DNA from: a virus
Lineage: Duplodnaviria > Caudoviricetes
IMG/VR virus record: IMGVR_UViG_3300048044_000016
Coordinates: 1 to 58,163 of that record
Direction: 5' to 3' (one strand)
Length of the DNA: 58,163 nt
A program made the translations under genes and the position numbers. The first letter of the stretch is position 1. Each line of letters begins with the position of its first letter. The notes beneath the pieces are model-generated. The model was given only the letters and a program-made list of their open reading frames with translations. It ran no database searches and had not been told where the DNA came from. Below are positions 1-58,163 of this stretch, piece after piece.

Positions 1-148
1 TGGCTTTTAAAATTGGTTCATCGCCTTTGTACCACGAAAAAAGAGTCCTCTGATTGACAGCAAGGAAAACCGCAGCCTCTGGAATCGTATAAGTGGGCAA
101 AGTACGGATGTCTTGTCCCTTAGCGCGTATTGGCTTTTCCTTGATCAT
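1..148 (-). pseudogene. N-terminal fragment of a DUF433/VapB45-like HTH protein, running off the window start
   Basis: Translated by hand from ATG at 148: MIKEKPIRAKGQDIRTLPTYTIPEAAVFLAVNQRTLFSWYKGDEPILKA, which has the YTxxEAAxxLxVxxxTLxxW HTH pattern. Confidence 0.55.
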
Positions 149-170
149 TTCGCAACCACTGTAGAACATT

Positions 171-761
171 TTAGAGCACCTTTGCGATAAACTTTGGAGT
201 ACCTGAATTAACTGAACTTGTGGGCATGAGCATATGGGCTATCTCGCCCAACCTGTGCTCCGCATCATAGGGAGGCGGAAAATCAAATTTGATTGGACCA
301 TTTGCGCCCATAAACCAAATTACTGTGCTGCCGCTTGTAGCTGTTGCGATCACATAAATCGCCGTAGGCGTAATACTTGATGTATAGATACCCGCGTAGC
401 CATCGACGCTTAACTTTACTTGCAGCGTTGACAGATTTGAAATAGATATAACCGCTGAATAGGTTTCACTAGACCAAGAAGTGCTACTCCATTCCTTAAA
501 ATTAGTGAAACCACCTCCACTATCTAAACTGAAATAAGCACCAGCATCTCCGTGAAAAACCGATCCACTAGAAGTTACAAATACAGTAATGGCACCACTA
601 ACTACCTGACTGGACCACAAGTATGTTGTAGAGGCAGCGCATGGACTAGATGACCCAGAAGTGCAAGAGGTGGCAACTAGCGTCGTACTTGTATTGTAAG
701 ACGTTGCTTTTGCACCAACTGATATAAGCACCAGTAGGATAATAGTAATTAATCTTTTCAT
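171..761 (-). CDS. Ser/Thr-rich protein with N-terminal signal peptide, in the fibre locus
   Basis: Likely start at 761 (MKRLITIILLVLISVGAKA, Sec signal-like); AT-rich segment. Confidence 0.6.
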   Translation of the reverse strand: MKRLITIILLVLISVGAKATSYNTSTTLVATSCTSGSSSPCAASTTYLWSSQVVSGAITVFVTSSGSVFHGDAGAYFSLDSGGGFTNFKEWSSTSWSSETYSAVISISNLSTLQVKLSVDGYAGIYTSSITPTAIYVIATATSGSTVIWFMGANGPIKFDFPPPYDAEHRLGEIAHMLMPTSSVNSGTPKFIAKVL

Positions 762-769
762 TTTTGTCC

Positions 770-2893
770 TTAGTAAGTCGCGCAAATTGTAAGAGACAGT
801 CCTGCCGCCGTTGCGTCTGCCGTAGATGGGGCATAAACTTCGTATGCATTTCCAGCAGCGACACTTAAGCCGCTAGACCAGCTAAATGTTCCAATACTTG
901 CCGATGCAGCAAACGTGACAGTGCCAAAGCTAACACCATTGTAATCAAGATTAAATGTCGTACTTGCCGTCGCCGCATGAAGCAATCTTGCTTGTGATGT
1001 GCAAGATACACCTACCGCAGTTACTGTGCTATATAAAGTCATATTTACAGGAATTTGTAACCAACTAACTGCCGCAGATGAGGAATACACGCTATTACTC
1101 ATGTCGGAAAATCCGAGGTAGTGGACCATTGCTGAGATTGTGCCGCCAAGCGTTACTGCGTCAGTAAACGATGCAGTAGTGCCACTTAAAGCTCCAGTCA
1201 AACTTCCACCAGACAGCGGAAGGTAGCTTCCCAACGTAGAAGACAACACCACGTTTCCGCTTCCAGTGTAACCAGTGGTACTTAACGGAATTACTACGCC
1301 GTTGGAGTTGGAAAGGCTGGCGACAGTAACTGGATACAACATCGAAATACTACGCGTCTCGTTCGTATCTGCATTAGCTATGGTTAAAACAGAAGTCGGA
1401 GATGAACCACTTCCTACAATATTCGTAAATTCCCAATCTGAACTTATAGGTTGGCTAGTCGATGTAGAGTAATAGCTTCCCGCAATGTACAAGTTGTTAC
1501 TATTGTAGTTGGTCAACGAAGTTGCCGCCGCTTGCGGCCTGACAGTTACAGTACCATACAAATCAATGGTGTTTCCCGCTCCTGATGTCCCAAAAGTAGT
1601 GTTACCTGTAAAATTTGCCGTTGTTCCCGTCAAGCCTCCCGTCAATGTTCCACCAGACAGCGGAAGATAACTTCCTAATGTAGAAGACAACACTACACTC
1701 CCGCTGCCGGTCGTTGCAATATCTCCTAGAGTCCCTCCATTGTTATAAAGCACATGCCCAGTCGTGCTGCCGCTCACCGTGGTCGTGCCCACCGTAATGC
1801 CCGAAGTCGAAGCGGTAACAGTGCACGAACTGCCCAGTGTGCAGGTCTGCCCATTCACGGTTGTCGAAGTAGATGGCGTGCCAGTCAACTGACTATACGG
1901 CAGTGAGAGCGCCGACAGCGTCGTTAATGTAGAGTTTCTTGTCGCCGTGATATTAGCCGCTGTGCCTGTCGTGTTCTGGTTCCACGTTGGAACCGTACCT
2001 GACAAAGCCGAGTACGGAATGGTGGCGACTGTGCCAAGTGCTCCAGACGCGTTATTGGTCACGTAGCCAGCAGTGGTCAGCCCCGAATCCGTGATTCCAC
2101 CCGCATGTAGACTAGCGTTTGCCGACGCTGAGCCTAGATACACATCGGTTACGCTGCTGTTGCCGATAACCGCTGTGTTGCTCCCTGCTCCGATTGCGCT
2201 ATAGCCAATCACAATCTCGTTCGTATCGCTGGCAGCAGCAGCTTTGGTAAAGTTTCCTTCAAACACTGAATTGCTCGAATTGATATTTCCTGTCGTGCCG
2301 TCCGCAAGATACCAGCCAGATTGAAGCCCAATGGCAATGTTGGAGTTGCCGGTGGTGTTGTCATAGAGCGCAGTATACCCATTCGCGGTGTTGTCGGAGC
2401 CGGTGGTGTTGGAGAAGAGCGCATACATCCCATTCGCGGTGTTGTTGACGCCGGTGCCATTCAGGTTTCCCGCTCCACCAGAGTAGTAGTTATTGAGTGA
2501 TGTCTGCGACTGGAGAGCAGGAACCCCATTTAACAAAACACCGTTCGAACCTATAGTCGTTGGTGTCGCAGTGCCAGCCGCGACGGCGCCTGAGAACGAT
2601 GCGCTGGTGCCGTTGAGTGCGCCGGTCAGCGTGCCGCCCGTTGTAGGAAGATTTTTCACCCAACCAGAATTCGTACACTTGTACTCGACATTATTCGTCG
2701 TGTCCTGATAAGACTGTCCCCACTCTGCGCCATAAGGATAGACGGTGTAGTTTCCATTTTGCGTACAGGTGATCGTTGGCGCACCCGATCCAGTCAGAAG
2801 GTTCCATGCGACCTGATAGGTTGGATCAATTTGCGTCTGAGCAAACATAAGCGTGGAACTGATCAGGAAAAGCAGTGCGGCGAGTCGTTTCAT
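770..2893 (-). CDS. Tail fibre/adhesin-like protein with signal peptide and YadA-head-like repeats
   Basis: 707 aa, Gly/Thr/Ser-rich; NTANGxxALxxNTTG repeats; repeated YLPLSGGTLTG motif; directly downstream of baseplate J; starts MKRLAALLFLISSTLMFAQ. Confidence 0.65.
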   Translation of the reverse strand: MKRLAALLFLISSTLMFAQTQIDPTYQVAWNLLTGSGAPTITCTQNGNYTVYPYGAEWGQSYQDTTNNVEYKCTNSGWVKNLPTTGGTLTGALNGTSASFSGAVAAGTATPTTIGSNGVLLNGVPALQSQTSLNNYYSGGAGNLNGTGVNNTANGMYALFSNTTGSDNTANGYTALYDNTTGNSNIAIGLQSGWYLADGTTGNINSSNSVFEGNFTKAAAASDTNEIVIGYSAIGAGSNTAVIGNSSVTDVYLGSASANASLHAGGITDSGLTTAGYVTNNASGALGTVATIPYSALSGTVPTWNQNTTGTAANITATRNSTLTTLSALSLPYSQLTGTPSTSTTVNGQTCTLGSSCTVTASTSGITVGTTTVSGSTTGHVLYNNGGTLGDIATTGSGSVVLSSTLGSYLPLSGGTLTGGLTGTTANFTGNTTFGTSGAGNTIDLYGTVTVRPQAAATSLTNYNSNNLYIAGSYYSTSTSQPISSDWEFTNIVGSGSSPTSVLTIANADTNETRSISMLYPVTVASLSNSNGVVIPLSTTGYTGSGNVVLSSTLGSYLPLSGGSLTGALSGTTASFTDAVTLGGTISAMVHYLGFSDMSNSVYSSSAAVSWLQIPVNMTLYSTVTAVGVSCTSQARLLHAATASTTFNLDYNGVSFGTVTFAASASIGTFSWSSGLSVAAGNAYEVYAPSTADATAAGLSLTICATY

Positions 2894-2910
2894 GCTGAAG
2901 TCTCCTTAGT

Positions 2911-4197
2911 CTAGCTTACTGGTTGGTTCTTTGGGCCCATAACGATGGTAAGATTTACCGCTGTGCAATTCGCCCATTGTCCCGCTGTGAGCAAGAAGCT
3001 ACCGTCCGAGGTTGGCGTGAGTGGTGTACCGCCGATGTTCGCGGCAAGTGTCAGTTGCATGTCGTAGACCCCCGACACGCTGAGAGATGATTGCCACTGG
3101 CTCAGGACTATATCCTGCTCAATGTTGGCGGCAAGAGTAAGAGCAAGATTCTGCGCCGCCGTAGTGATACCCGCGGAAATGGTCGAGTAACTGGCATTGG
3201 CGTAGAGCGTGATCGCCCCGGTAACAGTGTAATCAACTTCGGTCACAGCCGAAACCAGAACAGTGTCGCAAAGAGGACGCACGGTCTGCGCACTGAGAGC
3301 CGATTGAACAGCGGAAAGCAGCGTGCCAGAGGCGATGCCATCGCTGTTTGGGGATGCAGACGGTTGCGTTACGGGTCCTGTCAGGACGTAGACCTGCACC
3401 GTCCCTGGCGTTGTTGGGTTTGTCGGGACTTGGGCGTCAACAATGGTTGAACTCACGTCAAGTGCAAGAGATCGGTACTGTCCAGACGGGCCGGCCGTCG
3501 TGAGGTTGTTCGGTGCCGCCTGGATGCGTGTGCGGTAGTGGTTGTCTCCAGCAGTCGTTCCGGCTGGCTCACCCGCCGTTCCGTTGGCGGTCGTCGTCGT
3601 GTTGGCGACGGCAGAGACAAGCGGGAAAGAACCCATCAGGACACTGACCTGTCCGGCGAGGTAGCCGTTGCCGCTGAGTCCTGCCGTAGTGCATTGCGCC
3701 GCCACGGTGCCGACTGTCTGCCCTGCGGAGATAGTGAGCGCTGCCGTCGTGGCGAAGATGTAGAGCCCATCAGTGGTGCCAACCTGCGTACCGGAGGCTA
3801 TCGTGGTGTCGGATGACTGTGCCGCGGTGAGGGTGAACTGTAACGTCGTCGTGGCGTACTGCGCGGGGAGACGATTGCAGTCCAGATACTCGCCGAGGTA
3901 GTCCAGCATCGGGTAGACGGCGAACGCGAGCAGGTTCTGAAGGCCGCAATACTGTATCGCGTTCCGGACCAGAATCTCTCGATAAGCGTAGAGGTTGATA
4001 AGCAACTGCTCGACCTGGGCCGGGTAGAGGGTTCTGCTGGTATCTGTCTCGAACTTGCTCACCATGTCGTTCAGGACTAGCGTTGAGTCGAGCCCATCTG
4101 AGTCGTTGACGAATGATGGCGTAGGCAGGTCAACAGGAACCGTCTGAGGGGTGCCGGTGGCCGCAGGGAACGATTGATTTGGGACGATGACCGGCAT
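2911..4197 (-). CDS. Baseplate J-like protein
   Basis: 428 aa; LDYLGE..RLPA, YRTRIQAAP..TAGP..Y and VRPLCDTV motifs; synteny after the W-like gene. Confidence 0.9.
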   Translation of the reverse strand: MPVIVPNQSFPAATGTPQTVPVDLPTPSFVNDSDGLDSTLVLNDMVSKFETDTSRTLYPAQVEQLLINLYAYREILVRNAIQYCGLQNLLAFAVYPMLDYLGEYLDCNRLPAQYATTTLQFTLTAAQSSDTTIASGTQVGTTDGLYIFATTAALTISAGQTVGTVAAQCTTAGLSGNGYLAGQVSVLMGSFPLVSAVANTTTTANGTAGEPAGTTAGDNHYRTRIQAAPNNLTTAGPSGQYRSLALDVSSTIVDAQVPTNPTTPGTVQVYVLTGPVTQPSASPNSDGIASGTLLSAVQSALSAQTVRPLCDTVLVSAVTEVDYTVTGAITLYANASYSTISAGITTAAQNLALTLAANIEQDIVLSQWQSSLSVSGVYDMQLTLAANIGGTPLTPTSDGSFLLTAGQWANCTAVNLTIVMGPKNQPVS

Positions 4198-4647
4198 TTA
4201 GGAAGATCCTCCCACAGATATTGTCGTGCTCTCTGTGCCTATCGTAGTCGTGGTAGAACTGCTCGATCCCATGTCCGGTTTCCAGTTGATCGTCACATCG
4301 AGAGTCCCGATGTTCGTTGTGCTGGCTACCACATCGACGCTCTCAAGTGTGATACGTGTTTCCCAATCGTCAATGGCCGCAGAGATGGCGCCGATGATGG
4401 CCGGAATTGCTGCGGTGAGCGGGCGGTCAAGGAACTGCGTCAGATCGCATCCAAATGTCGGCCGGAATGGATCTTCTCCGGGGATTGTCGAAAAGATTAT
4501 CTTGAGGCATTGATGAACATCCGCGTAGGATTGGCAAACTTGTCCGAGTCCTGATCCCGGTCCGCCTCCCGCTGTCGAGTCGAGCATCAGCTCCCAACTC
4601 GATGACTGGATGTTGGTGAGGGTCGCGTATGGGAAAGTCGTTGCCAT
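4198..4647 (-). CDS. Baseplate wedge protein, gpW/gp25 family
   Basis: QCLKIIFSTIPGEDPFRPTFGC...WETRI motif. Confidence 0.9.
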   Translation of the reverse strand: MATTFPYATLTNIQSSSWELMLDSTAGGGPGSGLGQVCQSYADVHQCLKIIFSTIPGEDPFRPTFGCDLTQFLDRPLTAAIPAIIGAISAAIDDWETRITLESVDVVASTTNIGTLDVTINWKPDMGSSSSTTTTIGTESTTISVGGSS

Positions 4648-5196
4648 CTAGATCACACATCCTAGTTTAGACTGAGCATTCGCAACGGCCTCAGTCAATG
4701 TAAGCGTAGCATTTGCGATAGCCGTCGTCAGCCTTGTCACGGCAGCAACTAAAAGGGCCTCTTGCTCCGCAATTTGAAGTTGTTGCCCAGTGTATGCGGC
4801 ATATGGACCCGCGTAAGCGTTGATGACTTTCTGTATCCACGTTAGAACGGAGGGAAGGTCTGTCGGAACAATCATCAATGACTCTAATACCTGCATCTCT
4901 GTCATGATGTTGGCTTGCATTTTGGCAATGTCAGAAGTGGCCTTGTTTGTGTTCTGTGTGGTTTTCGATGATATTTTCGCAAACTTCTCAGTTACCTGTA
5001 CTGCCAAAAGAGCAAGTTGTCCGCACGGTGATAGGACTCCTGGAATCGCCAGCGTACCGTTCGGCAACGGTTGAGATTCGATGCTCGAGATCTGTTTGTT
5101 CACATATGCGGTGTACTTGTTGATGTACGTCGCAGCTTTATTGAGTTCGGTGATCGTCGATTGGAAGTAGGCTGTATTCATTTTTACCTCACTCAA
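4648..5196 (-). CDS. Hypothetical helical protein between baseplate V and W
   Basis: 182 aa ORF tightly packed in the operon. Confidence 0.6.
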   Translation of the reverse strand: MSEVKMNTAYFQSTITELNKAATYINKYTAYVNKQISSIESQPLPNGTLAIPGVLSPCGQLALLAVQVTEKFAKISSKTTQNTNKATSDIAKMQANIMTEMQVLESLMIVPTDLPSVLTWIQKVINAYAGPYAAYTGQQLQIAEQEALLVAAVTRLTTAIANATLTLTEAVANAQSKLGCVI

Positions 5197-5812
5197 TGTC
5201 GATGATTATTCCATCTTGCACTGTCACAGTTTGCCCGGTTGACGTGCTAAATGTCCCGGTTGCCCCAGAGCCAACATGTAGGTTCTGGTCAGTGTAGACC
5301 TCTCCAGTCAGGTCAATCTCGCCAATCTCTGCCGTCAGCCCTACATCTGAAGAGTCAACGGTGACGCTATCGTCCCCCACTGTCACGCTCGAAAGGTTAT
5401 CGGCGGTCTGAATTGTTGCGGTTCCAGCCGGGCAGATGCTCACCTTCAACGTAGACGTGACGCGGTTGTATTGGATTATCGTGCCATCTGCAAACTGAAT
5501 GTAGAAGTCTGAAGGAGTGAGTCCCGATGGTGCCGAGTCTACCTGTGACGGGACACTGCCGGTCACGATGCCGTTTTCGTCCCACTCATCCATGACGACG
5601 GAAACCTGCTCGCCGATGTCCGGTTGCCAAAAGAACTTGTCATTCTGTGTCTTCGGGACCTGGACCGGCAGCCACCATGACAGGACATTCGCCTGGTCAG
5701 GAAACTGCACGCGCACCCGGTATGGCGGCACAGACTCAATCTGCGCGACGATGCCCGTCCTGTAAGGCGGGTGGAACTGCTCCGTGTATGGTCCTCGTAC
5801 TGAGTCTGGCAT
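5189..5812 (-). CDS. Baseplate spike/assembly protein V
   Basis: RVRVQFPD..SWWLPV..PDIGEQV OB-fold motif followed by beta-repeat C-terminus. Confidence 0.9.
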   Translation of the reverse strand: MPDSVRGPYTEQFHPPYRTGIVAQIESVPPYRVRVQFPDQANVLSWWLPVQVPKTQNDKFFWQPDIGEQVSVVMDEWDENGIVTGSVPSQVDSAPSGLTPSDFYIQFADGTIIQYNRVTSTLKVSICPAGTATIQTADNLSSVTVGDDSVTVDSSDVGLTAEIGEIDLTGEVYTDQNLHVGSGATGTFSTSTGQTVTVQDGIIIDIE

Positions 5813-5822
5813 CTACTCTCTC

Positions 5823-5963
5823 CTACAAAAACAAAATCAAAGCAAGAGCGCAAGATCCGAAAATGGCTAGCAGCACCAACTGCATCTTCTGGCCTGTCTC
5901 ATTCGAAACACTCCTAGGTTCTAAATCGTAAAAAGTGAAGTTTCCTATCTGTGTTGTCTTCAT
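5823..5963 (-). CDS. Small membrane peptide (46 aa), absent from the ORF track
   Basis: MKTTQIGNFTFYDLEPRSVSNETGQKMQLVLLAIFGSCALALILFL fills the D-V gap; hydrophobic C-terminus. Confidence 0.45.
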   Translation of the reverse strand: MKTTQIGNFTFYDLEPRSVSNETGQKMQLVLLAIFGSCALALILFL

Positions 5964-5966
5964 TTC

Positions 5967-7049
5967 TCACTCTCCGTAGTCATCTGAGGCAAACTGTGTT
6001 GCTGCCCCGGTTATCGTGGTCCTGAGTTCCAATGAGGTCTTGTAGCCGTTCCGGTCCAGCCGATGCTTGCCCTCATTGATGATCCATTTTATCGAATCAA
6101 TCGCCGTGCCAAACCCCGAGAGCATGACCGGATTGCCGGCCCGGTAGACCATCGAGCCTGGGATGATCATCTCGCCCTTCAGGACGTGCATATTGGCGGC
6201 GTGGAGATGGGCTTGTGCGCGCAGAGTGGCCTGCTGTGCGTTCTCTATCCGTTCCCGGACTAGTAGAGTGTCCTGAAGACCCAAATCAACGCCTTGGGTA
6301 GCTGTGGCTGCCGCATTGGCCGTTGCCTGGAGCAGCTTCTTCGAGTGCGGGTCGAAATACATCACCACGGCCTTCTTGTAGGTCTTGTCGCCGTGGTGCT
6401 GCTGGTGAATCCTGAATCGCGTATTGTCGGTCTTGTAGATGTACTGCGCGTTCTTGTCTTTGAGGTCCGTGATTTTCTTCGCGTCTAGCCCTGGTCGGCT
6501 GTAGAAGACGAGTTGATCGCCGCGGATCGTGAATTCGTAGTTGTGAGCGTTGGCGATGCGGTGCAGGAAACCGAGGTCTGTCTCAAGTCGCTGCGTTAGG
6601 CGCTGGTAGGGTACATCGGGACTCACCGCTGAGGAGTCCACGCTCATGCCGTACTGGTTGGCGATGGTATTTGCTATTGAGATGAGGGATTGGCCCTCGT
6701 AGGCGACTGATTTTGGCGTCCTGATGGCGTGAGTCACCCCGGCCTGGATGGCGCGAATTAGGAACGTGTCTGGTGGCCCCTCTGCCTCCCACTCGTCCAC
6801 TTCAAAGTTCCCGCAGGCCACGAGAGACTGGCCTTGATAACCAATTGACAGGCTGAGCGCTGTCCCAATCTTCGGAGGGCTGTTCGCCCACGCCCGCGCC
6901 GAGTCCTCCACCTGAATCTCCAGCACATTTGCCTTGCCCCCAATCGCCTCGTCGTAGTGGATGTGCTGGGAATGAGTCAGCAGGTTGCCGGCGACTTGAG
7001 TGCCGCCGATCTTGATTTGCCACGCCGGGATTTGAACGGATGCACTCAT
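5967..7049 (-). CDS. Phage late control/baseplate hub protein, gpD family
   Basis: LSIGY..GNFEVDE, QRLETDLGFLHRIA motifs; synteny after X. Confidence 0.9.
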   Translation of the reverse strand: MSASVQIPAWQIKIGGTQVAGNLLTHSQHIHYDEAIGGKANVLEIQVEDSARAWANSPPKIGTALSLSIGYQGQSLVACGNFEVDEWEAEGPPDTFLIRAIQAGVTHAIRTPKSVAYEGQSLISIANTIANQYGMSVDSSAVSPDVPYQRLTQRLETDLGFLHRIANAHNYEFTIRGDQLVFYSRPGLDAKKITDLKDKNAQYIYKTDNTRFRIHQQHHGDKTYKKAVVMYFDPHSKKLLQATANAAATATQGVDLGLQDTLLVRERIENAQQATLRAQAHLHAANMHVLKGEMIIPGSMVYRAGNPVMLSGFGTAIDSIKWIINEGKHRLDRNGYKTSLELRTTITGAATQFASDDYGE

Positions 7050-7337
7050 TTAGTTCCACGGCGTGCTGCTGGTTGTGCTGGTCGCTGGCGTGATCAGCGG
7101 GACAAAAACCTGCACTCCCTGCGCCACGATGTCGCCAATCGGAATGCCGGGATTGTTCTGAATCAAGTCCTCAATCTGTGTGCTGTCTCCGTACATCCGA
7201 TACGCGATAGCATCCCAGCGTTCCCCTTTGGACACGTAGATGATTCCCGATGACGGCGCGGACGGGTTGACGTAGGTGGTAACGAGTGACGCTGTCAGGA
7301 CTCCACTTCCACCGTTTGGTATCACGACATTCGGCAT
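7050..7337 (-). CDS. Tail protein X (LysM-like)
   Basis: GERWDAIAYRMYGD..LIQNNP motif. Confidence 0.85.
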   Translation of the reverse strand: MPNVVIPNGGSGVLTASLVTTYVNPSAPSSGIIYVSKGERWDAIAYRMYGDSTQIEDLIQNNPGIPIGDIVAQGVQVFVPLITPATSTTSSTPWN

Positions 7338-8186
7338 TTAGGCAGCCCTCGCAATGATACTTGCCGCAATTGAGGTGTATCGGGTGATCCCAAACGATGC
7401 GAGTAAAGACGTCGAATTGGCGTTTGCCTCAGACAAAATAGAGGCATAAGGCGGAGAACTGATAATCCCTGATATTGTGCTGGTCACGGCCAAAGCTGCA
7501 CTGTTCATCGCGGCGGTTGTGACTGTTTCGCCTGTCCAGCTACTTGTCTCCTTCAACAGGGAATCAATACCTGTGGATAGCGCTGATGTCCATGATGCGC
7601 TTACGGATTTACCCGCACTTAGAAGTTGGGTAGATACTGAGTTGAACTTTTTAAGTGCTTGCAAAAGTTTATTTGGAGCTGCTGATGCCGGGGACTTGAC
7701 TAGCGTTGATCCCTTTGCCGCGCTCTGTGAAGTGGTGAGCCCTGGGGGATTGGTGTTGATTGTCGAGTTGCCGATGGTCCCGACCGTCATGGTGTTGCTT
7801 TGGAGTGTGGACGGTGCGACATACTCGGTTAGCTCAAGATCCATCTCCGCTGCGATTACAGAGCCGTCGTCTGCCATCCACCGCTGCTTTAGCCGGTAGT
7901 TCGAGATGACGAAGGTCCCGAGGATGTTCTTGTTCCCAAAGACGAACTGCTGCGGAACGTGGAAGTCGGCAAGCTGTGTCAGGGCGTCAATGGCCGTCTG
8001 TGGCTTGCACCAGAAGTTGTGAAGGTAGATCGACAGTTCAACGTGGCGCAAGTTGTCGTAGATCCACTGCAATATGGGAGGCGCACCGATTACGTTGAGT
8101 GCTTCGTAGTGGTACTTTTTCTCGATCTCCAGCTTGGTAGGACTCGCAAGAGGCTGAAATGAGATGGGACCAAAAGATGCGAACAT
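7338..8186 (-). CDS. Tail protein U-like, with C-terminal extension
   Basis: MFASFGPISF..P.LQW..G.FVI..L.LTEY N-domain; synteny after tape measure. Confidence 0.8.
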   Translation of the reverse strand: MFASFGPISFQPLASPTKLEIEKKYHYEALNVIGAPPILQWIYDNLRHVELSIYLHNFWCKPQTAIDALTQLADFHVPQQFVFGNKNILGTFVISNYRLKQRWMADDGSVIAAEMDLELTEYVAPSTLQSNTMTVGTIGNSTINTNPPGLTTSQSAAKGSTLVKSPASAAPNKLLQALKKFNSVSTQLLSAGKSVSASWTSALSTGIDSLLKETSSWTGETVTTAAMNSAALAVTSTISGIISSPPYASILSEANANSTSLLASFGITRYTSIAASIIARAA

Positions 8187-9997
8187 TAGCGTGCCCCCTC
8201 AAGTGCCGGGTTGCCAAAACTGCGGCGCGCGTCCTGATGTCTTTGGTCTGCTAACTGTTGCGCAAGGGTTTCCCAGTGGTTATCAAGCGATCCGACAACT
8301 GCATTACCTATCTGGTCGCCATCTGCCCCAGCTCCGACATGAACATGGACAACTGGAGCATACGTTAGCGGTGCCGATGTGGAGTTGTCGGAAGTAGATA
8401 ATGTCGATGCACCCCTTGCTGCCGTCATGCCAAAATCAAATCCGGCCGCGCCGAAGTTTCCACCGGCTACATCTCCGAGTATACGGCCCCAATCTTTGAA
8501 AGTTGCCACATGGAAAAAACTACTAACTGCCGATGCTGCGCCTTCGATAGCATCCTTGATGTCTTCCCAGTGTTTGTATATCTCGTAGCTTCCGATGGCG
8601 ATGGCCGCAACTCCAGTGATGATCCAGCCGATAGGGTTGGACTCAAACAGCAAGCCGAATGCCAATCCTATATCCTCAATACCGCCGGTAAATAGCGCAA
8701 CTGTTACGGCCCATGTTCCTTGCAACATTTCCAACGCTGTGGCTAGCCCTGGGGCAGTAGCGAACCATCCCCATGCAACCTGAATTAGTTTCATGCCTCC
8801 GAAAATTGCGGCGAGAGCCGCCCCCCACTCTAACCCATTGGCGACAACCCCAGTCGCATTAGGATGATTCTCTGAAAATTTATTTAGAACATCTGTTATG
8901 CTCCTCAGGCTCTTGAGGTCATCTGTCAAATCGGGAAGCAGATGTTTCCCTAGCGACTCCTTGGCCTCTTGCCATGCGTTTTTCAAATCGCTCATCTGTG
9001 CATTAAATGTTTCCTCGCGGTCTTTTGCGTCCTGATCTAACTGCCCCTGTGCATGGTCTATTTCGTTGTACGCCTCCTTTAAGTCGTCCATATGCTTGAT
9101 AAGCAAAGCTACGTTCGCACCTTGGCTTCCCATAGAAGACTCAAGTGCGCGCTTCTGCCTATCACTCATCTGGCTCATTTTATCAAGGGTCTTGATGAGG
9201 TTGACGTGTCCATCAGTCGTCTTTACGACTTGGAGGCCGTACTTCTCCATCTCGTAGCGACCATCTTTCATTTTGAGTAGAGAGTTGACGATTCCGGCGA
9301 GGATGGGTCCTGAACCGCGAGGGCCTCCGAGATTGATTCGGTTACCCTCCGCCATCAGTGCAAGCATGGTCTTCTGTGCGACATTGTTTACCTGAGCCGC
9401 TGTACCGAGCATCCGAAGCGCCATTGACATGCGCATCAGTCCGCCGCTACCCATCGGGAACCGGGCCTGAAGAATAGCTATTTCGTCGCCGAACTCCTTC
9501 ATTTGATCGATGACAGGGCGACTCGTGTCTCCGAGGTTCTGGACTGCCGAAGACAGAACTTTCGCGGCAAGAGGTGCAGTATCTCCCATCACGACTGCCA
9601 GCTTTGCGGCTGTCTCTGTTTGCTCTTTGAGCGCTCCGTCGTCACGGAAGGTCTTATACAGTTCAGTCATCGCCTGAAGAGCCTCTTCAGCCCCCCCGGT
9701 CAACGGCATTGATGATCCTATTTCATCGGCTTGACGCTTGTACTGCTCAAGCGCCTCCGCATTGGCGAGAGTGGCCTCTTTCAGCCCTACCATCTGCTCT
9801 TGCATGGCAGCAGCTGGCTCGATTACTTGGCTTATAGCCTCATACCCTGCAAACACTTCACCGGCAGCCATGCCAATACTGGCGAAATTCTCCGCCATCT
9901 CGCCGAATCGGTCATTGACCTGCTTTAGAGGGTCAGTAACCTCGTCGCGGAGTTGGACGAGAACCTTCAGGATGGATGTTTGATCGTCTTCGCTCAA
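8186..9997 (-). CDS. Tail tape measure protein
   Basis: 603 aa helical, Ala-rich; hydrophobic NPIGWII segment; position after chaperones. Confidence 0.85.
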   Translation of the reverse strand: MSEDDQTSILKVLVQLRDEVTDPLKQVNDRFGEMAENFASIGMAAGEVFAGYEAISQVIEPAAAMQEQMVGLKEATLANAEALEQYKRQADEIGSSMPLTGGAEEALQAMTELYKTFRDDGALKEQTETAAKLAVVMGDTAPLAAKVLSSAVQNLGDTSRPVIDQMKEFGDEIAILQARFPMGSGGLMRMSMALRMLGTAAQVNNVAQKTMLALMAEGNRINLGGPRGSGPILAGIVNSLLKMKDGRYEMEKYGLQVVKTTDGHVNLIKTLDKMSQMSDRQKRALESSMGSQGANVALLIKHMDDLKEAYNEIDHAQGQLDQDAKDREETFNAQMSDLKNAWQEAKESLGKHLLPDLTDDLKSLRSITDVLNKFSENHPNATGVVANGLEWGAALAAIFGGMKLIQVAWGWFATAPGLATALEMLQGTWAVTVALFTGGIEDIGLAFGLLFESNPIGWIITGVAAIAIGSYEIYKHWEDIKDAIEGAASAVSSFFHVATFKDWGRILGDVAGGNFGAAGFDFGMTAARGASTLSTSDNSTSAPLTYAPVVHVHVGAGADGDQIGNAVVGSLDNHWETLAQQLADQRHQDARRSFGNPALEGAR

Positions 9998-10143
9998 GGT
10001 TTCCTCCGCTTCGGAATGCGCTTTTCAACGGCTCGGCTGTACTGTTGTAGAACTAGGTACCACCCCACCAAATCGCCTATTGACATGGAATCGATGGATT
10101 CAGGACTGACCCCTTCATGCACCATCGCGCCCAGTGCTTCCAT
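9994..10143 (-). CDS. GpE'-like tail chaperone extension (49 aa), probably also made as a -1 frameshift fusion
   Basis: MEALGAMVHEGVSPESIDSMSIGDLVGWY... has the SPxxIxxM..L..W pattern; its frame is open back to the slippery CCCTTTG at 10230-10236. Confidence 0.7.
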   Translation of the reverse strand: MEALGAMVHEGVSPESIDSMSIGDLVGWYLVLQQYSRAVEKRIPKRRKP

Positions 10144-10145
10144 GG

Positions 10146-10529
10146 TTAGGACGACTGGTCTGTTTGCGCGTCCTGAGCGGGTTTCGGAGCGTCTGGCGTC
10201 GTCTTCAGGACACTCGAAATCCTCTGGAGCAAAGGGCGCAATACCTGAGAGACCTCGGCGCGAAACACCATCGCATCATCGAAGTCCATCTCGTCCACAT
10301 CTTCCATGCGGATGCGCTTTCCGTCCACAAGGGATAGACGGGAAGCCAGTGCGTCCTGAATCTTGATGCTGTCTGCGTTTTCGCCGGCGACCGTAGCGGC
10401 CAGGCGCTGGTCACGGCCAGTACCTTTCAGCAAGATCACGTGCTTGCCAGAGGGGAGGTCGAACTCGCGGCGAATCTGTTCGGGGGAGGGGGTTGTATCG
10501 GAAGTCAGTACGATGGATCCTGTTGCCAT
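10146..10529 (-). CDS. Tail assembly chaperone (gpE/gp41-like)
   Basis: Start MATGSIV after GAGG; EFDLPSGK..GRD..MEDVDEMDFDD; lies upstream of tape measure. Confidence 0.75.
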   Translation of the reverse strand: MATGSIVLTSDTTPSPEQIRREFDLPSGKHVILLKGTGRDQRLAATVAGENADSIKIQDALASRLSLVDGKRIRMEDVDEMDFDDAMVFRAEVSQVLRPLLQRISSVLKTTPDAPKPAQDAQTDQSS

Positions 10530-10597
10530 TTGAATCACCTCACGCCAGTGCTTGGCTATGGTTGTGGCGGCGCACGCGGGGCGCACCGCAGTTGTTG

Positions 10598-11920
10598 TTA
10601 CTGCCCGACGCGCTCCACCACGTAATCCATGCGGTACTGCGCACCCGTATTGCTTGTCACAGTCGTGAACAGTGCAAACGTTCCGGCTGCGGCCAAATAG
10701 GATGTTGAACTCACCGACTTGGTAGAGTTTAGACCCGTCAAGTCGCACGTGCTGCTTATCTCGCCGTTCGCAGTGGCGGTTACTCCGCCAGCGCTTCCTG
10801 CGGTCGTAGTGCGCACGCTGGCGGTGATGCGGTAGAGTCCAGCAATGGGGGCCGTGAACACTGTGCTGGTGGAGATCGATGCCGTCTTGGCCGTCTGCGC
10901 TACCCACGGCTGCGCGATGACCGCCCACGGGTTGAACAGCGCGTAGAACGCCGGGCAGAGGGCCGTGCTGGGCGGAATAGAGAGATTGGCCCATCCGGCG
11001 TAGACTGCGGCTCCATTGGCGCTCACGCCGTTGCCCGCAACGAAGGTGATGTCCTCAATAGCGTGAGAGGTAGCAACCGAGTTCGCCGTGGGCACGTAAA
11101 TGTTGAATGTCCCGGCTGCCGTGGTGAGGTATCCGCCCTTGACGGCGAGTATCCCTCCCGCAGTCATGTCGAAGTTGTAGCCGCTGGCCTTCTGAAGATT
11201 GATGTTGTTCAGTGCGATGAACGCTGAAGTCCCGCCATACTTGATCTGCATCCCGCCCGTGATGAAGTCGCCGGCCAGGGTGCCGTTGACGGTTACGGAA
11301 TATGCACCGCCCGTGTTCGTGAGTTGCACACCGTACCAGTGGACAAAGCCGCTGATTGTGATGTTGCCAGCCGCGTAGCTTCCACCGTGCCGCTCACTGC
11401 GCGCGGTTCCTGAATAGGCATAGTTGACGCTTCCCACCGTGTTCAGGTCATAGACGGCGGCAGGACCATTCAAGGTCAAGCCGTTCGTGAAAGTCAGTGT
11501 CGAGCCGTTGCCGAAAATTACATGGGGTTGAGTCCCGAGAGACAAGGCATTGGATTCCGTGTAGTTTCCTGTGGCCATCCACACAGCGTACGGGGCATTC
11601 AGCGCAGTGCCGGCAGCGCTCGCTTCGCCATAAGTCCTGAAGGGCGCTCCGATTGATCCGTTCGATACTCCGGTGAATGCAGCATCGACATAGAAAGTCG
11701 TGGTCGGGGAACCGCTGCCCGCGATGCCCAAATTGGCAAGGGCATGTGCTGCATCAGCGGCGGCCGTTCCACCATTGATGACCTTTGCGGTCTGGTGCCA
11801 CTTCCCATCAGCGCCGCAGGTGTAGTGGTTATCGGGGCCAGCTACATCCTGCCATTCCTGGCCGACATTCGCAAGAGAGCAAACCTGCGACGGCTCTCCG
11901 TTTCCTGTAAGAATGTCCAC
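10598..11920 (-). CDS. Fibre/beta-helix-like structural protein inserted between tube and chaperone
   Basis: 440 aa; TTFYVD..NGSIGAPFRT..A motif typical of beta-helix N-caps; Gly/Thr-rich. Confidence 0.55.
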   Translation of the reverse strand: MDILTGNGEPSQVCSLANVGQEWQDVAGPDNHYTCGADGKWHQTAKVINGGTAAADAAHALANLGIAGSGSPTTTFYVDAAFTGVSNGSIGAPFRTYGEASAAGTALNAPYAVWMATGNYTESNALSLGTQPHVIFGNGSTLTFTNGLTLNGPAAVYDLNTVGSVNYAYSGTARSERHGGSYAAGNITISGFVHWYGVQLTNTGGAYSVTVNGTLAGDFITGGMQIKYGGTSAFIALNNINLQKASGYNFDMTAGGILAVKGGYLTTAAGTFNIYVPTANSVATSHAIEDITFVAGNGVSANGAAVYAGWANLSIPPSTALCPAFYALFNPWAVIAQPWVAQTAKTASISTSTVFTAPIAGLYRITASVRTTTAGSAGGVTATANGEISSTCDLTGLNSTKSVSSTSYLAAAGTFALFTTVTSNTGAQYRMDYVVERVGQ

Positions 11921-11923
11921 TTA

Positions 11924-12445
11924 TCAACCTCCGATGTTGCTACGGTAACCGGACAACTGGTCCTTACCGTTCACGACGTACTGATTCGAGAACGCGTCGA
12001 AGAGGTAAATCTGAGTCCCGCCAACGCTTAGATCGACGTGGTAGACATCGAAGCTGGATGTGAATTCAACCAGTTCCTGAGACTTGAAATCAATGTCGCC
12101 CACATCGAATGGGACGCCGTTGAAGTTGTAGATGACAGGACTCTCGGAAACCTCTCCCGATGCTGAGAGTGTCTGCAAGTCGCCGAGGCAACTGATTGAG
12201 CACGTCGAACTGGACAATGCCACTTGGCTGATGGTGCCAGAATCAAACGAAGACCACTTGATAGTGGACTCCATCATGTCCCAGCCAGTCGGGATCTTGA
12301 TGCGCGCGGCCATGCCCAGGCCTTTGTAGTCTGTCCTGATGCGCTTGGGCTGGGGAACCTTCACTTCTGCGGCGCGCCCGAGGAGTTCCACCCCGTTCAA
12401 GTAGACGTTGCAATTCGACAAACTGTTGATCACAAGATTCGCCAC
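11924..12445 (-). CDS. Major tail tube protein (P2 FII-like)
   Basis: NVYLNG..LLGRAAEVKVP..YKGLGM..VNGKDQL motifs; follows sheath. Confidence 0.9.
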   Translation of the reverse strand: MANLVINSLSNCNVYLNGVELLGRAAEVKVPQPKRIRTDYKGLGMAARIKIPTGWDMMESTIKWSSFDSGTISQVALSSSTCSISCLGDLQTLSASGEVSESPVIYNFNGVPFDVGDIDFKSQELVEFTSSFDVYHVDLSVGGTQIYLFDAFSNQYVVNGKDQLSGYRSNIGG

Positions 12446-12455
12446 GATTCACTCC

Positions 12456-14762
12456 TTATACTGTTGTGCTGGTGCTGGAAGAGCTGCTGCTCGTTGACGA
12501 TCCGATGTTCGCCAGAAGCGAAGTGTCGACGTTGAACTTGTAGATGATCTGTTCAGCCGGTGGCGGAGGCATAACGTTGATCTGGAAGGTTAACTTACCG
12601 GCCTCTAGATTGGCAGTTGGATTGTCCGAGGAGTTGTATGTGACCTTGCTGCCAGAAATCAATGCGCCACTCTGAATGAGTGAGTTGATGAAAGAGTTCA
12701 CTGCCGACAGAATCGTGTTGATAAGTCCGTTGGTGATGGGCTGATCGAGATAAGGGAGCGAGCTGTATTGGATGCTCTGCTCCACCACGTCGAGAGTCCT
12801 GCGGATCGAGATGAATGTCGTGACATTGCTGCTCGACGGAAAGCTCGAAGAGCGGTTTCCCCATACCCGGTATCCAGTCCCGTAGCCATTGAAAACGGTG
12901 ATGATGCCCTGAGCGTTCAGCGTGTTGGTATCGCTTGCGCTGTCATAGGCGCTCATGTAGAGGCTGACATCGGGACCCAAAATCCCGTTGATGACCGTAT
13001 TGGATGGCGAGTACCAGTAGCCGTCAGAAAGGTCTTTGCCGGATGTGGCACCAGCTACCCATGTGCTGTACGGGGTGTCAACATTCCCTGTCTTGTAGCC
13101 GAGGCTGACGGTACCCTGAGCGCTGATCGTTACGCCGGTCGGATCAATGATGCTGGTGGCCGACTTGAGCTGCCAGGGGAAGGTCAGGCCGAGGCGGTCG
13201 CTCGACTGATTGAACGCGTTGCCGGATGCCCCGCGATTGGCAACAGCCGTGCTCACGCCGATACCGGCAGGCGCGTCGGTGAAGGCATAGGCCCGAAGGG
13301 TAGTGGCCATGGCCAGCAATGCCGTACTGGTGGCCTGGTCTGTGAATGTAGGGGTAATCAGGAGCTTGGCAAACAGGCCCATCGTCTGGAATGTGGTCTG
13401 CAACGCCTGAATTCCGGTGTAGACGCCGCTATTGACGGTCCCGATGATGTCATTGGACGTCACCTTGGACGGGTCGGCATACACGCCTGTCACCTGCAAC
13501 GCCTGCGCGGAGGTGATTGCGCCGCCGCTCTTGGTATAGAGCAAACCGTTCACGTAGTCGATGGTGTAGTCGGTGCCCTCGACATAAGTGATTGATCCGG
13601 GCTGATTCTTCACAACAACCGTCGTCGGCGGTCCGGCAAAGGTGATGTTGAATGTCGCACCGGTACCGCTCCCAGAAGTGCTGGCCTGAGATACAGGGTT
13701 CGACGGCGTGGCCGAGTAACTGCCGGCCGTCGTGATGGTCGCAGTGTTCACGCCAAAGACGGCGGAATTGAACGTTGCCCCAGTTCCGAGTCCTGTAGAG
13801 CTTGCCTGCGTGAACGTCGCGCTATTGACCGTGAAGACGCCAGCATTGACGATGCTGAAGGTGGCCACGCCCATGGTGATTGCCAACTGAGCTCCAGTCA
13901 GCCCCGCGCCAGTCACCGGCTCAAGAGCGGGTGCGGTGGGGTTGACCGTGTAGGATCCTGCCACAGATATCGACAGGACTGCAGTGATTGCGCCACCGGC
14001 CACTGTCACGGATGCTTGGAACTTTATGCCGGTGCCAGTCGTGCCGGTCACGGTCTGAGTCCCGTTCGTGCCGCCGCTGCCGCCGGCCGCCACCGTGGCG
14101 CCCGTAACCTGAGTTGAGGTCACCGTCACTTGCGGAGGAGTTGATGCCGTCCCGCCCGTCAAGGTGATGCTGTCGCCGGCTGCGTAGTTGTGCGATGTAG
14201 CGCCGCCGGGAGCATTCACCGCCAGTGATACGAGCTTCGTTGTCGCGACGGTCAGGACCGCGGGAGTCGAAGCCGTGCCGCCGGCCAGGGTAATCGTGTC
14301 GCCTGTTGCATAACTGTGGCTTGCCGCGCCGCCCGCCTGCGCCACGGTGTCAACCGAAGCGGTGGAGAGGGGGGTGTTGGGCAAGCCTGGACCAATTAGG
14401 CCCATGTACCCGAGTGTCACCGGCACACTGTTGGATGCGGGTCCCGTCAGGGGGTTCAACGTAAACGTGCTCTGGTGCAGCAACGGATTGAACACGTCGA
14501 TGACGACAACAGAGCCAGCATTCTGTAGGCGAATATCGGCCAGAGCTTCGGGGATCGTGTAGCCCGAAATCAGTTCGCCAAAGTTCGAGTCCGAATTGGA
14601 GGTTGAGGTCAGGGTAGGAGTGTTGATTCCTGGTCCTGATCCTGACGTAGCTGACCACTGGGGAGCAGAGCCAATCAGGCCAATGACCGCCGAGTTGGTG
14701 ACCTGAATCGTATTGCCGCTGGTGTTGACCTCGGTTACCGTGATGCCATGGAAGAAGCTCAT
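12456..14762 (-). CDS. Contractile tail sheath protein with large inserted domain
   Basis: Start MSFFHGITVTEV; SAVIGLIGSAP; YWYSPSN, LNAQGI, GYRVWGNR, FISIRR and PPPPAEQI sheath motifs. Confidence 0.92.
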   Translation of the reverse strand: MSFFHGITVTEVNTSGNTIQVTNSAVIGLIGSAPQWSATSGSGPGINTPTLTSTSNSDSNFGELISGYTIPEALADIRLQNAGSVVVIDVFNPLLHQSTFTLNPLTGPASNSVPVTLGYMGLIGPGLPNTPLSTASVDTVAQAGGAASHSYATGDTITLAGGTASTPAVLTVATTKLVSLAVNAPGGATSHNYAAGDSITLTGGTASTPPQVTVTSTQVTGATVAAGGSGGTNGTQTVTGTTGTGIKFQASVTVAGGAITAVLSISVAGSYTVNPTAPALEPVTGAGLTGAQLAITMGVATFSIVNAGVFTVNSATFTQASSTGLGTGATFNSAVFGVNTATITTAGSYSATPSNPVSQASTSGSGTGATFNITFAGPPTTVVVKNQPGSITYVEGTDYTIDYVNGLLYTKSGGAITSAQALQVTGVYADPSKVTSNDIIGTVNSGVYTGIQALQTTFQTMGLFAKLLITPTFTDQATSTALLAMATTLRAYAFTDAPAGIGVSTAVANRGASGNAFNQSSDRLGLTFPWQLKSATSIIDPTGVTISAQGTVSLGYKTGNVDTPYSTWVAGATSGKDLSDGYWYSPSNTVINGILGPDVSLYMSAYDSASDTNTLNAQGIITVFNGYGTGYRVWGNRSSSFPSSSNVTTFISIRRTLDVVEQSIQYSSLPYLDQPITNGLINTILSAVNSFINSLIQSGALISGSKVTYNSSDNPTANLEAGKLTFQINVMPPPPAEQIIYKFNVDTSLLANIGSSTSSSSSSTSTTV

Positions 14763-14790
14763 ATCCCTCGACTCCTTTGCCGCTAAACGT

Positions 14791-14875
14791 GAAAAGGCCC
14801 GAGCAAGTCCAGCTTTGATAAGCCAGAATCGCTCGGGCCAAGTGCTTTGGTCCCGTCGATACAAAGTGTATCAGG
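14791..14875 (-). promoter_or_regulatory. Late-operon promoter + conserved leader + terminator hairpin (copy 1, before sheath)
   Basis: Minus strand: TGA-TACACT-N4-ATCGACGGG ... GGCCCGAGC..GGCTTATCAAAGCT..GCTCGGGCC-TTTT. Confidence 0.65.
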
Positions 14876-14878
14876 TTC

Positions 14879-15487
14879 CTACTCTTGTGGAACGATAACC
14901 TGATCGCCACACGGCGTGACGTTGAAAATCTCTTTCTGCAAGTTCGCCAACGCATATTGGGGAAGCAGCCGCGGGCGAACGGTGAGGACGTTGAAAGTCA
15001 GGTCGTACAGCCAGACGCGCCCTTGTGGGTCCTGCTCTGAGAATCTTTCCTCGGTGAAGTAGGCGTGACGGCAGCCAGTTGGCTGAAATCCCCCAAGAGC
15101 CGATTCAATCGCATCGATGAGCGCGTAAACAGAGCCGGTTCCGCTGAGGTTCCACGCTGTCTTGCGCGCCTCGACGTGGACCTTGAACTGGAGTGTGCGC
15201 TCCTGGACCATGCTCGAGGTTGCAAGCGGTTTCGATAGTCCCGTGTTGCTGTAGGATATCAGGACAAAAGCAATCGCAGAGCTCGCCCACCACGTATCAA
15301 GGTCAAAGGCCGGGTAGATGTAGACCGGAATCGCCAGTGGACCAGAAGCGAAGAACGCCACAAGCTGAGCGGCAATCTGATTTTGAATCGAGTCAACAGT
15401 TAGGGACGCGGGGGGCGTGTTGGTCCTGCCGGCCCATGCCGTGGGGTCGATCTGTACCGGAAGCGCGCCGTATGTGGGGTCACTCAT
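14879..15487 (-). CDS. Tail completion/terminator protein (Mu gp37-like)
   Basis: YALIDAIESALGGFQP..GRVWLY motifs; upstream of sheath. Confidence 0.7.
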   Translation of the reverse strand: MSDPTYGALPVQIDPTAWAGRTNTPPASLTVDSIQNQIAAQLVAFFASGPLAIPVYIYPAFDLDTWWASSAIAFVLISYSNTGLSKPLATSSMVQERTLQFKVHVEARKTAWNLSGTGSVYALIDAIESALGGFQPTGCRHAYFTEERFSEQDPQGRVWLYDLTFNVLTVRPRLLPQYALANLQKEIFNVTPCGDQVIVPQE

Positions 15488-15931
15488 TTACGCATTCGCC
15501 TTTGCGCTCAGCTTCTCGGCTCGCGCCGCCGCTTCCTCTGCCAGTTTCTGATGCTCTGCCGCCCCTTTGGGTAGATTGTCGCGGTAGGAGTTGGCAGCTT
15601 GCCGATAATGGTCCTGAGCTTGCCCATGAGCGGCGGCCGCTTCCAGATGTTTGGCCTTCTGCTCGACGGTGAGTTCGGTGGCCGTCTGTCCATCCTGAAC
15701 GCCTCCCCAGCCGTAGGCCTTGCGCTCGTGTTCGCCCTTCATCTGCGAGTGGTGCAGACCATGGGCAATGGCCAGGTGCATCTTCTCTTCGCTGGCACCG
15801 GCGTCCCGCTTTGCCATCGCCAGTCCGCGTGTCTGGCCGCATAGAACGCAAGGGCAGCCCACGCCGTGATTGTTGTAGGGGTTGGGGGTTGCCGACTTCG
15901 CCATTCCCATTCTGGAGTCTTCGTAGAACAT
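15488..15931 (-). CDS. Hypothetical His/Ala-rich protein
   Basis: 147 aa, GAGG RBS, in the neck operon. Confidence 0.6.
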   Translation of the reverse strand: MFYEDSRMGMAKSATPNPYNNHGVGCPCVLCGQTRGLAMAKRDAGASEEKMHLAIAHGLHHSQMKGEHERKAYGWGGVQDGQTATELTVEQKAKHLEAAAAHGQAQDHYRQAANSYRDNLPKGAAEHQKLAEEAAARAEKLSAKANA

Positions 15932-15934
15932 TTG

Positions 15935-16405
15935 TCACCTCGAATGCGGCAGTACGATTTCTACGCCGAAGTTCTGTTTGCTCTGACGTTGCGCCGATGA
16001 GCCAGTGATAGTCAAGGTACGATGCGTGATCCAGCACTCTTGCACCAGTCCGCCCAGGGTCAAGTCCGCCGTTGGCCCGACCGAATCCTGTATGGCGCTC
16101 TCAACCGCATCCGCAAGGTTGTTAAGATTTGAGACATTGGTCTCATCTGGAACTTCGCCTTGAAGGGAAACAACTGAAATCGTGCAGAGTAGAGATACCC
16201 GCGCAGGCGCAAATAGAACGCTACGGTCATAGATCTCACCCGCCTCCATCATGAAGAATGCCGGGTACTGCTCCTCGGCCAGGTCAGTATCAGGAACTGG
16301 ACGGCGACCGGCGTAGTTGAACGGGCTTGTCGGGGTCACGAGCGCCGCTTTCAACTGCGCGAAGAATGCTGCGTATATGGCCTCACGACCGATAGGGTGC
16401 CCCAT
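15935..16405 (-). CDS. Putative neck/tail terminator protein
   Basis: REAIYAAFFAQL..YPA..LADAVE..TLGGLV pattern; synteny. Confidence 0.6.
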   Translation of the reverse strand: MGHPIGREAIYAAFFAQLKAALVTPTSPFNYAGRRPVPDTDLAEEQYPAFFMMEAGEIYDRSVLFAPARVSLLCTISVVSLQGEVPDETNVSNLNNLADAVESAIQDSVGPTADLTLGGLVQECWITHRTLTITGSSAQRQSKQNFGVEIVLPHSR

Positions 16406-16998
16406 TACTCTCCCGACTCCTTGATTCCTTCGTCTACCGCCTGTTTCAATCGCGCTTCAATCCATGCCCGGTTAGCGTCAAGAGCAGGACCCGCAAACGG
16501 CCGCGCCGGGATTGAGACGTGGTGCACCAACACAAAAAGCAAGTGAACGATGCCATCCATGACGCCGAACATGTAGACGTTGTTGCCCACGTTTGAAAAG
16601 AAGATCCGATCATAACCGGCGTCTTTGGCGTCCCGCGGAGCGAACCTTGCCACTCCTGCTGGCGTCAGTGCATCTTCCATTGGAATTGCCAGCATGTGGC
16701 CATTGGCCGCATCGATCTCCGCACCGAACTCTTGAGCGGGGCCGTACTTCAAGCCTTTCCCGGCCATCATGCCGCCGGTCAGGCCGTGTTCATCTTCCTC
16801 AACCGGCATTGCCGCCATAGATGCGGCAAGGTTTCCAGACCGTCTCTTGAGTCCTGATTCCTCGAAGTGCTGCTGCCCGTAGCTAGCCAAGTGTTCGCCG
16901 ATGTTCGCCAGTTGGCGGCGCGCGGCCGTTCTGATGGCAGGACCCATGTGATCCAACCGTGCAGAGAGCCGCTTGCCGCCTTCTAGTGTTATTTCCAA
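16405..16998 (-). CDS. Neck/virion morphogenesis protein (HK97 gp10/Mu gpG-like)
   Basis: RRSGNLAAS, YGPAQEFGA, IPARPF motifs; TTG start after AGGAG. Confidence 0.75.
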   Translation of the reverse strand: MEITLEGGKRLSARLDHMGPAIRTAARRQLANIGEHLASYGQQHFEESGLKRRSGNLAASMAAMPVEEDEHGLTGGMMAGKGLKYGPAQEFGAEIDAANGHMLAIPMEDALTPAGVARFAPRDAKDAGYDRIFFSNVGNNVYMFGVMDGIVHLLFVLVHHVSIPARPFAGPALDANRAWIEARLKQAVDEGIKESGE

Positions 16999-17006
16999 AT
17001 CGGCTC

Positions 17007-17783
17007 CTAGCTGAGCACGACGGACGTGTTGGCCCCGGTGTACCACTTGCCGTTGTAGGCGGTGGCGGAGATGACGCTCGGCAATGTCGCGTTGAAGGTG
17101 GCGATATGTGTTGCGCCGTTGTACCCGTTTGATGGCGTGGTCACGGTGTGTGCGTATCCGGTCGTCGAGATGATCTCCAGTTTGGACCCATCATGACCAC
17201 CCGCCGAAGCCGCGCCAGCCACAGGAAGAGCCAGCGTGATTGCCGCGGCGCTCCCCTTGGTGATGACCACTTTCCCGGTGCTGATAGTGATGGCACCATC
17301 GCCCGACAGAATCTGCACTTGATCCTGAAGCCCGGACGCGAGAACTCCGGAAGTGTTGAACGGGGGCACCGTGGACGCATCGCCGGGAAGGCCGTTGTCC
17401 ACCAGCGTGACGCTCTGCAATGTGGTCTGCACGCCGCCGTAGGCGTTGTAGGTGACGCCGGGCAGGTTGGATGCAATCTTGCCCTGGTTCGAGCCGCCGG
17501 CCGTGCGGTACACGTCGTATACCGCGCCGGGGATCGTGTTCCAGTTGATCGAGTTCGATGCGGCCGCCGAGAGAGTCGCGGCACCAGTGGTGATCGTCAC
17601 GGAACCGGGAATCACGTCGCCATTGACCTTCGCTACGACGACATAGGTGTACGTGGTGGACGCGGGCGCCAGCGGTGTCGCAGTGACCACAGAAGGAGCG
17701 ATGGAGGTTTCCTGGACAGCAGCGACGAGAGCATTCAGGATGTCCTGCGACGTTGCTGGATTGGGAAGGGCTACGTTTGCCAT
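17007..17783 (-). CDS. Putative head decoration protein with FN3/Ig-like domain
   Basis: TYTYVVVA..SINWNTIPGA.YDVYR motif; beta-rich C-domain. Confidence 0.55.
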   Translation of the reverse strand: MANVALPNPATSQDILNALVAAVQETSIAPSVVTATPLAPASTTYTYVVVAKVNGDVIPGSVTITTGAATLSAAASNSINWNTIPGAVYDVYRTAGGSNQGKIASNLPGVTYNAYGGVQTTLQSVTLVDNGLPGDASTVPPFNTSGVLASGLQDQVQILSGDGAITISTGKVVITKGSAAAITLALPVAGAASAGGHDGSKLEIISTTGYAHTVTTPSNGYNGATHIATFNATLPSVISATAYNGKWYTGANTSVVLS

Positions 17784-17808
17784 GATGTTTGATTCTCCTT
17801 TGAGTTTG

Positions 17809-18642
17809 TTAAACAACACCCATCCCGTCGATGGGAAACACTTCTTTGTGAGGCGTCAACAGCGCGATGGTGGACGGATGCGCATCCTTCAGGAAATAGT
17901 TGATGCGGTCAGGACCTACGCCGCTGCCAGTATCACCTACACGGGTCCTGTTCTTGAACAGCAGCGCCGATTGCTGCAAACAGGCCATTTGATAATCGTC
18001 AGGCACCATGCTTGCATTGCTTGGCAGGACCGGAATCGCGCCCTCGCACCGCCAGAAGATTCCATTGTCGTTCGTGAGTGAGTTGCGCGTCTGGAGCCAT
18101 GTTCCCGGCGTCGTTGCGCCCGTCGTGCCGCCGTTTACGGCCTCGTAGTAGAAGCCGCCCACCTGAATCTGCGCATTGGCTAGAGTGACCGCCGCCGCCG
18201 TCCATCCCGGCAAGGTCAGGACCCCAAGTTGCCCCGGCGTCATGAACCCCGCCGTGTAGTTCAGCGTGATGTTCTGGCGGCCTTCCCAGAAAACATTATC
18301 CCGCAGGTTGATAAACCACTTGTCCCACGAAAGCTGCGATGCTGAACCGTTCGTAGACGGAAGAATTACGTGTCCTGTTTCCCCGTAGAATCCCGCCAGG
18401 ACGACAGACGAGACGTTCAGGACCGGATAGACTAGCGCACGCATTGAGCAGCGTCCATTCCCGTTCCGCACCTCGACAAAGGTGCCAACAGCCAGGGTAC
18501 GCGACACGTAGCGATTGATGCCGTCCGATACCGCAGTGATGATCTTTGAGAGGGCGGAGTCTGATGCGGTTGTTTGGCCCAAAGCGGGGCTTATGTAGTT
18601 CTTCAGGTCCGTCAATGTCGTCAAATCAACCGCATGAGGCAT
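17809..18642 (-). CDS. Head-tail connector (gp6/gp15-like) with inserted small module
   Basis: LTTLTDLKNY..D..L..II.AVS..I..Y.SR; YTAGF and VPDD..ACL motifs split by an insertion. Confidence 0.75.
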   Translation of the reverse strand: MPHAVDLTTLTDLKNYISPALGQTTASDSALSKIITAVSDGINRYVSRTLAVGTFVEVRNGNGRCSMRALVYPVLNVSSVVLAGFYGETGHVILPSTNGSASQLSWDKWFINLRDNVFWEGRQNITLNYTAGFMTPGQLGVLTLPGWTAAAVTLANAQIQVGGFYYEAVNGGTTGATTPGTWLQTRNSLTNDNGIFWRCEGAIPVLPSNASMVPDDYQMACLQQSALLFKNRTRVGDTGSGVGPDRINYFLKDAHPSTIALLTPHKEVFPIDGMGVV

Positions 18643-18647
18643 CTGCG

Positions 18648-18914
18648 TTACTCCACCTTGATTCGCGCGCTCGGCTTGCCGGCAACCTTGACTTCGCCTG
18701 GAACCGGCAACTTCAAATCCTTTGCGTTCGCGGCGATGGCGTCAAAGTCCGCTTGGCTCACCGTCATGCTGACCGGAGAAATTGTGAAGCCGATAGCCTG
18801 TAGCTTCGGGACACTCTCCTCTTGCACGGTCACGAACCCGGTATCGTCTGCTTGGTAGTTCCTGCCATCGACAGAAACCTGCGAATTGCCTTCAGGACAC
18901 TGCAATCTGACCAT
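18648..18914 (-). CDS. Small hypothetical protein after capsid gene
   Basis: 88 aa, GGAGG RBS. Confidence 0.65.
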   Translation of the reverse strand: MVRLQCPEGNSQVSVDGRNYQADDTGFVTVQEESVPKLQAIGFTISPVSMTVSQADFDAIAANAKDLKLPVPGEVKVAGKPSARIKVE

Positions 18915-18926
18915 TTCATTCCCTCC

Positions 18927-18967
18927 AAAAAATAAGGCAGGAGGCGTTTGGTTGCCGCCGCCTGCCT
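18927..18967 (-). terminator. Intrinsic terminator after major capsid gene
   Basis: AGGCAGGCGGCG..CGCCTCCTGCCT hairpin followed by TATTTTTT. Confidence 0.7.
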
Positions 18968-18988
18968 CATTGTAAATCCATCCGTAGG

Positions 18989-20587
18989 TTAGAACGTCTG
19001 GGTTCCCGTCGGCTGGCTGATGTTGGTCAGGATAGCGAAGGCCGGGGCGAAGTACAGAGCGAACGTCTCATCGACATACACGCCGTACTCATTGCGCCGG
19101 GTGCGCAGGGGCCAGGACACTTGCACATAGTCCTGACGAACACGCGCTTCAAGGATGTTGGCCACACCGCTCAGCGGATACGGGGAGCGATCAGACCAGA
19201 ACAGGATCGTGCCCGGAGGCAGGTTGGGGTGCGTTTCAATCGGCAGCGTGTTGCCGTAGATCTTGTTCTTGTAGGCGTTGACCGCGCGCCCGGCAACGAT
19301 CTGAGAACCGCTTCCCGAGTCCGCCTCAAACACCATGCGGAGGCTGTTGTTGGTGCTGGCCGTGTTCAAGAACTGAGCAATGTTCGAGTTCAGGTCGGTG
19401 GAGCTGACCAGAATCCGGTCAAAGCCAATCTTGTACTGGTCGTAAGCTGCCTGGAAAACGGCGTCGAACTCGGTGATGCTGGTGCCGGCGATGGTCAGTC
19501 CAGTATTGCCGCTGGCGCCTTGGAAGATCAGCGCACCGGAGCCAGCATAGCCGAGCGTGCCGCTGGCCAAAACGGGAAGGTTCGGGTTGGTTGCCATGGC
19601 GGTGCCAGGAGCGGAACCGGATACAGAACCGTTGATCTGGCTGAGGATGCCATCGGGAAGCAGGGTGTTGGTCGAATTGTCCTGATACGCGCCGTTGACC
19701 TGGAGAGCGGTGATCAGTTGATTGGTGGTGGACGGGACAGAGCTGAACTTCGCCTGGTTCGTGGTGGTGATGCCCTGGAGCCGGGCCGCGCCGCTTACGG
19801 TCCCGAAGTACCACGCGTAGGCTACGGCGTTGACCACGGGGGTAACGGTTGCGGTGATGATCTGGCCGGCAGTCGGGGTGATGGTGGCCTGTGCCGAAGG
19901 TTGAGCCGATCCGCCGCCCACGTTGGTGATGGTTCCCGTGGTGCTGGTCAGTGTGACCTGCCCAGGGATGCCGTTGGCCATGCTGCCGGTGCGCCAGCCC
20001 GCATGACTAAGGGCAACGCAAACGAGGTAGTAGGGTACGTTCGACAGCGCCGAGGTAGTGGTAGTGCTGGCAGCAGTCAAGGTGGGCGTGGGAGTGATGC
20101 CCAGCGGGGTGGAGGCGTTGCCGCCGATGAGCGTCTGCTCTTCGCCCACCATGACACCTTGGAGCGTGGCCTGGATCGTCACGCCTTGAGCGTCGGGCTT
20201 GAGGTTGAGAGCGGCCAGACGGGCTTCCCAAGACACAGAACCTTCGAGTCCCATCGTCTTGTAGCTCGCCAGTTGGTCCTGAACTGTGATGGCGGAAGCG
20301 GCCGCGCGCTCGCCCTCAGGCACGCCGATGGAGACGTTGTTGACGTTGATGCCGGTGACCCTCTTCCAACGGTGCGCCGTGCCACCGTCGGCAGGGACGC
20401 GGGGGAGGCTGGAGATCAGCGGAATCAACTGCTTGAACGGGTGCATTTCCTGAACGATGCGGCTCAGGTCGTACCACACCAGCCCTGTGTTCTGGTCAAC
20501 AGTGTCGGCCTTTGCGAGAGTGCCAACACGCTCGTCAATGGCCTGCTTGAAAGTGTCGCTTTGCAGGAACTTCTCAAATTCATTCAT
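18989..20587 (-). CDS. Major capsid protein (large, with insertion domain)
   Basis: 532 aa after protease/scaffold; LPRV..G.AH.W, EE..LIGG, DGIL, IETHPNLP.G, YGVY.DE..A.Y.P motifs; followed by terminator. Confidence 0.8.
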   Translation of the reverse strand: MNEFEKFLQSDTFKQAIDERVGTLAKADTVDQNTGLVWYDLSRIVQEMHPFKQLIPLISSLPRVPADGGTAHRWKRVTGINVNNVSIGVPEGERAAASAITVQDQLASYKTMGLEGSVSWEARLAALNLKPDAQGVTIQATLQGVMVGEEQTLIGGNASTPLGITPTPTLTAASTTTTSALSNVPYYLVCVALSHAGWRTGSMANGIPGQVTLTSTTGTITNVGGGSAQPSAQATITPTAGQIITATVTPVVNAVAYAWYFGTVSGAARLQGITTTNQAKFSSVPSTTNQLITALQVNGAYQDNSTNTLLPDGILSQINGSVSGSAPGTAMATNPNLPVLASGTLGYAGSGALIFQGASGNTGLTIAGTSITEFDAVFQAAYDQYKIGFDRILVSSTDLNSNIAQFLNTASTNNSLRMVFEADSGSGSQIVAGRAVNAYKNKIYGNTLPIETHPNLPPGTILFWSDRSPYPLSGVANILEARVRQDYVQVSWPLRTRRNEYGVYVDETFALYFAPAFAILTNISQPTGTQTF

Positions 20588-20650
20588 CTCAGATTCTCCT
20601 ATTGCCGAGTTGTTGACTAAAAACTGGAACCGCTGTGAACTGCGCCGGGT

Positions 20651-22285
20651 CTAGTTGCCGCCCAGGTCAATCTTGAAGTTGGGGTCATTGATCGACTTCG
20701 CAAACCCGCTGCCAGGGGTGCACATCAGGCCAAAAGCGCGGGCAGTTGCCTGCTCAGAGCTGCGCTGGTCGTTCGGGTCGGCTTCGGAAAGCGACTTGTT
20801 GATCATCCGATTGAAGTCGGCCTTTCCGTCGCTGGCCGGGAACACATCTCCGGTCGAACTGGCAACGAACAACTTCGGGCGACGGCCAGCAGAGGGCTGA
20901 TTCTCGATCACAGACATCTGACCCTTCAGGAAAGCGTTGTCGGCGATCAGTGGGGCGGTAGCTTCGGCCACAGCGGCCTTGACCATCGTCGCAATCGCAG
21001 CCGCCGAATAGGGCGAGTCTCCAGCGCCGCGGAAGGTGTTGCCCTCAACTTCGCCTTCAGTCATGCGCCGGGGGGAAAGCTCTTCCACGTTCTCCGAAGC
21101 AGGCTCTTCGCCCAAGTCAGTTTCCGCCTTCTCTCCATCCCATCCAGTCATGGCCTTGCCGAGTGCAGCGTGAGCCAGTTCGTGATGGTCGGCAATGTCG
21201 TTCATGTGTCCTGAAAGCGCCGTCAAGTGCTTCTTGAACTCATCGCCACCGTCGGCCGCCTTGCCCATGCACTTGTGAAGGGCTTCAAGCTCATCGACCG
21301 CTTTGCCGTGGGAGGCCGATGCCTTCTTGATGTGGTCATCGGCTTTCTTGATGGCCGCCTTATGCATTGCCCCGAAACGCTTCTGAAGGTCAGTTGCCAT
21401 GATGGTGCTCTCCTTTTGCTTGGTGCTGCCCGGCCAGTCGGCGGGTAGAAGATGTGTTGCGTTCAGCGCTTTCGCGCGAGAGATGATGTGAGCCTTGGCT
21501 TTCTCAGGGTCCGATGCGCGGCCAAAGGCTTTGACGGCGTTCTCAAGGTCCGAGACGTTCGCAATCGGATAGCTACCATCAGGAAGGGCGATGCCTTGGG
21601 ATGCGAGATGTTTGCGCTGCTTGTCGCTGAACTCGCGCTTCTCAAAGTCCGTATCGGCCAGAATCTTGTTCAGTTCCGTCATCTCGTCGGCGGTAAGTTC
21701 ATCGGACTCAACAGGACTCGGAACCGCTTCAGGAGCGGCCTTTGCGAGCTCAGGAAGTGCAATCTTGCCCATTCCGAGAATCGTTCGAAACGTGTCAAGC
21801 GCTTTTTCCATCAAAGTCTCGTTACTGGTTTGATTCTCCATCGACCCTCCAAAGGCGAGTCCCCCGGCAATCTTCACGATGTCGATGCGGCAGTCGGAGT
21901 TCGCTGGCCGGTCGACGAGGCTGATCTCTCGCAAGGAAAGCGCCTTGACCACATCGCCAACCTTCTCCAGCTTGGAACCGCCGATGCTGAAGCCCTTGTA
22001 GACGCCTTCCTTGCACAGTTTCCATGCGGCGGGATCAACGATCTTGGCGCCGATGTAGAGTCCTTTGGCGTCAATGTGGGCCTCTTTGGTCACGCCAACG
22101 GCATTGTTGGTGTGCATGGTCCTGATGTTCGCCCACTTCATGTAGTCGGGGAGGGCGGCCTTGATGGCGTCCAGCGGAACAATCTCCCCTTGCAGGTCCT
22201 TTGATGGTGTTGAGGCGTAACCCCAGACCATTCCGCTCTGCGCGTCCACCTTTTCAATCGGGAGAAATACGCTGAAATCGTCCAT
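20651..22285 (-). CDS. Prohead protease-scaffold fusion
   Basis: VWGYAST..DLQGE, IRTMH, YKGFSIGG, EISLVDRPAN protease motifs; then R..LA..G.ALPDGSYPI module and helical scaffold. Confidence 0.85.
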   Translation of the reverse strand: MDDFSVFLPIEKVDAQSGMVWGYASTPSKDLQGEIVPLDAIKAALPDYMKWANIRTMHTNNAVGVTKEAHIDAKGLYIGAKIVDPAAWKLCKEGVYKGFSIGGSKLEKVGDVVKALSLREISLVDRPANSDCRIDIVKIAGGLAFGGSMENQTSNETLMEKALDTFRTILGMGKIALPELAKAAPEAVPSPVESDELTADEMTELNKILADTDFEKREFSDKQRKHLASQGIALPDGSYPIANVSDLENAVKAFGRASDPEKAKAHIISRAKALNATHLLPADWPGSTKQKESTIMATDLQKRFGAMHKAAIKKADDHIKKASASHGKAVDELEALHKCMGKAADGGDEFKKHLTALSGHMNDIADHHELAHAALGKAMTGWDGEKAETDLGEEPASENVEELSPRRMTEGEVEGNTFRGAGDSPYSAAAIATMVKAAVAEATAPLIADNAFLKGQMSVIENQPSAGRRPKLFVASSTGDVFPASDGKADFNRMINKSLSEADPNDQRSSEQATARAFGLMCTPGSGFAKSINDPNFKIDLGGN

Positions 22286-22300
22286 CTGGCTCCTGTAAAC

Positions 22301-22385
22301 GCAAAAAGGCCCGGACGATTGAGCTTTGATAAGCCGTCGCGTCCGAGCCAGATTGTTTCTGTACCCGTCGATTGAGATATTACCA
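22301..22385 (-). promoter_or_regulatory. Late-operon promoter + conserved leader + terminator hairpin (copy 2, before protease/capsid)
   Basis: Minus strand: TGG-TAATAT-N4-ATCGACGGGTACAGAA ... GGCTCGGACG..GGCTTATCAAAGCT..CGTCCGGGCC-TTTTT. Confidence 0.65.
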
Positions 22386-22412
22386 CAGCAGGACAGATAA
22401 GCTCTTCAGGAC

Positions 22413-22446
22413 AAAAAGAGCCCGACATCTTCGCGGGATGTCGGGC
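22413..22446 (-). terminator. Intrinsic terminator
   Basis: GCCCGACATC..GATGTCGGGC perfect 10-bp stem followed by TCTTTTT. Confidence 0.75.
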
Positions 22447-22488
22447 ATGAGGACTATGTATTCCAAGGAGGTCGCCGGTACCACCGGT

Positions 22489-22881
22489 CTAACGAGATTC
22501 TACGCGAGTACCTATCGGCTTGATGCGCGGATCGCTGTTGGGCTTCATTGAGAGTGAAATCTCAGTAAGACGCAGATTTGTGATGGTCCTGATCTTGTTT
22601 CCATCGGGCTTGACCGGATCACAAACGCCGCCGATGGACGGAATGTATCCCTTGAATGATCCATGCTCGGCTTCAACACGAAACGGGATGCTGATCTTTG
22701 CTTTGATGGTGTTTCCGTGAACAGAGAGAACAGCTTCCCCGATTTTCCCGTTAGGCTGTTTGATGTCGAAGTCTTTGACGACGCGGACAGGATTCGTAAA
22801 GGACACATTCTCGATTGAGATGGAGTCGTTGTCCTGATCCACTGTGCCGTCTGCAATCAAAACCACTGCTTCATATTCCAC
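22489..22881 (-). CDS. Degenerate prohead-protease-like protein
   Basis: GTG start after GGAGG; VDQDND.I, IG, PSIGG and LTEISLS.KP motifs parallel the downstream protease. Confidence 0.5.
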   Translation of the reverse strand: MEYEAVVLIADGTVDQDNDSISIENVSFTNPVRVVKDFDIKQPNGKIGEAVLSVHGNTIKAKISIPFRVEAEHGSFKGYIPSIGGVCDPVKPDGNKIRTITNLRLTEISLSMKPNSDPRIKPIGTRVESR

Positions 22882-22885
22882 GGTG

Positions 22886-23230
22886 TTACCTCCACAGTCC
22901 GAGTTTCTTTTCCAGTTGCCATCCTCCACCTCCTGAGACCATTCTCATGCGCTTGCGGAAGTTGAGTTGGCGCTTGGTGAAGTAAACGGTTGCATGAACG
23001 CGCACGATCTCTTTGGCCTCTCCGCGGGTCCAAAGCTGTTCAATGGTGTAGTCGCTTCTTTTGACCACTGACTCCAGTTCGTTCAGGTGGTATCCCTCGC
23101 GGATGAACTGTATTGCCAGTTCGCGGAGAGCCGCCTCACGTTTGCGCAGTCGCTCCTTCATGGCAAACTGGAGAATCTGCTCGTGAGGCGATGGCGGGTC
23201 AAGATAGTTGATCGGGTAGGCCACTGCCAA
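22886..23230 (-). CDS. Hypothetical protein
   Basis: 114 aa ORF in a tight run. Confidence 0.5.
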   Translation of the reverse strand: MAVAYPINYLDPPSPHEQILQFAMKERLRKREAALRELAIQFIREGYHLNELESVVKRSDYTIEQLWTRGEAKEIVRVHATVYFTKRQLNFRKRMRMVSGGGGWQLEKKLGLWR

Positions 23231-23516
23231 CCTCCACGGTTGCCACTTCTCCCAAGTGCATACCGCCGATCATTACCCTATCGGCTACTTCTTCGAGCGT
23301 CCTCTTGCGCTCCCATACGAAGTTGAACGTCGCGGGGCCAACCTGGACCATGCGGAACTCGTCGTTGGGGAACTGTGTTTCGAGCGAGTCGGCCACGTTG
23401 GAAAGTACTTCAAACTCGCCGCCAGGCTTGAACACGTTGCCTTTGCCGGCTGCCAGGATGACGGTCTTATGGGTCCTGTTGCCAGGTGCAAACATCTTGA
23501 TGGTGAGCTTCTTCAC
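23199..23516 (-). CDS. Hypothetical protein
   Basis: 105 aa, GGAGG RBS, coupled to the upstream stop. Confidence 0.6.
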   Translation of the reverse strand: MKKLTIKMFAPGNRTHKTVILAAGKGNVFKPGGEFEVLSNVADSLETQFPNDEFRMVQVGPATFNFVWERKRTLEEVADRVMIGGMHLGEVATVEVGSGLPDQLS

Positions 23517-23917
23517 TTCGCCTCCAAAAGCAAAACCTTGTCACCGTATCCTTTGACTCCACCTAGCCTTATCGATTTGCCGGTGTACTTGGATAGGTAT
23601 GCGGCATATACGGGGCTATCGTACAGTGGATCCATAAAACCGATTTTGCCCAATGCGTATCGGGTGAGCCACTTCAATCTATCTTCGTCCATCAGGATTT
23701 TGGTCGGCTCTGGAACGTGGTCGATGTACCTTTGTTTGAGAATCGCATCGAATTCTTTAATCTCGCCATAGGCAGTTGGCGTGGACATCGGGATTCGAAT
23801 CTCAGTCCATTCATGACCACGACGACGCCATATTCTCGGTGCTTTCTTGCGCAACGGTGCGGTCACTTCGATCTCGCTTTCTGTTGGTTGAGAGCCCGCG
23901 CAATCCTCTGCATCCAC
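23513..23917 (-). CDS. Hypothetical protein (start uncertain)
   Basis: ORF in co-oriented run. Confidence 0.5.
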   Translation of the reverse strand: MDAEDCAGSQPTESEIEVTAPLRKKAPRIWRRRGHEWTEIRIPMSTPTAYGEIKEFDAILKQRYIDHVPEPTKILMDEDRLKWLTRYALGKIGFMDPLYDSPVYAAYLSKYTGKSIRLGGVKGYGDKVLLLEAK

Positions 23918-23984
23918 TTCAGGGCTCGCAAGACGTGACGAGGGCCGCGCGCAAAGCGCATACGGCCCGGTAGACGGGGGATGT

Positions 23985-24146
23985 TCACTTGAGTTTCCCT
24001 TCGATTCGCGCCAGTGTCAGAAGGATTGACCCTATGGCGATGCAGATAAAGCATTGAGTGGGTTCTGTCTTCCAGATGTCAAGAGCCTTGAAAACGCAGA
24101 CGATTCCCAACATAGACGTCGCCGAATTCCAGAAAGGAAATCTCAT
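23985..24146 (-). CDS. Small membrane protein
   Basis: MRFPFWNS... with two hydrophobic stretches; ATGA overlap with the upstream gene. Confidence 0.5.
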   Translation of the reverse strand: MRFPFWNSATSMLGIVCVFKALDIWKTEPTQCFICIAIGSILLTLARIEGKLK

Positions 24147-24736
24147 CCCTCCACCCACTTCCCCAACCCCTTCGCTACAGCGATGGTCGCCAGGGTCATG
24201 CTGCGCACCGTGGCGATGGTGCCGATGCTCACCACTCGCCCTTGGCTTTCCAGTTCGCGCATGATCTGCGCCTGGTTCCAGTCGGTGTGGAGCATCACCA
24301 GCGCGCGGACGGCATCGGTTGCGGTGTGCCTGGGGTTCAGAGCGTGCGGCGAGTCCTGATCTCCCAGAGGAACTGTACCGAGAGCGGCCTCGGCTTGCGC
24401 GGGTGCGTCCGCGGGCCATCCGGCATCCACCACGGCATCGATGATGGGATCGGCGGGCGCGGCGCCCTTGTAACTATCATTGCTGACAGGACCATCATGG
24501 CCGTCGAGGATGCCGAATCCGGGGCAATGCTCGGGGTCCTGATGGTGCTTCACTCGGATAGCTTGGGCGTTGTACCACTCGCGCGCCGGTTCGCCCAGTT
24601 TGAACCAGGCTTCATCGGAAGCCTTCGATACGGCCAGCACTAGGCGCCGCAAGTGATGTGCGTCAGGCTCGCCCTCAGCTTGTGGCAAGAACTCTGTGCC
24701 GGCCGCTGCCAGCAGTTCACTGTAGATAGTGCTCAA
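24143..24736 (-). CDS. Hypothetical protein with possible C-terminal HTH
   Basis: TTG start after CAGGAG; WNQAQIMRELESQGRVVSIGTI pattern. Confidence 0.55.
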   Translation of the reverse strand: MSTIYSELLAAAGTEFLPQAEGEPDAHHLRRLVLAVSKASDEAWFKLGEPAREWYNAQAIRVKHHQDPEHCPGFGILDGHDGPVSNDSYKGAAPADPIIDAVVDAGWPADAPAQAEAALGTVPLGDQDSPHALNPRHTATDAVRALVMLHTDWNQAQIMRELESQGRVVSIGTIATVRSMTLATIAVAKGLGKWVEG

Positions 24737-24903
24737 GATTGCATCTCCTGTTTCTTCCTGCCGATCAGGCTTACGAGCAGGTTGCATTGGGTTGGGGTGA
24801 ATGTTTCGTGTCCCGGCCAGTTGTCCTCAATCAAGTTCAGGACCTCAATCATCGGCACGTGGGTCTTCTCGTAGACCTCGTCGATCATCTCGGGGAGCGT
24901 CAC
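24733..24903 (-). CDS. Small hypothetical protein (56 aa), absent from the ORF track
   Basis: MTLPEMIDEVYEKTHVPMIEVLNLIEDNW..., overlapping both neighbours by 4 nt. Confidence 0.5.
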   Translation of the reverse strand: MTLPEMIDEVYEKTHVPMIEVLNLIEDNWPGHETFTPTQCNLLVSLIGRKKQEMQS

Positions 24904-25076
24904 GCGGGTCCTACTTTCATGATGATTGCCGCCACCAAAACCCGCGCTTGAGCATAAGTCATCTCAATGCGACCTCCTCCCAATGTTAGGACTAAGCTCC
25001 CAATCTGACCATCTGGAGAAACCGCAGTGGGGTGAAAGGTCGCATCAAGTCCTCTATCTGTTTTTTTAGACTTCAT
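24900..25076 (-). CDS. Small hypothetical protein
   Basis: MKSKKTDRG..., ATGA overlap. Confidence 0.5.
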   Translation of the reverse strand: MKSKKTDRGLDATFHPTAVSPDGQIGSLVLTLGGGRIEMTYAQARVLVAAIIMKVGPA

Positions 25077-25294
25077 ACGCGCCTCGGTTCTGCCGGCGGG
25101 TGAGTCCCGTACTTGGCGATGAACTCGTCTGCCATGCCAAAAGGGCAAGATTCTCCATGCACTTCTGGAGAGTCATCTGGGGTTATTTCCCCACACAAGC
25201 AGCAATATCCCTCTGCTGAACGGTCATCGTCTGTCACCTCGTGCAGAATCCTCACAATTGCTTCGGCGTCTGCTTGTCTGTTGGTTTGGTACAC
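25073..25294 (-). CDS. Small Cys/His zinc-finger-like protein
   Basis: GTG start after AAGGAG; CCLC..H..CP. Confidence 0.5.
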   Translation of the reverse strand: MYQTNRQADAEAIVRILHEVTDDDRSAEGYCCLCGEITPDDSPEVHGESCPFGMADEFIAKYGTHPPAEPRRV

Positions 25295-25296
25295 GT

Positions 25297-25545
25297 CTAC
25301 TCCTTTGAGGCTGCCAATGCAGCGCTGCGGTGGCTTGCATAGCCACTCCAAGTTATTCCATCCACTCCGAACACTTCCATGTGGGTGAGGTCCTTTGGAA
25401 CCAACGTGGCCTTCTGAGTCCTGTTGAGGACGGTTATCAGAGGCAGGATGCCCAACCGGCTTGCACATGCCGGGCACTGCTCTGGAGAGTCGCCGATCGC
25501 GTCACAATCAGCGCATAGGTAGGCATTGCGGAGGTTAACGTGCAT
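25297..25545 (-). CDS. Small zinc-ribbon protein
   Basis: CADC..CPAC motif. Confidence 0.6.
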   Translation of the reverse strand: MHVNLRNAYLCADCDAIGDSPEQCPACASRLGILPLITVLNRTQKATLVPKDLTHMEVFGVDGITWSGYASHRSAALAASKE

Positions 25546-25819
25546 GGGCCACCAGCCAATGTGCCAGGAGCATGATGGGGTGATGCAACTCCCATAAGCC
25601 CCAGATTACGAGTCCTGCCAGAACCTCAAGGGCCATCGCAGTGCCCGCTCCTACGAGTGCATCCTCGCCCAGCACTTCTCCGTCAGGCGTATGCAGTTTG
25701 CCGTTCTCGTCATATCCGTACTTGCTCATCACTTCATTGGTAATTCGTTCTGTTTCCGTCATCCAGAGACCTCTTTCTGAAACTGGGATTATTAAACCAT
25801 CACTCTCTTGATTTATCAA
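25535..25819 (-). CDS. Small membrane protein
   Basis: C-terminal hydrophobic helix. Confidence 0.5.
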   Translation of the reverse strand: MINQESDGLIIPVSERGLWMTETERITNEVMSKYGYDENGKLHTPDGEVLGEDALVGAGTAMALEVLAGLVIWGLWELHHPIMLLAHWLVAHAR

Positions 25820-25885
25820 GCGCTATTTTCGATAAGAGTCCTGATTCCCGCTTTGGGAATCTTCGCAGGTTATTAAACTTTTCTG

Positions 25886-25913
25886 TTGACATGCGTACCA
25901 GGGGTGCTATTCT
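25886..25913 (+). promoter_or_regulatory. Sigma70-like promoter for a counter-oriented two-gene unit
   Basis: TTGACA-N16-TATTCT with TG extension. Confidence 0.55.
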
Positions 25914-25963
25914 CGGTTTATCAACTAATTAGTTGTTGTCAATCAACCACACAAGGAGCAGAA

Positions 25964-26047
25964 ATGGACATCTACGGACGTTGGGACTGGCGCATTCTGG
26001 CTGTGCTGATTATCGGCGGATTGATTGCAGGGTGGCTGATAGGCTGA
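25964..26047 (+). CDS. 27-aa hydrophobic peptide, absent from the ORF track
   Basis: AAGGAG RBS; MDIYGRWDWRILAVLIIGGLIAGWLIG. Confidence 0.55.
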   Translation: MDIYGRWDWRILAVLIIGGLIAGWLIG

Positions 26048-26111
26048 AGCTACTACTCAAACGCAGTCGCAACCGAGCCGGGCGGTATATCCCGGCACAA
26101 GAAAGGGAACC

Positions 26112-26366
26112 ATGAACGTCGAACTCGAAATAGCCAAGAAGATCATCGCTGAAATGGAAGACACGCCAGACAAGTCGCCATCGGCCAAGAAGCACCGCGC
26201 GCGCATCGCGCTGATCGACTACCGGCTGTTTCTACTCGGCCGCAAGTCATATTCCGACCTCTGCTTAGTCAGGGCGAAGGCGATGCAAAGTGGAGTATCA
26301 GAACAGCAGTTGCTTGACGAGTCCTGCCGTATGCGGCAAATGTGGGCAGCGGGGAAACTACGCTAG
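26112..26366 (+). CDS. Hypothetical protein
   Basis: 84 aa, AAGGGA RBS. Confidence 0.6.
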   Translation: MNVELEIAKKIIAEMEDTPDKSPSAKKHRARIALIDYRLFLLGRKSYSDLCLVRAKAMQSGVSEQQLLDESCRMRQMWAAGKLR

Positions 26367-26557
26367 AGCTTCCCGCTCTGAAGAGTCTCCCAACGAATTG
26401 GCCGGCCATCCTCGAAGATCAGGATGAACCGGCCATAGAACTTTTCGGGAAGAATCGGCCTCAATGCCATGGCGGCGCGCAGGATCGATTCAGCCGTCAC
26501 CGGCATAGACTTCAGGGCTGACTCCTCGTCAATTCTTATGCGTCCTGTTGCCGCCAT
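26363..26557 (-). CDS. Small hypothetical protein
   Basis: 64 aa; FYG.F.L.FEDG pattern. Confidence 0.55.
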   Translation of the reverse strand: MAATGRIRIDEESALKSMPVTAESILRAAMALRPILPEKFYGRFILIFEDGRPIRWETLQSGKL

Positions 26558-26764
26558 CTATTTCGCCCTTTCCATGCGCTTGCAGTAGCGTCTGAACTTC
26601 AGTACTTTTGAGCGAGTTCCCCAGAATCCCAATTTTATGAACTGCGTTTTGTAAACCCACATGAACCGCCCTCTACGGACATAAGCGATTCTATGTAAGT
26701 TTCGCGTTGGGAAAAGCCCTACCCCCGCAATCTCTGGTGCGCCCCACGTCCCTGTGATCGCCAT
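26558..26764 (-). CDS. Small basic hypothetical protein
   Basis: 68 aa, abuts MuF stop. Confidence 0.45.
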   Translation of the reverse strand: MAITGTWGAPEIAGVGLFPTRNLHRIAYVRRGRFMWVYKTQFIKLGFWGTRSKVLKFRRYCKRMERAK

Positions 26765-27529
26765 CTATTCCTCGCCCTCTGATTCATCCTCGTCCTTCGA
26801 TTCAGAATACCCCATGCCACAACGATCATTCGGGTGAATAGGCGTGCAATCGTCGCCCGAAGGAAACGGCTCATCTATCGGGATGAGGCCGGCCTCAATG
26901 TTCCCCATGCACTCCTCGCACGCATCCCCTGATCCGATCTGCTGCTTGAACTTCTGCCCTGTGCCCTTGGCAGCCTCATGCTTTCCGTGGTTGTAGGCGT
27001 ACATGCTTTCAGTCCTGCTGATGGTCAGAGCGCGCGCCGCGCTGAAGTCCTCGCTCTGCAAGATGTTGTGCTGGAGTTCGGTTGTCGTCCACCCCTCATC
27101 GACCGATTTGCTTATCAACTCTCGCAGGTTCTCGCGTGTCGTCTCTGTGATGGCGTAGCGGGCATCAGGATTATCAACGATCTCGCCCTTGTCTGTGATG
27201 CGCTTGCCCACCAGATCCGCGCCGCGCTCCCGAGCCATCTGCCGCGCCTCGCCCAAGACTTTGGTCCACATGTCGCTGTCTTCCGCAATGCCGCGGTCAG
27301 TCAAGAACTCTGTGGCGCCGGCGACAGCATCAGTCTCAAGGTAGGGCGTCACCTCTGGAATCAGATCGCCCCAGTCCACCAGAACGTCTATCGTGTCCTG
27401 ATCTTCCGTCTTCTTCTTCGCAGCCTTCGCCAGTTTTTTGACGGTAAGTCCTGATGCCGCTTCTTTTCCTTTGCGCTTGAGGTAGGCCGCTAGTATCTGC
27501 TCCAGTGACTTCCCCGCTTTGCTAAAGGG
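26765..27529 (-). CDS. MuF-like minor head protein, probably translated by -1 frameshift from the portal
   Basis: ITETTRE.L, RALTISRTE..AYN.G, C..C and P.HPNDRC MuF motifs; no convincing independent start. Confidence 0.85.
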   Translation of the reverse strand, partial: PFSKAGKSLEQILAAYLKRKGKEAASGLTVKKLAKAAKKKTEDQDTIDVLVDWGDLIPEVTPYLETDAVAGATEFLTDRGIAEDSDMWTKVLGEARQMARERGADLVGKRITDKGEIVDNPDARYAITETTRENLRELISKSVDEGWTTTELQHNILQSEDFSAARALTISRTESMYAYNHGKHEAAKGTGQKFKQQIGSGDACEECMGNIEAGLIPIDEPFPSGDDCTPIHPNDRCGMGYSESKDEDESEGEE

Positions 27530-29163
27530 CGGTCGGATTCCGTCCCGGCCTCCTTCTTCACTGACGCGTTCTTGCCGCTCTGTTGCGCGCCGGGCTTGAC
27601 CGGTTCTGATGCCCCTCCAGAACCGCCCATGGCAGGCTGTGGCATCGCCTTCTGAGCCGCAAGGACCGCCAGCGGCATCCATCCGGTGCCAGTCTTGACC
27701 ATCGGCACATCTCCGCCCTCCACATCGTCCAGACCGTCCCGCGCACGCAGTTCGTTGACCGTCCTCATCCCGTCTGCGAGGTGGGACGTGTCGATGGTTG
27801 CCTGGTCGGTTGCCGCCGTCTCCTCGTTGGTGTCGAATGCGTGGCCAATGTCATCCCATCCCCACCCGAGATAGATGAGCCGCTCCATGAGCGCAGACCA
27901 CCAAAGCATCTCTCCATTGAGGCCCTGAGCCCTCATCTGCTGAGAAAACTCTTCAGCATTCGCCTTGGGCTGTGGGTCTTTGATGTAGGGCTTCGGGTCA
28001 GTCCTGAATGCGCGGCAAGCGATGCGAGCCATCCACTCGTCATACTCCGACTTGAGCAGGTCGCCAGCCGAGCCCTTCATCTCGAAAGGCTTTCCCCCGC
28101 CAGGGATGAACCGCATCTTGGACTTGAGCTTTAGGTTCCCGCTCATCAGTGCGTCGAATGTTCCCTGCCAGAGCGCAATTTGCTCAGCGGTCCATTCCGG
28201 CGGGCAGCATACCATCACATCAGGACACGTTCCCTCGTTCCAGAAGTTCAGCATGTACATCGTCTTGCGGACCTGCTGAGTCGCCTCCATCAGGATCTGC
28301 TCAACCTCGGAATATCCGTAGATCGGCATCTGCGCCCACCGGTGCCGCGGCATGTAGACAATCTCACGCTCGGTAAAGTTGTCCATCGGGAGACCCTTGA
28401 CGATCTGGACGTAGGCCAGAGACGGCCAGTCAGGGATGCGTCCGCGGTCGTCGATCTTCGGCACGATGGTGTTGCCGTCGATAACTTCCAGCGCATAGGG
28501 CTTTGTGCCGGCTCGATTCTTCCAGATGTACACCGTGGCGGCGTCGATGGTGTAGCGCTCACGGAAGATCATCTCCATCCACTGTGGGTAGGGTATCTTC
28601 CTGTTTGGCATCTTGAAAAAGGCGTTGAGTTCTTTGATGCGCGGGTCTTCTTCCGATTTCACGCCCTTGGCCGGGGTCTTCAGAACGAACTTCCATGGCA
28701 GACTCACCAGCTCGTCGACGCGCGCGCTCAGTTCGTTGGCGATGATTCCCGAGCCCCGCACGAGGCCTCGCAGCATCTCTCCAAGGACGATGTGCCGGTT
28801 GACGATCTCGAGGTTGTAGCCGGTGGGGTAGTCCCACTCGCGGGCGTCCACGATCGACGGGGGTCCAAAGGGCGCTACAGGTTGATAAGGGCTGAAGCGG
28901 TTGCGCTCTTCGTCTACGTCGGGGATGAAGTCGGATGGCAGGAGGCGGTCATCAGGGCCAGGACGGTCGTTTTCAGGGTCCCGATTTGGCAGAGAAGGCC
29001 GAACGCTGCCGCGATTCCTTGCGCTCAAGAGTCCATACCGCGGATTCAGGAGCGTCATCGATCCGCCTGTGGCGTCCGGCATCTTCTGCAATGCCTTGTC
29101 GTTCAGCCGCTTGCCAAACACTGTATCGTCGTTGATCTCGGTCGGTTCATCCCACAAGGCCAT
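27490..29163 (-). CDS. Portal protein
   Basis: 557 aa; LEVIDG.TI, YVQ, YGYSEVE, E.MARI.C.AF, TVNELRA..GL..VEGGD motifs. Confidence 0.9.
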   Translation of the reverse strand: MALWDEPTEINDDTVFGKRLNDKALQKMPDATGGSMTLLNPRYGLLSARNRGSVRPSLPNRDPENDRPGPDDRLLPSDFIPDVDEERNRFSPYQPVAPFGPPSIVDAREWDYPTGYNLEIVNRHIVLGEMLRGLVRGSGIIANELSARVDELVSLPWKFVLKTPAKGVKSEEDPRIKELNAFFKMPNRKIPYPQWMEMIFRERYTIDAATVYIWKNRAGTKPYALEVIDGNTIVPKIDDRGRIPDWPSLAYVQIVKGLPMDNFTEREIVYMPRHRWAQMPIYGYSEVEQILMEATQQVRKTMYMLNFWNEGTCPDVMVCCPPEWTAEQIALWQGTFDALMSGNLKLKSKMRFIPGGGKPFEMKGSAGDLLKSEYDEWMARIACRAFRTDPKPYIKDPQPKANAEEFSQQMRAQGLNGEMLWWSALMERLIYLGWGWDDIGHAFDTNEETAATDQATIDTSHLADGMRTVNELRARDGLDDVEGGDVPMVKTGTGWMPLAVLAAQKAMPQPAMGGSGGASEPVKPGAQQSGKNASVKKEAGTESDRPLAKRGSHWSRY

Positions 29164-29189
29164 GGTGTGCGCTCCCGTGGTCTAGTGTA

Positions 29190-29411
29190 TCAACCGTGCC
29201 GCCAGGCTCTCATGATCTTCGACAGGATAGCCTCGGACTCGATTGGAGGAATGTGGAAGTAGTCCGTAAGCGTGAGGATGATTTTATCCGGGTGCTCAAA
29301 TTCCCGGCAGCATCGGGACACGTAGCTTGTCAATTCGCACTTGTATCTGAAGAACTCCAGGTCAGCATCGGCTAGCCGTACTTGTTCGATAAACTCATCA
29401 AGGGTGTTCAT
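29190..29411 (-). CDS. Small hypothetical protein
   Basis: 73 aa, GAGGAG RBS. Confidence 0.55.
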   Translation of the reverse strand: MNTLDEFIEQVRLADADLEFFRYKCELTSYVSRCCREFEHPDKIILTLTDYFHIPPIESEAILSKIMRAWRHG

Positions 29412-29417
29412 CGCTCC

Positions 29418-29819
29418 TCACTTTCCTTGGCACATCAGGCACTTGCAGCCCGGTGCGTGGGCTGCACGCGGCGCTCCATGCCAAACTCCAGCGGCAATCG
29501 CCAAATCAGGGAGGATCGCTTCGAGACGGCTGGGGCCGAAGACCTTTTTGGGTGTCCTGACGAGGGCGGTAACCGGCTTGAGCCGCTTCGGGCTGTCTCG
29601 CATTCCACCCATAGCCGTAATCTTGCCGTGAGGATGCGCGTCCATCTCCTTCTGGAATTCGGCAACGGCTTCAGGACTCATCGGCGGTGCCTGAATCACC
29701 GTCGGCTGCTTGAGGTATGCCCCCAGCGCTTCGATGATTGCTTGACTGCGGCTCTTACCTAAAGCATCGATAGCCGCCGCTTGCTCGTCAGGTATGCGGA
29801 TGTTGATGTGTACGCTCAT
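29418..29819 (-). CDS. Ribbon-helix-helix (CopG/Arc-like) DNA-binding protein
   Basis: MSVHINIRIPDEQAAAIDALGKSRSQAIIEAL N-terminus; C-terminal H..C.C..C. Confidence 0.7.
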   Translation of the reverse strand: MSVHINIRIPDEQAAAIDALGKSRSQAIIEALGAYLKQPTVIQAPPMSPEAVAEFQKEMDAHPHGKITAMGGMRDSPKRLKPVTALVRTPKKVFGPSRLEAILPDLAIAAGVWHGAPRAAHAPGCKCLMCQGK

Positions 29820-29989
29820 TTACGTTTCCTCATTTCAGCCGCCAGCCGGTTCACGTGCTCGCGCCGGTAGTCAATCGTTCCGTCGTCCTGCCAAAGCGTT
29901 CCAGCGATAGCCTTGGCCAGTTCGTGCGCCTGGGGCGAGTGGTCCCGCAGTTTGTCCAGCGTGCGCTCAATCATGCGGTGGAGTTTCAC
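29816..29989 (-). CDS. Small hypothetical protein (57 aa)
   Basis: GTG start after AGGAGG; ATGA-coupled to the RHH gene. Confidence 0.55.
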   Translation of the reverse strand: MKLHRMIERTLDKLRDHSPQAHELAKAIAGTLWQDDGTIDYRREHVNRLAAEMRKRK

Positions 29990-30004
29990 GGTGTCGGTTC
30001 CTCC

Positions 30005-30065
30005 TGTAGTACAAAACGACTGTACTACAGTAAAACACGGGGTTTCAATATAAATCTGTACTACA
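30005..30065 (-). promoter_or_regulatory. Promoter with three TGTAGTACA/TGTACTACA operator-like boxes
   Basis: Minus strand TTGAAA-N18-TACAGT; boxes at 30005, 30021 and 30057. Confidence 0.6.
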
Positions 30066-30068
30066 CCT

Positions 30069-31799
30069 TCAGGACGCCCAAGATGGCCTTGCGCAGTCAG
30101 GGTGCATCCGACGTATGCCCTCTTCGACCACGGTATCGCCAAGAGGCTTGCCGCAGTGATCACAGAGGTCTTGGGGCGCAAGGGCAGCCATGGCGCGGTT
30201 GTAGGCGGTCATGGCAGGTGCTTTGACGGGCGCGGTGACCGTAGGAGCAGGTCTGAAGCCGGCAGTCTTGGGGTTTGGGTCCTGATCTCCACCCGTTTGT
30301 ACAGCCGTGATGCCCTGGTAGTACTCCAGCAGCCCAGCGCCGTTCTTTGCAACTTTTGCAAATGCCAGCATGATTGCCTCAGCACGGTCCGGGCTCTTGA
30401 CGCCACGCTTCCGCATCGCCTCTTTGGACTCAATCTCCGTCTGTCCGCGGCTGTTTGGCTTCCACCGGATGGATGCAAGCTGGGAGATAGACGTTTCGTC
30501 TAAGAGTCCTGCCAGGTCGCCGATCTTTGCGCGCATCCGCAAGCCCCAGTACAACTCAGCCTTGAGGTTCACGAATTGCTCTTTGTCCGCCGGAGACTCG
30601 CCCACATTGACCGCATTCGACGGGAACCCCAAGTCCTGCAGGTGCTTGTGGAGGTAATAGCCGATGCCAGCCGAATCGACGTTGAGAGTCCCGATTCTGT
30701 CTCCATATTTCCGCAGCGCGCTCACCAGTTCTCCGCGGGGATCTGGATTGCCCCAGCCGATGATCTCAAGAATCTGGAATCCGCATCGGGCGCACATGAC
30801 CGTCTCATCTTCGCCAGGGCCCGCCACGTCGATGCCGATATCCACCTTGCCCTCGTATGTCCGCGTGTCCCGTTGCGCGCGCTCCAGCCAAGCCAGGGAC
30901 AGCAGGGCATCAGGACTCTGAGAGGGGAAGTCTCCCATCACGCGTGAATCCCAGCGGAAGTCTCCCGGCCCCCACTCCTCAAACCGTTCCTTGACCCACC
31001 GCCTGGTGGTAAGCCATGGCATTACGTTCTGGTCAAGCTCTTCTTCGGAAAGATCCATCAGGTCGCGTCCGTTGGGGTCACCGAGCGTTATGGTGATCGG
31101 AGCGCCCTCTGAGTCCTGAGCCTCATAGGAAAGCTTGATTCCTTCGAAGTTGGGCGTATCGAATGCGCTGATTGTGAATGGCTGGATGCTGGCCCGCTTG
31201 CTATGGAACTCGTCGTAGAATGCGCCGGATGAGATGGTGGGGTTGCCCAGCTTCAGGATGCGCACGTCGCCGCCGGCCCGAATGCCCTCAATCGCTTCGA
31301 TGATCTTCGGGTCAACGCCGGGGGCCTCGTCAATGATGATGAGCACGTGGTCGGCATGGAAGCCCTGAAACTTGACGCCCTCGTCCTGCTGCTGGACGGT
31401 CGTCGTGAAGCCGAGTGCATACCGCATCGGGTACTTGGTTTTATCAAACTCAAGTTTGGTGAGGTTTGCAGACGGGAAGGGATACTTGCTCTTGACGAGG
31501 GCCTTGTGGATTTCGCCCCACATCAGGACCTCAACCTGCTTTTTCGTCGGCGCCGTGGTCACCACGATAGCGTTCTCGTACCGGGCCAGCCACCAGAGCG
31601 TAATCTGCGCCGCGAGGAACGTCTTGCCGGAGGAGTGGCAAGCCTTGACGTTCACCTTCGCCTGGGGCTTGAGCAGCGCCTTGCAAATGTCCCGCTGCAC
31701 GCTCCACAGGTCAGAGCCGAGCCAGTGTAATACAAACTTGATCGGGTCCACGAGTGTACTACGGATTTTGGCCTTCTGTACTACAGTGAGCGGCTTCAT
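30069..31799 (-). CDS. terL: Terminase large subunit
   Basis: ACHSSGKT Walker A, VTTAPT, IIIDEA Walker B, LGNP, IGIDVA..G.D and SPDRAEA nuclease motifs. Confidence 0.95.
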   Translation of the reverse strand: MKPLTVVQKAKIRSTLVDPIKFVLHWLGSDLWSVQRDICKALLKPQAKVNVKACHSSGKTFLAAQITLWWLARYENAIVVTTAPTKKQVEVLMWGEIHKALVKSKYPFPSANLTKLEFDKTKYPMRYALGFTTTVQQQDEGVKFQGFHADHVLIIIDEAPGVDPKIIEAIEGIRAGGDVRILKLGNPTISSGAFYDEFHSKRASIQPFTISAFDTPNFEGIKLSYEAQDSEGAPITITLGDPNGRDLMDLSEEELDQNVMPWLTTRRWVKERFEEWGPGDFRWDSRVMGDFPSQSPDALLSLAWLERAQRDTRTYEGKVDIGIDVAGPGEDETVMCARCGFQILEIIGWGNPDPRGELVSALRKYGDRIGTLNVDSAGIGYYLHKHLQDLGFPSNAVNVGESPADKEQFVNLKAELYWGLRMRAKIGDLAGLLDETSISQLASIRWKPNSRGQTEIESKEAMRKRGVKSPDRAEAIMLAFAKVAKNGAGLLEYYQGITAVQTGGDQDPNPKTAGFRPAPTVTAPVKAPAMTAYNRAMAALAPQDLCDHCGKPLGDTVVEEGIRRMHPDCARPSWAS

Positions 31800-32227
31800 T
31801 CTCCCTTGAGGATACTATCGAGCACGCTCACCTGCACTGGATTGTCTTTGTCGCCTGCCAGAGTGGTGCGGTCGCCGTACTTCGCCTTGTTCGTACCCTT
31901 CAGCAGGAAGATGAGCAGCGTGTCGCTGTACTCCTGAACGTAGCCCACGCGCTTACCGCCTTGATAGACAGGCTTCTTTACTCCCTCGTAGGCCCGGCGC
32001 TTCGCCTCATCCTCAAGCACTGCCTCGCCCTCCACTTGGGCTTCATCCCACGCCTGCCGAAACTCCTCATCTTGGCGGCGCCACTCGTAAGCGCACGTCT
32101 TCGGGAGACGGCTCAACTTGCACGATTTACTGATGTTCCCTGTAGCCTTCAAAGCCTCAAGGAACTTCGCGCGCGTTTTAGGGAAACGTTTTGAGCGAGG
32201 TGGAGGGCCTTTTACGAGGTTTGCCAT
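31796..32227 (-). CDS. terS: Terminase small subunit
   Basis: FLEAL..TGNI..SC HTH, LEDEA.RRA.EG, YSDTLLIFLLK motif; ATGA overlap with TerL. Confidence 0.85.
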   Translation of the reverse strand: MANLVKGPPPRSKRFPKTRAKFLEALKATGNISKSCKLSRLPKTCAYEWRRQDEEFRQAWDEAQVEGEAVLEDEAKRRAYEGVKKPVYQGGKRVGYVQEYSDTLLIFLLKGTNKAKYGDRTTLAGDKDNPVQVSVLDSILKGE

Positions 32228-32234
32228 GAGTTTA

Positions 32235-32429
32235 TTAAACCTTTGTTTTCTTGAAGTCGCAGTGACATCTACATGCCCAACGCGGGTCAGGCCCCATGAA
32301 CACTTCCCACACGTCAATGAGCCAACGGCGTTGACACCGGCAAGAGCATGTCTTCCCGTCACATCGGTGATGGTTCACGTTCAGCGCGCGGATGTCTTCC
32401 ATAGTCAAAGGCTTTTGTAGTACAGCCAT
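32235..32429 (-). CDS. Small Cys-rich hypothetical protein
   Basis: 64 aa upstream of TerS. Confidence 0.45.
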   Translation of the reverse strand: MAVLQKPLTMEDIRALNVNHHRCDGKTCSCRCQRRWLIDVWEVFMGPDPRWACRCHCDFKKTKV

Positions 32430-32608
32430 GCTACGCCGCCCGCTTCGCCGGCAGGATCAGGACACGCGAGGAGAACGTGGTTATACGCTCCCCTTCACAC
32501 ACTGCCAAGTTCACCACGAGCTGTACTCGGGTCTTGGGGAGTGTCTTTTGGGTCCTGTCGGCCATTGGATTTACCACCATGACGAAATCTTACCACTATG
32601 ACAGGATT

Positions 32609-33843
32609 GTGAATTGCGGCCGATTAAAGAAGGCAGCTTCCGGTTTCAATGGCAACTGCGTTAGTTGAGGACTTGCGTCCCAACCTCCGTCTTACATTGC
32701 CTCCACCGGCAGTAGCGCCTATTCCTGACGCCAGTATCCGTAAACCTTCGTCTCGGATATTCTTTGCCGCGTTTATGTCGCGGTCGTGATGCGTGTTGCA
32801 AGATGGGCAGGTCCAAGAGCGTACATCTAACGGCATCTTTCCTGCATGGTTTCCGCACATAGAGCATATTTTGCTGGAAGGAAAGAACCGATCAACCTTT
32901 ACAAATGACTTCCCGGCACGCAACGCTTTATACTCTAAAAACGATATAAATGTTGCCCACCCTGCGTCCGAAACTGCTTTTGCAAGATTGCGGTTGGCCG
33001 TCATTCCCTTCACGTTTAAGTCTTCCGTAACAATGACTTGGTTCTCGTCTACTATCCTACGAGAGACTTTATGAAGGTAATCACAACGCTGGTTTGTGAT
33101 GCGTTCATGAACTCGTGCAACTTGAATACGTGCTTTGTTGCGTGAGCTAGAACCTTTCTTTTTGCGACTCAAATTCTGCTGTTTGCGCTTGAGATTCTTT
33201 TCAGAATTGGCAATGAAACGCGGATTATCGAACTTTGATCCATCGCTAGTGATTGCCAGATGTGTCAATCCTACGTCTACACCGATTGCTTTTCCATCGG
33301 TAGAAACAGGCATCATCGGAATTGAATCATCCGTCAGAATTGATGCGTAGTAGTGGCCACATGGGTTCTTGCTCACCGTGACCGTCTTGATTCTGCCCAC
33401 GATCTCACGATGGATTACAGCTTTAACTTTTCCGACCTTGGGAAGATAAACCTTACTTCCGTCTAACTTCACGCGCTGCGGATATTGAATCGACTGCTTG
33501 CCGTGCTTTGACTTGAAACGAGGATACCGCGCACGCCTCTCAAAGAAGTTCAAGAACGCTGCCGCCAGGTGACGGATAGAAGACTGGAGGGCTTGGGAAT
33601 CGGCATCTTTTAGCCATTCGTATTCCGATTTCAGGCCAGGCAAATAATTAGCCATCGCCACAAACGTCAGACCTCTGCCGGTTTCCTTGTATGCTTTCTG
33701 TGTTTCGCTTAACGCCCAATTCCACGCCCAACGCGCGCATCCAAACTGAAAAGACAGGAGATTCTCTTGTCCCACGGTTGGATAAAGGCGAATTTTGGTC
33801 GTGTTAAGCACTACATTTAATCTTAAGCATGAGAAGATTAAAT
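32609..33843 (-). mobile_element. IS200/IS605-family (IS1341-like) tnpB-only element
   Basis: tnpB without tnpA; left-end 12-bp inverted repeat (33813-33824/33834-33845) next to TTGAC; right end GAAGCTGCC..TTTAA..TTCAC. Confidence 0.8.
32624..33811 (-). CDS. tnpB: TnpB RNA-guided endonuclease
   Basis: KIRLYPT N-terminus, GVDVG, TEDL, CSMC/CPSC zinc finger, DRDINAAKNI; RuvC D-E-D intact. Confidence 0.95.
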   Translation of the reverse strand: MLNTTKIRLYPTVGQENLLSFQFGCARWAWNWALSETQKAYKETGRGLTFVAMANYLPGLKSEYEWLKDADSQALQSSIRHLAAAFLNFFERRARYPRFKSKHGKQSIQYPQRVKLDGSKVYLPKVGKVKAVIHREIVGRIKTVTVSKNPCGHYYASILTDDSIPMMPVSTDGKAIGVDVGLTHLAITSDGSKFDNPRFIANSEKNLKRKQQNLSRKKKGSSSRNKARIQVARVHERITNQRCDYLHKVSRRIVDENQVIVTEDLNVKGMTANRNLAKAVSDAGWATFISFLEYKALRAGKSFVKVDRFFPSSKICSMCGNHAGKMPLDVRSWTCPSCNTHHDRDINAAKNIRDEGLRILASGIGATAGGGNVRRRLGRKSSTNAVAIETGSCLL

Positions 33844-33854
33844 GTCAATGCTTT

Positions 33855-34361
33855 TCAGCGAGTCGCCTCGAAGAGAAACCACGCGCGCCGCTCCGCTTCG
33901 TCGATCCACACCTCAATCATCGCGGTTGACGCATAGTCGTCTGCCAGGGCGCAGACTGTATGGGCGCTCCGCAGTTGGGCGATAAGAGTCCTATTGTCGG
34001 CTAGAAGTTCCTTGAGCATCACCTCGGGTGCCGGGCCGGGCTCGTCTGAGTCCTGAATCCGCTGCAAACGGGCAATCTGGCCAATTGACCGGATCGTGGT
34101 GCCGCCGATCTTCCGCACCCGCTCCGCAATGTCGTCCGTGATGCCGTAGATTTGCGCGGCTTGCTCGTCGAGCATCAGGTGCCAGTCGCGGAAGTGAGGG
34201 CCGGTCATGTGCCAATGGAAGTTCTTTGTCTTCAAGTACAAAGCAAAGCAGTCGGCCAGCAGCGCGTTCAGCGACTCGGAGAGTTTATCAACGTTCGCAG
34301 GACTGAAACCGTCTGCAACGTCTGAGCCTTGATAATCTCCGGTGGAGAATGGGAAGTCCAT
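33855..34361 (-). CDS. dps: Dps DNA-protection mini-ferritin
   Basis: LYLKTKNFHWHMTGPHFRDWHLMLDEQ..DDIAERVR ferroxidase signature; start MDFPF after GAGG. Confidence 0.93.
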   Translation of the reverse strand: MDFPFSTGDYQGSDVADGFSPANVDKLSESLNALLADCFALYLKTKNFHWHMTGPHFRDWHLMLDEQAAQIYGITDDIAERVRKIGGTTIRSIGQIARLQRIQDSDEPGPAPEVMLKELLADNRTLIAQLRSAHTVCALADDYASTAMIEVWIDEAERRAWFLFEATR

Positions 34362-34410
34362 GGTGGTCACCTCGTGGACATTGTAGGCGTTTTGGGTCCT
34401 GATGCCCAAC

Positions 34411-34440
34411 AGAAAAGCCCCGGCTGGTTGGCTCGGGGCT
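34411..34440 (-). terminator. Terminator/attenuator hairpin upstream of dps
   Basis: AGCCCCG..CGGGGCT-TTTCT on the minus strand. Confidence 0.6.
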
Positions 34441-35006
34441 CTCTGGTGGATCACTTCTGTCTGCCGTTGATAGGTGTGGGGGTGTCGGTTACGCTTGCTG
34501 AGGGCGGAATGCGACGAGGAAGGGAGTTGCGCCACTTCTCCCCCACGTCTGTAATTCTACCACCAGATGTTGTGTCCTGAAGAACTTTATAACGCAACTG
34601 CGAAAAATAATTTGACGGGATGAGCGAAAGTGATCTATTCTGCAATCGCTGAGGGATTCAGGAATGTTATGAAAAAGACCCCGACAATTCGGCTTGCTCT
34701 TCTTCAATCGCATTCTTGCGCCTCGGCACGGGTTTCAGTGTAGAGCGCGAATGCTTTTGCTAACTTTTGGCGCATGACCTGGGGAGTGATCCCCATCCCG
34801 CGAAAACGCCGGATCCGGAACAACAGCTAGCTGCTGCCGGTTGGTTCTGTGTAGAGGTTTTCTGTCGATGGGGTAGCGATCATCTTCAGGACTCCAATAG
34901 AGCGCAACTCCTCTGGAATCAAACTTAATAAGCAGGTAAAGTTGCTCTTGAGCAAAAGTTATCTGCGTCCTGATGGGGTTGATAAGTTCTGATAGGGAGA
35001 GGCCCG

Positions 35007-35237
35007 ATGGTCAACAGTTTCAAGGAAATACGATGCACGGTATGTGGAGTCAAACCACACAAGAACCACGGAAAATGGACGAAAATCAACGGCTTGGCCT
35101 ACTGCGTTCGGTGCTCCGAGGAACACAGGCGGCGGTCAGTCCACGTACTTGGAATCATCTACACATCCACAATGCCAGCGCAGATCGTAGTGATTGCGCC
35201 GAAACCAAAGGAGGGGAAGTGCTCGCAGAATCAGTGA
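35007..35237 (+). CDS. Small zinc-finger protein
   Basis: CTVC..CVRC; GGGAGAGG RBS; TGATG coupling to the next gene. Confidence 0.55.
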   Translation: MVNSFKEIRCTVCGVKPHKNHGKWTKINGLAYCVRCSEEHRRRSVHVLGIIYTSTMPAQIVVIAPKPKEGKCSQNQ

Positions 35238-35677
35238 TGAACCAGAACGACGGCGACGTTACAAAATCCTACTACGCCACGATGAACACGAAAGGGCTAC
35301 CCGGCCAGCTTGCCGTGGCCCTCTTCCGCGCACAAAAACGCAGCATGGCTGCCAAACGGTATCGCGCTCGGAAGTTCACGCGCGGCGCCTACGATGTGAA
35401 GAACTGGAGCCTAGGAGAGGTTTGCCGCATCCTTTCGGCGATGACCGCGTTTAAATCAGGACTCCCATGGGGATGGAAGCGTGATCCAAACACGCCAGGG
35501 TACCAGTGGGTGCTTTACGTTGAATTGCCCACAGGTCAATGCTCGTTCCACTCACGGGATAGGCTTTCGGGTCCTGATTTTACTGGCAAGTGGGACGGTA
35601 AAGGTATGAGCGCGCCGCGGATATGCGCGTTTTGTGATTCGGTTTGGGAACCAGTTTATAAGGGGGAATCGAAGTGA
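35237..35677 (+). CDS. Hypothetical phage protein
   Basis: VLYVELPTGQCSFH..WDG motif; C-terminal part of the 234-aa ORF in the track. Confidence 0.65.
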   Translation: MNQNDGDVTKSYYATMNTKGLPGQLAVALFRAQKRSMAAKRYRARKFTRGAYDVKNWSLGEVCRILSAMTAFKSGLPWGWKRDPNTPGYQWVLYVELPTGQCSFHSRDRLSGPDFTGKWDGKGMSAPRICAFCDSVWEPVYKGESK

Positions 35678-36399
35678 ACGAACTTGCATTGAACATCAGG
35701 ACCATGAGCAGCCGGGAGATTGCCGACTTGCTTGAGTCACGTCACGACAAAGTGAAGCAGTCAATCGAGCGGCTGTCCGCAACGCAGTACCAGCCAGACG
35801 GCATCACCATCAAACGACTGCCGATTATCGATCTTCCCCCAATGGGGGAATACCTCGACTCGCTCAATCGTCCAGCTCACGAGTATCGACTCGACAAGCG
35901 GAGCAGCCTCATCGTAGTTGCTCAGTTGAGTCCTGAATTCACCGCGCGCGTGGTGGACCGCTGGCAGCAACTCGAAGCGGAGTTGCAGAAGCCGGCGCTT
36001 CCCGCAACCTACCTGGACGCGCTCAAAGAGCTGGTCGCGGCAGTGGAAAGCAAGCAGGCCCTCGAAGCGGAGAATGGGGTCCTGCGGCCCAAGGCTTTGA
36101 TCGTGGACCAGATCAACCACGCTGAAGGGCTTCACACCATGGCAGAGGCTGCGAAGATCCTCGGCACCGGCAGGACTCGGCTATTTCAATTCTTGCGCCA
36201 CGAGCACATCTTCGATTGCCACAACATGCCACTCCAGCAGTACATCCCCAATCGATTCGTAGTCAAAGAGCGGCCATTCATGCGGGGCGACGAACGCAGT
36301 GTCTATGCCCAGGTCTACGTGACCGGGCGCGGAATTGTCTGGCTTACTCCAAAGGTTGCCGGTTTGGGTCCTGATGGGCAAGGGGAGTTCTTCGAGTAA
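35674..36399 (+). CDS. Rha-family/antirepressor protein (Rha N-domain + KilAC-like C-domain)
   Basis: TMSSREIA..HDKV..IERL; LPATYLDALKEL; AKILG.GR.RLF.FLR; VTGRG..W. Confidence 0.88.
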   Translation: MNELALNIRTMSSREIADLLESRHDKVKQSIERLSATQYQPDGITIKRLPIIDLPPMGEYLDSLNRPAHEYRLDKRSSLIVVAQLSPEFTARVVDRWQQLEAELQKPALPATYLDALKELVAAVESKQALEAENGVLRPKALIVDQINHAEGLHTMAEAAKILGTGRTRLFQFLRHEHIFDCHNMPLQQYIPNRFVVKERPFMRGDERSVYAQVYVTGRGIVWLTPKVAGLGPDGQGEFFE

Positions 36400-36408
36400 A
36401 CTTTCCGC

Positions 36409-36438
36409 TTGACATTCTCATAACCGTTCGGTTACAGT
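36409..36438 (+). promoter_or_regulatory. Promoter with palindromic operator
   Basis: TTGACA-N18-TACAGT; TAACCG-TT-CGGTTA palindrome at 36421-36434; ATG 7 nt downstream. Confidence 0.65.
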
Positions 36439-36445
36439 TGTGGCC

Positions 36446-36664
36446 ATGAGGAAATACGACAAAGACGACGTGATGCAGGCCCTTCGTGACCTCATTGCAA
36501 AGTCCAACCAGAGCAAAGTGGCAGCAGGACTCGGATACACCCCGCAGTACATCTCTCAAGTCCTGTCGGGCAAGAAGGCGCTGACGTTCGATCTTGCCTT
36601 GCGCGTGGGATTCATTCAACTGCCCGACGCTTACGTGCGGGCACCGAAAGGAAAGGTGAAGTAG
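36446..36664 (+). CDS. Cro/XRE-like HTH regulator
   Basis: NQSKVAAGLGYTPQYISQVLSGKK HTH. Confidence 0.8.
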   Translation: MRKYDKDDVMQALRDLIAKSNQSKVAAGLGYTPQYISQVLSGKKALTFDLALRVGFIQLPDAYVRAPKGKVK

Positions 36665-37122
36665 TGAGAAAGCCTCCGATTGAAGCAGAAGCATTTGCGA
36701 AGTGGTTGCGCGATGAAGGCGCATGTGGCGAGTCCCGCCGGTGGTCAAAAGGTCTGGACCTCTTGACGATATGGAATACTTGCGAACGTGGCGATTGGCT
36801 TGAATGGCTACTGAACACTTGCGGGTATCAATGGACGGCCCCGGCGTGGGAAGCCTACCGGGAGGCGAAGGACACGGCTGAGGAAGCCTACCAGAAGGCG
36901 AAGGCCCCGGCGTGGGAAGCCTACCAGAAGGCGAAGGCCCCGGCGTGGGAAGCCTACCAGGAGGCGACGGCCCCGGCTGAGGAAGCCTACCAGGAGGCGA
37001 CGGCCCCGGCTGAGGAAGCCTACCAGGAGGCGACGGCCCCGGCTGAGGAAGCCTACCGGAAGGCGAAGGCCACGAGTATCCGCGAGATCATCCCATATCC
37101 GTTTGAGAAAGAAGGCAAGTAG
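36664..37122 (+). CDS. Hypothetical protein with 11-aa tandem repeats
   Basis: GAC..W..RGDWL.W N-domain plus APA(W/E)EAYQ(E/K)A(K/T) repeats. Confidence 0.7.
   Translation: MRKPPIEAEAFAKWLRDEGACGESRRWSKGLDLLTIWNTCERGDWLEWLLNTCGYQWTAPAWEAYREAKDTAEEAYQKAKAPAWEAYQKAKAPAWEAYQEATAPAEEAYQEATAPAEEAYQEATAPAEEAYRKAKATSIREIIPYPFEKEGK
36835..37070 (+). repeat. 33-bp coding tandem repeat, about 7 copies
   Basis: GGCCCCGGCTGAGGAAGCCTACCAGGAGGCGAC-like units, in frame. Confidence 0.9.
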
Positions 37123-38390
37123 TGGACAACCAGAATGCACTGCAAGTTCAGGACACTGACAAACTGACCGAGTATCAAGAGCAAAGCATCTCCATGGTGC
37201 AGCAGCGGGAAAAGGCCAAGATCGAGTCTCGATACATCATGGCTTTGCGTCAACCGCGAGACAAAGACCTCACAGCAGTTCGCCAGAAGATGCTACGTGA
37301 ATGCAGCCGGCCTTCTTTCTGTGCTCCTGACATGAGCAAAAATGGGTCCAGCGTGGCAATCTACCGTATCCCTCGTGGAAGTGGAAGCAAGAGGGTCTAC
37401 ATCGAAGGCGTCACGATTCGTTTTGCAGAGATGGCAAAACGCTGCTACGGTCACATCTTCGTGGAAGTTACGCCGCTTGGCGAGGATGAGACACAGCAGA
37501 TTTATCAGGTTGAGGCGACCGACTATCAGAATAACGACGGCGGAAGCGAGATCGTGATTGTCCCGAAGCGCATTGAACGGAGTTACGCCAAGGATTCAGA
37601 TGTGGTCCTTTCAAAGCGAACAAACAGCAGCGGGGAGACAACCTTTACCATCATCCCAACCGATGATGAGCTATTGATGAAGCGGAACGCGCTGCTCTCA
37701 AAGGCTCGGCGCAATGTCATCATGGCCTGTATCGATGGATGGTTGGTCGAAGAGTGCAAAGCGAAGATTTGGGATACGGCGGCGGCCAAGGATGCGGAGA
37801 ACCCAGGTGCCGCAAAGACGGCTATCTTTGATGCCTTCGCATCCATCGGAGTATCAGCAGTACAGTTGAATGACTACCTTGGACACGCTGATTCTTTGAG
37901 TCCTGCCGAGCTTGACGAACTGCGCAGTCTGTACGGCGGTATCAAAGAGGGTTACACGACATGGGCAGAGATAGCGGCCAGCAAGGGCGAAGGCAAGGAC
38001 GACGGTTCAGCAGATCGCATCGAAGCGCTGGTCAAGGAACTGGAGTATACCCCCGCACAGGCCAGGACGAAGAAGGCAAAATATGCCGGTCGCCCGAAAG
38101 AGTTGATTGAGTGGCTTGAGGGTGAAGTTGCCAAGAAGCGCAACGACGGCGGCAAGCGCGAGAGCAAAACCCAGGAGGCCGACACAGCGAAGAATGGTAC
38201 GACAGAGACTTCGACTTCACAATCAACGGAACAGAAGACGGCGCAAACTGAGCAGAAGTCCACTCACCGCGAGTCGGCCGAACCGGAGCCACAGCAGGAC
38301 GCAAAGCAGTCGTGTCCTGTTGAGCAAGAGAAGCCAGCGGAGACGAAGAAGAGTGCGCCGCCGGCGAGCGATAGCTTCAATAACTGGTAA
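37122..38390 (+). CDS. Putative recombination/ssDNA-annealing-type protein
   Basis: 422 aa; A...PRD, YRIPRG..IEG.TIRFAE, SKARRN.I motifs; near a nuclease gene; function inferred from context. Confidence 0.5.
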   Translation: MDNQNALQVQDTDKLTEYQEQSISMVQQREKAKIESRYIMALRQPRDKDLTAVRQKMLRECSRPSFCAPDMSKNGSSVAIYRIPRGSGSKRVYIEGVTIRFAEMAKRCYGHIFVEVTPLGEDETQQIYQVEATDYQNNDGGSEIVIVPKRIERSYAKDSDVVLSKRTNSSGETTFTIIPTDDELLMKRNALLSKARRNVIMACIDGWLVEECKAKIWDTAAAKDAENPGAAKTAIFDAFASIGVSAVQLNDYLGHADSLSPAELDELRSLYGGIKEGYTTWAEIAASKGEGKDDGSADRIEALVKELEYTPAQARTKKAKYAGRPKELIEWLEGEVAKKRNDGGKRESKTQEADTAKNGTTETSTSQSTEQKTAQTEQKSTHRESAEPEPQQDAKQSCPVEQEKPAETKKSAPPASDSFNNW

Positions 38391-38391
38391 T

Positions 38392-38673
38392 TGAGCGTGG
38401 TGCGGTTCGACTCCGCCTCGCTTGCCGAGATCGGGTGAGAAATACGGTTCGACTCCGTTCCTGTTCGGGTCTTAGGCCCGCTTAGGTTCATAGCCATCAA
38501 AGGGGATGGGGCATGGCAGCCGGGAAAGACCGGCACAAGTTTCGGCCATCCCCAATGGGTAAGCTGGCCGGAAGGTGCGCGGGGCAGAAATGCTCGTGTA
38601 CACATAGCCATCGTGGAGATGAAGGGGCTTATCGTACGGGGTTCCCGGATAATCAAGGATGGACCCGCGCACC
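38392..38673 (+). ncRNA. Structured intergenic RNA / long csp leader with two tRNA T-arm-like hairpins
   Basis: GCGG-TTCGACT-CCGC and ACGG-TTCGACT-CCGT; further stems including GGTGCGCGGG..CCCGCGCACC. Confidence 0.5.
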
Positions 38674-38702
38674 ATAACATCAGGACACAAGAAAGGAACG
38701 TC

Positions 38703-38906
38703 ATGCAAGGAACGGTCATCTGGTTCAACAATCAAAAGGGATACGGATTTATATCCCGCGAGGACGGAGAGAAAGACCTCTTCGTCCACTACTCAGCCAT
38801 CCAACAGGAAGGCTATAAGAAGCTCACAGAAGGCCAGCGAGTGACCTTTGAAGTAGAGCAGGGTCCGAACGGCTTGCAGGCTGGAAACGTCAAGGTGGAG
38901 GGATAG
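38703..38906 (+). CDS. csp: Cold-shock protein (CspA family)
   Basis: [15 protein letters not shown] (RNP1), DLFVHYSAI (RNP2); AAAGGA RBS. Confidence 0.95.
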
Positions 38907-38907
38907 C

Positions 38908-40227
38908 ATGAACGTACCTGCGCTGAGACAATCCGTAGAAGACAAGATGGCTTGCGAGTACGGCTATGCACTTGCTCACACAGACCTAGTTCAGATTGGA
39001 GGGGTCAAGTTCCCCTCCACTGAGCCAGGGGAGCGCGGCCAGGACGTTCACGCGGTGCTGGCGCCCTATGCCGAGCATTGCACGCGCAAGAAGGTGCCAG
39101 CAGACTTTGTTTATCTCGAATCACTATGCAAAGCTATCGGCGATGAAGCATGGAGCATTCTTGAGTCCTGCCGCGACAATCTAACCATCGACTGGCAGAA
39201 CTTCATGGGAGCCGAAATCTCCTTCGGACTTGACGAAGACTTCCGGCCGACTTGGAGCTATGACCACGATGGGAAGCGAGTCCCGATATGGCCGGGATGG
39301 GGAATTAAGGACTCTGGAAAAGAGCCTATCTACTGCGGCATTATCGATCAACTGTATGTGATGCCCGGCGGCCGGTTGGCACTCGTTCCTGACTGGAAAA
39401 CTCATCCCCGCCCATTCCAGGCCGATACCGTGCAAGGGAAGCGTTACGACCTTGCAGTCATGATGCACTTGCCCGAACTTACAGAGAGCGAGTTTTCTCT
39501 TCGCTTCATTCGCTACGCCAATGCGGTGACCACCAAGAAGTATTTCCGCTCGGACGTTCCTGACCTCATGGAAAACATGCGCAGAGCGCGGGCGCGCCAG
39601 GTTGCCATTCATGAGAAGGTAGCCAACACCGAACCGCTTCGGGCGCACGGCGGCGCTCACTGTACTTATTGCCCCTGCACCTTGAACCCCGTCGCCTATC
39701 CCTGCCCCATCATGAAACTGAATCCGAATCTCAACATGAGGCCGGAAGAGCGGCTGAACTGGAAGCTGGTTTACGGAGCAATGGCAGCGGTGAATGACAA
39801 GGTTCTGCATCAGTTGGTGGATGGATCAGGACTCGAAATCTACTCTCAGGATGCCAACGGCAAGGTATACAAGTACGGCCCAAAGCCATCAGAGGAGACG
39901 ACGGCCCCACTGTTTGTTCAGGACGGCAAAGGTGGATTCGCAATGCCCATCCTCGACGCGCTGATGGACTGGGCCAACGCTAACCCCAAGGACCTCATCC
40001 CGCGCAAGGGAAGCCGGCCATGGTTCTGCAACCTCCGCATTGGATGGTCGCAACTCAAGAGCTATCTCAAGGCCAACAAGCGCGAGATCATCCACAACAA
40101 GATAAAAGACCTCGTGACCGTCAAGACAACTGTAGAGTACGGAGTTACGCTGGAAGCGGAAGTCGATGACGGAGTGGAAGAGAAGAAACATTGGGACGCT
40201 TCGGGTCCTGATGAAATGGAGTTCTAA
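38908..40227 (+). CDS. PD-(D/E)XK Cas4/RecB-like exonuclease
   Basis: G..VH, E, GIID, DWKT motifs; C-terminal C..CP..C cluster. Confidence 0.75.
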   Translation: MNVPALRQSVEDKMACEYGYALAHTDLVQIGGVKFPSTEPGERGQDVHAVLAPYAEHCTRKKVPADFVYLESLCKAIGDEAWSILESCRDNLTIDWQNFMGAEISFGLDEDFRPTWSYDHDGKRVPIWPGWGIKDSGKEPIYCGIIDQLYVMPGGRLALVPDWKTHPRPFQADTVQGKRYDLAVMMHLPELTESEFSLRFIRYANAVTTKKYFRSDVPDLMENMRRARARQVAIHEKVANTEPLRAHGGAHCTYCPCTLNPVAYPCPIMKLNPNLNMRPEERLNWKLVYGAMAAVNDKVLHQLVDGSGLEIYSQDANGKVYKYGPKPSEETTAPLFVQDGKGGFAMPILDALMDWANANPKDLIPRKGSRPWFCNLRIGWSQLKSYLKANKREIIHNKIKDLVTVKTTVEYGVTLEAEVDDGVEEKKHWDASGPDEMEF

Positions 40228-40231
40228 CAGT

Positions 40232-40353
40232 TCGCGCGTCATCTTGGATGGACAAGACTGGCCAGCCTCGGGTTAGAGGGAGAGCGCCCGCAGTATACGA
40301 GGAACTACGGGGAAGTGCCTTCAGAGAGCCGGAATCAAGCCCGGCCCGCGCGA
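40232..40353 (+). ncRNA. tRNA-like structured element
   Basis: TCGCGCG/CGCGCGA closing stem, TCTTG..CAAGA arm, GCCGG-AATCAAGC-CCGGC T-arm-like hairpin; no canonical anticodon arm. Confidence 0.35.
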
Positions 40354-40379
40354 TTCAACCTTTCAGAAAGGGAACGACA

Positions 40380-42302
40380 ATGAAACTCAGCACCATCCAT
40401 CTTGAAGACTTTGGCCCATACGTGGACCAAACCGTCAACTTTGATCAGCCCCTCAACGTCATTCGCGGAGACTTAGCACAGGGCAAGACGAAGCTCTCGC
40501 AAGCCATCCAACTCAGCTTTGCCAAGATATGCGATGGCATCGACGGTAAAGGCTCCGGATTCCGTGACAAGATCCGTCTCGGGCAAGACAAGGCCATCAT
40601 CACCGCTGGTCTGGAAACTGCGCAGGGCACCATCCAAATCAGGACCACCTACGGACCCGGCAAGAGGGGGCGCGACTCTGTTGTGATTGCTGGAGAGGGC
40701 GGCAACGCTGTGAATCTTGCAGCCGGATTCCAGCAGTACCTTCAGCGCAGTGAGGAGCGTTTCTCTTGTGTCCTGGACTCGGAATACTTCACACGTCCCG
40801 GCACAGATCAGCGCGCCATCCTCGCATCGCTGGTGTTGCCAACACATCACGACTTCGACGCAAAGATGAAAGAGCTGGTCGAGAAGCATCTCGGCAAGGT
40901 CATCGACTGGAATGCGAGTCCTGTTGCCGTCATCGACAAGATGTTTGGAGACAAGAGCAGCGGCGTCTACAACGCCAGGACTCAGGCCAAAGCGGCTCTC
41001 GGCGCCATCTACATCCCACAGAAGCCAGTGCAACCTCAGTATCCTGCCGAGCTGGTCCAGCAGAAGCTACTGGCCTTGCGCGAGAAAGCTTCGCAGGAAG
41101 CGAAGAAGGTTAAGCGCTCTGGCACGGCGCAGACTGGCCGCATCGAGAAGGACATCGAGAACAAACAGAGCGACCTTCTCCTCCTCAACAACGACTACTC
41201 TGAGGCAATCAAGGAACGCGGAGCAATTGATTCACGGTTGCTTGATGGTCCTGAACTTGCCAAGCTCAAGCGCACACGCGACCAGCGATCGGCTTATGAC
41301 ACTCTTCAAACCGCTATCGATGCTTTCGCGCGCGAAATTCAGGGCATGAAGGATGCTCAGGAGATTTACGAAGGACTCCGCAGTGATGCCCATTGCCCTA
41401 CCTGCCATCAGGAGATCACTGCCAAGTTCATTGACGGCGAGATTGCCAAGCATAAGGAACTTGAGCAGCAGTCCGCGAAGTCTCAAAGTGAACTGATGAT
41501 GCAGCAAGCCGCACTCGGCAACATTACCGAGGCAGAAACAAAACTTGAGCATCATGAGCGCGATGTCGAGAAGAAACTGGAAAACGTCAAGCGCATCACT
41601 TCACTCTCCGAGAAGATCACGACAACCGAGAAGGCTATCAAGGTACTTGAAGCCTCCCTCGCAACTGCCAAGACTGCCGAGTCTGAGCCGGTCGATACGA
41701 CTGCGATCGATGCGGTGAACACTGAAATCAGCGAGTGGGAAGCAAGACTCGCGCCGGCAGTCCAGTACGAGTCAACCGTGACGCAGATCGAGACGGCTAC
41801 AAAGCAGTGGCAGGACAAGAAGAACGACGTGGACGAGTTGGAAACACTCTGCGAACACTTCGGCCCCAAAGGCATCAAGGCCACTCTTCTGCAGAATCAT
41901 ATCGGTGGGTTCAATGAGTCGGTGAATCGTGTCCTGAACTGGTGGGGATACTCGGCAACGCTCTCCTTTGAGCCCTACAGCTTCGACGTGGTGACGCCGG
42001 AGACTGCTCCGAAGACGCTTCCGGTCAAGGAACTGAGCGGTTCTGAGTTGTTCCGGTTCCTGGTGGCTCTCCAGTGCGCAATCTCCGTCTACTCCAAGAT
42101 CAAGATGGTTCTGATTGACAAGGCCGACATCCTGATCGACGCACACCGCGGAAAGCTCTTCGCGGGGGTAAAGCATCTGCTCGATACCGGGCTGTTGGAG
42201 AAGGCATTCATCTTTGTCGCTGACAAGCGGCGTGAGGCTCCGAAGCAAGAGGGAGTCGGGTTCTACCTGGTGGAGAAAGGAAAGGTTGAGAGACTTTCAT
42301 GA
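40380..42302 (+). CDS. SbcC/Rad50-like SMC-family ATPase
   Basis: IHLEDFG, GDLAQGKT Walker A, coiled coil with CPTC zinc hook, LSGSE signature, VLIDKAD Walker B variant. Confidence 0.85.
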   Translation: MKLSTIHLEDFGPYVDQTVNFDQPLNVIRGDLAQGKTKLSQAIQLSFAKICDGIDGKGSGFRDKIRLGQDKAIITAGLETAQGTIQIRTTYGPGKRGRDSVVIAGEGGNAVNLAAGFQQYLQRSEERFSCVLDSEYFTRPGTDQRAILASLVLPTHHDFDAKMKELVEKHLGKVIDWNASPVAVIDKMFGDKSSGVYNARTQAKAALGAIYIPQKPVQPQYPAELVQQKLLALREKASQEAKKVKRSGTAQTGRIEKDIENKQSDLLLLNNDYSEAIKERGAIDSRLLDGPELAKLKRTRDQRSAYDTLQTAIDAFAREIQGMKDAQEIYEGLRSDAHCPTCHQEITAKFIDGEIAKHKELEQQSAKSQSELMMQQAALGNITEAETKLEHHERDVEKKLENVKRITSLSEKITTTEKAIKVLEASLATAKTAESEPVDTTAIDAVNTEISEWEARLAPAVQYESTVTQIETATKQWQDKKNDVDELETLCEHFGPKGIKATLLQNHIGGFNESVNRVLNWWGYSATLSFEPYSFDVVTPETAPKTLPVKELSGSELFRFLVALQCAISVYSKIKMVLIDKADILIDAHRGKLFAGVKHLLDTGLLEKAFIFVADKRREAPKQEGVGFYLVEKGKVERLS

Positions 42303-42727
42303 AAGCTCTGAGTGTACGCGCTCCGTGGTGGTGGGCAATCCTGCACGGTAAGCCGGTAGAGAATCGGGACTGGTCTACCAACTTTCGCGGCCGATTCTAT
42401 ATACATGCGAGCAAGTTCTGGAAGATAGATGAGATTTCCGACGATTGGGATGATGTGAAGTATATGGCTGCGCAGGACAATATCCCGATGCCTATCCCAG
42501 TCGGCAACGAGGCATCTCGTGACTTTACCGTGGCGATGCGTGAAGCGGGAGGCTGCATTGTTGGCTCTGCCGTCATCACTGATTGCGTGACGAAGCATCC
42601 GAGCGCGTTCTTTCAAGGTAAGTTTGGATTTCTGCTTGCCGATCCGATCATCTTCAGGACTCCAATACCGTTCAAGGGTGCGCTCGGTTTCTTCAATGTT
42701 CCGGATGATGTCCTGGTGAATCAATGA
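42299..42727 (+). CDS. ASCH domain protein
   Basis: KALSVRAPW..AILHGKPVENRDW.T..RG..YIHAS..KGALGFF. Confidence 0.9.
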   Translation: MKALSVRAPWWWAILHGKPVENRDWSTNFRGRFYIHASKFWKIDEISDDWDDVKYMAAQDNIPMPIPVGNEASRDFTVAMREAGGCIVGSAVITDCVTKHPSAFFQGKFGFLLADPIIFRTPIPFKGALGFFNVPDDVLVNQ

Positions 42728-43254
42728 TCGACTTGAAGATGTATCAGAAGCGTGTCGCCCAGCTCTACAACGACGAGCGTAAATGGTGGCGCAAGGAACT
42801 CGAAAAGCAAGCCACCAAGGCGGGATTCGTTCTCGATGTTGCCCTGGACGAAATCCTTCCCTACACGCAAGCACAATTCGGGAAGTGGCTCTGGACACAG
42901 ATTCAACTTGGGGTGATCCTTTGCCCCTACTGTGGGGCACCGATTGACATTCTGAGCATGGAGTTAGACCACAAGACTCCAAAACGCAGGCATGGGGGTC
43001 CTGAACTCGCCAACAAGCAGTGCATCTGCCGCAAATGCAATGGCAGCAAGGGCGACTTCACGCACGAGGAGTATGTGGAGATCGTCATGTTCATGCAAGG
43101 CCTTGGTGCTCCGTTCCGGCAGCGATTGGAAGGCGTGATGAGGAACGGCGGCATCGGGAACATGATGAGAAACTTCCCGCGCAAGGATGCGAAGGGCGTC
43201 AAGAAACCCGCGAAGCAAGAGGCTATCTACTTCGCCGAACTCCCAGAGTTTTAG
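42724..43254 (+). CDS. HNH endonuclease
   Basis: CPYCG..LDHKTP..GG..N..C.KCN.SKG. Confidence 0.85.
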   Translation: MIDLKMYQKRVAQLYNDERKWWRKELEKQATKAGFVLDVALDEILPYTQAQFGKWLWTQIQLGVILCPYCGAPIDILSMELDHKTPKRRHGGPELANKQCICRKCNGSKGDFTHEEYVEIVMFMQGLGAPFRQRLEGVMRNGGIGNMMRNFPRKDAKGVKKPAKQEAIYFAELPEF

Positions 43255-43271
43255 GTGGCATGGAGAGCGAA

Positions 43272-43592
43272 ATGGATCACAATTTTGATGAGTTTTTTGA
43301 GAGGCAGGCCGACTGGTCGCGTGTAACGTTTGGCCCAGATAACATACGCGGTCCCATCGGCCCACTGAAACATCTGGAAAAGGAATCACGGGAGGCGCAA
43401 GAGAGCAGCGGTGACATTGAGGAATATGCCGACTGTCTCTTCCTCATCTGTGATGCGGCCAGACGCGCAGGATTCACGAAAGAACAACTCATCGGAGCGG
43501 CGTTTGCCAAACTCGCAAAGAACAAAGCGCGGACATGGCCCGACTGGAAAACTGCTCCACCAGACACTCCCATTGAGCACGTTCGGCAGTAG
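43272..43592 (+). CDS. DUF550-like dATP/dGTP diphosphohydrolase (MazG-like)
   Basis: WSRVTFG..GPLKHL.KE..E..EYADC..DAARRAG..KL.KN.AR.WPDW. Confidence 0.8.
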   Translation: MDHNFDEFFERQADWSRVTFGPDNIRGPIGPLKHLEKESREAQESSGDIEEYADCLFLICDAARRAGFTKEQLIGAAFAKLAKNKARTWPDWKTAPPDTPIEHVRQ

Positions 43593-43641
43593 GCAATGTT
43601 TGGATAACATCACAATTCTAACCAACCGAAAGAGGTGATTC

Positions 43642-43962
43642 ATGGCAGCAAAAGTGCAACCGACGAAACTAACGACGTTCTTTGAGGGGCACCGTCGCAA
43701 ATGCTTCCTCGTCCAGTGGATTCAGCATTGCAACCGTGCAGGCGTCTCGACGATCAAGCTCGACATGCAGCTCCCGTTGCTCAACCAGTCGCTTATCGGG
43801 ATGAACGACGAGATCGGCGAACCGTTCGGCCTCATGGCCAAGAACGACAGCAAGACGGAGCGTTCGGCGATCAATGTCGAGATCGAGGGCATGACGCTGG
43901 ACATCTTCTCCACCGAGACACCAGCAAAGACCACTGGGTATCGACAACCGGCGCCAAGCTGA
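43642..43962 (+). CDS. Hypothetical protein (possibly N-half of a frameshifted gene)
   Basis: GAGG RBS; 106 aa. Confidence 0.55.
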   Translation: MAAKVQPTKLTTFFEGHRRKCFLVQWIQHCNRAGVSTIKLDMQLPLLNQSLIGMNDEIGEPFGLMAKNDSKTERSAINVEIEGMTLDIFSTETPAKTTGYRQPAPS

Positions 43963-44321
43963 TGAAGCTGTATCTGGCCACGGTGGGCGAAGGCGAGAAG
44001 AAGGAAGTCAACCTGCACATGGCGATATATGTCCCGTTCACCAAAGAGATGATGGAATGGGCAGCGATCCACTTGCACAAAGACTTCTACATCGAAACGG
44101 TGTACTCCAACTCGGAATCGAAGCTGGCCTTCGCAACGGCCGATGAGACGGAACTAGTGGACGACGATACGGAAGACGGCGAGAGTCCTGAAGAGGGCGA
44201 GGACGAACCGGAGCTTGACCCGGATGCCCAGGACGACATTCCATTCGAGACGCCGCCACCCGAGGGGAAATCAGGACCCGAAAAGCTGGCCGCTTACCAC
44301 CTAAACCACAACACAGATTGA
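43962..44321 (+). CDS. Hypothetical acidic protein (possibly C-half of a frameshifted gene)
   Basis: TGATG coupling; acidic tail with DDIPF. Confidence 0.55.
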   Translation: MKLYLATVGEGEKKEVNLHMAIYVPFTKEMMEWAAIHLHKDFYIETVYSNSESKLAFATADETELVDDDTEDGESPEEGEDEPELDPDAQDDIPFETPPPEGKSGPEKLAAYHLNHNTD

Positions 44322-44500
44322 ACCAAACTCGCCAACTTGACAGACTTCAATCTGTTTTTTCTTGACTCCCGAACTGGCGCAAATTACCTTTAATAAGTCC
44401 CGCGCGCCAGCAACGGACCTCACCCAGAGGGTTGCTCCTCTGGTTAGGGGGCGGTAGTCCTTCACTTCCGCTCCCGCCCCCTTGAAGGAGGGATGCACGC

Positions 44501-45274
44501 ATGGCATATAGGCGAGAAGTCAGAACTTTACAGTCGATCAGTCTCCCGGTTGCTCCTATTATCCTGATTCGTGAGGAAACGCCTCTCCCTGAACGATATG
44601 TAGAACCATTTTGGGCACGGGAACTCGTGGACGAATGGGGAAAGCGTCCTGAACTGGTTGCGGTTGGAGCCTATCCTACTCAATCTGTTTTGCTGCGCGG
44701 TCCGAGTGGAGTAGGAAAGACCACATCGGCACGATGGATTTCGCAGAAATTGAAGATGCCACTTTTCTCGCTATCGATGGCCAGGACAATCGAAAGCTAT
44801 ATGGGGGCTACGGGGAGCAACATTGAATCTGCTCTGCGGTATGCCATGGACTCTCCGGTCATGATTCTAGTAGACGAAATCGACGCTATTGCTGCGTCTC
44901 GACAGATGAAGAATTCGGACGTGGGAGAAATTTGGCGCATCACCAACACTTTCATTCAAGAGATGGACCGCTGGCATCAAGTCCCGCGCAATTCACTCCT
45001 GATCGCCACGACAAACATGAGTGACAAAGACATTGACACCGCAATCATTAGGCGTTTTGAATTGCAAGTCGAGATTTCTCTCCCAAGCGCCAAGGAACTA
45101 TCCCGCATCTCTGGTGTAGCGTGGCCGGATCAGTTCATTGTCAGTCATGCGGTATGCCGCCGAATGGTTCTTCAGGCTAAACGACGCTCAGTGCTTGCTT
45201 CATCCGACTATGAGCTCACTCTCGGGGCGATGATCTCAAGAGGAATTGCAGAGGCAAGCAATGACCCCTTCTGA
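44501..45274 (+). CDS. AAA+ ATPase
   Basis: LLRGPSGVGKT, SYMGAT..N, ILVDEID, IATTN, DTAIIRRF. Confidence 0.9.
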   Translation: MAYRREVRTLQSISLPVAPIILIREETPLPERYVEPFWARELVDEWGKRPELVAVGAYPTQSVLLRGPSGVGKTTSARWISQKLKMPLFSLSMARTIESYMGATGSNIESALRYAMDSPVMILVDEIDAIAASRQMKNSDVGEIWRITNTFIQEMDRWHQVPRNSLLIATTNMSDKDIDTAIIRRFELQVEISLPSAKELSRISGVAWPDQFIVSHAVCRRMVLQAKRRSVLASSDYELTLGAMISRGIAEASNDPF

Positions 45275-45740
45275 GCAGGAGAGAGCGTGTTATTTGGCCT
45301 ATCCCCGCCACGTGGCCCCCGCCGCTGCTATCAAAGCCATTCGGAAGGCGGTTGATCGGCTCCGCAGAGGGTGCGATGAGTATGTCGCCATGAACTCCGA
45401 GACGGCCAGGCGGTTCCTATGGAAGAAAGCAACCGAGTACGCCAGGTCGCCAGCGGGACAAAAGCCGCCAGGACACGAAGACTACCGCCCTCACCCCGCA
45501 ACATGGTTCAATCAAGAACGCTATTTTGATGATCCTGCCGAATGGCAGAAACCGAACGGAGCAAGCAATGGAAAGCAGACTGGTACGAAAGCAGACCGGA
45601 CAGTTGATGCAGTCAGAGCCGCTGTCTCCCAAGCAGCAGATCATAGTCGCCCTCGGGACACTGGCATTGATGAGGGGCGGCGAGTACAGCCAGGCGACAC
45701 TGACAGCCTTTTCGGAAGGACTATCGAAGGAACCGTTTGA
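45261..45740 (+). CDS. Replication-initiator C-terminal-like protein
   Basis: YPRHV...A.KA and PHPATWFNQERY.D motifs. Confidence 0.6.
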   Translation: MTPSEQERACYLAYPRHVAPAAAIKAIRKAVDRLRRGCDEYVAMNSETARRFLWKKATEYARSPAGQKPPGHEDYRPHPATWFNQERYFDDPAEWQKPNGASNGKQTGTKADRTVDAVRAAVSQAADHSRPRDTGIDEGRRVQPGDTDSLFGRTIEGTV

Positions 45741-46089
45741 GGATGTGATTGCAACCATCCAAAAGATCGCAGAGAGCCCGCGGCGTGACCGGGAAACCGC
45801 GTGTCCTGACTTCGGTACGCTTTTGGTGGCCATCCGGTCCATCCGGCACCCGCAAAGGCACCTGAGAGGCATTGTGGCGAAACTGGCGCGCATCTTTGGC
45901 GTGACGGCCGATGAGGAACTGCTCTCGCTGTACGAGGAGCGCGCCGGACACAGGACAGATCAGGACATGGATACGGCTTATCGAGTTCTGAGCCAGGATG
46001 AAACGCTGAAGAGGATGCCCACGCCGGCTGCTTTTCTCAGCGCGTGCGGCGTTCCGAAAGTCTACCGGGATGGGACGAGGCCGGAATGA
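45568..46089 (+). CDS. Putative helicase loader-like protein
   Basis: GGAG RBS; duplicated helical module ending in MPTPA; position before DnaB. Confidence 0.45.
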   Translation: MESRLVRKQTGQLMQSEPLSPKQQIIVALGTLALMRGGEYSQATLTAFSEGLSKEPFEDVIATIQKIAESPRRDRETACPDFGTLLVAIRSIRHPQRHLRGIVAKLARIFGVTADEELLSLYEERAGHRTDQDMDTAYRVLSQDETLKRMPTPAAFLSACGVPKVYRDGTRPE

Positions 46090-46346
46090 GGTATCTCTCC
46101 CTATTCAGCGGCCTTGAGGGTGCGACCCTTGCTTGGCATCATCTCGGATGCAATTGTCTTTCTACTCCACATAGCACTCCATTCAAAGGGGTTTGCAGAC
46201 AAAAAGGTTCGAAAACTTTTCGTGTACAGATCGGAGCGCATGGAGTCAAGCACTACCTTGGAATGTCGAAAACGGCAGAAGATGGAGCCCGAATTTACGA
46301 TGAGGCCGCAAAAAGATTGCACGGAGAATTCGCATGGACGAACTGA
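46086..46346 (+). pseudogene. Chimeric remnant: C5-cytosine MTase N-terminus fused to an AP2 domain
   Basis: MRYLSLFSGLEGATLAW (MTase motif I) then FKGV..F.VQI..YLG..TAEDGAR.YDEAA..LHGEFA..N (AP2). Confidence 0.7.
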
Positions 46347-47683
46347 GACTTGATTCCGTTTGCAGTATTGACTGTGAGCGCACAGTTTTAGGATCGATAT
46401 TACTCGATAATGAGGGATGGGGTGAAGTAACAGATAAGATAAGACCGTCTGATTTCTTTCTCGATAGCCATCGTCGTATTGCTATAGCAATGTCAAGTTT
46501 ATTGAAGAATAATCATGCAGTTGACATCATTACGTTAGCAAATGAACTTAATTCTCGCCACGAGATTGAAGCAATCGGAGGAGTTTCCTATCTGGCCTCG
46601 TTGACCGAAGGTTTGCCGCGACGACCAGTGATTGAAGAGTATCTACGTGTAATCAAAGACAAGTCGATGCTGCGGAGTTTGATAGTCCTGTCAAGCGATG
46701 CAATCCAGCGGGCTCAGGACCAGAGCGAAACGGCGCTTGAGGTTGCTGCGGATATATCCGGCAAGATCGAGAAACTAGTAGAGCCTGGGATGCAGTCCAA
46801 CAGTGCACTGGCAAGCACGTTCATTGTTGACACCTTGGCAGACATTGACCGCGAGTATCAGACGAAGACGAGCCCGTGTATCCCATCAGGGAATGCATGG
46901 TTCGATGCAAAGACTGGAGGCGGATACAGGCAAGCAAACATCACGCTCATTTGCGCTCGACCGAACGTAGGAAAAACGCCATGGGCCGTCATGAGCATCG
47001 CTCACAACCTCAAGTTGGGCCGCAAGTGTGTCCTGTTCTCGCTCGAAAAGAAGAAAGAGTCTATCCTCCGTGACCTGGTTCCGTATTTCGTCAACGTTCC
47101 GAACCACGTAGTCAACAATGCTTGGATGCAGACGCCAGAGCAGAATGCGCTTATCCATGAGGGAATGGAGAGGCTTGCCGAGTGCAGTCACTTGCTCAGC
47201 ATTTACGACCAAAAGATGGACCGTGAGCAAATATGCTGGGCGATCAAGCGCGAATCGAAGGACGGCCAGGAAGTTCTCTTTGATCTTGACCACTTCGGAA
47301 TGGTTAAAGGATCAGGACACGGAGAAGATCCTATCGAGCGCGACAACCTCACATCGGCTGCTATCCGAGACACAATCAAAGAAACCAACAGCGCAATCGT
47401 GGTCCTACGCCAGTTAAAGAAGGTAGCTCGTGAGTTTGAAGGGCAAGCGCCTGTTCCAAACGACGTAAAAGGATCAGGAAATTCTTGGGAGGATGCCTTT
47501 GCGGCAGTCATCATCCATCGGGCAATCGATGGGGAAACAAAGCGGATGTCGCGCTCAGTAGATCTCAACCTTGCGAAGCTCCGTACTGGCGGCTCAACAG
47601 GATCAACGAAAGGAAACTTTAACGTACAGAACCTTTGCTTTGAAGCCGATGCGGAACAGGACTCGGAGAGTTACTATGAGTGA
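46334..47683 (+). CDS. dnaB: Replicative DNA helicase, DnaB family
   Basis: ERTVLGSILLD..DFF..HR N-domain; ARPNVGKT, FSLE, DH, QL, KGSG..EDA, AKLR.G. Confidence 0.92.
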   Translation: MDELRLDSVCSIDCERTVLGSILLDNEGWGEVTDKIRPSDFFLDSHRRIAIAMSSLLKNNHAVDIITLANELNSRHEIEAIGGVSYLASLTEGLPRRPVIEEYLRVIKDKSMLRSLIVLSSDAIQRAQDQSETALEVAADISGKIEKLVEPGMQSNSALASTFIVDTLADIDREYQTKTSPCIPSGNAWFDAKTGGGYRQANITLICARPNVGKTPWAVMSIAHNLKLGRKCVLFSLEKKKESILRDLVPYFVNVPNHVVNNAWMQTPEQNALIHEGMERLAECSHLLSIYDQKMDREQICWAIKRESKDGQEVLFDLDHFGMVKGSGHGEDPIERDNLTSAAIRDTIKETNSAIVVLRQLKKVAREFEGQAPVPNDVKGSGNSWEDAFAAVIIHRAIDGETKRMSRSVDLNLAKLRTGGSTGSTKGNFNVQNLCFEADAEQDSESYYE

Positions 47684-47778
47684 CCGTCCTGATGTTGACT
47701 TGGGAGTAATCCGTCGGCAGTTGTCTGCAATAACCAACTACCTGAAAATGAACGTGTGGAAACGGAAAGAGGGAATGA

Positions 47779-47976
47779 ATGATCCTACTCCAAAAGAAAC
47801 CACCGACAAGCGGACGTCCATCTGATGATGTTATGAACGCCTACGCTGAGAGATATGGACTTTCTCTGAAAAAGAAGACGCTCTCAAGAGAATTCATCGT
47901 GCAATTGTCGCTATGCCGAAGTGATTCAGCGCGAAGGTTGCTGCTTGGAGTGAGTCGGAAAGAAGATGCAGCATGA
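47779..47976 (+). CDS. Small hypothetical protein
   Basis: 65 aa in a tight run. Confidence 0.45.
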   Translation: MILLQKKPPTSGRPSDDVMNAYAERYGLSLKKKTLSREFIVQLSLCRSDSARRLLLGVSRKEDAA

Positions 47977-48332
47977 TTGCTCGCAGGACTCCACTGAAAC
48001 GCTACACGCCAGTACGCAAGAAGCGGCCAGGAGTGCGCAAGGGGCAGCCGACTAATGCGGAAAAAGAGACTGAGCACGAACGGGTTTATGAACGATGCGG
48101 CGGACAATGCGAGTTACGGGGAGAGGATGGAAATCCTCTGCATCCAAAGCACATCTTCGGAGTCCTGCCAAGCAAGGGAAGCATCTTTGAGCGCTGGCAC
48201 CTTGTCCACCTCCACGGGAAGCGCCGATTCGGTTGGACGGAAGCGGACGGCAATACGTTACTTGGAGGTTGCTATTGGTGCCACATCGTAGCCAGTCACC
48301 AGCAAGGAAAGAAAATACAGGAGGTTCGATGA
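47973..48332 (+). CDS. Degenerate HNH-like/Cys-His protein
   Basis: RRTPLKR N-terminus; R..G.CE..H...N....C..CH. Confidence 0.5.
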   Translation: MIARRTPLKRYTPVRKKRPGVRKGQPTNAEKETEHERVYERCGGQCELRGEDGNPLHPKHIFGVLPSKGSIFERWHLVHLHGKRRFGWTEADGNTLLGGCYWCHIVASHQQGKKIQEVR

Positions 48333-48661
48333 TCTATCTTGCAAGCCCGTACAGCCACATGGATAGGACCGTAGAAGCGCTCCGCTTCGGAGAGGTTTGC
48401 CGCATTGCCGGAGTCTTGATGTCGCGAGGATTGATTGTCTTCAGCCCTATCGCGCACACCCATCCAATCGCTGAACGATGCGACCTGCCGCGCGGGTGGG
48501 ACTACTGGAAGCATTTCGATGAGGAATTCATCGACGCATCGGAAAAGGTTATAGTCGCCATGATGCCAGGATGGGAGCAATCCAAAGGGATTGCGGGAGA
48601 AATCAGGATTGCCAAAGAAAAGGGCATTCCGGTCGAATATCTGGACCCGAATAAACCTTGA
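48329..48661 (+). CDS. DUF1937 / nucleoside deoxyribosyltransferase-like protein
   Basis: MIYLASPYSH..FSPIAH.H..GWEQSKG...E..A...GIPV. Confidence 0.8.
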   Translation: MIYLASPYSHMDRTVEALRFGEVCRIAGVLMSRGLIVFSPIAHTHPIAERCDLPRGWDYWKHFDEEFIDASEKVIVAMMPGWEQSKGIAGEIRIAKEKGIPVEYLDPNKP

Positions 48662-48687
48662 TAACCGACAACCATTTGCTTTATAAT
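48658..48687 (+). promoter_or_regulatory. Promoter of the MTase gene
   Basis: TTGATA-N18-TATAAT followed by AAAGGA RBS. Confidence 0.6.
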
Positions 48688-48711
48688 CACCACACATCGA
48701 AAGGAAAGATC

Positions 48712-49689
48712 ATGACGCTTAAAGCACCGTTTCCTTGGTTCGGCGGAAAGAGTAAGGTATCGGATATTGTCTGGGAACGATTCGGCGATGTGCAGAACTA
48801 CGTCGAGCCGTTCTTTGGCTCTGGAGCGGTCCTGTTAGGAAGGCCAACCGACGCCGGTATTGAGACAGTCAACGATCTTGATTGCATGGTTGCAAACTTC
48901 TGGCGTGCGTTACAGCATGATCCTGATGCTGTGGCCGACGCTGCCGACTGGCCTGTAAATGAGGCAGACCAGCACGCTCGGCATTTATGGCTGTGCTCTC
49001 AAGCAGAGTTTCGCGAAAACATGAAGGTAGACCCGGAGTTTTATGATGCAAAAATCGCAGGATGGTGGGTATGGGGACAATGTATCTGGATTGGCTCAGG
49101 ATGGTGCTCAGTGCAGCTACCGCACCTTGGGAACGCGGGGCGCGGAGTAAACCGTCAGCTACCGCACCTTGGGAACGCGGGGCGCGGAGTAAACCGTAAG
49201 CTACCGCACCTCGGGGACGCGGGAACGGGCGGCGACGAATGCCTAAGCGACCGCACCTTGGGAACGCGGGAGTTCCTGTTTCAGTACATGAACGAACTGG
49301 CAGATCGCTTGCGCCGAGTGCGGGTGTGCTGCGGAGATTGGTCCCGAGTCTGCGGCCCTTCGCCAACGGTCAAGCTGGGACTTACGGGCGTCTTCCTCGA
49401 TCCTCCTTACATGGATGGACGTACAGATGCGCTTTACTCCTCAGACAGCCTCATAGTAGCGAACGATGTACGAGAATGGGCAATCGCGCAGGGTGATGAT
49501 CCTAGAATCAGGATTGCGTTATGCGGATACGAAGGCGAGCACCAGATGCCGGATTCTTGGGAATGCGTGAAATGGAAAGCTCGCGGAGGATATGGATCAC
49601 AGGGGAACAACTTAGCCAGAGAAAACTCCACCAAAGAGCGCATCTGGTTCAGTCCGCATTGCATCGTTTCTCAACCGAATTTGTTCTAA
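48712..49689 (+). CDS. DNA adenine methyltransferase (Dam/D12-like)
   Basis: PFPWFGGKS, YVEPFFGSGAV, ETVND, FLDPPY motifs. Confidence 0.9.
   Translation: MTLKAPFPWFGGKSKVSDIVWERFGDVQNYVEPFFGSGAVLLGRPTDAGIETVNDLDCMVANFWRALQHDPDAVADAADWPVNEADQHARHLWLCSQAEFRENMKVDPEFYDAKIAGWWVWGQCIWIGSGWCSVQLPHLGNAGRGVNRQLPHLGNAGRGVNRKLPHLGDAGTGGDECLSDRTLGTREFLFQYMNELADRLRRVRVCCGDWSRVCGPSPTVKLGLTGVFLDPPYMDGRTDALYSSDSLIVANDVREWAIAQGDDPRIRIALCGYEGEHQMPDSWECVKWKARGGYGSQGNNLARENSTKERIWFSPHCIVSQPNLF
49114..49270 (+). repeat. 42-bp tandem repeat inside the MTase
   Basis: CAGCTACCGCACCTTGGGAACGCGGGGCGCGGAGTAAACCGT x2, a partial third copy, and an out-of-frame partial copy at 49250-49270. Confidence 0.85.
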
Positions 49690-49707
49690 CCCAACACCCC
49701 GCAGGAC

Positions 49708-52700
49708 TCAATCGAGCTTCTGCGGGGTGACGTCCTTCTCCCAATCGAACTTCGCTGGCATCAAGATTCCCTGCTCCGTGCCGCCCTCATGCTTTGTGAA
49801 CGTGATAATTCTCCCCTTGCTGCCCGGCTTCAACTGCCCATAAGCTCCCAAGAGATTGCCTGAAATGATCTTCGCGCGTTGCCGAGTGTCGCTTAGATAG
49901 TCCTGAAACAGTTCGGCAATATCCGCATTGAGCCCAAGGTTAGAGAGCGTGATCTTCTTGATCTGTGAGCCCGGAACGCGCACCTCGCGCAATGGGCCGT
50001 TGACCGCAATGTAGAACTTCAGAGAGCTGGGAGCGTAGGGGTTTCCGCTCACTTTCTTGCGGCCGCGAATGTCGTAGATGATGCCGTTGTAGGTGTCGCC
50101 GTTGATCTCGATTCTGAGTCCTGTTCCCATTCGGAAGTCGTTCAAGATCGTCTGCGACCATTCCCGTATTTTCTGTGCCCGGTCAAAGATGTGCGGCGCT
50201 TCCACGGATGCGATGTACGGCTTGAACAAGCTCTCAAGGTGTGCGCTCAATGCTCGTGCGTGGTACGTGTCCCGCTGCCATGGCTCAAACTCCATGAGAT
50301 CAGGACCATAAGTCTGTGCAATCAGTTCCTCGACCTCTTCCGGGGTGTAGGACTTGCCTTGACGCTTGATTGAGTAGGTTCCGAAGATGGCATCTTCCCC
50401 GAATGGCGATGAAGGATCAGACCCAACATATATGACGTGCGAGGTCTTCTGCTCTGCATCGAAGTCGTAGGTTTTGGGCTCAAGGTCATTCTGTCCGGTT
50501 TCGTCGATGTAGGCGATGTAGTCCGTGTAGCTTTCGGTGATCGTCTCCATGAACTCGCGCTGCTCTTTGACGGGAAGCAATGCCGAGCGTCCTGTTGCCG
50601 TGCGCGCCAGGTCCTCCTCTGGAGTACCCCCTTCCTCTTCCGACTTGTCCATCGTGAGGCCCATGAGACGGGCAATCTGCTCATTCTCGTGCAGCCATTC
50701 CGCCACGATCTTGTCGCCGTACTTGTTCATCATGTCTGGCGCCTCAATCGACATTGCCGACCGCGTGTTGCTCGACGTGTTGGCGTTCAGGCTCTTCAGT
50801 TTCTTGGCGAGGCTGATGGCCGGGCGAATCTCTGCGGGGATGGCCAGGGAGAGCATCGTGTACCTTGGCAGGACCATCTGGCCGGTCCTGTTCGAACGTC
50901 CGAGGATCTGCATGAACACGTTCACGTCGCCGGCCGGCTGGGCAACGATCATGTGCCGCTGGTGCTGATCTTTGAATTTCTCTGAGGCGTGGAGGCTGAT
51001 TCCCGTCGATCCAGCCTGGTTCAAGATGAGGCAGTCAACGCCGCCATTATTAAACAGGCTGCCGGTCTGCACGCGGTCCTTGCGCTCGATGGACGGGACC
51101 GAAGACAGGACCGGGACGGGACCCGCATAGTTGATTCGGTAGGAGCGCCCGGTGATCTCTGCCACAGTAAAGCCAGCTTGCGTGATGCGAGTCCTGATCC
51201 AGTCGATAGGCGACACTGGCAACGTCACCGCAAGGGCGTCCAGCAGCCTCTCAGCCTCCCGGTACTTCGCTTCTGTCTCGACGTACAGCCGATGGCGCGG
51301 GAACTCTTGGCGGTCATTGCCCATTAAGGTCTTGATGGTGTAGTGGAGGGTCCTGTCGAGCGCGCGCCTGAGTATGGTGGACCATGAGAGTTTATCAAGC
51401 ACTTCACCCTCGCTCATGTTCTCAGCGCTCACATAGCTGTCGAGGAACGCTCCCATGGTGCTCTCAAGGGCCACAATCGGCTTTTCCCTGCGTCCGAGCG
51501 CTTCGATGGCGCAATCCGCCGCAGCGTCCGACTTCAGGGCCAGGAGAAATTGCTTCACGATGTTGTGGACGATGGCGCTGAACTTGTGGTGATAGATCTT
51601 GATGTGCCGCTTCTTGTACTGGAGGCGCAACGTCTCGAAGTCGTTCTGGTGATAGTCCTGATCCGCTTTGAAGATGGCCCGCAGGACCTCCGTCACATCG
51701 TCGCATACCTGCTCTTGATAAAGCTGATTTCGGTCGTCAATGAAGTTCAGGATGCTGATGCCCTCAAAGGACCGCTCACGGCGCACGAGTTGGCCGGTCT
51801 GGGCGAGTTGGTGGCTCACGACGGTCTGTAGGGGTGGACCGCCGGCGCGGATGGCGTCAGAGACGCGCTGGTTGTCGGGAATGGCAATCGAGATGTCTGT
51901 CTTGGTCGCGTAGAGCGTCATGTTGTCCGGCCGCTTCGCCCACGTTGCCGACAGGAACATCACGCCGTGCGCCGCGGGCAGAACCTCTTGGAAGAATGCT
52001 CCCGTGTTCGAGTCATCGCCGCCAGCGTTGTGGGACTCATCCAAGATGAAGACAGCTTTCGGTGCCAACTTCGCAAGGGCCAACTGCTGGATGTTGATCG
52101 TGTTGATTTGCGAGTAGGTCAGATATACGGCATTGCGGGCGCGGGGAAGCTCGCCGGTCTCAGCAATGCGGGTCAGGATCCCCTTCATGCTGCTCTTGTT
52201 GGCGAATATCTTGCGTCCTGTTGCCTGCTCGGTTATCGACGCCCCGGCATTGAAGAGCAGCGGCCAGACGCTCAGCCCGAATCCGATGTCGTCAAGATCG
52301 CGCTGGAAGTCGGTGAAGAGGGTATCCGAGTAGGTGACGAAGATCGGCAACAGACCGTGAAGAATGGTCCACCGGCAGACAGACGCCGCGCAACGACCCT
52401 TCCCGACGCCGGTCTGGTCGGAGTTTATTAAAGCCTTTTGTTTTCTGATCTGCCATATGGCCAGAGCAATGGAATCGACCTGAAGACCCATGAAGTAGCC
52501 CTGCATCTCCTTGACCGAGGGGTACTCCAGTTCGCGGGCCACGAACTCATCCAAGTCGCCAACCTCGGTGCGCACCCGCTCCATGGCCTCCCGCATCGGC
52601 TCTTTCATCGACCGCGGGCACATCACTGCTTCATCTTGGAGGCTGGAAAGTGAGGCGTAGACCTCTTGATAAGCGTTCAGGTTCTCGACAGGACGCTGAA

Positions 52701-52746
52701 TCCGAGTCCTGCGGTTGAGTAGCAATAGTCTGGTTGATAAGTCCAT
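49708..52746 (-). CDS. Strawberry-notch-type SF2 helicase/NTPase
   Basis: 1012 aa; DQTGVGKGR, TYSQ, ILDESHNA, FLSAT.AKRP, AEITGR, AGSTGISLHA, Q.LGR.NRTGQ. Confidence 0.88.
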   Translation of the reverse strand: MDLSTRLLLLNRRTRIQRPVENLNAYQEVYASLSSLQDEAVMCPRSMKEPMREAMERVRTEVGDLDEFVARELEYPSVKEMQGYFMGLQVDSIALAIWQIRKQKALINSDQTGVGKGRCAASVCRWTILHGLLPIFVTYSDTLFTDFQRDLDDIGFGLSVWPLLFNAGASITEQATGRKIFANKSSMKGILTRIAETGELPRARNAVYLTYSQINTINIQQLALAKLAPKAVFILDESHNAGGDDSNTGAFFQEVLPAAHGVMFLSATWAKRPDNMTLYATKTDISIAIPDNQRVSDAIRAGGPPLQTVVSHQLAQTGQLVRRERSFEGISILNFIDDRNQLYQEQVCDDVTEVLRAIFKADQDYHQNDFETLRLQYKKRHIKIYHHKFSAIVHNIVKQFLLALKSDAAADCAIEALGRREKPIVALESTMGAFLDSYVSAENMSEGEVLDKLSWSTILRRALDRTLHYTIKTLMGNDRQEFPRHRLYVETEAKYREAERLLDALAVTLPVSPIDWIRTRITQAGFTVAEITGRSYRINYAGPVPVLSSVPSIERKDRVQTGSLFNNGGVDCLILNQAGSTGISLHASEKFKDQHQRHMIVAQPAGDVNVFMQILGRSNRTGQMVLPRYTMLSLAIPAEIRPAISLAKKLKSLNANTSSNTRSAMSIEAPDMMNKYGDKIVAEWLHENEQIARLMGLTMDKSEEEGGTPEEDLARTATGRSALLPVKEQREFMETITESYTDYIAYIDETGQNDLEPKTYDFDAEQKTSHVIYVGSDPSSPFGEDAIFGTYSIKRQGKSYTPEEVEELIAQTYGPDLMEFEPWQRDTYHARALSAHLESLFKPYIASVEAPHIFDRAQKIREWSQTILNDFRMGTGLRIEINGDTYNGIIYDIRGRKKVSGNPYAPSSLKFYIAVNGPLREVRVPGSQIKKITLSNLGLNADIAELFQDYLSDTRQRAKIISGNLLGAYGQLKPGSKGRIITFTKHEGGTEQGILMPAKFDWEKDVTPQKLD

Positions 52747-52794
52747 ATCAGCACATTATAAATCAGAATTTGCTCCACTTTAGGATATTTATCA

Positions 52795-52826
52795 AATAAA
52801 AAGGCCAGCCCCGAAAGACTGACCTC
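52795..52826 (-). terminator. Terminator ending the lysis operon
   Basis: AGGTCAGTC-TTTC-GGGGCTGGCCT hairpin followed by TTTTATTT. Confidence 0.65.
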
Positions 52827-52875
52827 TTTATGCTCTGGCTACTCTGCAATCCTCCTCTATTGTTGAATTTGACTC

Positions 52876-53592
52876 CTACCAAAGTCCAAGAGCTTTGTTC
52901 CCCACCTTGGTACCCAACTCCACGAAAGGCCCAACTTTCTTGTACCAAGGCGAAGGCGCGAAATATCGGCGCGTCAGATCGTCGCTGATGCGCTGCGCAT
53001 CGCCGGTAATTGCGTTGGCATGCCTGGTGATCCCGGCCAAGTTGTCCAGCATCTCGCTCACCGCCTTACGCTTCAGCGTGTCGTTCAGCGTGTCTGTGGT
53101 GGCCTGGAGGGATGCGCCGTTCGCCGTCAGTTGCGCGAGGAGCGGCTGCGCGGATGCGATGGTACGTTTCCCTTCGTCTATGGCCCCCGTCGCGCTGGCG
53201 AGCGTCCCTGTGGCGGCGCGCGCGGTTCCTGAGAGAGAATCCGCCGTGCTGCTCAGGTGCTTGGCGGTTTGGCCGAACTCATCCATGGCGGAGATGATGT
53301 GCGGCTGGGCGGCGCGCTCTACCAGTTGAGTCCGCACAATGGCATCTCCTGCATCAATGGCTGTCTTGTTGATTTGCGCCAGAGTCCCACAGGCGTCGGG
53401 TCCTGACGAACCTTTGCATGGTCGGTTTAGGTGGTCAAGCACCGCATCTGTCTTGCCAGCGGTCGGCGCGGCGGCTCCCCACCGGTCTACGGCAATGATG
53501 ATGTGCCGGGTGAGTCCGCTCATCCCCCAAACAGAAAGCGCCGCGAGAGTGATAGCTCCCACGGCGCTTGCGACTTTGATAGTTGTGTTCAT
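52876..53592 (-). CDS. Membrane-anchored coiled-coil protein (possible spanin-like lysis accessory)
   Basis: N-terminal TM helix, long Ala-rich helix; end of lysis cluster. Confidence 0.5.
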   Translation of the reverse strand: MNTTIKVASAVGAITLAALSVWGMSGLTRHIIIAVDRWGAAAPTAGKTDAVLDHLNRPCKGSSGPDACGTLAQINKTAIDAGDAIVRTQLVERAAQPHIISAMDEFGQTAKHLSSTADSLSGTARAATGTLASATGAIDEGKRTIASAQPLLAQLTANGASLQATTDTLNDTLKRKAVSEMLDNLAGITRHANAITGDAQRISDDLTRRYFAPSPWYKKVGPFVELGTKVGNKALGLW

Positions 53593-53595
53593 ATT

Positions 53596-54039
53596 TTAGG
53601 CTGTGGCGGTCGTTGTCGCCGTAGTGGTGGTCAAGCTCTCTAGCTTCTTGGCAATCACGTCCAGTTCGGTCAGGACCTTGGTCAAGATCGTGACGGTTGC
53701 AGTGTCGCTGATATGGCCAGCCGTCTCAAGCGCCTTAAGGTTGGCAATGATGGCGTCGAGCAAACTGGATACCGTGGTCGATGTGCCAGTATCGTAGAGG
53801 ACAGCCTGGAGAACCACAATATCCGACCGAACCTCTGCCAGGACCTTGACAGTTTCCGCTTCGGCGCTCGTACCGGCCACGCGCTCCACGATGATCTCGA
53901 TCAGGACACTGGTGTAGCTCAGGGTGGTATCGATGACCGAAAGAACGCTCGGGGCGGTCTCCAGAATCTTGGTAAAGGTCTTTTCAATCCACGCGGCAGT
54001 GCTCTTGGCCGCATTGGCAATTCCGCTGAAAATGCTCAT
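53596..54039 (-). CDS. Hypothetical helical protein
   Basis: AAGGAGG RBS; start MSIFSG. Confidence 0.6.
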   Translation of the reverse strand: MSIFSGIANAAKSTAAWIEKTFTKILETAPSVLSVIDTTLSYTSVLIEIIVERVAGTSAEAETVKVLAEVRSDIVVLQAVLYDTGTSTTVSSLLDAIIANLKALETAGHISDTATVTILTKVLTELDVIAKKLESLTTTTATTTATA

Positions 54040-54061
54040 GGTGTCTTGCGCCTCCTTAGCG

Positions 54062-54307
54062 CTACTTGTTTGCGTCACCGGGAAAGGTGGCGCCGGGGTT
54101 ATTGATTGTGGCGTTGGGTCCTGTGGAGTTGCTGGTTGCACTTGCGTGGCCGGCAAAGGCCCCAAGGGCACCGCTGACGAGATTGCTTGCGATTGCGAGG
54201 ACGGCGGTCCCAACTGTGACCGGATCCGGGTGAAAAAGAACGGCCAGTGCAACAACCACCCCCAGAACTGCGAGTAGAACTGCCCAGAATGGCTCGGGAA
54301 TCTTCAT
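54062..54307 (-). CDS. Putative holin (2 TM)
   Basis: Two hydrophobic helices; next to the endolysin candidate. Confidence 0.55.
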   Translation of the reverse strand: MKIPEPFWAVLLAVLGVVVALAVLFHPDPVTVGTAVLAIASNLVSGALGAFAGHASATSNSTGPNATINNPGATFPGDANK

Positions 54308-54444
54308 AGCGTTCCCTTCCCGCCGCAAACGCAGCATTTTAGATGCTTCTGAATCCCTCCTCGGTGGTCAACCTCAATCCAACCTTTACCATCGCAAAGA
54401 GAGCAGATACGCTTCCAGAACAGATTTTTGATAAACCGAATCAT
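54304..54444 (-). CDS. 46-aa DnaJ-type zinc-finger mini-protein, absent from the ORF track
   Basis: CSLCDGKG..CCVCGGKG; ATGA overlap with the holin. Confidence 0.55.
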   Translation of the reverse strand: MIRFIKNLFWKRICSLCDGKGWIEVDHRGGIQKHLKCCVCGGKGTL

Positions 54445-54451
54445 TATGGAA

Positions 54452-54964
54452 TCAGGATACACCCGATGTTGATTGCTTCACGGCGGAATCGTAGGCTTTC
54501 TGCAAATCAGAGGAGTAGCGGACGACTCCTGCCGGCGCGTTGGCTGTCTTGTGTCCAAGATTCCAGATTTGACCGATCTGCGCCACGTTCGCCGGCTGCT
54601 GGTGAGCAACGTAGCTGTTAAAGTGGCTGACAAACGAACGTGCGCAATCGTCAAGGATGGTTTCGAGTTCGGCAGGAGTAAAGCCTGGGCAGTTGATCAG
54701 CATCGTCTGCCAAGGTCCGAAGCTGGAAGCCCCGTCCCGGCCATACTTTGCCACGAGCGCGCGCTGCGCAGGGCTCGAAGCCCATACCGAACCGCCTACG
54801 TCGTATGCGGGTTCATGGCGAGGTCCGCAATCGATTCCCACGCTGCTTTCATTGGAGGCAATGGCGATCATGACGCGCTCGCCGTCAAGTCCTGTCGGGA
54901 CTTTCAGAACCGGCCCATACTTTGCGCACGCCGCCAAAACGTCTGCTTTAGGGAAACTGTTCAT
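54452..54964 (-). CDS. Putative endolysin, lysozyme/lytic transglycosylase fold
   Basis: IAIASNESS catalytic Glu, SSFGPWQ, WNLG..Y motifs. Confidence 0.7.
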   Translation of the reverse strand: MNSFPKADVLAACAKYGPVLKVPTGLDGERVMIAIASNESSVGIDCGPRHEPAYDVGGSVWASSPAQRALVAKYGRDGASSFGPWQTMLINCPGFTPAELETILDDCARSFVSHFNSYVAHQQPANVAQIGQIWNLGHKTANAPAGVVRYSSDLQKAYDSAVKQSTSGVS

Positions 54965-54966
54965 AA

Positions 54967-55293
54967 TCACCTTCTGAACATCAAAGTCAGTCCGCCACCA
55001 ATCAGCGTCCCGATGAATGTGAATGCCGAGGCGATGCCGGCCAGGTAGACCTTCCACGACTCAAGACGAGTGATGCGCTTGGACATTTCGCCGAGGTCTT
55101 TGGTCCTATCAACGAGGAGTGCGACTGACTTTTCCAGGCTAGCCAGAGCCACACCGTGCTCTTCCAGAAGTCTTGTCTGCGAGTCCTGCCGCTCTTTGGT
55201 AAGAGCGTCTCGCTGCTTTGTCAGTTCCTCGATGCGCTTCGCTAGCGCATTCACTCCTGCGAACTGACTGATGTTTGTTTCTCGCTCTGGCAT
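54967..55293 (-). CDS. Coiled-coil protein with C-terminal TM helix (holin/XhlA-like)
   Basis: RITRLE.W followed by a hydrophobic helix; upstream of the endolysin. Confidence 0.55.
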   Translation of the reverse strand: MPERETNISQFAGVNALAKRIEELTKQRDALTKERQDSQTRLLEEHGVALASLEKSVALLVDRTKDLGEMSKRITRLESWKVYLAGIASAFTFIGTLIGGGLTLMFRR

Positions 55294-55322
55294 TTTATCC
55301 CCCATTTGTATGCGCAATCTAC

Positions 55323-56420
55323 TTAGTTGTGGTGCGCGTGCATACTCAAATTCCAAGAGCTACCGCCCGCGCCGTTTTGCATCGTTTGGGTAACACGAAT
55401 GCTTAATGCGCCACCGCTTGCTGCTGGAAAGGCACTCTCGTTATCTACGGTGCAATGACCATTGACCGCCGCGCTAGATGGATGTGCGTCACAGGACAAC
55501 TGATAGGCGCTGTCCGGCATCGCCCCTGGCAGATACGCCGTCGCCGTGCATTGCACGGGTTGCCCCGTTCCGGTAGTGCACGCTCCAGTTACCGTCCAGT
55601 AATAATCAACCAACGTAGAAGACCCCGCAACAACCGCAGTTACTCTTCCTTGGGAGTCGGTCGTAACACTGGTGGGATTTGCATATGTCCCGGATGTGCC
55701 GACTGACGGCAGCCCGACATTTGTCTTGCCGGTCCCGTTTGTGGCAACTACCGTTCCATCGAAGTTCAGGGTCGGCTGTTGAGTAAGCGCTGATCCTGCC
55801 TCCTGCACCGTCTGATAGTAGAAGGATGGGATGCTTCCGATCTGGCCCCACAGCACCTGAGCGCAGTTTGCAGACCAACTCGTCGTATCGCCCTGTGAGT
55901 AGAGTCCCGATCCGCACTGTGTAGGCGAATGGTCAGACGCACTAGCAGTACTAGCATTTCCACTCACGTTGCCTGTGACATTGCCTGTGACATTGCCTGT
56001 CAGCGGGCCGACGAATCCGGCGGCGTCTGTGAGTGCCCCGGTCATTGTTCCACCCTTCGACCAGTCGTCATCTAAGGTCACATCGGGAACAAAATACTGA
56101 CCATATGATGAGTTGATAAGTAGACCGTAGTGCCCGACGTGCGCGCAGAAGAAGTAGTTGCCACCCGCATCGGCCGTAAATGGATTTGTGGGAGTCGCCG
56201 TGCTGAGCGCCGTCGAGGTGTAGATGCTGACCTTGTTCGCAATGCAGTTGGATGCTGTCGATCCTGGTGTGCAGAGCGCAACCGTGGCGTATGGTATCGG
56301 AGCGATGACACCGTTCGAGATGGTCTGTGCGACGTTGTTGAGGCAAACGCCGATTGGAGCTTGGGCAAGCGCGGCGACAGCGAAAAGCCAAAGAGACGCG
56401 AGGGTAAGGATTCGCTTCAC
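55323..56420 (-). CDS. Fibre-like protein with signal peptide
   Basis: MKRILTLASLWLFAVAALAQ; NPFTADAGGNYFF head-binding-like motif; GNVT repeats; GTY..VTTDSQGRVT fibre motif. Confidence 0.6.
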   Translation of the reverse strand: MKRILTLASLWLFAVAALAQAPIGVCLNNVAQTISNGVIAPIPYATVALCTPGSTASNCIANKVSIYTSTALSTATPTNPFTADAGGNYFFCAHVGHYGLLINSSYGQYFVPDVTLDDDWSKGGTMTGALTDAAGFVGPLTGNVTGNVTGNVSGNASTASASDHSPTQCGSGLYSQGDTTSWSANCAQVLWGQIGSIPSFYYQTVQEAGSALTQQPTLNFDGTVVATNGTGKTNVGLPSVGTSGTYANPTSVTTDSQGRVTAVVAGSSTLVDYYWTVTGACTTGTGQPVQCTATAYLPGAMPDSAYQLSCDAHPSSAAVNGHCTVDNESAFPAASGGALSIRVTQTMQNGAGGSSWNLSMHAHHN

Positions 56421-56701
56421 AGGGCCTCCGGAGACTTAACCAACTGCGGTCCAGAAACTACGGCCTCTTGAGGTTTTGAGTCCTGATTCGGTGCCTGTTG
56501 CTCAATGCGCCCAACGATCTGCGTCGAGATGATCTTCCTGCACTCCGGATTCCCGCAGAAGATGATGGCGCCAATCATGCCGCCAGGAAAGATCTGGTTC
56601 ATGATTGAGAGTCGGGCAGGATCGTCTGCACAATACGGGCAGGCTGGCAGCATAACAGGCGTCACAATTGCGGTTTCGTTCGGTTCAATCTTCGTTTCCA
56701 T
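56417..56701 (-). CDS. Small Cys-containing hypothetical protein
   Basis: GGAGGG RBS; CPYC..CGNPEC. Confidence 0.55.
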   Translation of the reverse strand: METKIEPNETAIVTPVMLPACPYCADDPARLSIMNQIFPGGMIGAIIFCGNPECRKIISTQIVGRIEQQAPNQDSKPQEAVVSGPQLVKSPEAL

Positions 56702-56717
56702 CAGTGTTCCCTCCAAA

Positions 56718-56800
56718 GTGAAAGACTCGCCACTGAGCCTCTTATCAAGGTCCTGTGGCGAGTCAGACTGGTTCTGTACCCGTCAATGCCGATTGTACCT
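56718..56800 (-). promoter_or_regulatory. Late-operon promoter + conserved leader + terminator hairpin (copy 3, before fibre/lysis genes)
   Basis: Minus strand: TACAAT-N4-ATTGACGGGTACAGAA ... GACTCGCCAC..CTTGATAAG..GTGGCGAGTC-TTT. Confidence 0.6.
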
Positions 56801-56804
56801 CACC

Positions 56805-57938
56805 CTAGTAGCGGTAAAAGGCGAGATGCGTGGACGTGGGCGGCGGGGCAATGGTGTAGGTGATTGTTGCACCGCTCAAGGTGAAGTCAACTCCCGGCTT
56901 CAGGACTTGCCATCCGCGGTAAAGCCGAAGACTGGCGGCGGGATTCGGGGCTTGCGGCAACGTAAAGACTTTGTTGGTCCCGTTCAGCGTTCCGGTCGGG
57001 GTAATCCAATCCGCAAAGTTCGGTTCAGTTCCGCTTCCGGCGTAGGTTCCCCACGCAAGGAATGACGCGCTGCCGATCGGCACAGAGGGAACAATGATGT
57101 TCCCGTCGAGAATGTAGTAGTCATCGCCAGACTGAACGAAAACCGAATCGAGCAGACAGCGCGCTGGCTTGAAGAAGTTGATGATCGTGGCCATGTAGCC
57201 GAGTTGCGCTGGGGACGCCCCTATGCTTTGAAACATTCCGTTGCGGTAGAGTTCGATGGAAATCAGAGCATCTGGCAGTACCAGATTCGACCCCGAGACG
57301 GTGGGTACAACGGCATCGAAGTAGAGCGGCGTCCCGTCCGTGGCCTTGCGCATCAGGACACACAACGAGGAATTCAGCGCGGGAGCAAAGGACATCGTGA
57401 GTCCTGTCCCGGATGACGTGTAGTCAACTCCTGGGCGTTGCAAGAGCCCGTTGTAGAAGACGCGGAGAGAACTTCCCACTGGAATTGAGGGGAGACTGAA
57501 TACGCGGTTGCTTCCGTCGATTACTCCGATGGGTGATTGTCCCGACCCGCTCACTCCCACGCGGAATACTGCCCACCCTTGGCTCGCGGGATACGATGAT
57601 CCACCCCATGATGCTTGTCCCTCGTAGCATGTCGCATTAAATCCGCACAAGCTAAGAGCCTGAACGATTGCCCCCGGCGTGCCCATGATCTTGTGCAGCG
57701 GTAGAGCGTTTTGAATGATGGTTTGTGAGGTGACGCCCAGGGCCTGCATCAGGACGCTGGGAATCATCATGTCGAGTTCCCATATCAAGTAGGGCAGGAT
57801 GGATGCGGGGAGATTGCTGCCTAGCGTCCTGATAAGCAAAGGCGTGAGGTCGATGGACTCAAGGCGCGCAGAGAGTTGCATGTGGGCTTGGGTGCGGAGG
57901 TCATTGATAGATGATGCGGGCCTGAGATTGTTTGCCAT
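56805..57938 (-). CDS. Baseplate/tail protein I (P2 gpI-like) with repeated Ig-like C-terminal modules
   Basis: LPYL.WE, I.NA..LH..MGTP.AI..AL, INFFKPAR..L motifs; two G..DG.N.VF.LP..SLR...G..Q.PGVD modules. Confidence 0.85.
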   Translation of the reverse strand: MANNLRPASSINDLRTQAHMQLSARLESIDLTPLLIRTLGSNLPASILPYLIWELDMMIPSVLMQALGVTSQTIIQNALPLHKIMGTPGAIVQALSLCGFNATCYEGQASWGGSSYPASQGWAVFRVGVSGSGQSPIGVIDGSNRVFSLPSIPVGSSLRVFYNGLLQRPGVDYTSSGTGLTMSFAPALNSSLCVLMRKATDGTPLYFDAVVPTVSGSNLVLPDALISIELYRNGMFQSIGASPAQLGYMATIINFFKPARCLLDSVFVQSGDDYYILDGNIIVPSVPIGSASFLAWGTYAGSGTEPNFADWITPTGTLNGTNKVFTLPQAPNPAASLRLYRGWQVLKPGVDFTLSGATITYTIAPPPTSTHLAFYRY

Positions 57939-58027
57939 GTTGCTCAGGCCCTCCTGTGGCCCTCCCTCTATCGTAGATGCCGGCCTTGCTCAGGCACCGC
58001 AGTGTATACAGCGACGTTGCCTTCAAG

Positions 58028-58163
58028 TCACCCGGACATAATGTTCGGGTTGATGGACACAGGGCGGCTCTGATGATCTTCAGCGGCAAAACGCCACGGA
58101 AAAATAAACTCGCCCTCGTCTATTCTCTCCGCAAACATATCAACCACTTCCGCGACGAATTGC
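58028..58163 (-). pseudogene. C-terminal fragment of a DUF433/VapB45-like protein, prematurely stopped
   Basis: QFVAEVVDMFAERIDEGEFIFPWRFAAEDHQSRPVSINPNIMSG-stop; stops at the start of the DUF433 motif. Confidence 0.5.

Follow-up and report, generated by a model that had tools for sequence, protein, structure and literature searches.

Some phages accumulate copies of their host's Chi sequence. Chi-enriched phages described by Zheng et al. 2025 (PMC12315714) include LLS and P1 of E. coli, with GCTGGTGG, and MD8 of Pseudomonas, with GCTGGCGC. In the known cases set out in that source, phages with their own recombination module show no enrichment of host Chi, and among the lambdoid phages it discusses, own recombination genes go together with few Chi sites (PMC12315714). 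The P1 genome carries 50 Chi sites, 31 in one orientation and 19 in the other. Bobay et al. 2013 (PMC3784561) is said to be a further source on phages of this kind. Here, we analysed a complete 58,163-bp myovirus genome (the window, i.e. the whole stretch of DNA at its full length) from a phage found in peat or permafrost sequencing runs, which is dense in the word TCAGGAC/GTCCTGA. No description of this word was found in the open-access literature, including reports of enriched or Chi-like phage motifs, and its most likely role is that of a previously undescribed recognition signal on the DNA of the phage itself.

Exact copies of the heptamer number 93 (41 TCAGGAC and 52 GTCCTGA on the + strand), corresponding to about 1 per 625 bp or 16 copies per 10 kb, compared with 7.6 expected from base composition. 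In dinucleotide-preserving shuffles the heptamer occurs 8.80 ± 3.15 times (maximum 19), and none of 100 shuffles reaches 93. A sequence-only reading had counted 91 copies (41 and 50) against a chance expectation of 7 to 8 at ~57% GC. Its TCAGGAC count, its expectation, the strong excess and all 14 of its example coordinates agree with the recount, whereas its GTCCTGA count was two short and the computed GC content is 55.5%. The first copy lies at 2702 and the last at 57826-57832, and this span (2702..57832, both strands) holds the 93 heptamers and most of the 173 copies of the hexamer core CAGGAC/GTCCTG, for which composition predicts 34.1. Each 5-kb bin contains 5 to 11 heptamers, and their orientation along the genome is unpolarised, as had been claimed (51 runs versus 46.8 expected).

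An excess of this kind could simply reflect codon or dipeptide usage rather than a signal in the DNA, since CAG, GAC, GTC and CTG are common codons and the number of protein-compatible heptamer positions, 172, is ordinary. Coding effects were assessed within 74 ORFs, which are crude longest-ORF calls limited to three strand blocks rather than a curated annotation. These ORFs contain 83 heptamers, compared with 12.6 ± 3.4 under gene-by-gene shuffling of synonymous codons (a 6.6-fold enrichment; maximum 23, exceeded in 0 of 200 shuffles) and 7.6 ± 2.5 when codon order is shuffled (maximum 15). The hexamer behaves similarly, with 154 copies versus 42.0 ± 4.9 under synonymous shuffling. Relative to the coding strand the word occupies both orientations and every frame that creates no stop: 48 ORF copies read TCAGGAC in sense (frames 0/1/2: 11/16/21) and 35 read GTCCTGA (18/15/2), for which frame 2 would read TGA. 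The remaining 10 of the 93 copies lie outside ORFs, so that about 90% are genic. The word fills 81 of its 172 compatible positions (47%), while for 40 permuted control words the medians are 171 such positions and 8 filled (~5%), with 19% as the highest share. Even the rare codon AGG is used, with 16 of 26 opportunities filled in the nTC-AGG-ACn frame. In addition, a phage with similar proteins, G003, has CAGGAC at expectation (27 versus 33.2). Shuffles, frames, control words and this word-free relative together refute the coding explanation, which we consider to have practically no chance of being correct; the sequence-only reading had likewise rejected a codon artefact and had noted the several frames, both orientations and intergenic copies. 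The word is a DNA-level signal, independent of coding, and is written largely by choice among synonymous codons.

The relative G001 aligns over 40,795 bases at 84.1% DNA identity, and 56 of the 79 word sites in this alignment are conserved, compared with a rate of 36.9% for heptamers in general and 37.5% for GC-matched ones (binomial p = 9e-10). This alignment supports the view, already taken in the sequence-only reading, that selection, or a force with the same effect, maintains the word copies. At capsid identities of at least 95%, all 29 loci carry the word, at 10.0-27.5 copies per 10 kb; at 70% or below, all 41 loci have 0-3.4 copies per 10 kb and none is saturated. Whole records give the same picture, with 88 copies in G001 and 82 in G002 but 7, 8 and 2 in G003, G004 and G005. 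Among capsid relatives, the word is thus limited to a close clade.

Recent imports are less saturated with the word. Genes present only in the genome under study fill 11 of 65 CAGGAC opportunities, compared with 141 of 367 for shared genes (Fisher p = 0.0007). A TnpB gene of IS605 type (32624..33811, - strand), which is absent from the relatives, fills 0 of 5, and CAGGAC is missing from the whole TnpB region (32586-33848). The fibre-position genes g01 and g02 (171..2893, - strand), which are poorly conserved in G001, likewise form a word-poor island, and the first 2700 bases hold one CAGGAC. Because imported genes are visibly less saturated, the word can be used as a clock.

The shape of the motif was assessed from a logo, which reads c(-3) a(-2) T(-1) CAGGAC t(+6) C(+7).. 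A(+10). The unit is therefore better described as the hexamer CAGGAC with weak, graded flanks, (T>A=G, not C)-CAGGAC-n-C..A, than as the heptamer that was first proposed, although the heptamer is itself strongly enriched. The 14-bp flank pattern is weak but reproducible in three genomes. Among single-step neighbours, the transition variants TCGGGAC (24) and TCAGGAT (22) are raised over the roughly 6-9 expected, while TTAGGAC (2), TAAGGAC (3) and TCCGGAC (1) are scarce. Such a profile might be produced by neutral molecular drive, in which biased repair or conversion turns near-copies into copies that serve no function; biased drive has been proposed for very-short-patch repair and for HIP1. Saturation through silent changes, the raised transition neighbours next to the three rare ones and the weaker saturation of recent imports would all fit. 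However, the rare neighbours hold TAG, TAA or a palindrome, which provides other explanations for their rarity, and the flank pattern shared by three genomes suggests a protein footprint. Neither a Vsr-type endonuclease nor a cytosine methyltransferase was found among the 30 proteins scanned against Pfam, a set that excludes ~40 small or structural ORFs. We regard neutral drive as very improbable.

The same core is found in a second, structurally unrelated phage. G434 (68,396 bp) carries R-CAGGAC-t-C, with 178 CAGGAC copies, 163 of them in ORFs (48.3 ± 5.4 expected). Its logo, R(-1)-CAGGAC-t-C..A, shares the core and the 3' flank with the genome under study and differs at -1. The 12.5-kb G434 locus L188 has no DNA similarity to the genome under study, and the protein matches of G434 are confined to seven early proteins (g51, g53, g54, g58, g60, g62 and g66) and one weak fibre-domain match. 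In the word-free G003, g51, g53, g54 and g62 have versions that are only 25-29% identical, and g58, g60 and g66 were not found (by tblastn for g58 and g60). Profile scans with g53 and the DnaB protein recovered the same two clades and no others. Thus, the word co-occurs with a shared early module. All seven genes diverge in parallel, so this comparison does not single out any one of them as the reader.

Several members of the module have predicted roles in DNA processing. The 422-aa g51 (37122..38390, + strand; 46% identity to G434) is a possible single-strand annealing protein (SSAP). It belongs to phrog_3657, where no function is assigned, its nearest named clusters in the Atlas are Rad52/Sak/RecT at only 0.79-0.81, and its structure model (pLDDT 82.8) has no PDB fold match and matches ERF/Rad52/Bet/Sak3 weakly in BFVD (E 3e-3 to 0.1); the SSAP call is therefore a weak lead. 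The 439-aa g53 (38908..40227, + strand) is a predicted PD-(D/E)XK nuclease (PF12705, E 3.1e-06), 55% identical to its counterpart in G434 and 89% to that in G001. The 684-aa g54 (40248..42302, + strand; G434 46%) resembles Rad50/SbcC/SMC-like ABC ATPases, with matches to Rad50, archaeal SMC-related and RecF models that all fall under the curated cut-offs, and is also LmuB-like. No family was found for the 206-aa g58 (43701..44321, + strand), whose C-terminal 130 aa are common to G434 (53%), or for the 187-aa g60 (45526..46089, + strand), in which a C-terminal stretch of ~70 aa is conserved with G434 while the N-terminal half is not conserved between the two clades. From its position directly upstream of the DnaB-family replicative helicase g62 (46334..47683, + strand; G434 44%), we would guess that g60 is a helicase loader. 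Small HTH, RHH and Rha/ANT proteins are also present in the genome under study, none of them among the seven shared with G434.

The presence of DnaB and the adjacent g60 in the shared set raises the question of a replication signal, with the word acting on either strand as a priming start or as a loading site for the phage DnaB and its loader. GTCCTG contains CTG, the template triplet of E. coli DnaG, and each strand carries one copy per 1.1-1.4 kb. Spacing of the minus-strand copies is even in the genome under study (CV 0.64-0.75; P < 0.001 for 0.64), but that of plus-strand copies is not (CV 0.95), nor is it in G001 (0.83-0.88) or G434 (1.1-1.4). Regular spacing therefore shows no consistent pattern across strands and genomes. 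The scanned proteins include neither a primase nor a polymerase, a point in favour of this reading; for a primase site proper, a phage primase and regular spacing on the lagging-strand templates would be expected together, and known primase sites are shorter, with three to five specified bases. Moreover, the core word is conserved between the clades while the N-terminal half of g60 is not. A replication signal is thus quite unlikely.

The last of the seven, g66 (49708..52746, - strand), is a 1012-aa strawberry-notch (Sno) type SF2 helicase and the best conserved of the shared proteins, with 58% identity to G434 over 995 aa inside a 3896-aa protein. We take that protein to be of the kind that phages put in virions, and g66 is the last gene of the minus-strand fibre/lysis block and so closes a late region. 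The word might therefore mark where an injected protein that counters restriction or modifies DNA is loaded or acts. Its recogniser would be either the Sno-type helicase, which is related to the helicase portion of P1 DarB, or an enzyme associated with it, and more sites would then give incoming DNA better protection. In P1 annotation, DarB combines methyltransferase and helicase and acts against type I restriction. A DNA methyltransferase is also convergent with the Sno helicase both here, where g65 (48658..49689, + strand) is a D12-class N6-adenine enzyme, and in G001. However, the two enzymes are non-orthologous, the G001 locus encoding a 787-aa SNF2 plus N6_N4 methyltransferase, and no methyltransferase was found among 11 G434 proteins scanned. 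The helicase gene itself is rich in the word in word-bearing lineages (14 CAGGAC at 28 synonymous opportunities in g66; 14/28, 15/31, 8/24, 9/21 and 8/19 across these lineages), but the close relatives L214 (71% identical) and L222 (57%) fill only 3/23 and 1/15, and six distant lineages 10/137. A conserved N-R-T illustrates this, being AAC AGG ACC in word-bearing lineages and AAT CGG ACT in L214. At all 54 loci with Sno helicases of at most 41% identity, CAGGAC is at expectation, none exceeding about 1.9 times. We know of no target-word enrichment for DarB. The anti-restriction reading is accordingly improbable, and the Sno helicase does not track the word, as L214 and L222 have the helicase and lack the word. 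The g65 methyltransferase was considered as the writer and rejected as the common factor, since it has no match in G001 with its 88 copies. More generally, no conserved modifying enzyme was found across the word-bearing genomes, with 11 proteins scanned in G434, which argues against a modification motif of a phage enzyme. As a class of explanation, the proposed self-mark or protein-read code still fits best, but its version as a modification site of the phage's own methyltransferase is unlikely.

Within this class, the reading that we favour, tentatively, is a Chi-like "own DNA" signal read by a machine that travels with the early module. In this reading, (T, A or G)-CAGGAC-n-C would be recognised on double- or single-stranded phage DNA, and selection would hold it dense on both strands. 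The reader would be a DNA-processing machine inherited with g51, g53, g54, g58, g60, g62 and g66; candidates are the SSAP-like g51, the predicted nuclease g53, the Rad50-like g54, the DnaB protein g62 with its partner, and the Sno helicase g66. Any chromosome end or break would meet a correctly oriented copy within about 1 kb, at which the machine would cease to degrade or unwind the DNA and begin recombination-dependent replication; host DNA, with the word only at chance frequency, would not be spared. The sequence-only reading had argued that a non-polar word is not Chi-like, which does not follow, since Chi in the headful phage P1 runs both ways (31 forward and 19 reverse); a balanced orientation in a permuted genome fits such a role. 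Three points are inferred here: that the phage itself encodes the reader, the identity of this protein and its Chi-like action. A more specific form, which we hold still more tentatively, is a Chi private to the phage: a mobile early module would carry its own word, and phages that adopt it would rewrite their genomes at silent positions, marking their DNA as "own". Word and reader would co-evolve, giving rise to dialects between clades (T-CAGGAC, R-CAGGAC and, in L222, c.GCAGGA). Against such a reader, we know of no phage system of the Rad50 or SSAP type that responds to a controlling DNA word.

The main rival to a phage-encoded reader, and a possibility that we rate somewhat below it, is that the word is the Chi of a peat host's RecBCD or AddAB, gathered by the phage against degradation and to recruit recombination. 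LLS, P1 and MD8 do this with their hosts' Chi, P1 in both orientations. The word is short, asymmetric, clade-specific and has graded flanks; it is enriched in some phages and absent from relatives. It also varies slightly between clades (T versus R at -1; c.GCAGGA in L222), as Chi varies among related bacteria. The core is common to two structurally unrelated phages, and the two clades could share it through related hosts and module exchange there. The peat or permafrost origin and the word-free L214, which would be expected after a host switch, agree with a host word as well. On the other hand, 401 evenly drawn genomes of Pseudomonadota, the one phylum sampled and not necessarily that of the host, have at most 3.2 copies per 10 kb, compared with 16 in the phage, and 25 further genomes from the order of the densest one stay within the same limit. 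Contigs with the closest TnpB relatives, which may not be the host's, reach at most 1.8 times composition expectation. Known Chi words are G-rich, which this word is not, and a density of 1 per 625 bp with 47% of positions filled is three times that of known Chi-rich phages. Finally, this phage apparently has its own end-processing and recombination genes. As phages with their own recombination module lack host Chi enrichment in the known cases, this argues against host Chi if g51, g53 and g54 form such a module, a provisional assignment given the weak SSAP call on g51.

Either outcome would be informative. If a phage-encoded machine reads the word, this would be the first viral self-recognition code written across all genes; it would give access to a family of phage early proteins that is very common yet uncharacterised (2078 representative relatives for g51 alone) and would account for the cost in rare codons that such phages bear. 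Should the word prove to be host Chi, it would disclose which Chi an uncultured bacterium from peat uses and allow phages and hosts to be linked from sequence only.

Several described systems share features with this word. In cluster A mycobacteriophages, stoperators (the sites of the L5 repressor) are 13-bp sites, about 30 per genome, that are mostly intergenic and oriented one way relative to transcription. Like the present word they are asymmetric and occur in dozens across the genome, and a phage-encoded protein reads them, as is proposed here; unlike them, the word has a 6-bp core, 93 to 173 copies, ~90% in genes, and both orientations. The 83 of 93 copies within ORFs, in 48 versus 35 sense orientations, argue against a stoperator or operator system. 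MmeI-family and PglX enzymes (single-strand-modifying restriction and BREX-type systems) recognise asymmetric 6-7-mers ending in AC, similar to the word in being short, asymmetric and terminated by ...GGAC. A phage would be expected to shed sites of this sort, whereas here the word is gained, has graded flanks over 14 bp and has no conserved methyltransferase. The Neisseria DUS, the Pasteurellaceae USS and the cyanobacterial HIP1 occur about once per kb on both strands, in all frames and at permissive positions, with lineage dialects. The word resembles them in density, in its use of strands and frames and in its lineage-specific variants, but they belong to bacterial chromosomes and are tied to competence or to methyltransferase/repair pairs (HIP1 being a palindrome), while here the carrier is a virus and none of 426 Pseudomonadota genomes (401 + 25) is saturated with the word.

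A further parallel is with Chi-enriched phages, as far as their published description (PMC12315714) extends. In both, the commonest word of its length is short and asymmetric, lies far above chance, is not codon-driven and is missing from some close relatives. The phages in that description differ in that their reader (host RecBCD) and the enrichment in the host are known, in that they lack recombination modules, where this genome encodes a predicted nuclease and a Rad50-like ATPase, along with what may be an SSAP, and in density, at about 1 site per 1.9 kb versus 1 per 0.6 kb here. In cos phages, Chi sites have a polar orientation and gather towards one end of the genome, in contrast to the uniform distribution of the present word.

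Exact copies of TCAGGAC/GTCCTGA were found at 93 positions in the window (41 TCAGGAC and 52 GTCCTGA on the plus strand). Base composition predicts 7.6, and dinucleotide-preserving shuffles gave 8.80 ± 3.15, with a largest value of 19 and none of 100 reaching 93. The sequence-only reading, which had put the count at 91 with 7-8 expected, was therefore nearly right. The specified core of the word is the hexamer CAGGAC, present 173 times versus 34.1 expected. T precedes it in 93 cases, A and G in 34 each and C in 12, and CCAGGAC is not enriched (11 versus 11.2 under synonymous shuffling). Weaker flanking preferences (c at -3, a at -2, C at +7 in 100/173 and A at +10 in 84/173) recur in the word-bearing relative G001, and the octamer form CAGGACTC is tenfold enriched in the window (34 versus 3.3).

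The 74 ORFs called in the window contain 83 heptamers, compared with 12.6 ± 3.4 when synonymous codons are shuffled within genes (maximum of 23 in 200 shuffles) and 7.6 ± 2.5 when codon order is shuffled; ten further copies lie outside ORFs. The heptamer uses all frames that do not create an in-frame TGA, and lies both along and against the coding strand. Positions at which the window proteins are compatible with the heptamer number 172, and 81 of these are filled without amino-acid change; a set of 40 permuted control words gave medians of 171 compatible and 8 filled positions, with a maximum filling of 19%. The number of compatible positions is thus ordinary and their filling high, indicating that the protein sequences are ordinary and that the word is written by silent choices. 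The rare Arg codon AGG is taken at 16 of 26 opportunities in the word frame that needs it. Together, the two shuffles, the spread over frames and orientations, and the control words exclude a codon artefact, as the sequence-only reading had maintained. About half of the silent opportunities are used by the word, which suggests that whatever reads it is important to the phage.

The phage is contractile-tailed, and the window is its entire record, a single contig of 58,163 bases encoding a tail sheath, portal, large terminase, head protease/capsid genes, DnaB helicase and an SbcC-like ATPase. Minus-strand genes occupy 1-34.6 kb and 49.7-58.2 kb, with plus-strand genes in between, and no tRNA genes were found in the window. 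Among 50,697 deposited phage records there was no DNA match to the window, and the best terminase identity was 34%. A 6-kb stretch of the window is present in sequencing runs of 17 studies (20 rows, two of which may be the source itself), all labelled as peat or permafrost metagenomes save one unlabelled row. The window also encodes a cold-shock protein (38613-38906, plus strand), a ferritin/Dps-like protein extended by 86 aa at its N-terminus (33855-34535, minus strand) and a PF04447 dATP/dGTP pyrophosphohydrolase (43020-43592, plus strand); the latter two have no counterpart in the word-poor relative G003 or in G434, a structurally unrelated carrier of the word. A Mu F-like domain (PF04233, E = 2.2e-07) is encoded by a 305-aa ORF (26765-27682, minus strand) that lies immediately downstream of the portal gene (27490-29163), overlaps its 3' end and holds two word copies (27395 and 27448) in a stretch partly uncalled in the 74-ORF set.

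G001 is a complete relative of 59,278 bases, which shares most window genes at 70-95% protein identity and aligns over 40,795 window positions with 84.1% DNA identity. Between the two, heptamers are unchanged at a rate of 36.9% overall and 37.5% when GC-matched, whereas aligned word sites are unchanged in 56 of 79 cases from the window side and 56 of 76 from the G001 side (binomial p = 9e-10). Within the word, positions thus change at about one third of the average rate. The conservation between relatives that the sequence-only reading had proposed as a check is thus borne out, and the aligned genomes indicate that word sites are kept by selection or an equivalent force.

Word density is even across the window (5 to 11 copies per 5 kb) and overall spacing is near random (CV 0.91). 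The two orientations follow one another in random order (51 runs versus 46.8 expected), in agreement with the earlier view that the word has no polarity along the genome. CAGGAC on the minus strand is spaced more evenly than chance (CV 0.64, P < 0.001), an evenness absent on the plus strand, in G001 (CV 0.83-0.88) and in G434 (1.1-1.4), and given no weight here. That the word marks a replication start or loading site seems to us quite improbable.

Two islands are poor in the word. Genes at the fibre position (171-2893) contain one CAGGAC in 2.7 kb, and an intact IS605-type TnpB gene (32624-33811, minus strand) contains none. The TnpB gene is not found in G001 and its closest relatives are 85% identical; its lack of CAGGAC is consistent with recent insertion. 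CAGGAC opportunities are filled at 11/65 in window genes without a G001 counterpart, compared with 141/367 in shared genes (Fisher p = 0.0007). Such lower saturation of imported DNA is what a gradual writing-in of the word within the lineage would produce. A neutral repair drive seems to us very unlikely.

A modification site had been among the roles suggested by the sequence-only reading. Window genes missing from G001 include those for the D12 adenine methyltransferase, a DUF1937 protein, TnpB and an AAA ATPase. In the window, the DUF1937 and D12 genes (48233-49689, plus strand) are convergent with the gene for a Sno helicase; in G001, the gene convergent with the Sno helicase encodes a 787-aa fusion of an SNF2 helicase and an N6_N4 methyltransferase (43588-45951, minus strand; L074:16189-18552). 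The arrangement is a non-orthologous replacement at one locus. Because a common seven-base specificity is hardly to be expected of two non-orthologous enzymes, and G001 also bears the word, a phage methyltransferase can be set aside as the writer of a common mark, and the suggestion is unlikely in that form. G001 additionally carries a 256-aa ORF (706-1476, minus strand) between a Rha/ANT gene and a small HTH gene, the N-terminus of which appears, by eye, to resemble a PP-loop/PAPS-reductase-type motif.

The distribution of the word among relatives was assessed by scanning viral contigs and genomes for the capsid protein, which yielded 70 loci. All 29 loci with at least 95% capsid identity carry 10.0-27.5 word copies per 10 kb, and all 41 with 70% or less carry 0-3.4. 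In whole records, copies number 88 in G001 and 82 in a second close relative (G002), and 7, 8 and 2 in the word-poor relatives G003, G004 and G005. A ranking by composition implied that each capsid-family lineage has its own word, but as a general rule this fails under synonymous shuffling, with z of 17-19 for full genomes of the TCAGGAC clade and 4-6 for the top words of the others. L069, a distant relative, is a partial exception (CAGCTCA, 15 versus 1.9; TGGCCAA, 24 versus 6.5). TGGCCAA occurs at 2.1 per 10 kb in its putative host bin versus ~11 in the L069 phage contig. L069 belongs to a set of contigs (with L250, L260, L262, L241, L242, L246, L254 and L264) with GC of about 0.48-0.54, including a 59.7-kb contig binned in a Moraxellaceae MAG. 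In this set TGGCCAA (often TTGGCCAA) and CAGCTCA are moderately enriched under a codon-aware null (for example, 27 versus 6.6 in L250 and 18 versus 3.6 in L260), and the Moraxellaceae MAG as a whole has 2.1 TGGCCAA per 10 kb. The window also holds a second heptamer, TTGATAA/TTATCAA (e.g. 3995-56748), with 23 copies in ORFs versus 5.6 ± 1.9 under a codon-aware null. It is the top word of word-free G003 (16 versus 3.6) and of the locus L056 (18 versus 0.9, by composition), suggesting an older, family-wide signal, probably regulatory.

Candidate hosts were sampled within Pseudomonadota, centred on three MAGs with distant capsid relatives. In 401 evenly drawn genomes the word reaches at most 3.2 copies per 10 kb, versus 16 in the phage, and 25 further genomes from the order of the densest one are likewise at or below 3.2. 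No host was identified from TnpB relatives (79% identity or more), from cluster names or from relatives of the cold-shock protein, which gave phage-like matches and 60-65% matches in several phyla, and a metagenome scan with TnpB yielded no word-rich contig.

When viral contigs were searched for closely paired copies of CAGGACTC, at least 119 stretches were returned. Most of the matches listed are chance or tandem repeats; one is informative, L188, a 12.5-kb locus without DNA similarity to the window that belongs to the complete 68,396-base record G434. G434 contains 178 CAGGAC, 163 of them in ORFs versus 48.3 ± 5.4, and CAGGACTC occurs 42 times versus 3.0. Its logo has the same core as the window, with C at +7 (107/178) and A at +10, but the base at -1 is G (95, giving 95 GCAGGAC) or A (57) in place of T (17), and TCAGGAC is scarcely raised (16 versus 9.4). 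Polarity was rejected as the cause of the strand bias in G434 (108 versus 70), which follows coding-frame limits and gene direction.

Eight window proteins have matches in G434, namely a weak fibre-domain match and the products of seven consecutive early genes: g51 (46% identity), the nuclease g53 (55%), the Rad50-like ATPase g54 (46%), g58 (53%), g60 (45% over its C-terminus), the DnaB helicase g62 (44%) and the Sno helicase g66 (58% over 995 aa). The Sno helicase of G434 lies within a 3896-aa protein (51684-63374, plus strand; L200:685-12375), at about residues 1950-2555; this protein also has a 2'-5' RNA ligase-like domain at 813-932, and its other ~3000 residues have no Pfam match. G003 has versions of g51, g53, g54 and g62 at 25-29% identity and no counterpart of g58, g60 or g66. 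The seven shared proteins thus indicate that the word travels with an early module across two virion types.

Within this module, g53 is a PD-(D/E)XK nuclease, and g54 encodes a Rad50/SbcC/SMC-like ATPase whose matches fall short of curated cut-offs and which is LmuB-like in a defence library. The product of g51 (37122-38390, plus strand) is one member of a large viral family of uncharacterised proteins, with 2078 representatives at E ≤ 0.001. Its predicted model is confident (pLDDT 82.8) and had no match in the PDB by Foldseek at E ≤ 0.001, and no useful match to a solved structure came from sequence searches with g51, g53 and g66. Repeated weak likeness to the annealing proteins ERF, Rad52, Bet and Sak3 makes a putative annealing protein a lead for g51. 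With g53 and g54, it looks like a phage recombination and end-processing module beside the DnaB helicase.

The Sno helicase was considered as the reader, using a profile scan of viral contigs. CAGGAC is the top hexamer in all 11 loci analysed with at least 92% helicase identity, is enriched 3.2-3.7-fold in four of five loci at 57-58%, and is at expectation in all 54 loci at 41% or less. The fifth locus at 57-58%, L222 (an IMG/VR contig of 22,973 bases), is a relative of the G434 group with GCAGGA as top hexamer (58 versus 18.8); G at -1 and C at -3 are favoured, with no preference after CAGGA and the final C gone, and L222 is best described as having a shifted dialect of the word. Silent opportunities in the helicase gene are filled at 14/28 in the window, 15/31 in G001, 8/24 in G434, 9/21 in L218 and 8/19 in L221, compared with 3/23 in L214, a helicase 71% identical to that of the window (word clades versus L214, Fisher p = 0.005), 1/15 in L222 and 10/137 in six distant genes pooled. 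The conserved N-R-T is encoded AAC AGG ACC in carriers and AAT CGG ACT in L214, and the conserved V-L by GTC CTG versus GTT CTC. The word thus does not follow helicase similarity, and the Sno helicase is provisionally excluded as reader. L214 covers 7.9 kb, with no larger relative found; another word there, TGGCAGA (12 versus 1.0 by composition), is weak under the codon-aware null (9 versus 3.0 ± 1.1), whereas the lack of CAGGAC in L214 stands. Scans with g53 and DnaB profiles recovered the two known clades alone and so did not separate the seven genes. That the word serves for loading an injected Sno/Dar-like protein, or is a target of modification, appears unlikely.

These facts require a reader at the DNA level, with a six-base core, a footprint of ~14 bases and indifference to orientation at genome scale. 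Our tentative preference is for a phage-encoded reader travelling with the early module, since the word co-occurs with that module in two unrelated virion types and the phage appears to have a recombination-type module of its own, which in lambdoid phages goes with few Chi sites, according to one report (PMC12315714). The same two observations speak against the word being the Chi of a host recombination enzyme, a reading we hold to be doubtful but a serious contender: phages of related hosts swap modules, and in L214 and L222 the word changes while the phage proteins stay similar. For these reasons, the preference for a phage-encoded reader over host Chi is a modest one.

In the open-access literature, we found neither this word nor any phage genome crowded with it described. 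New here are its link to a seven-gene early module common to different virion types, its dialects (T-, R- and c.GCAGGA), the lower saturation of imported genes, the exclusion of a methyltransferase as common writer, and the provisional exclusion of the Sno helicase as reader. The closest documented case is that of phages LLS, P1 and MD8, which depend on host RecBCD and are enriched in Chi (PMC12315714); in the headful phage P1, Chi occurs in both orientations (31/19).
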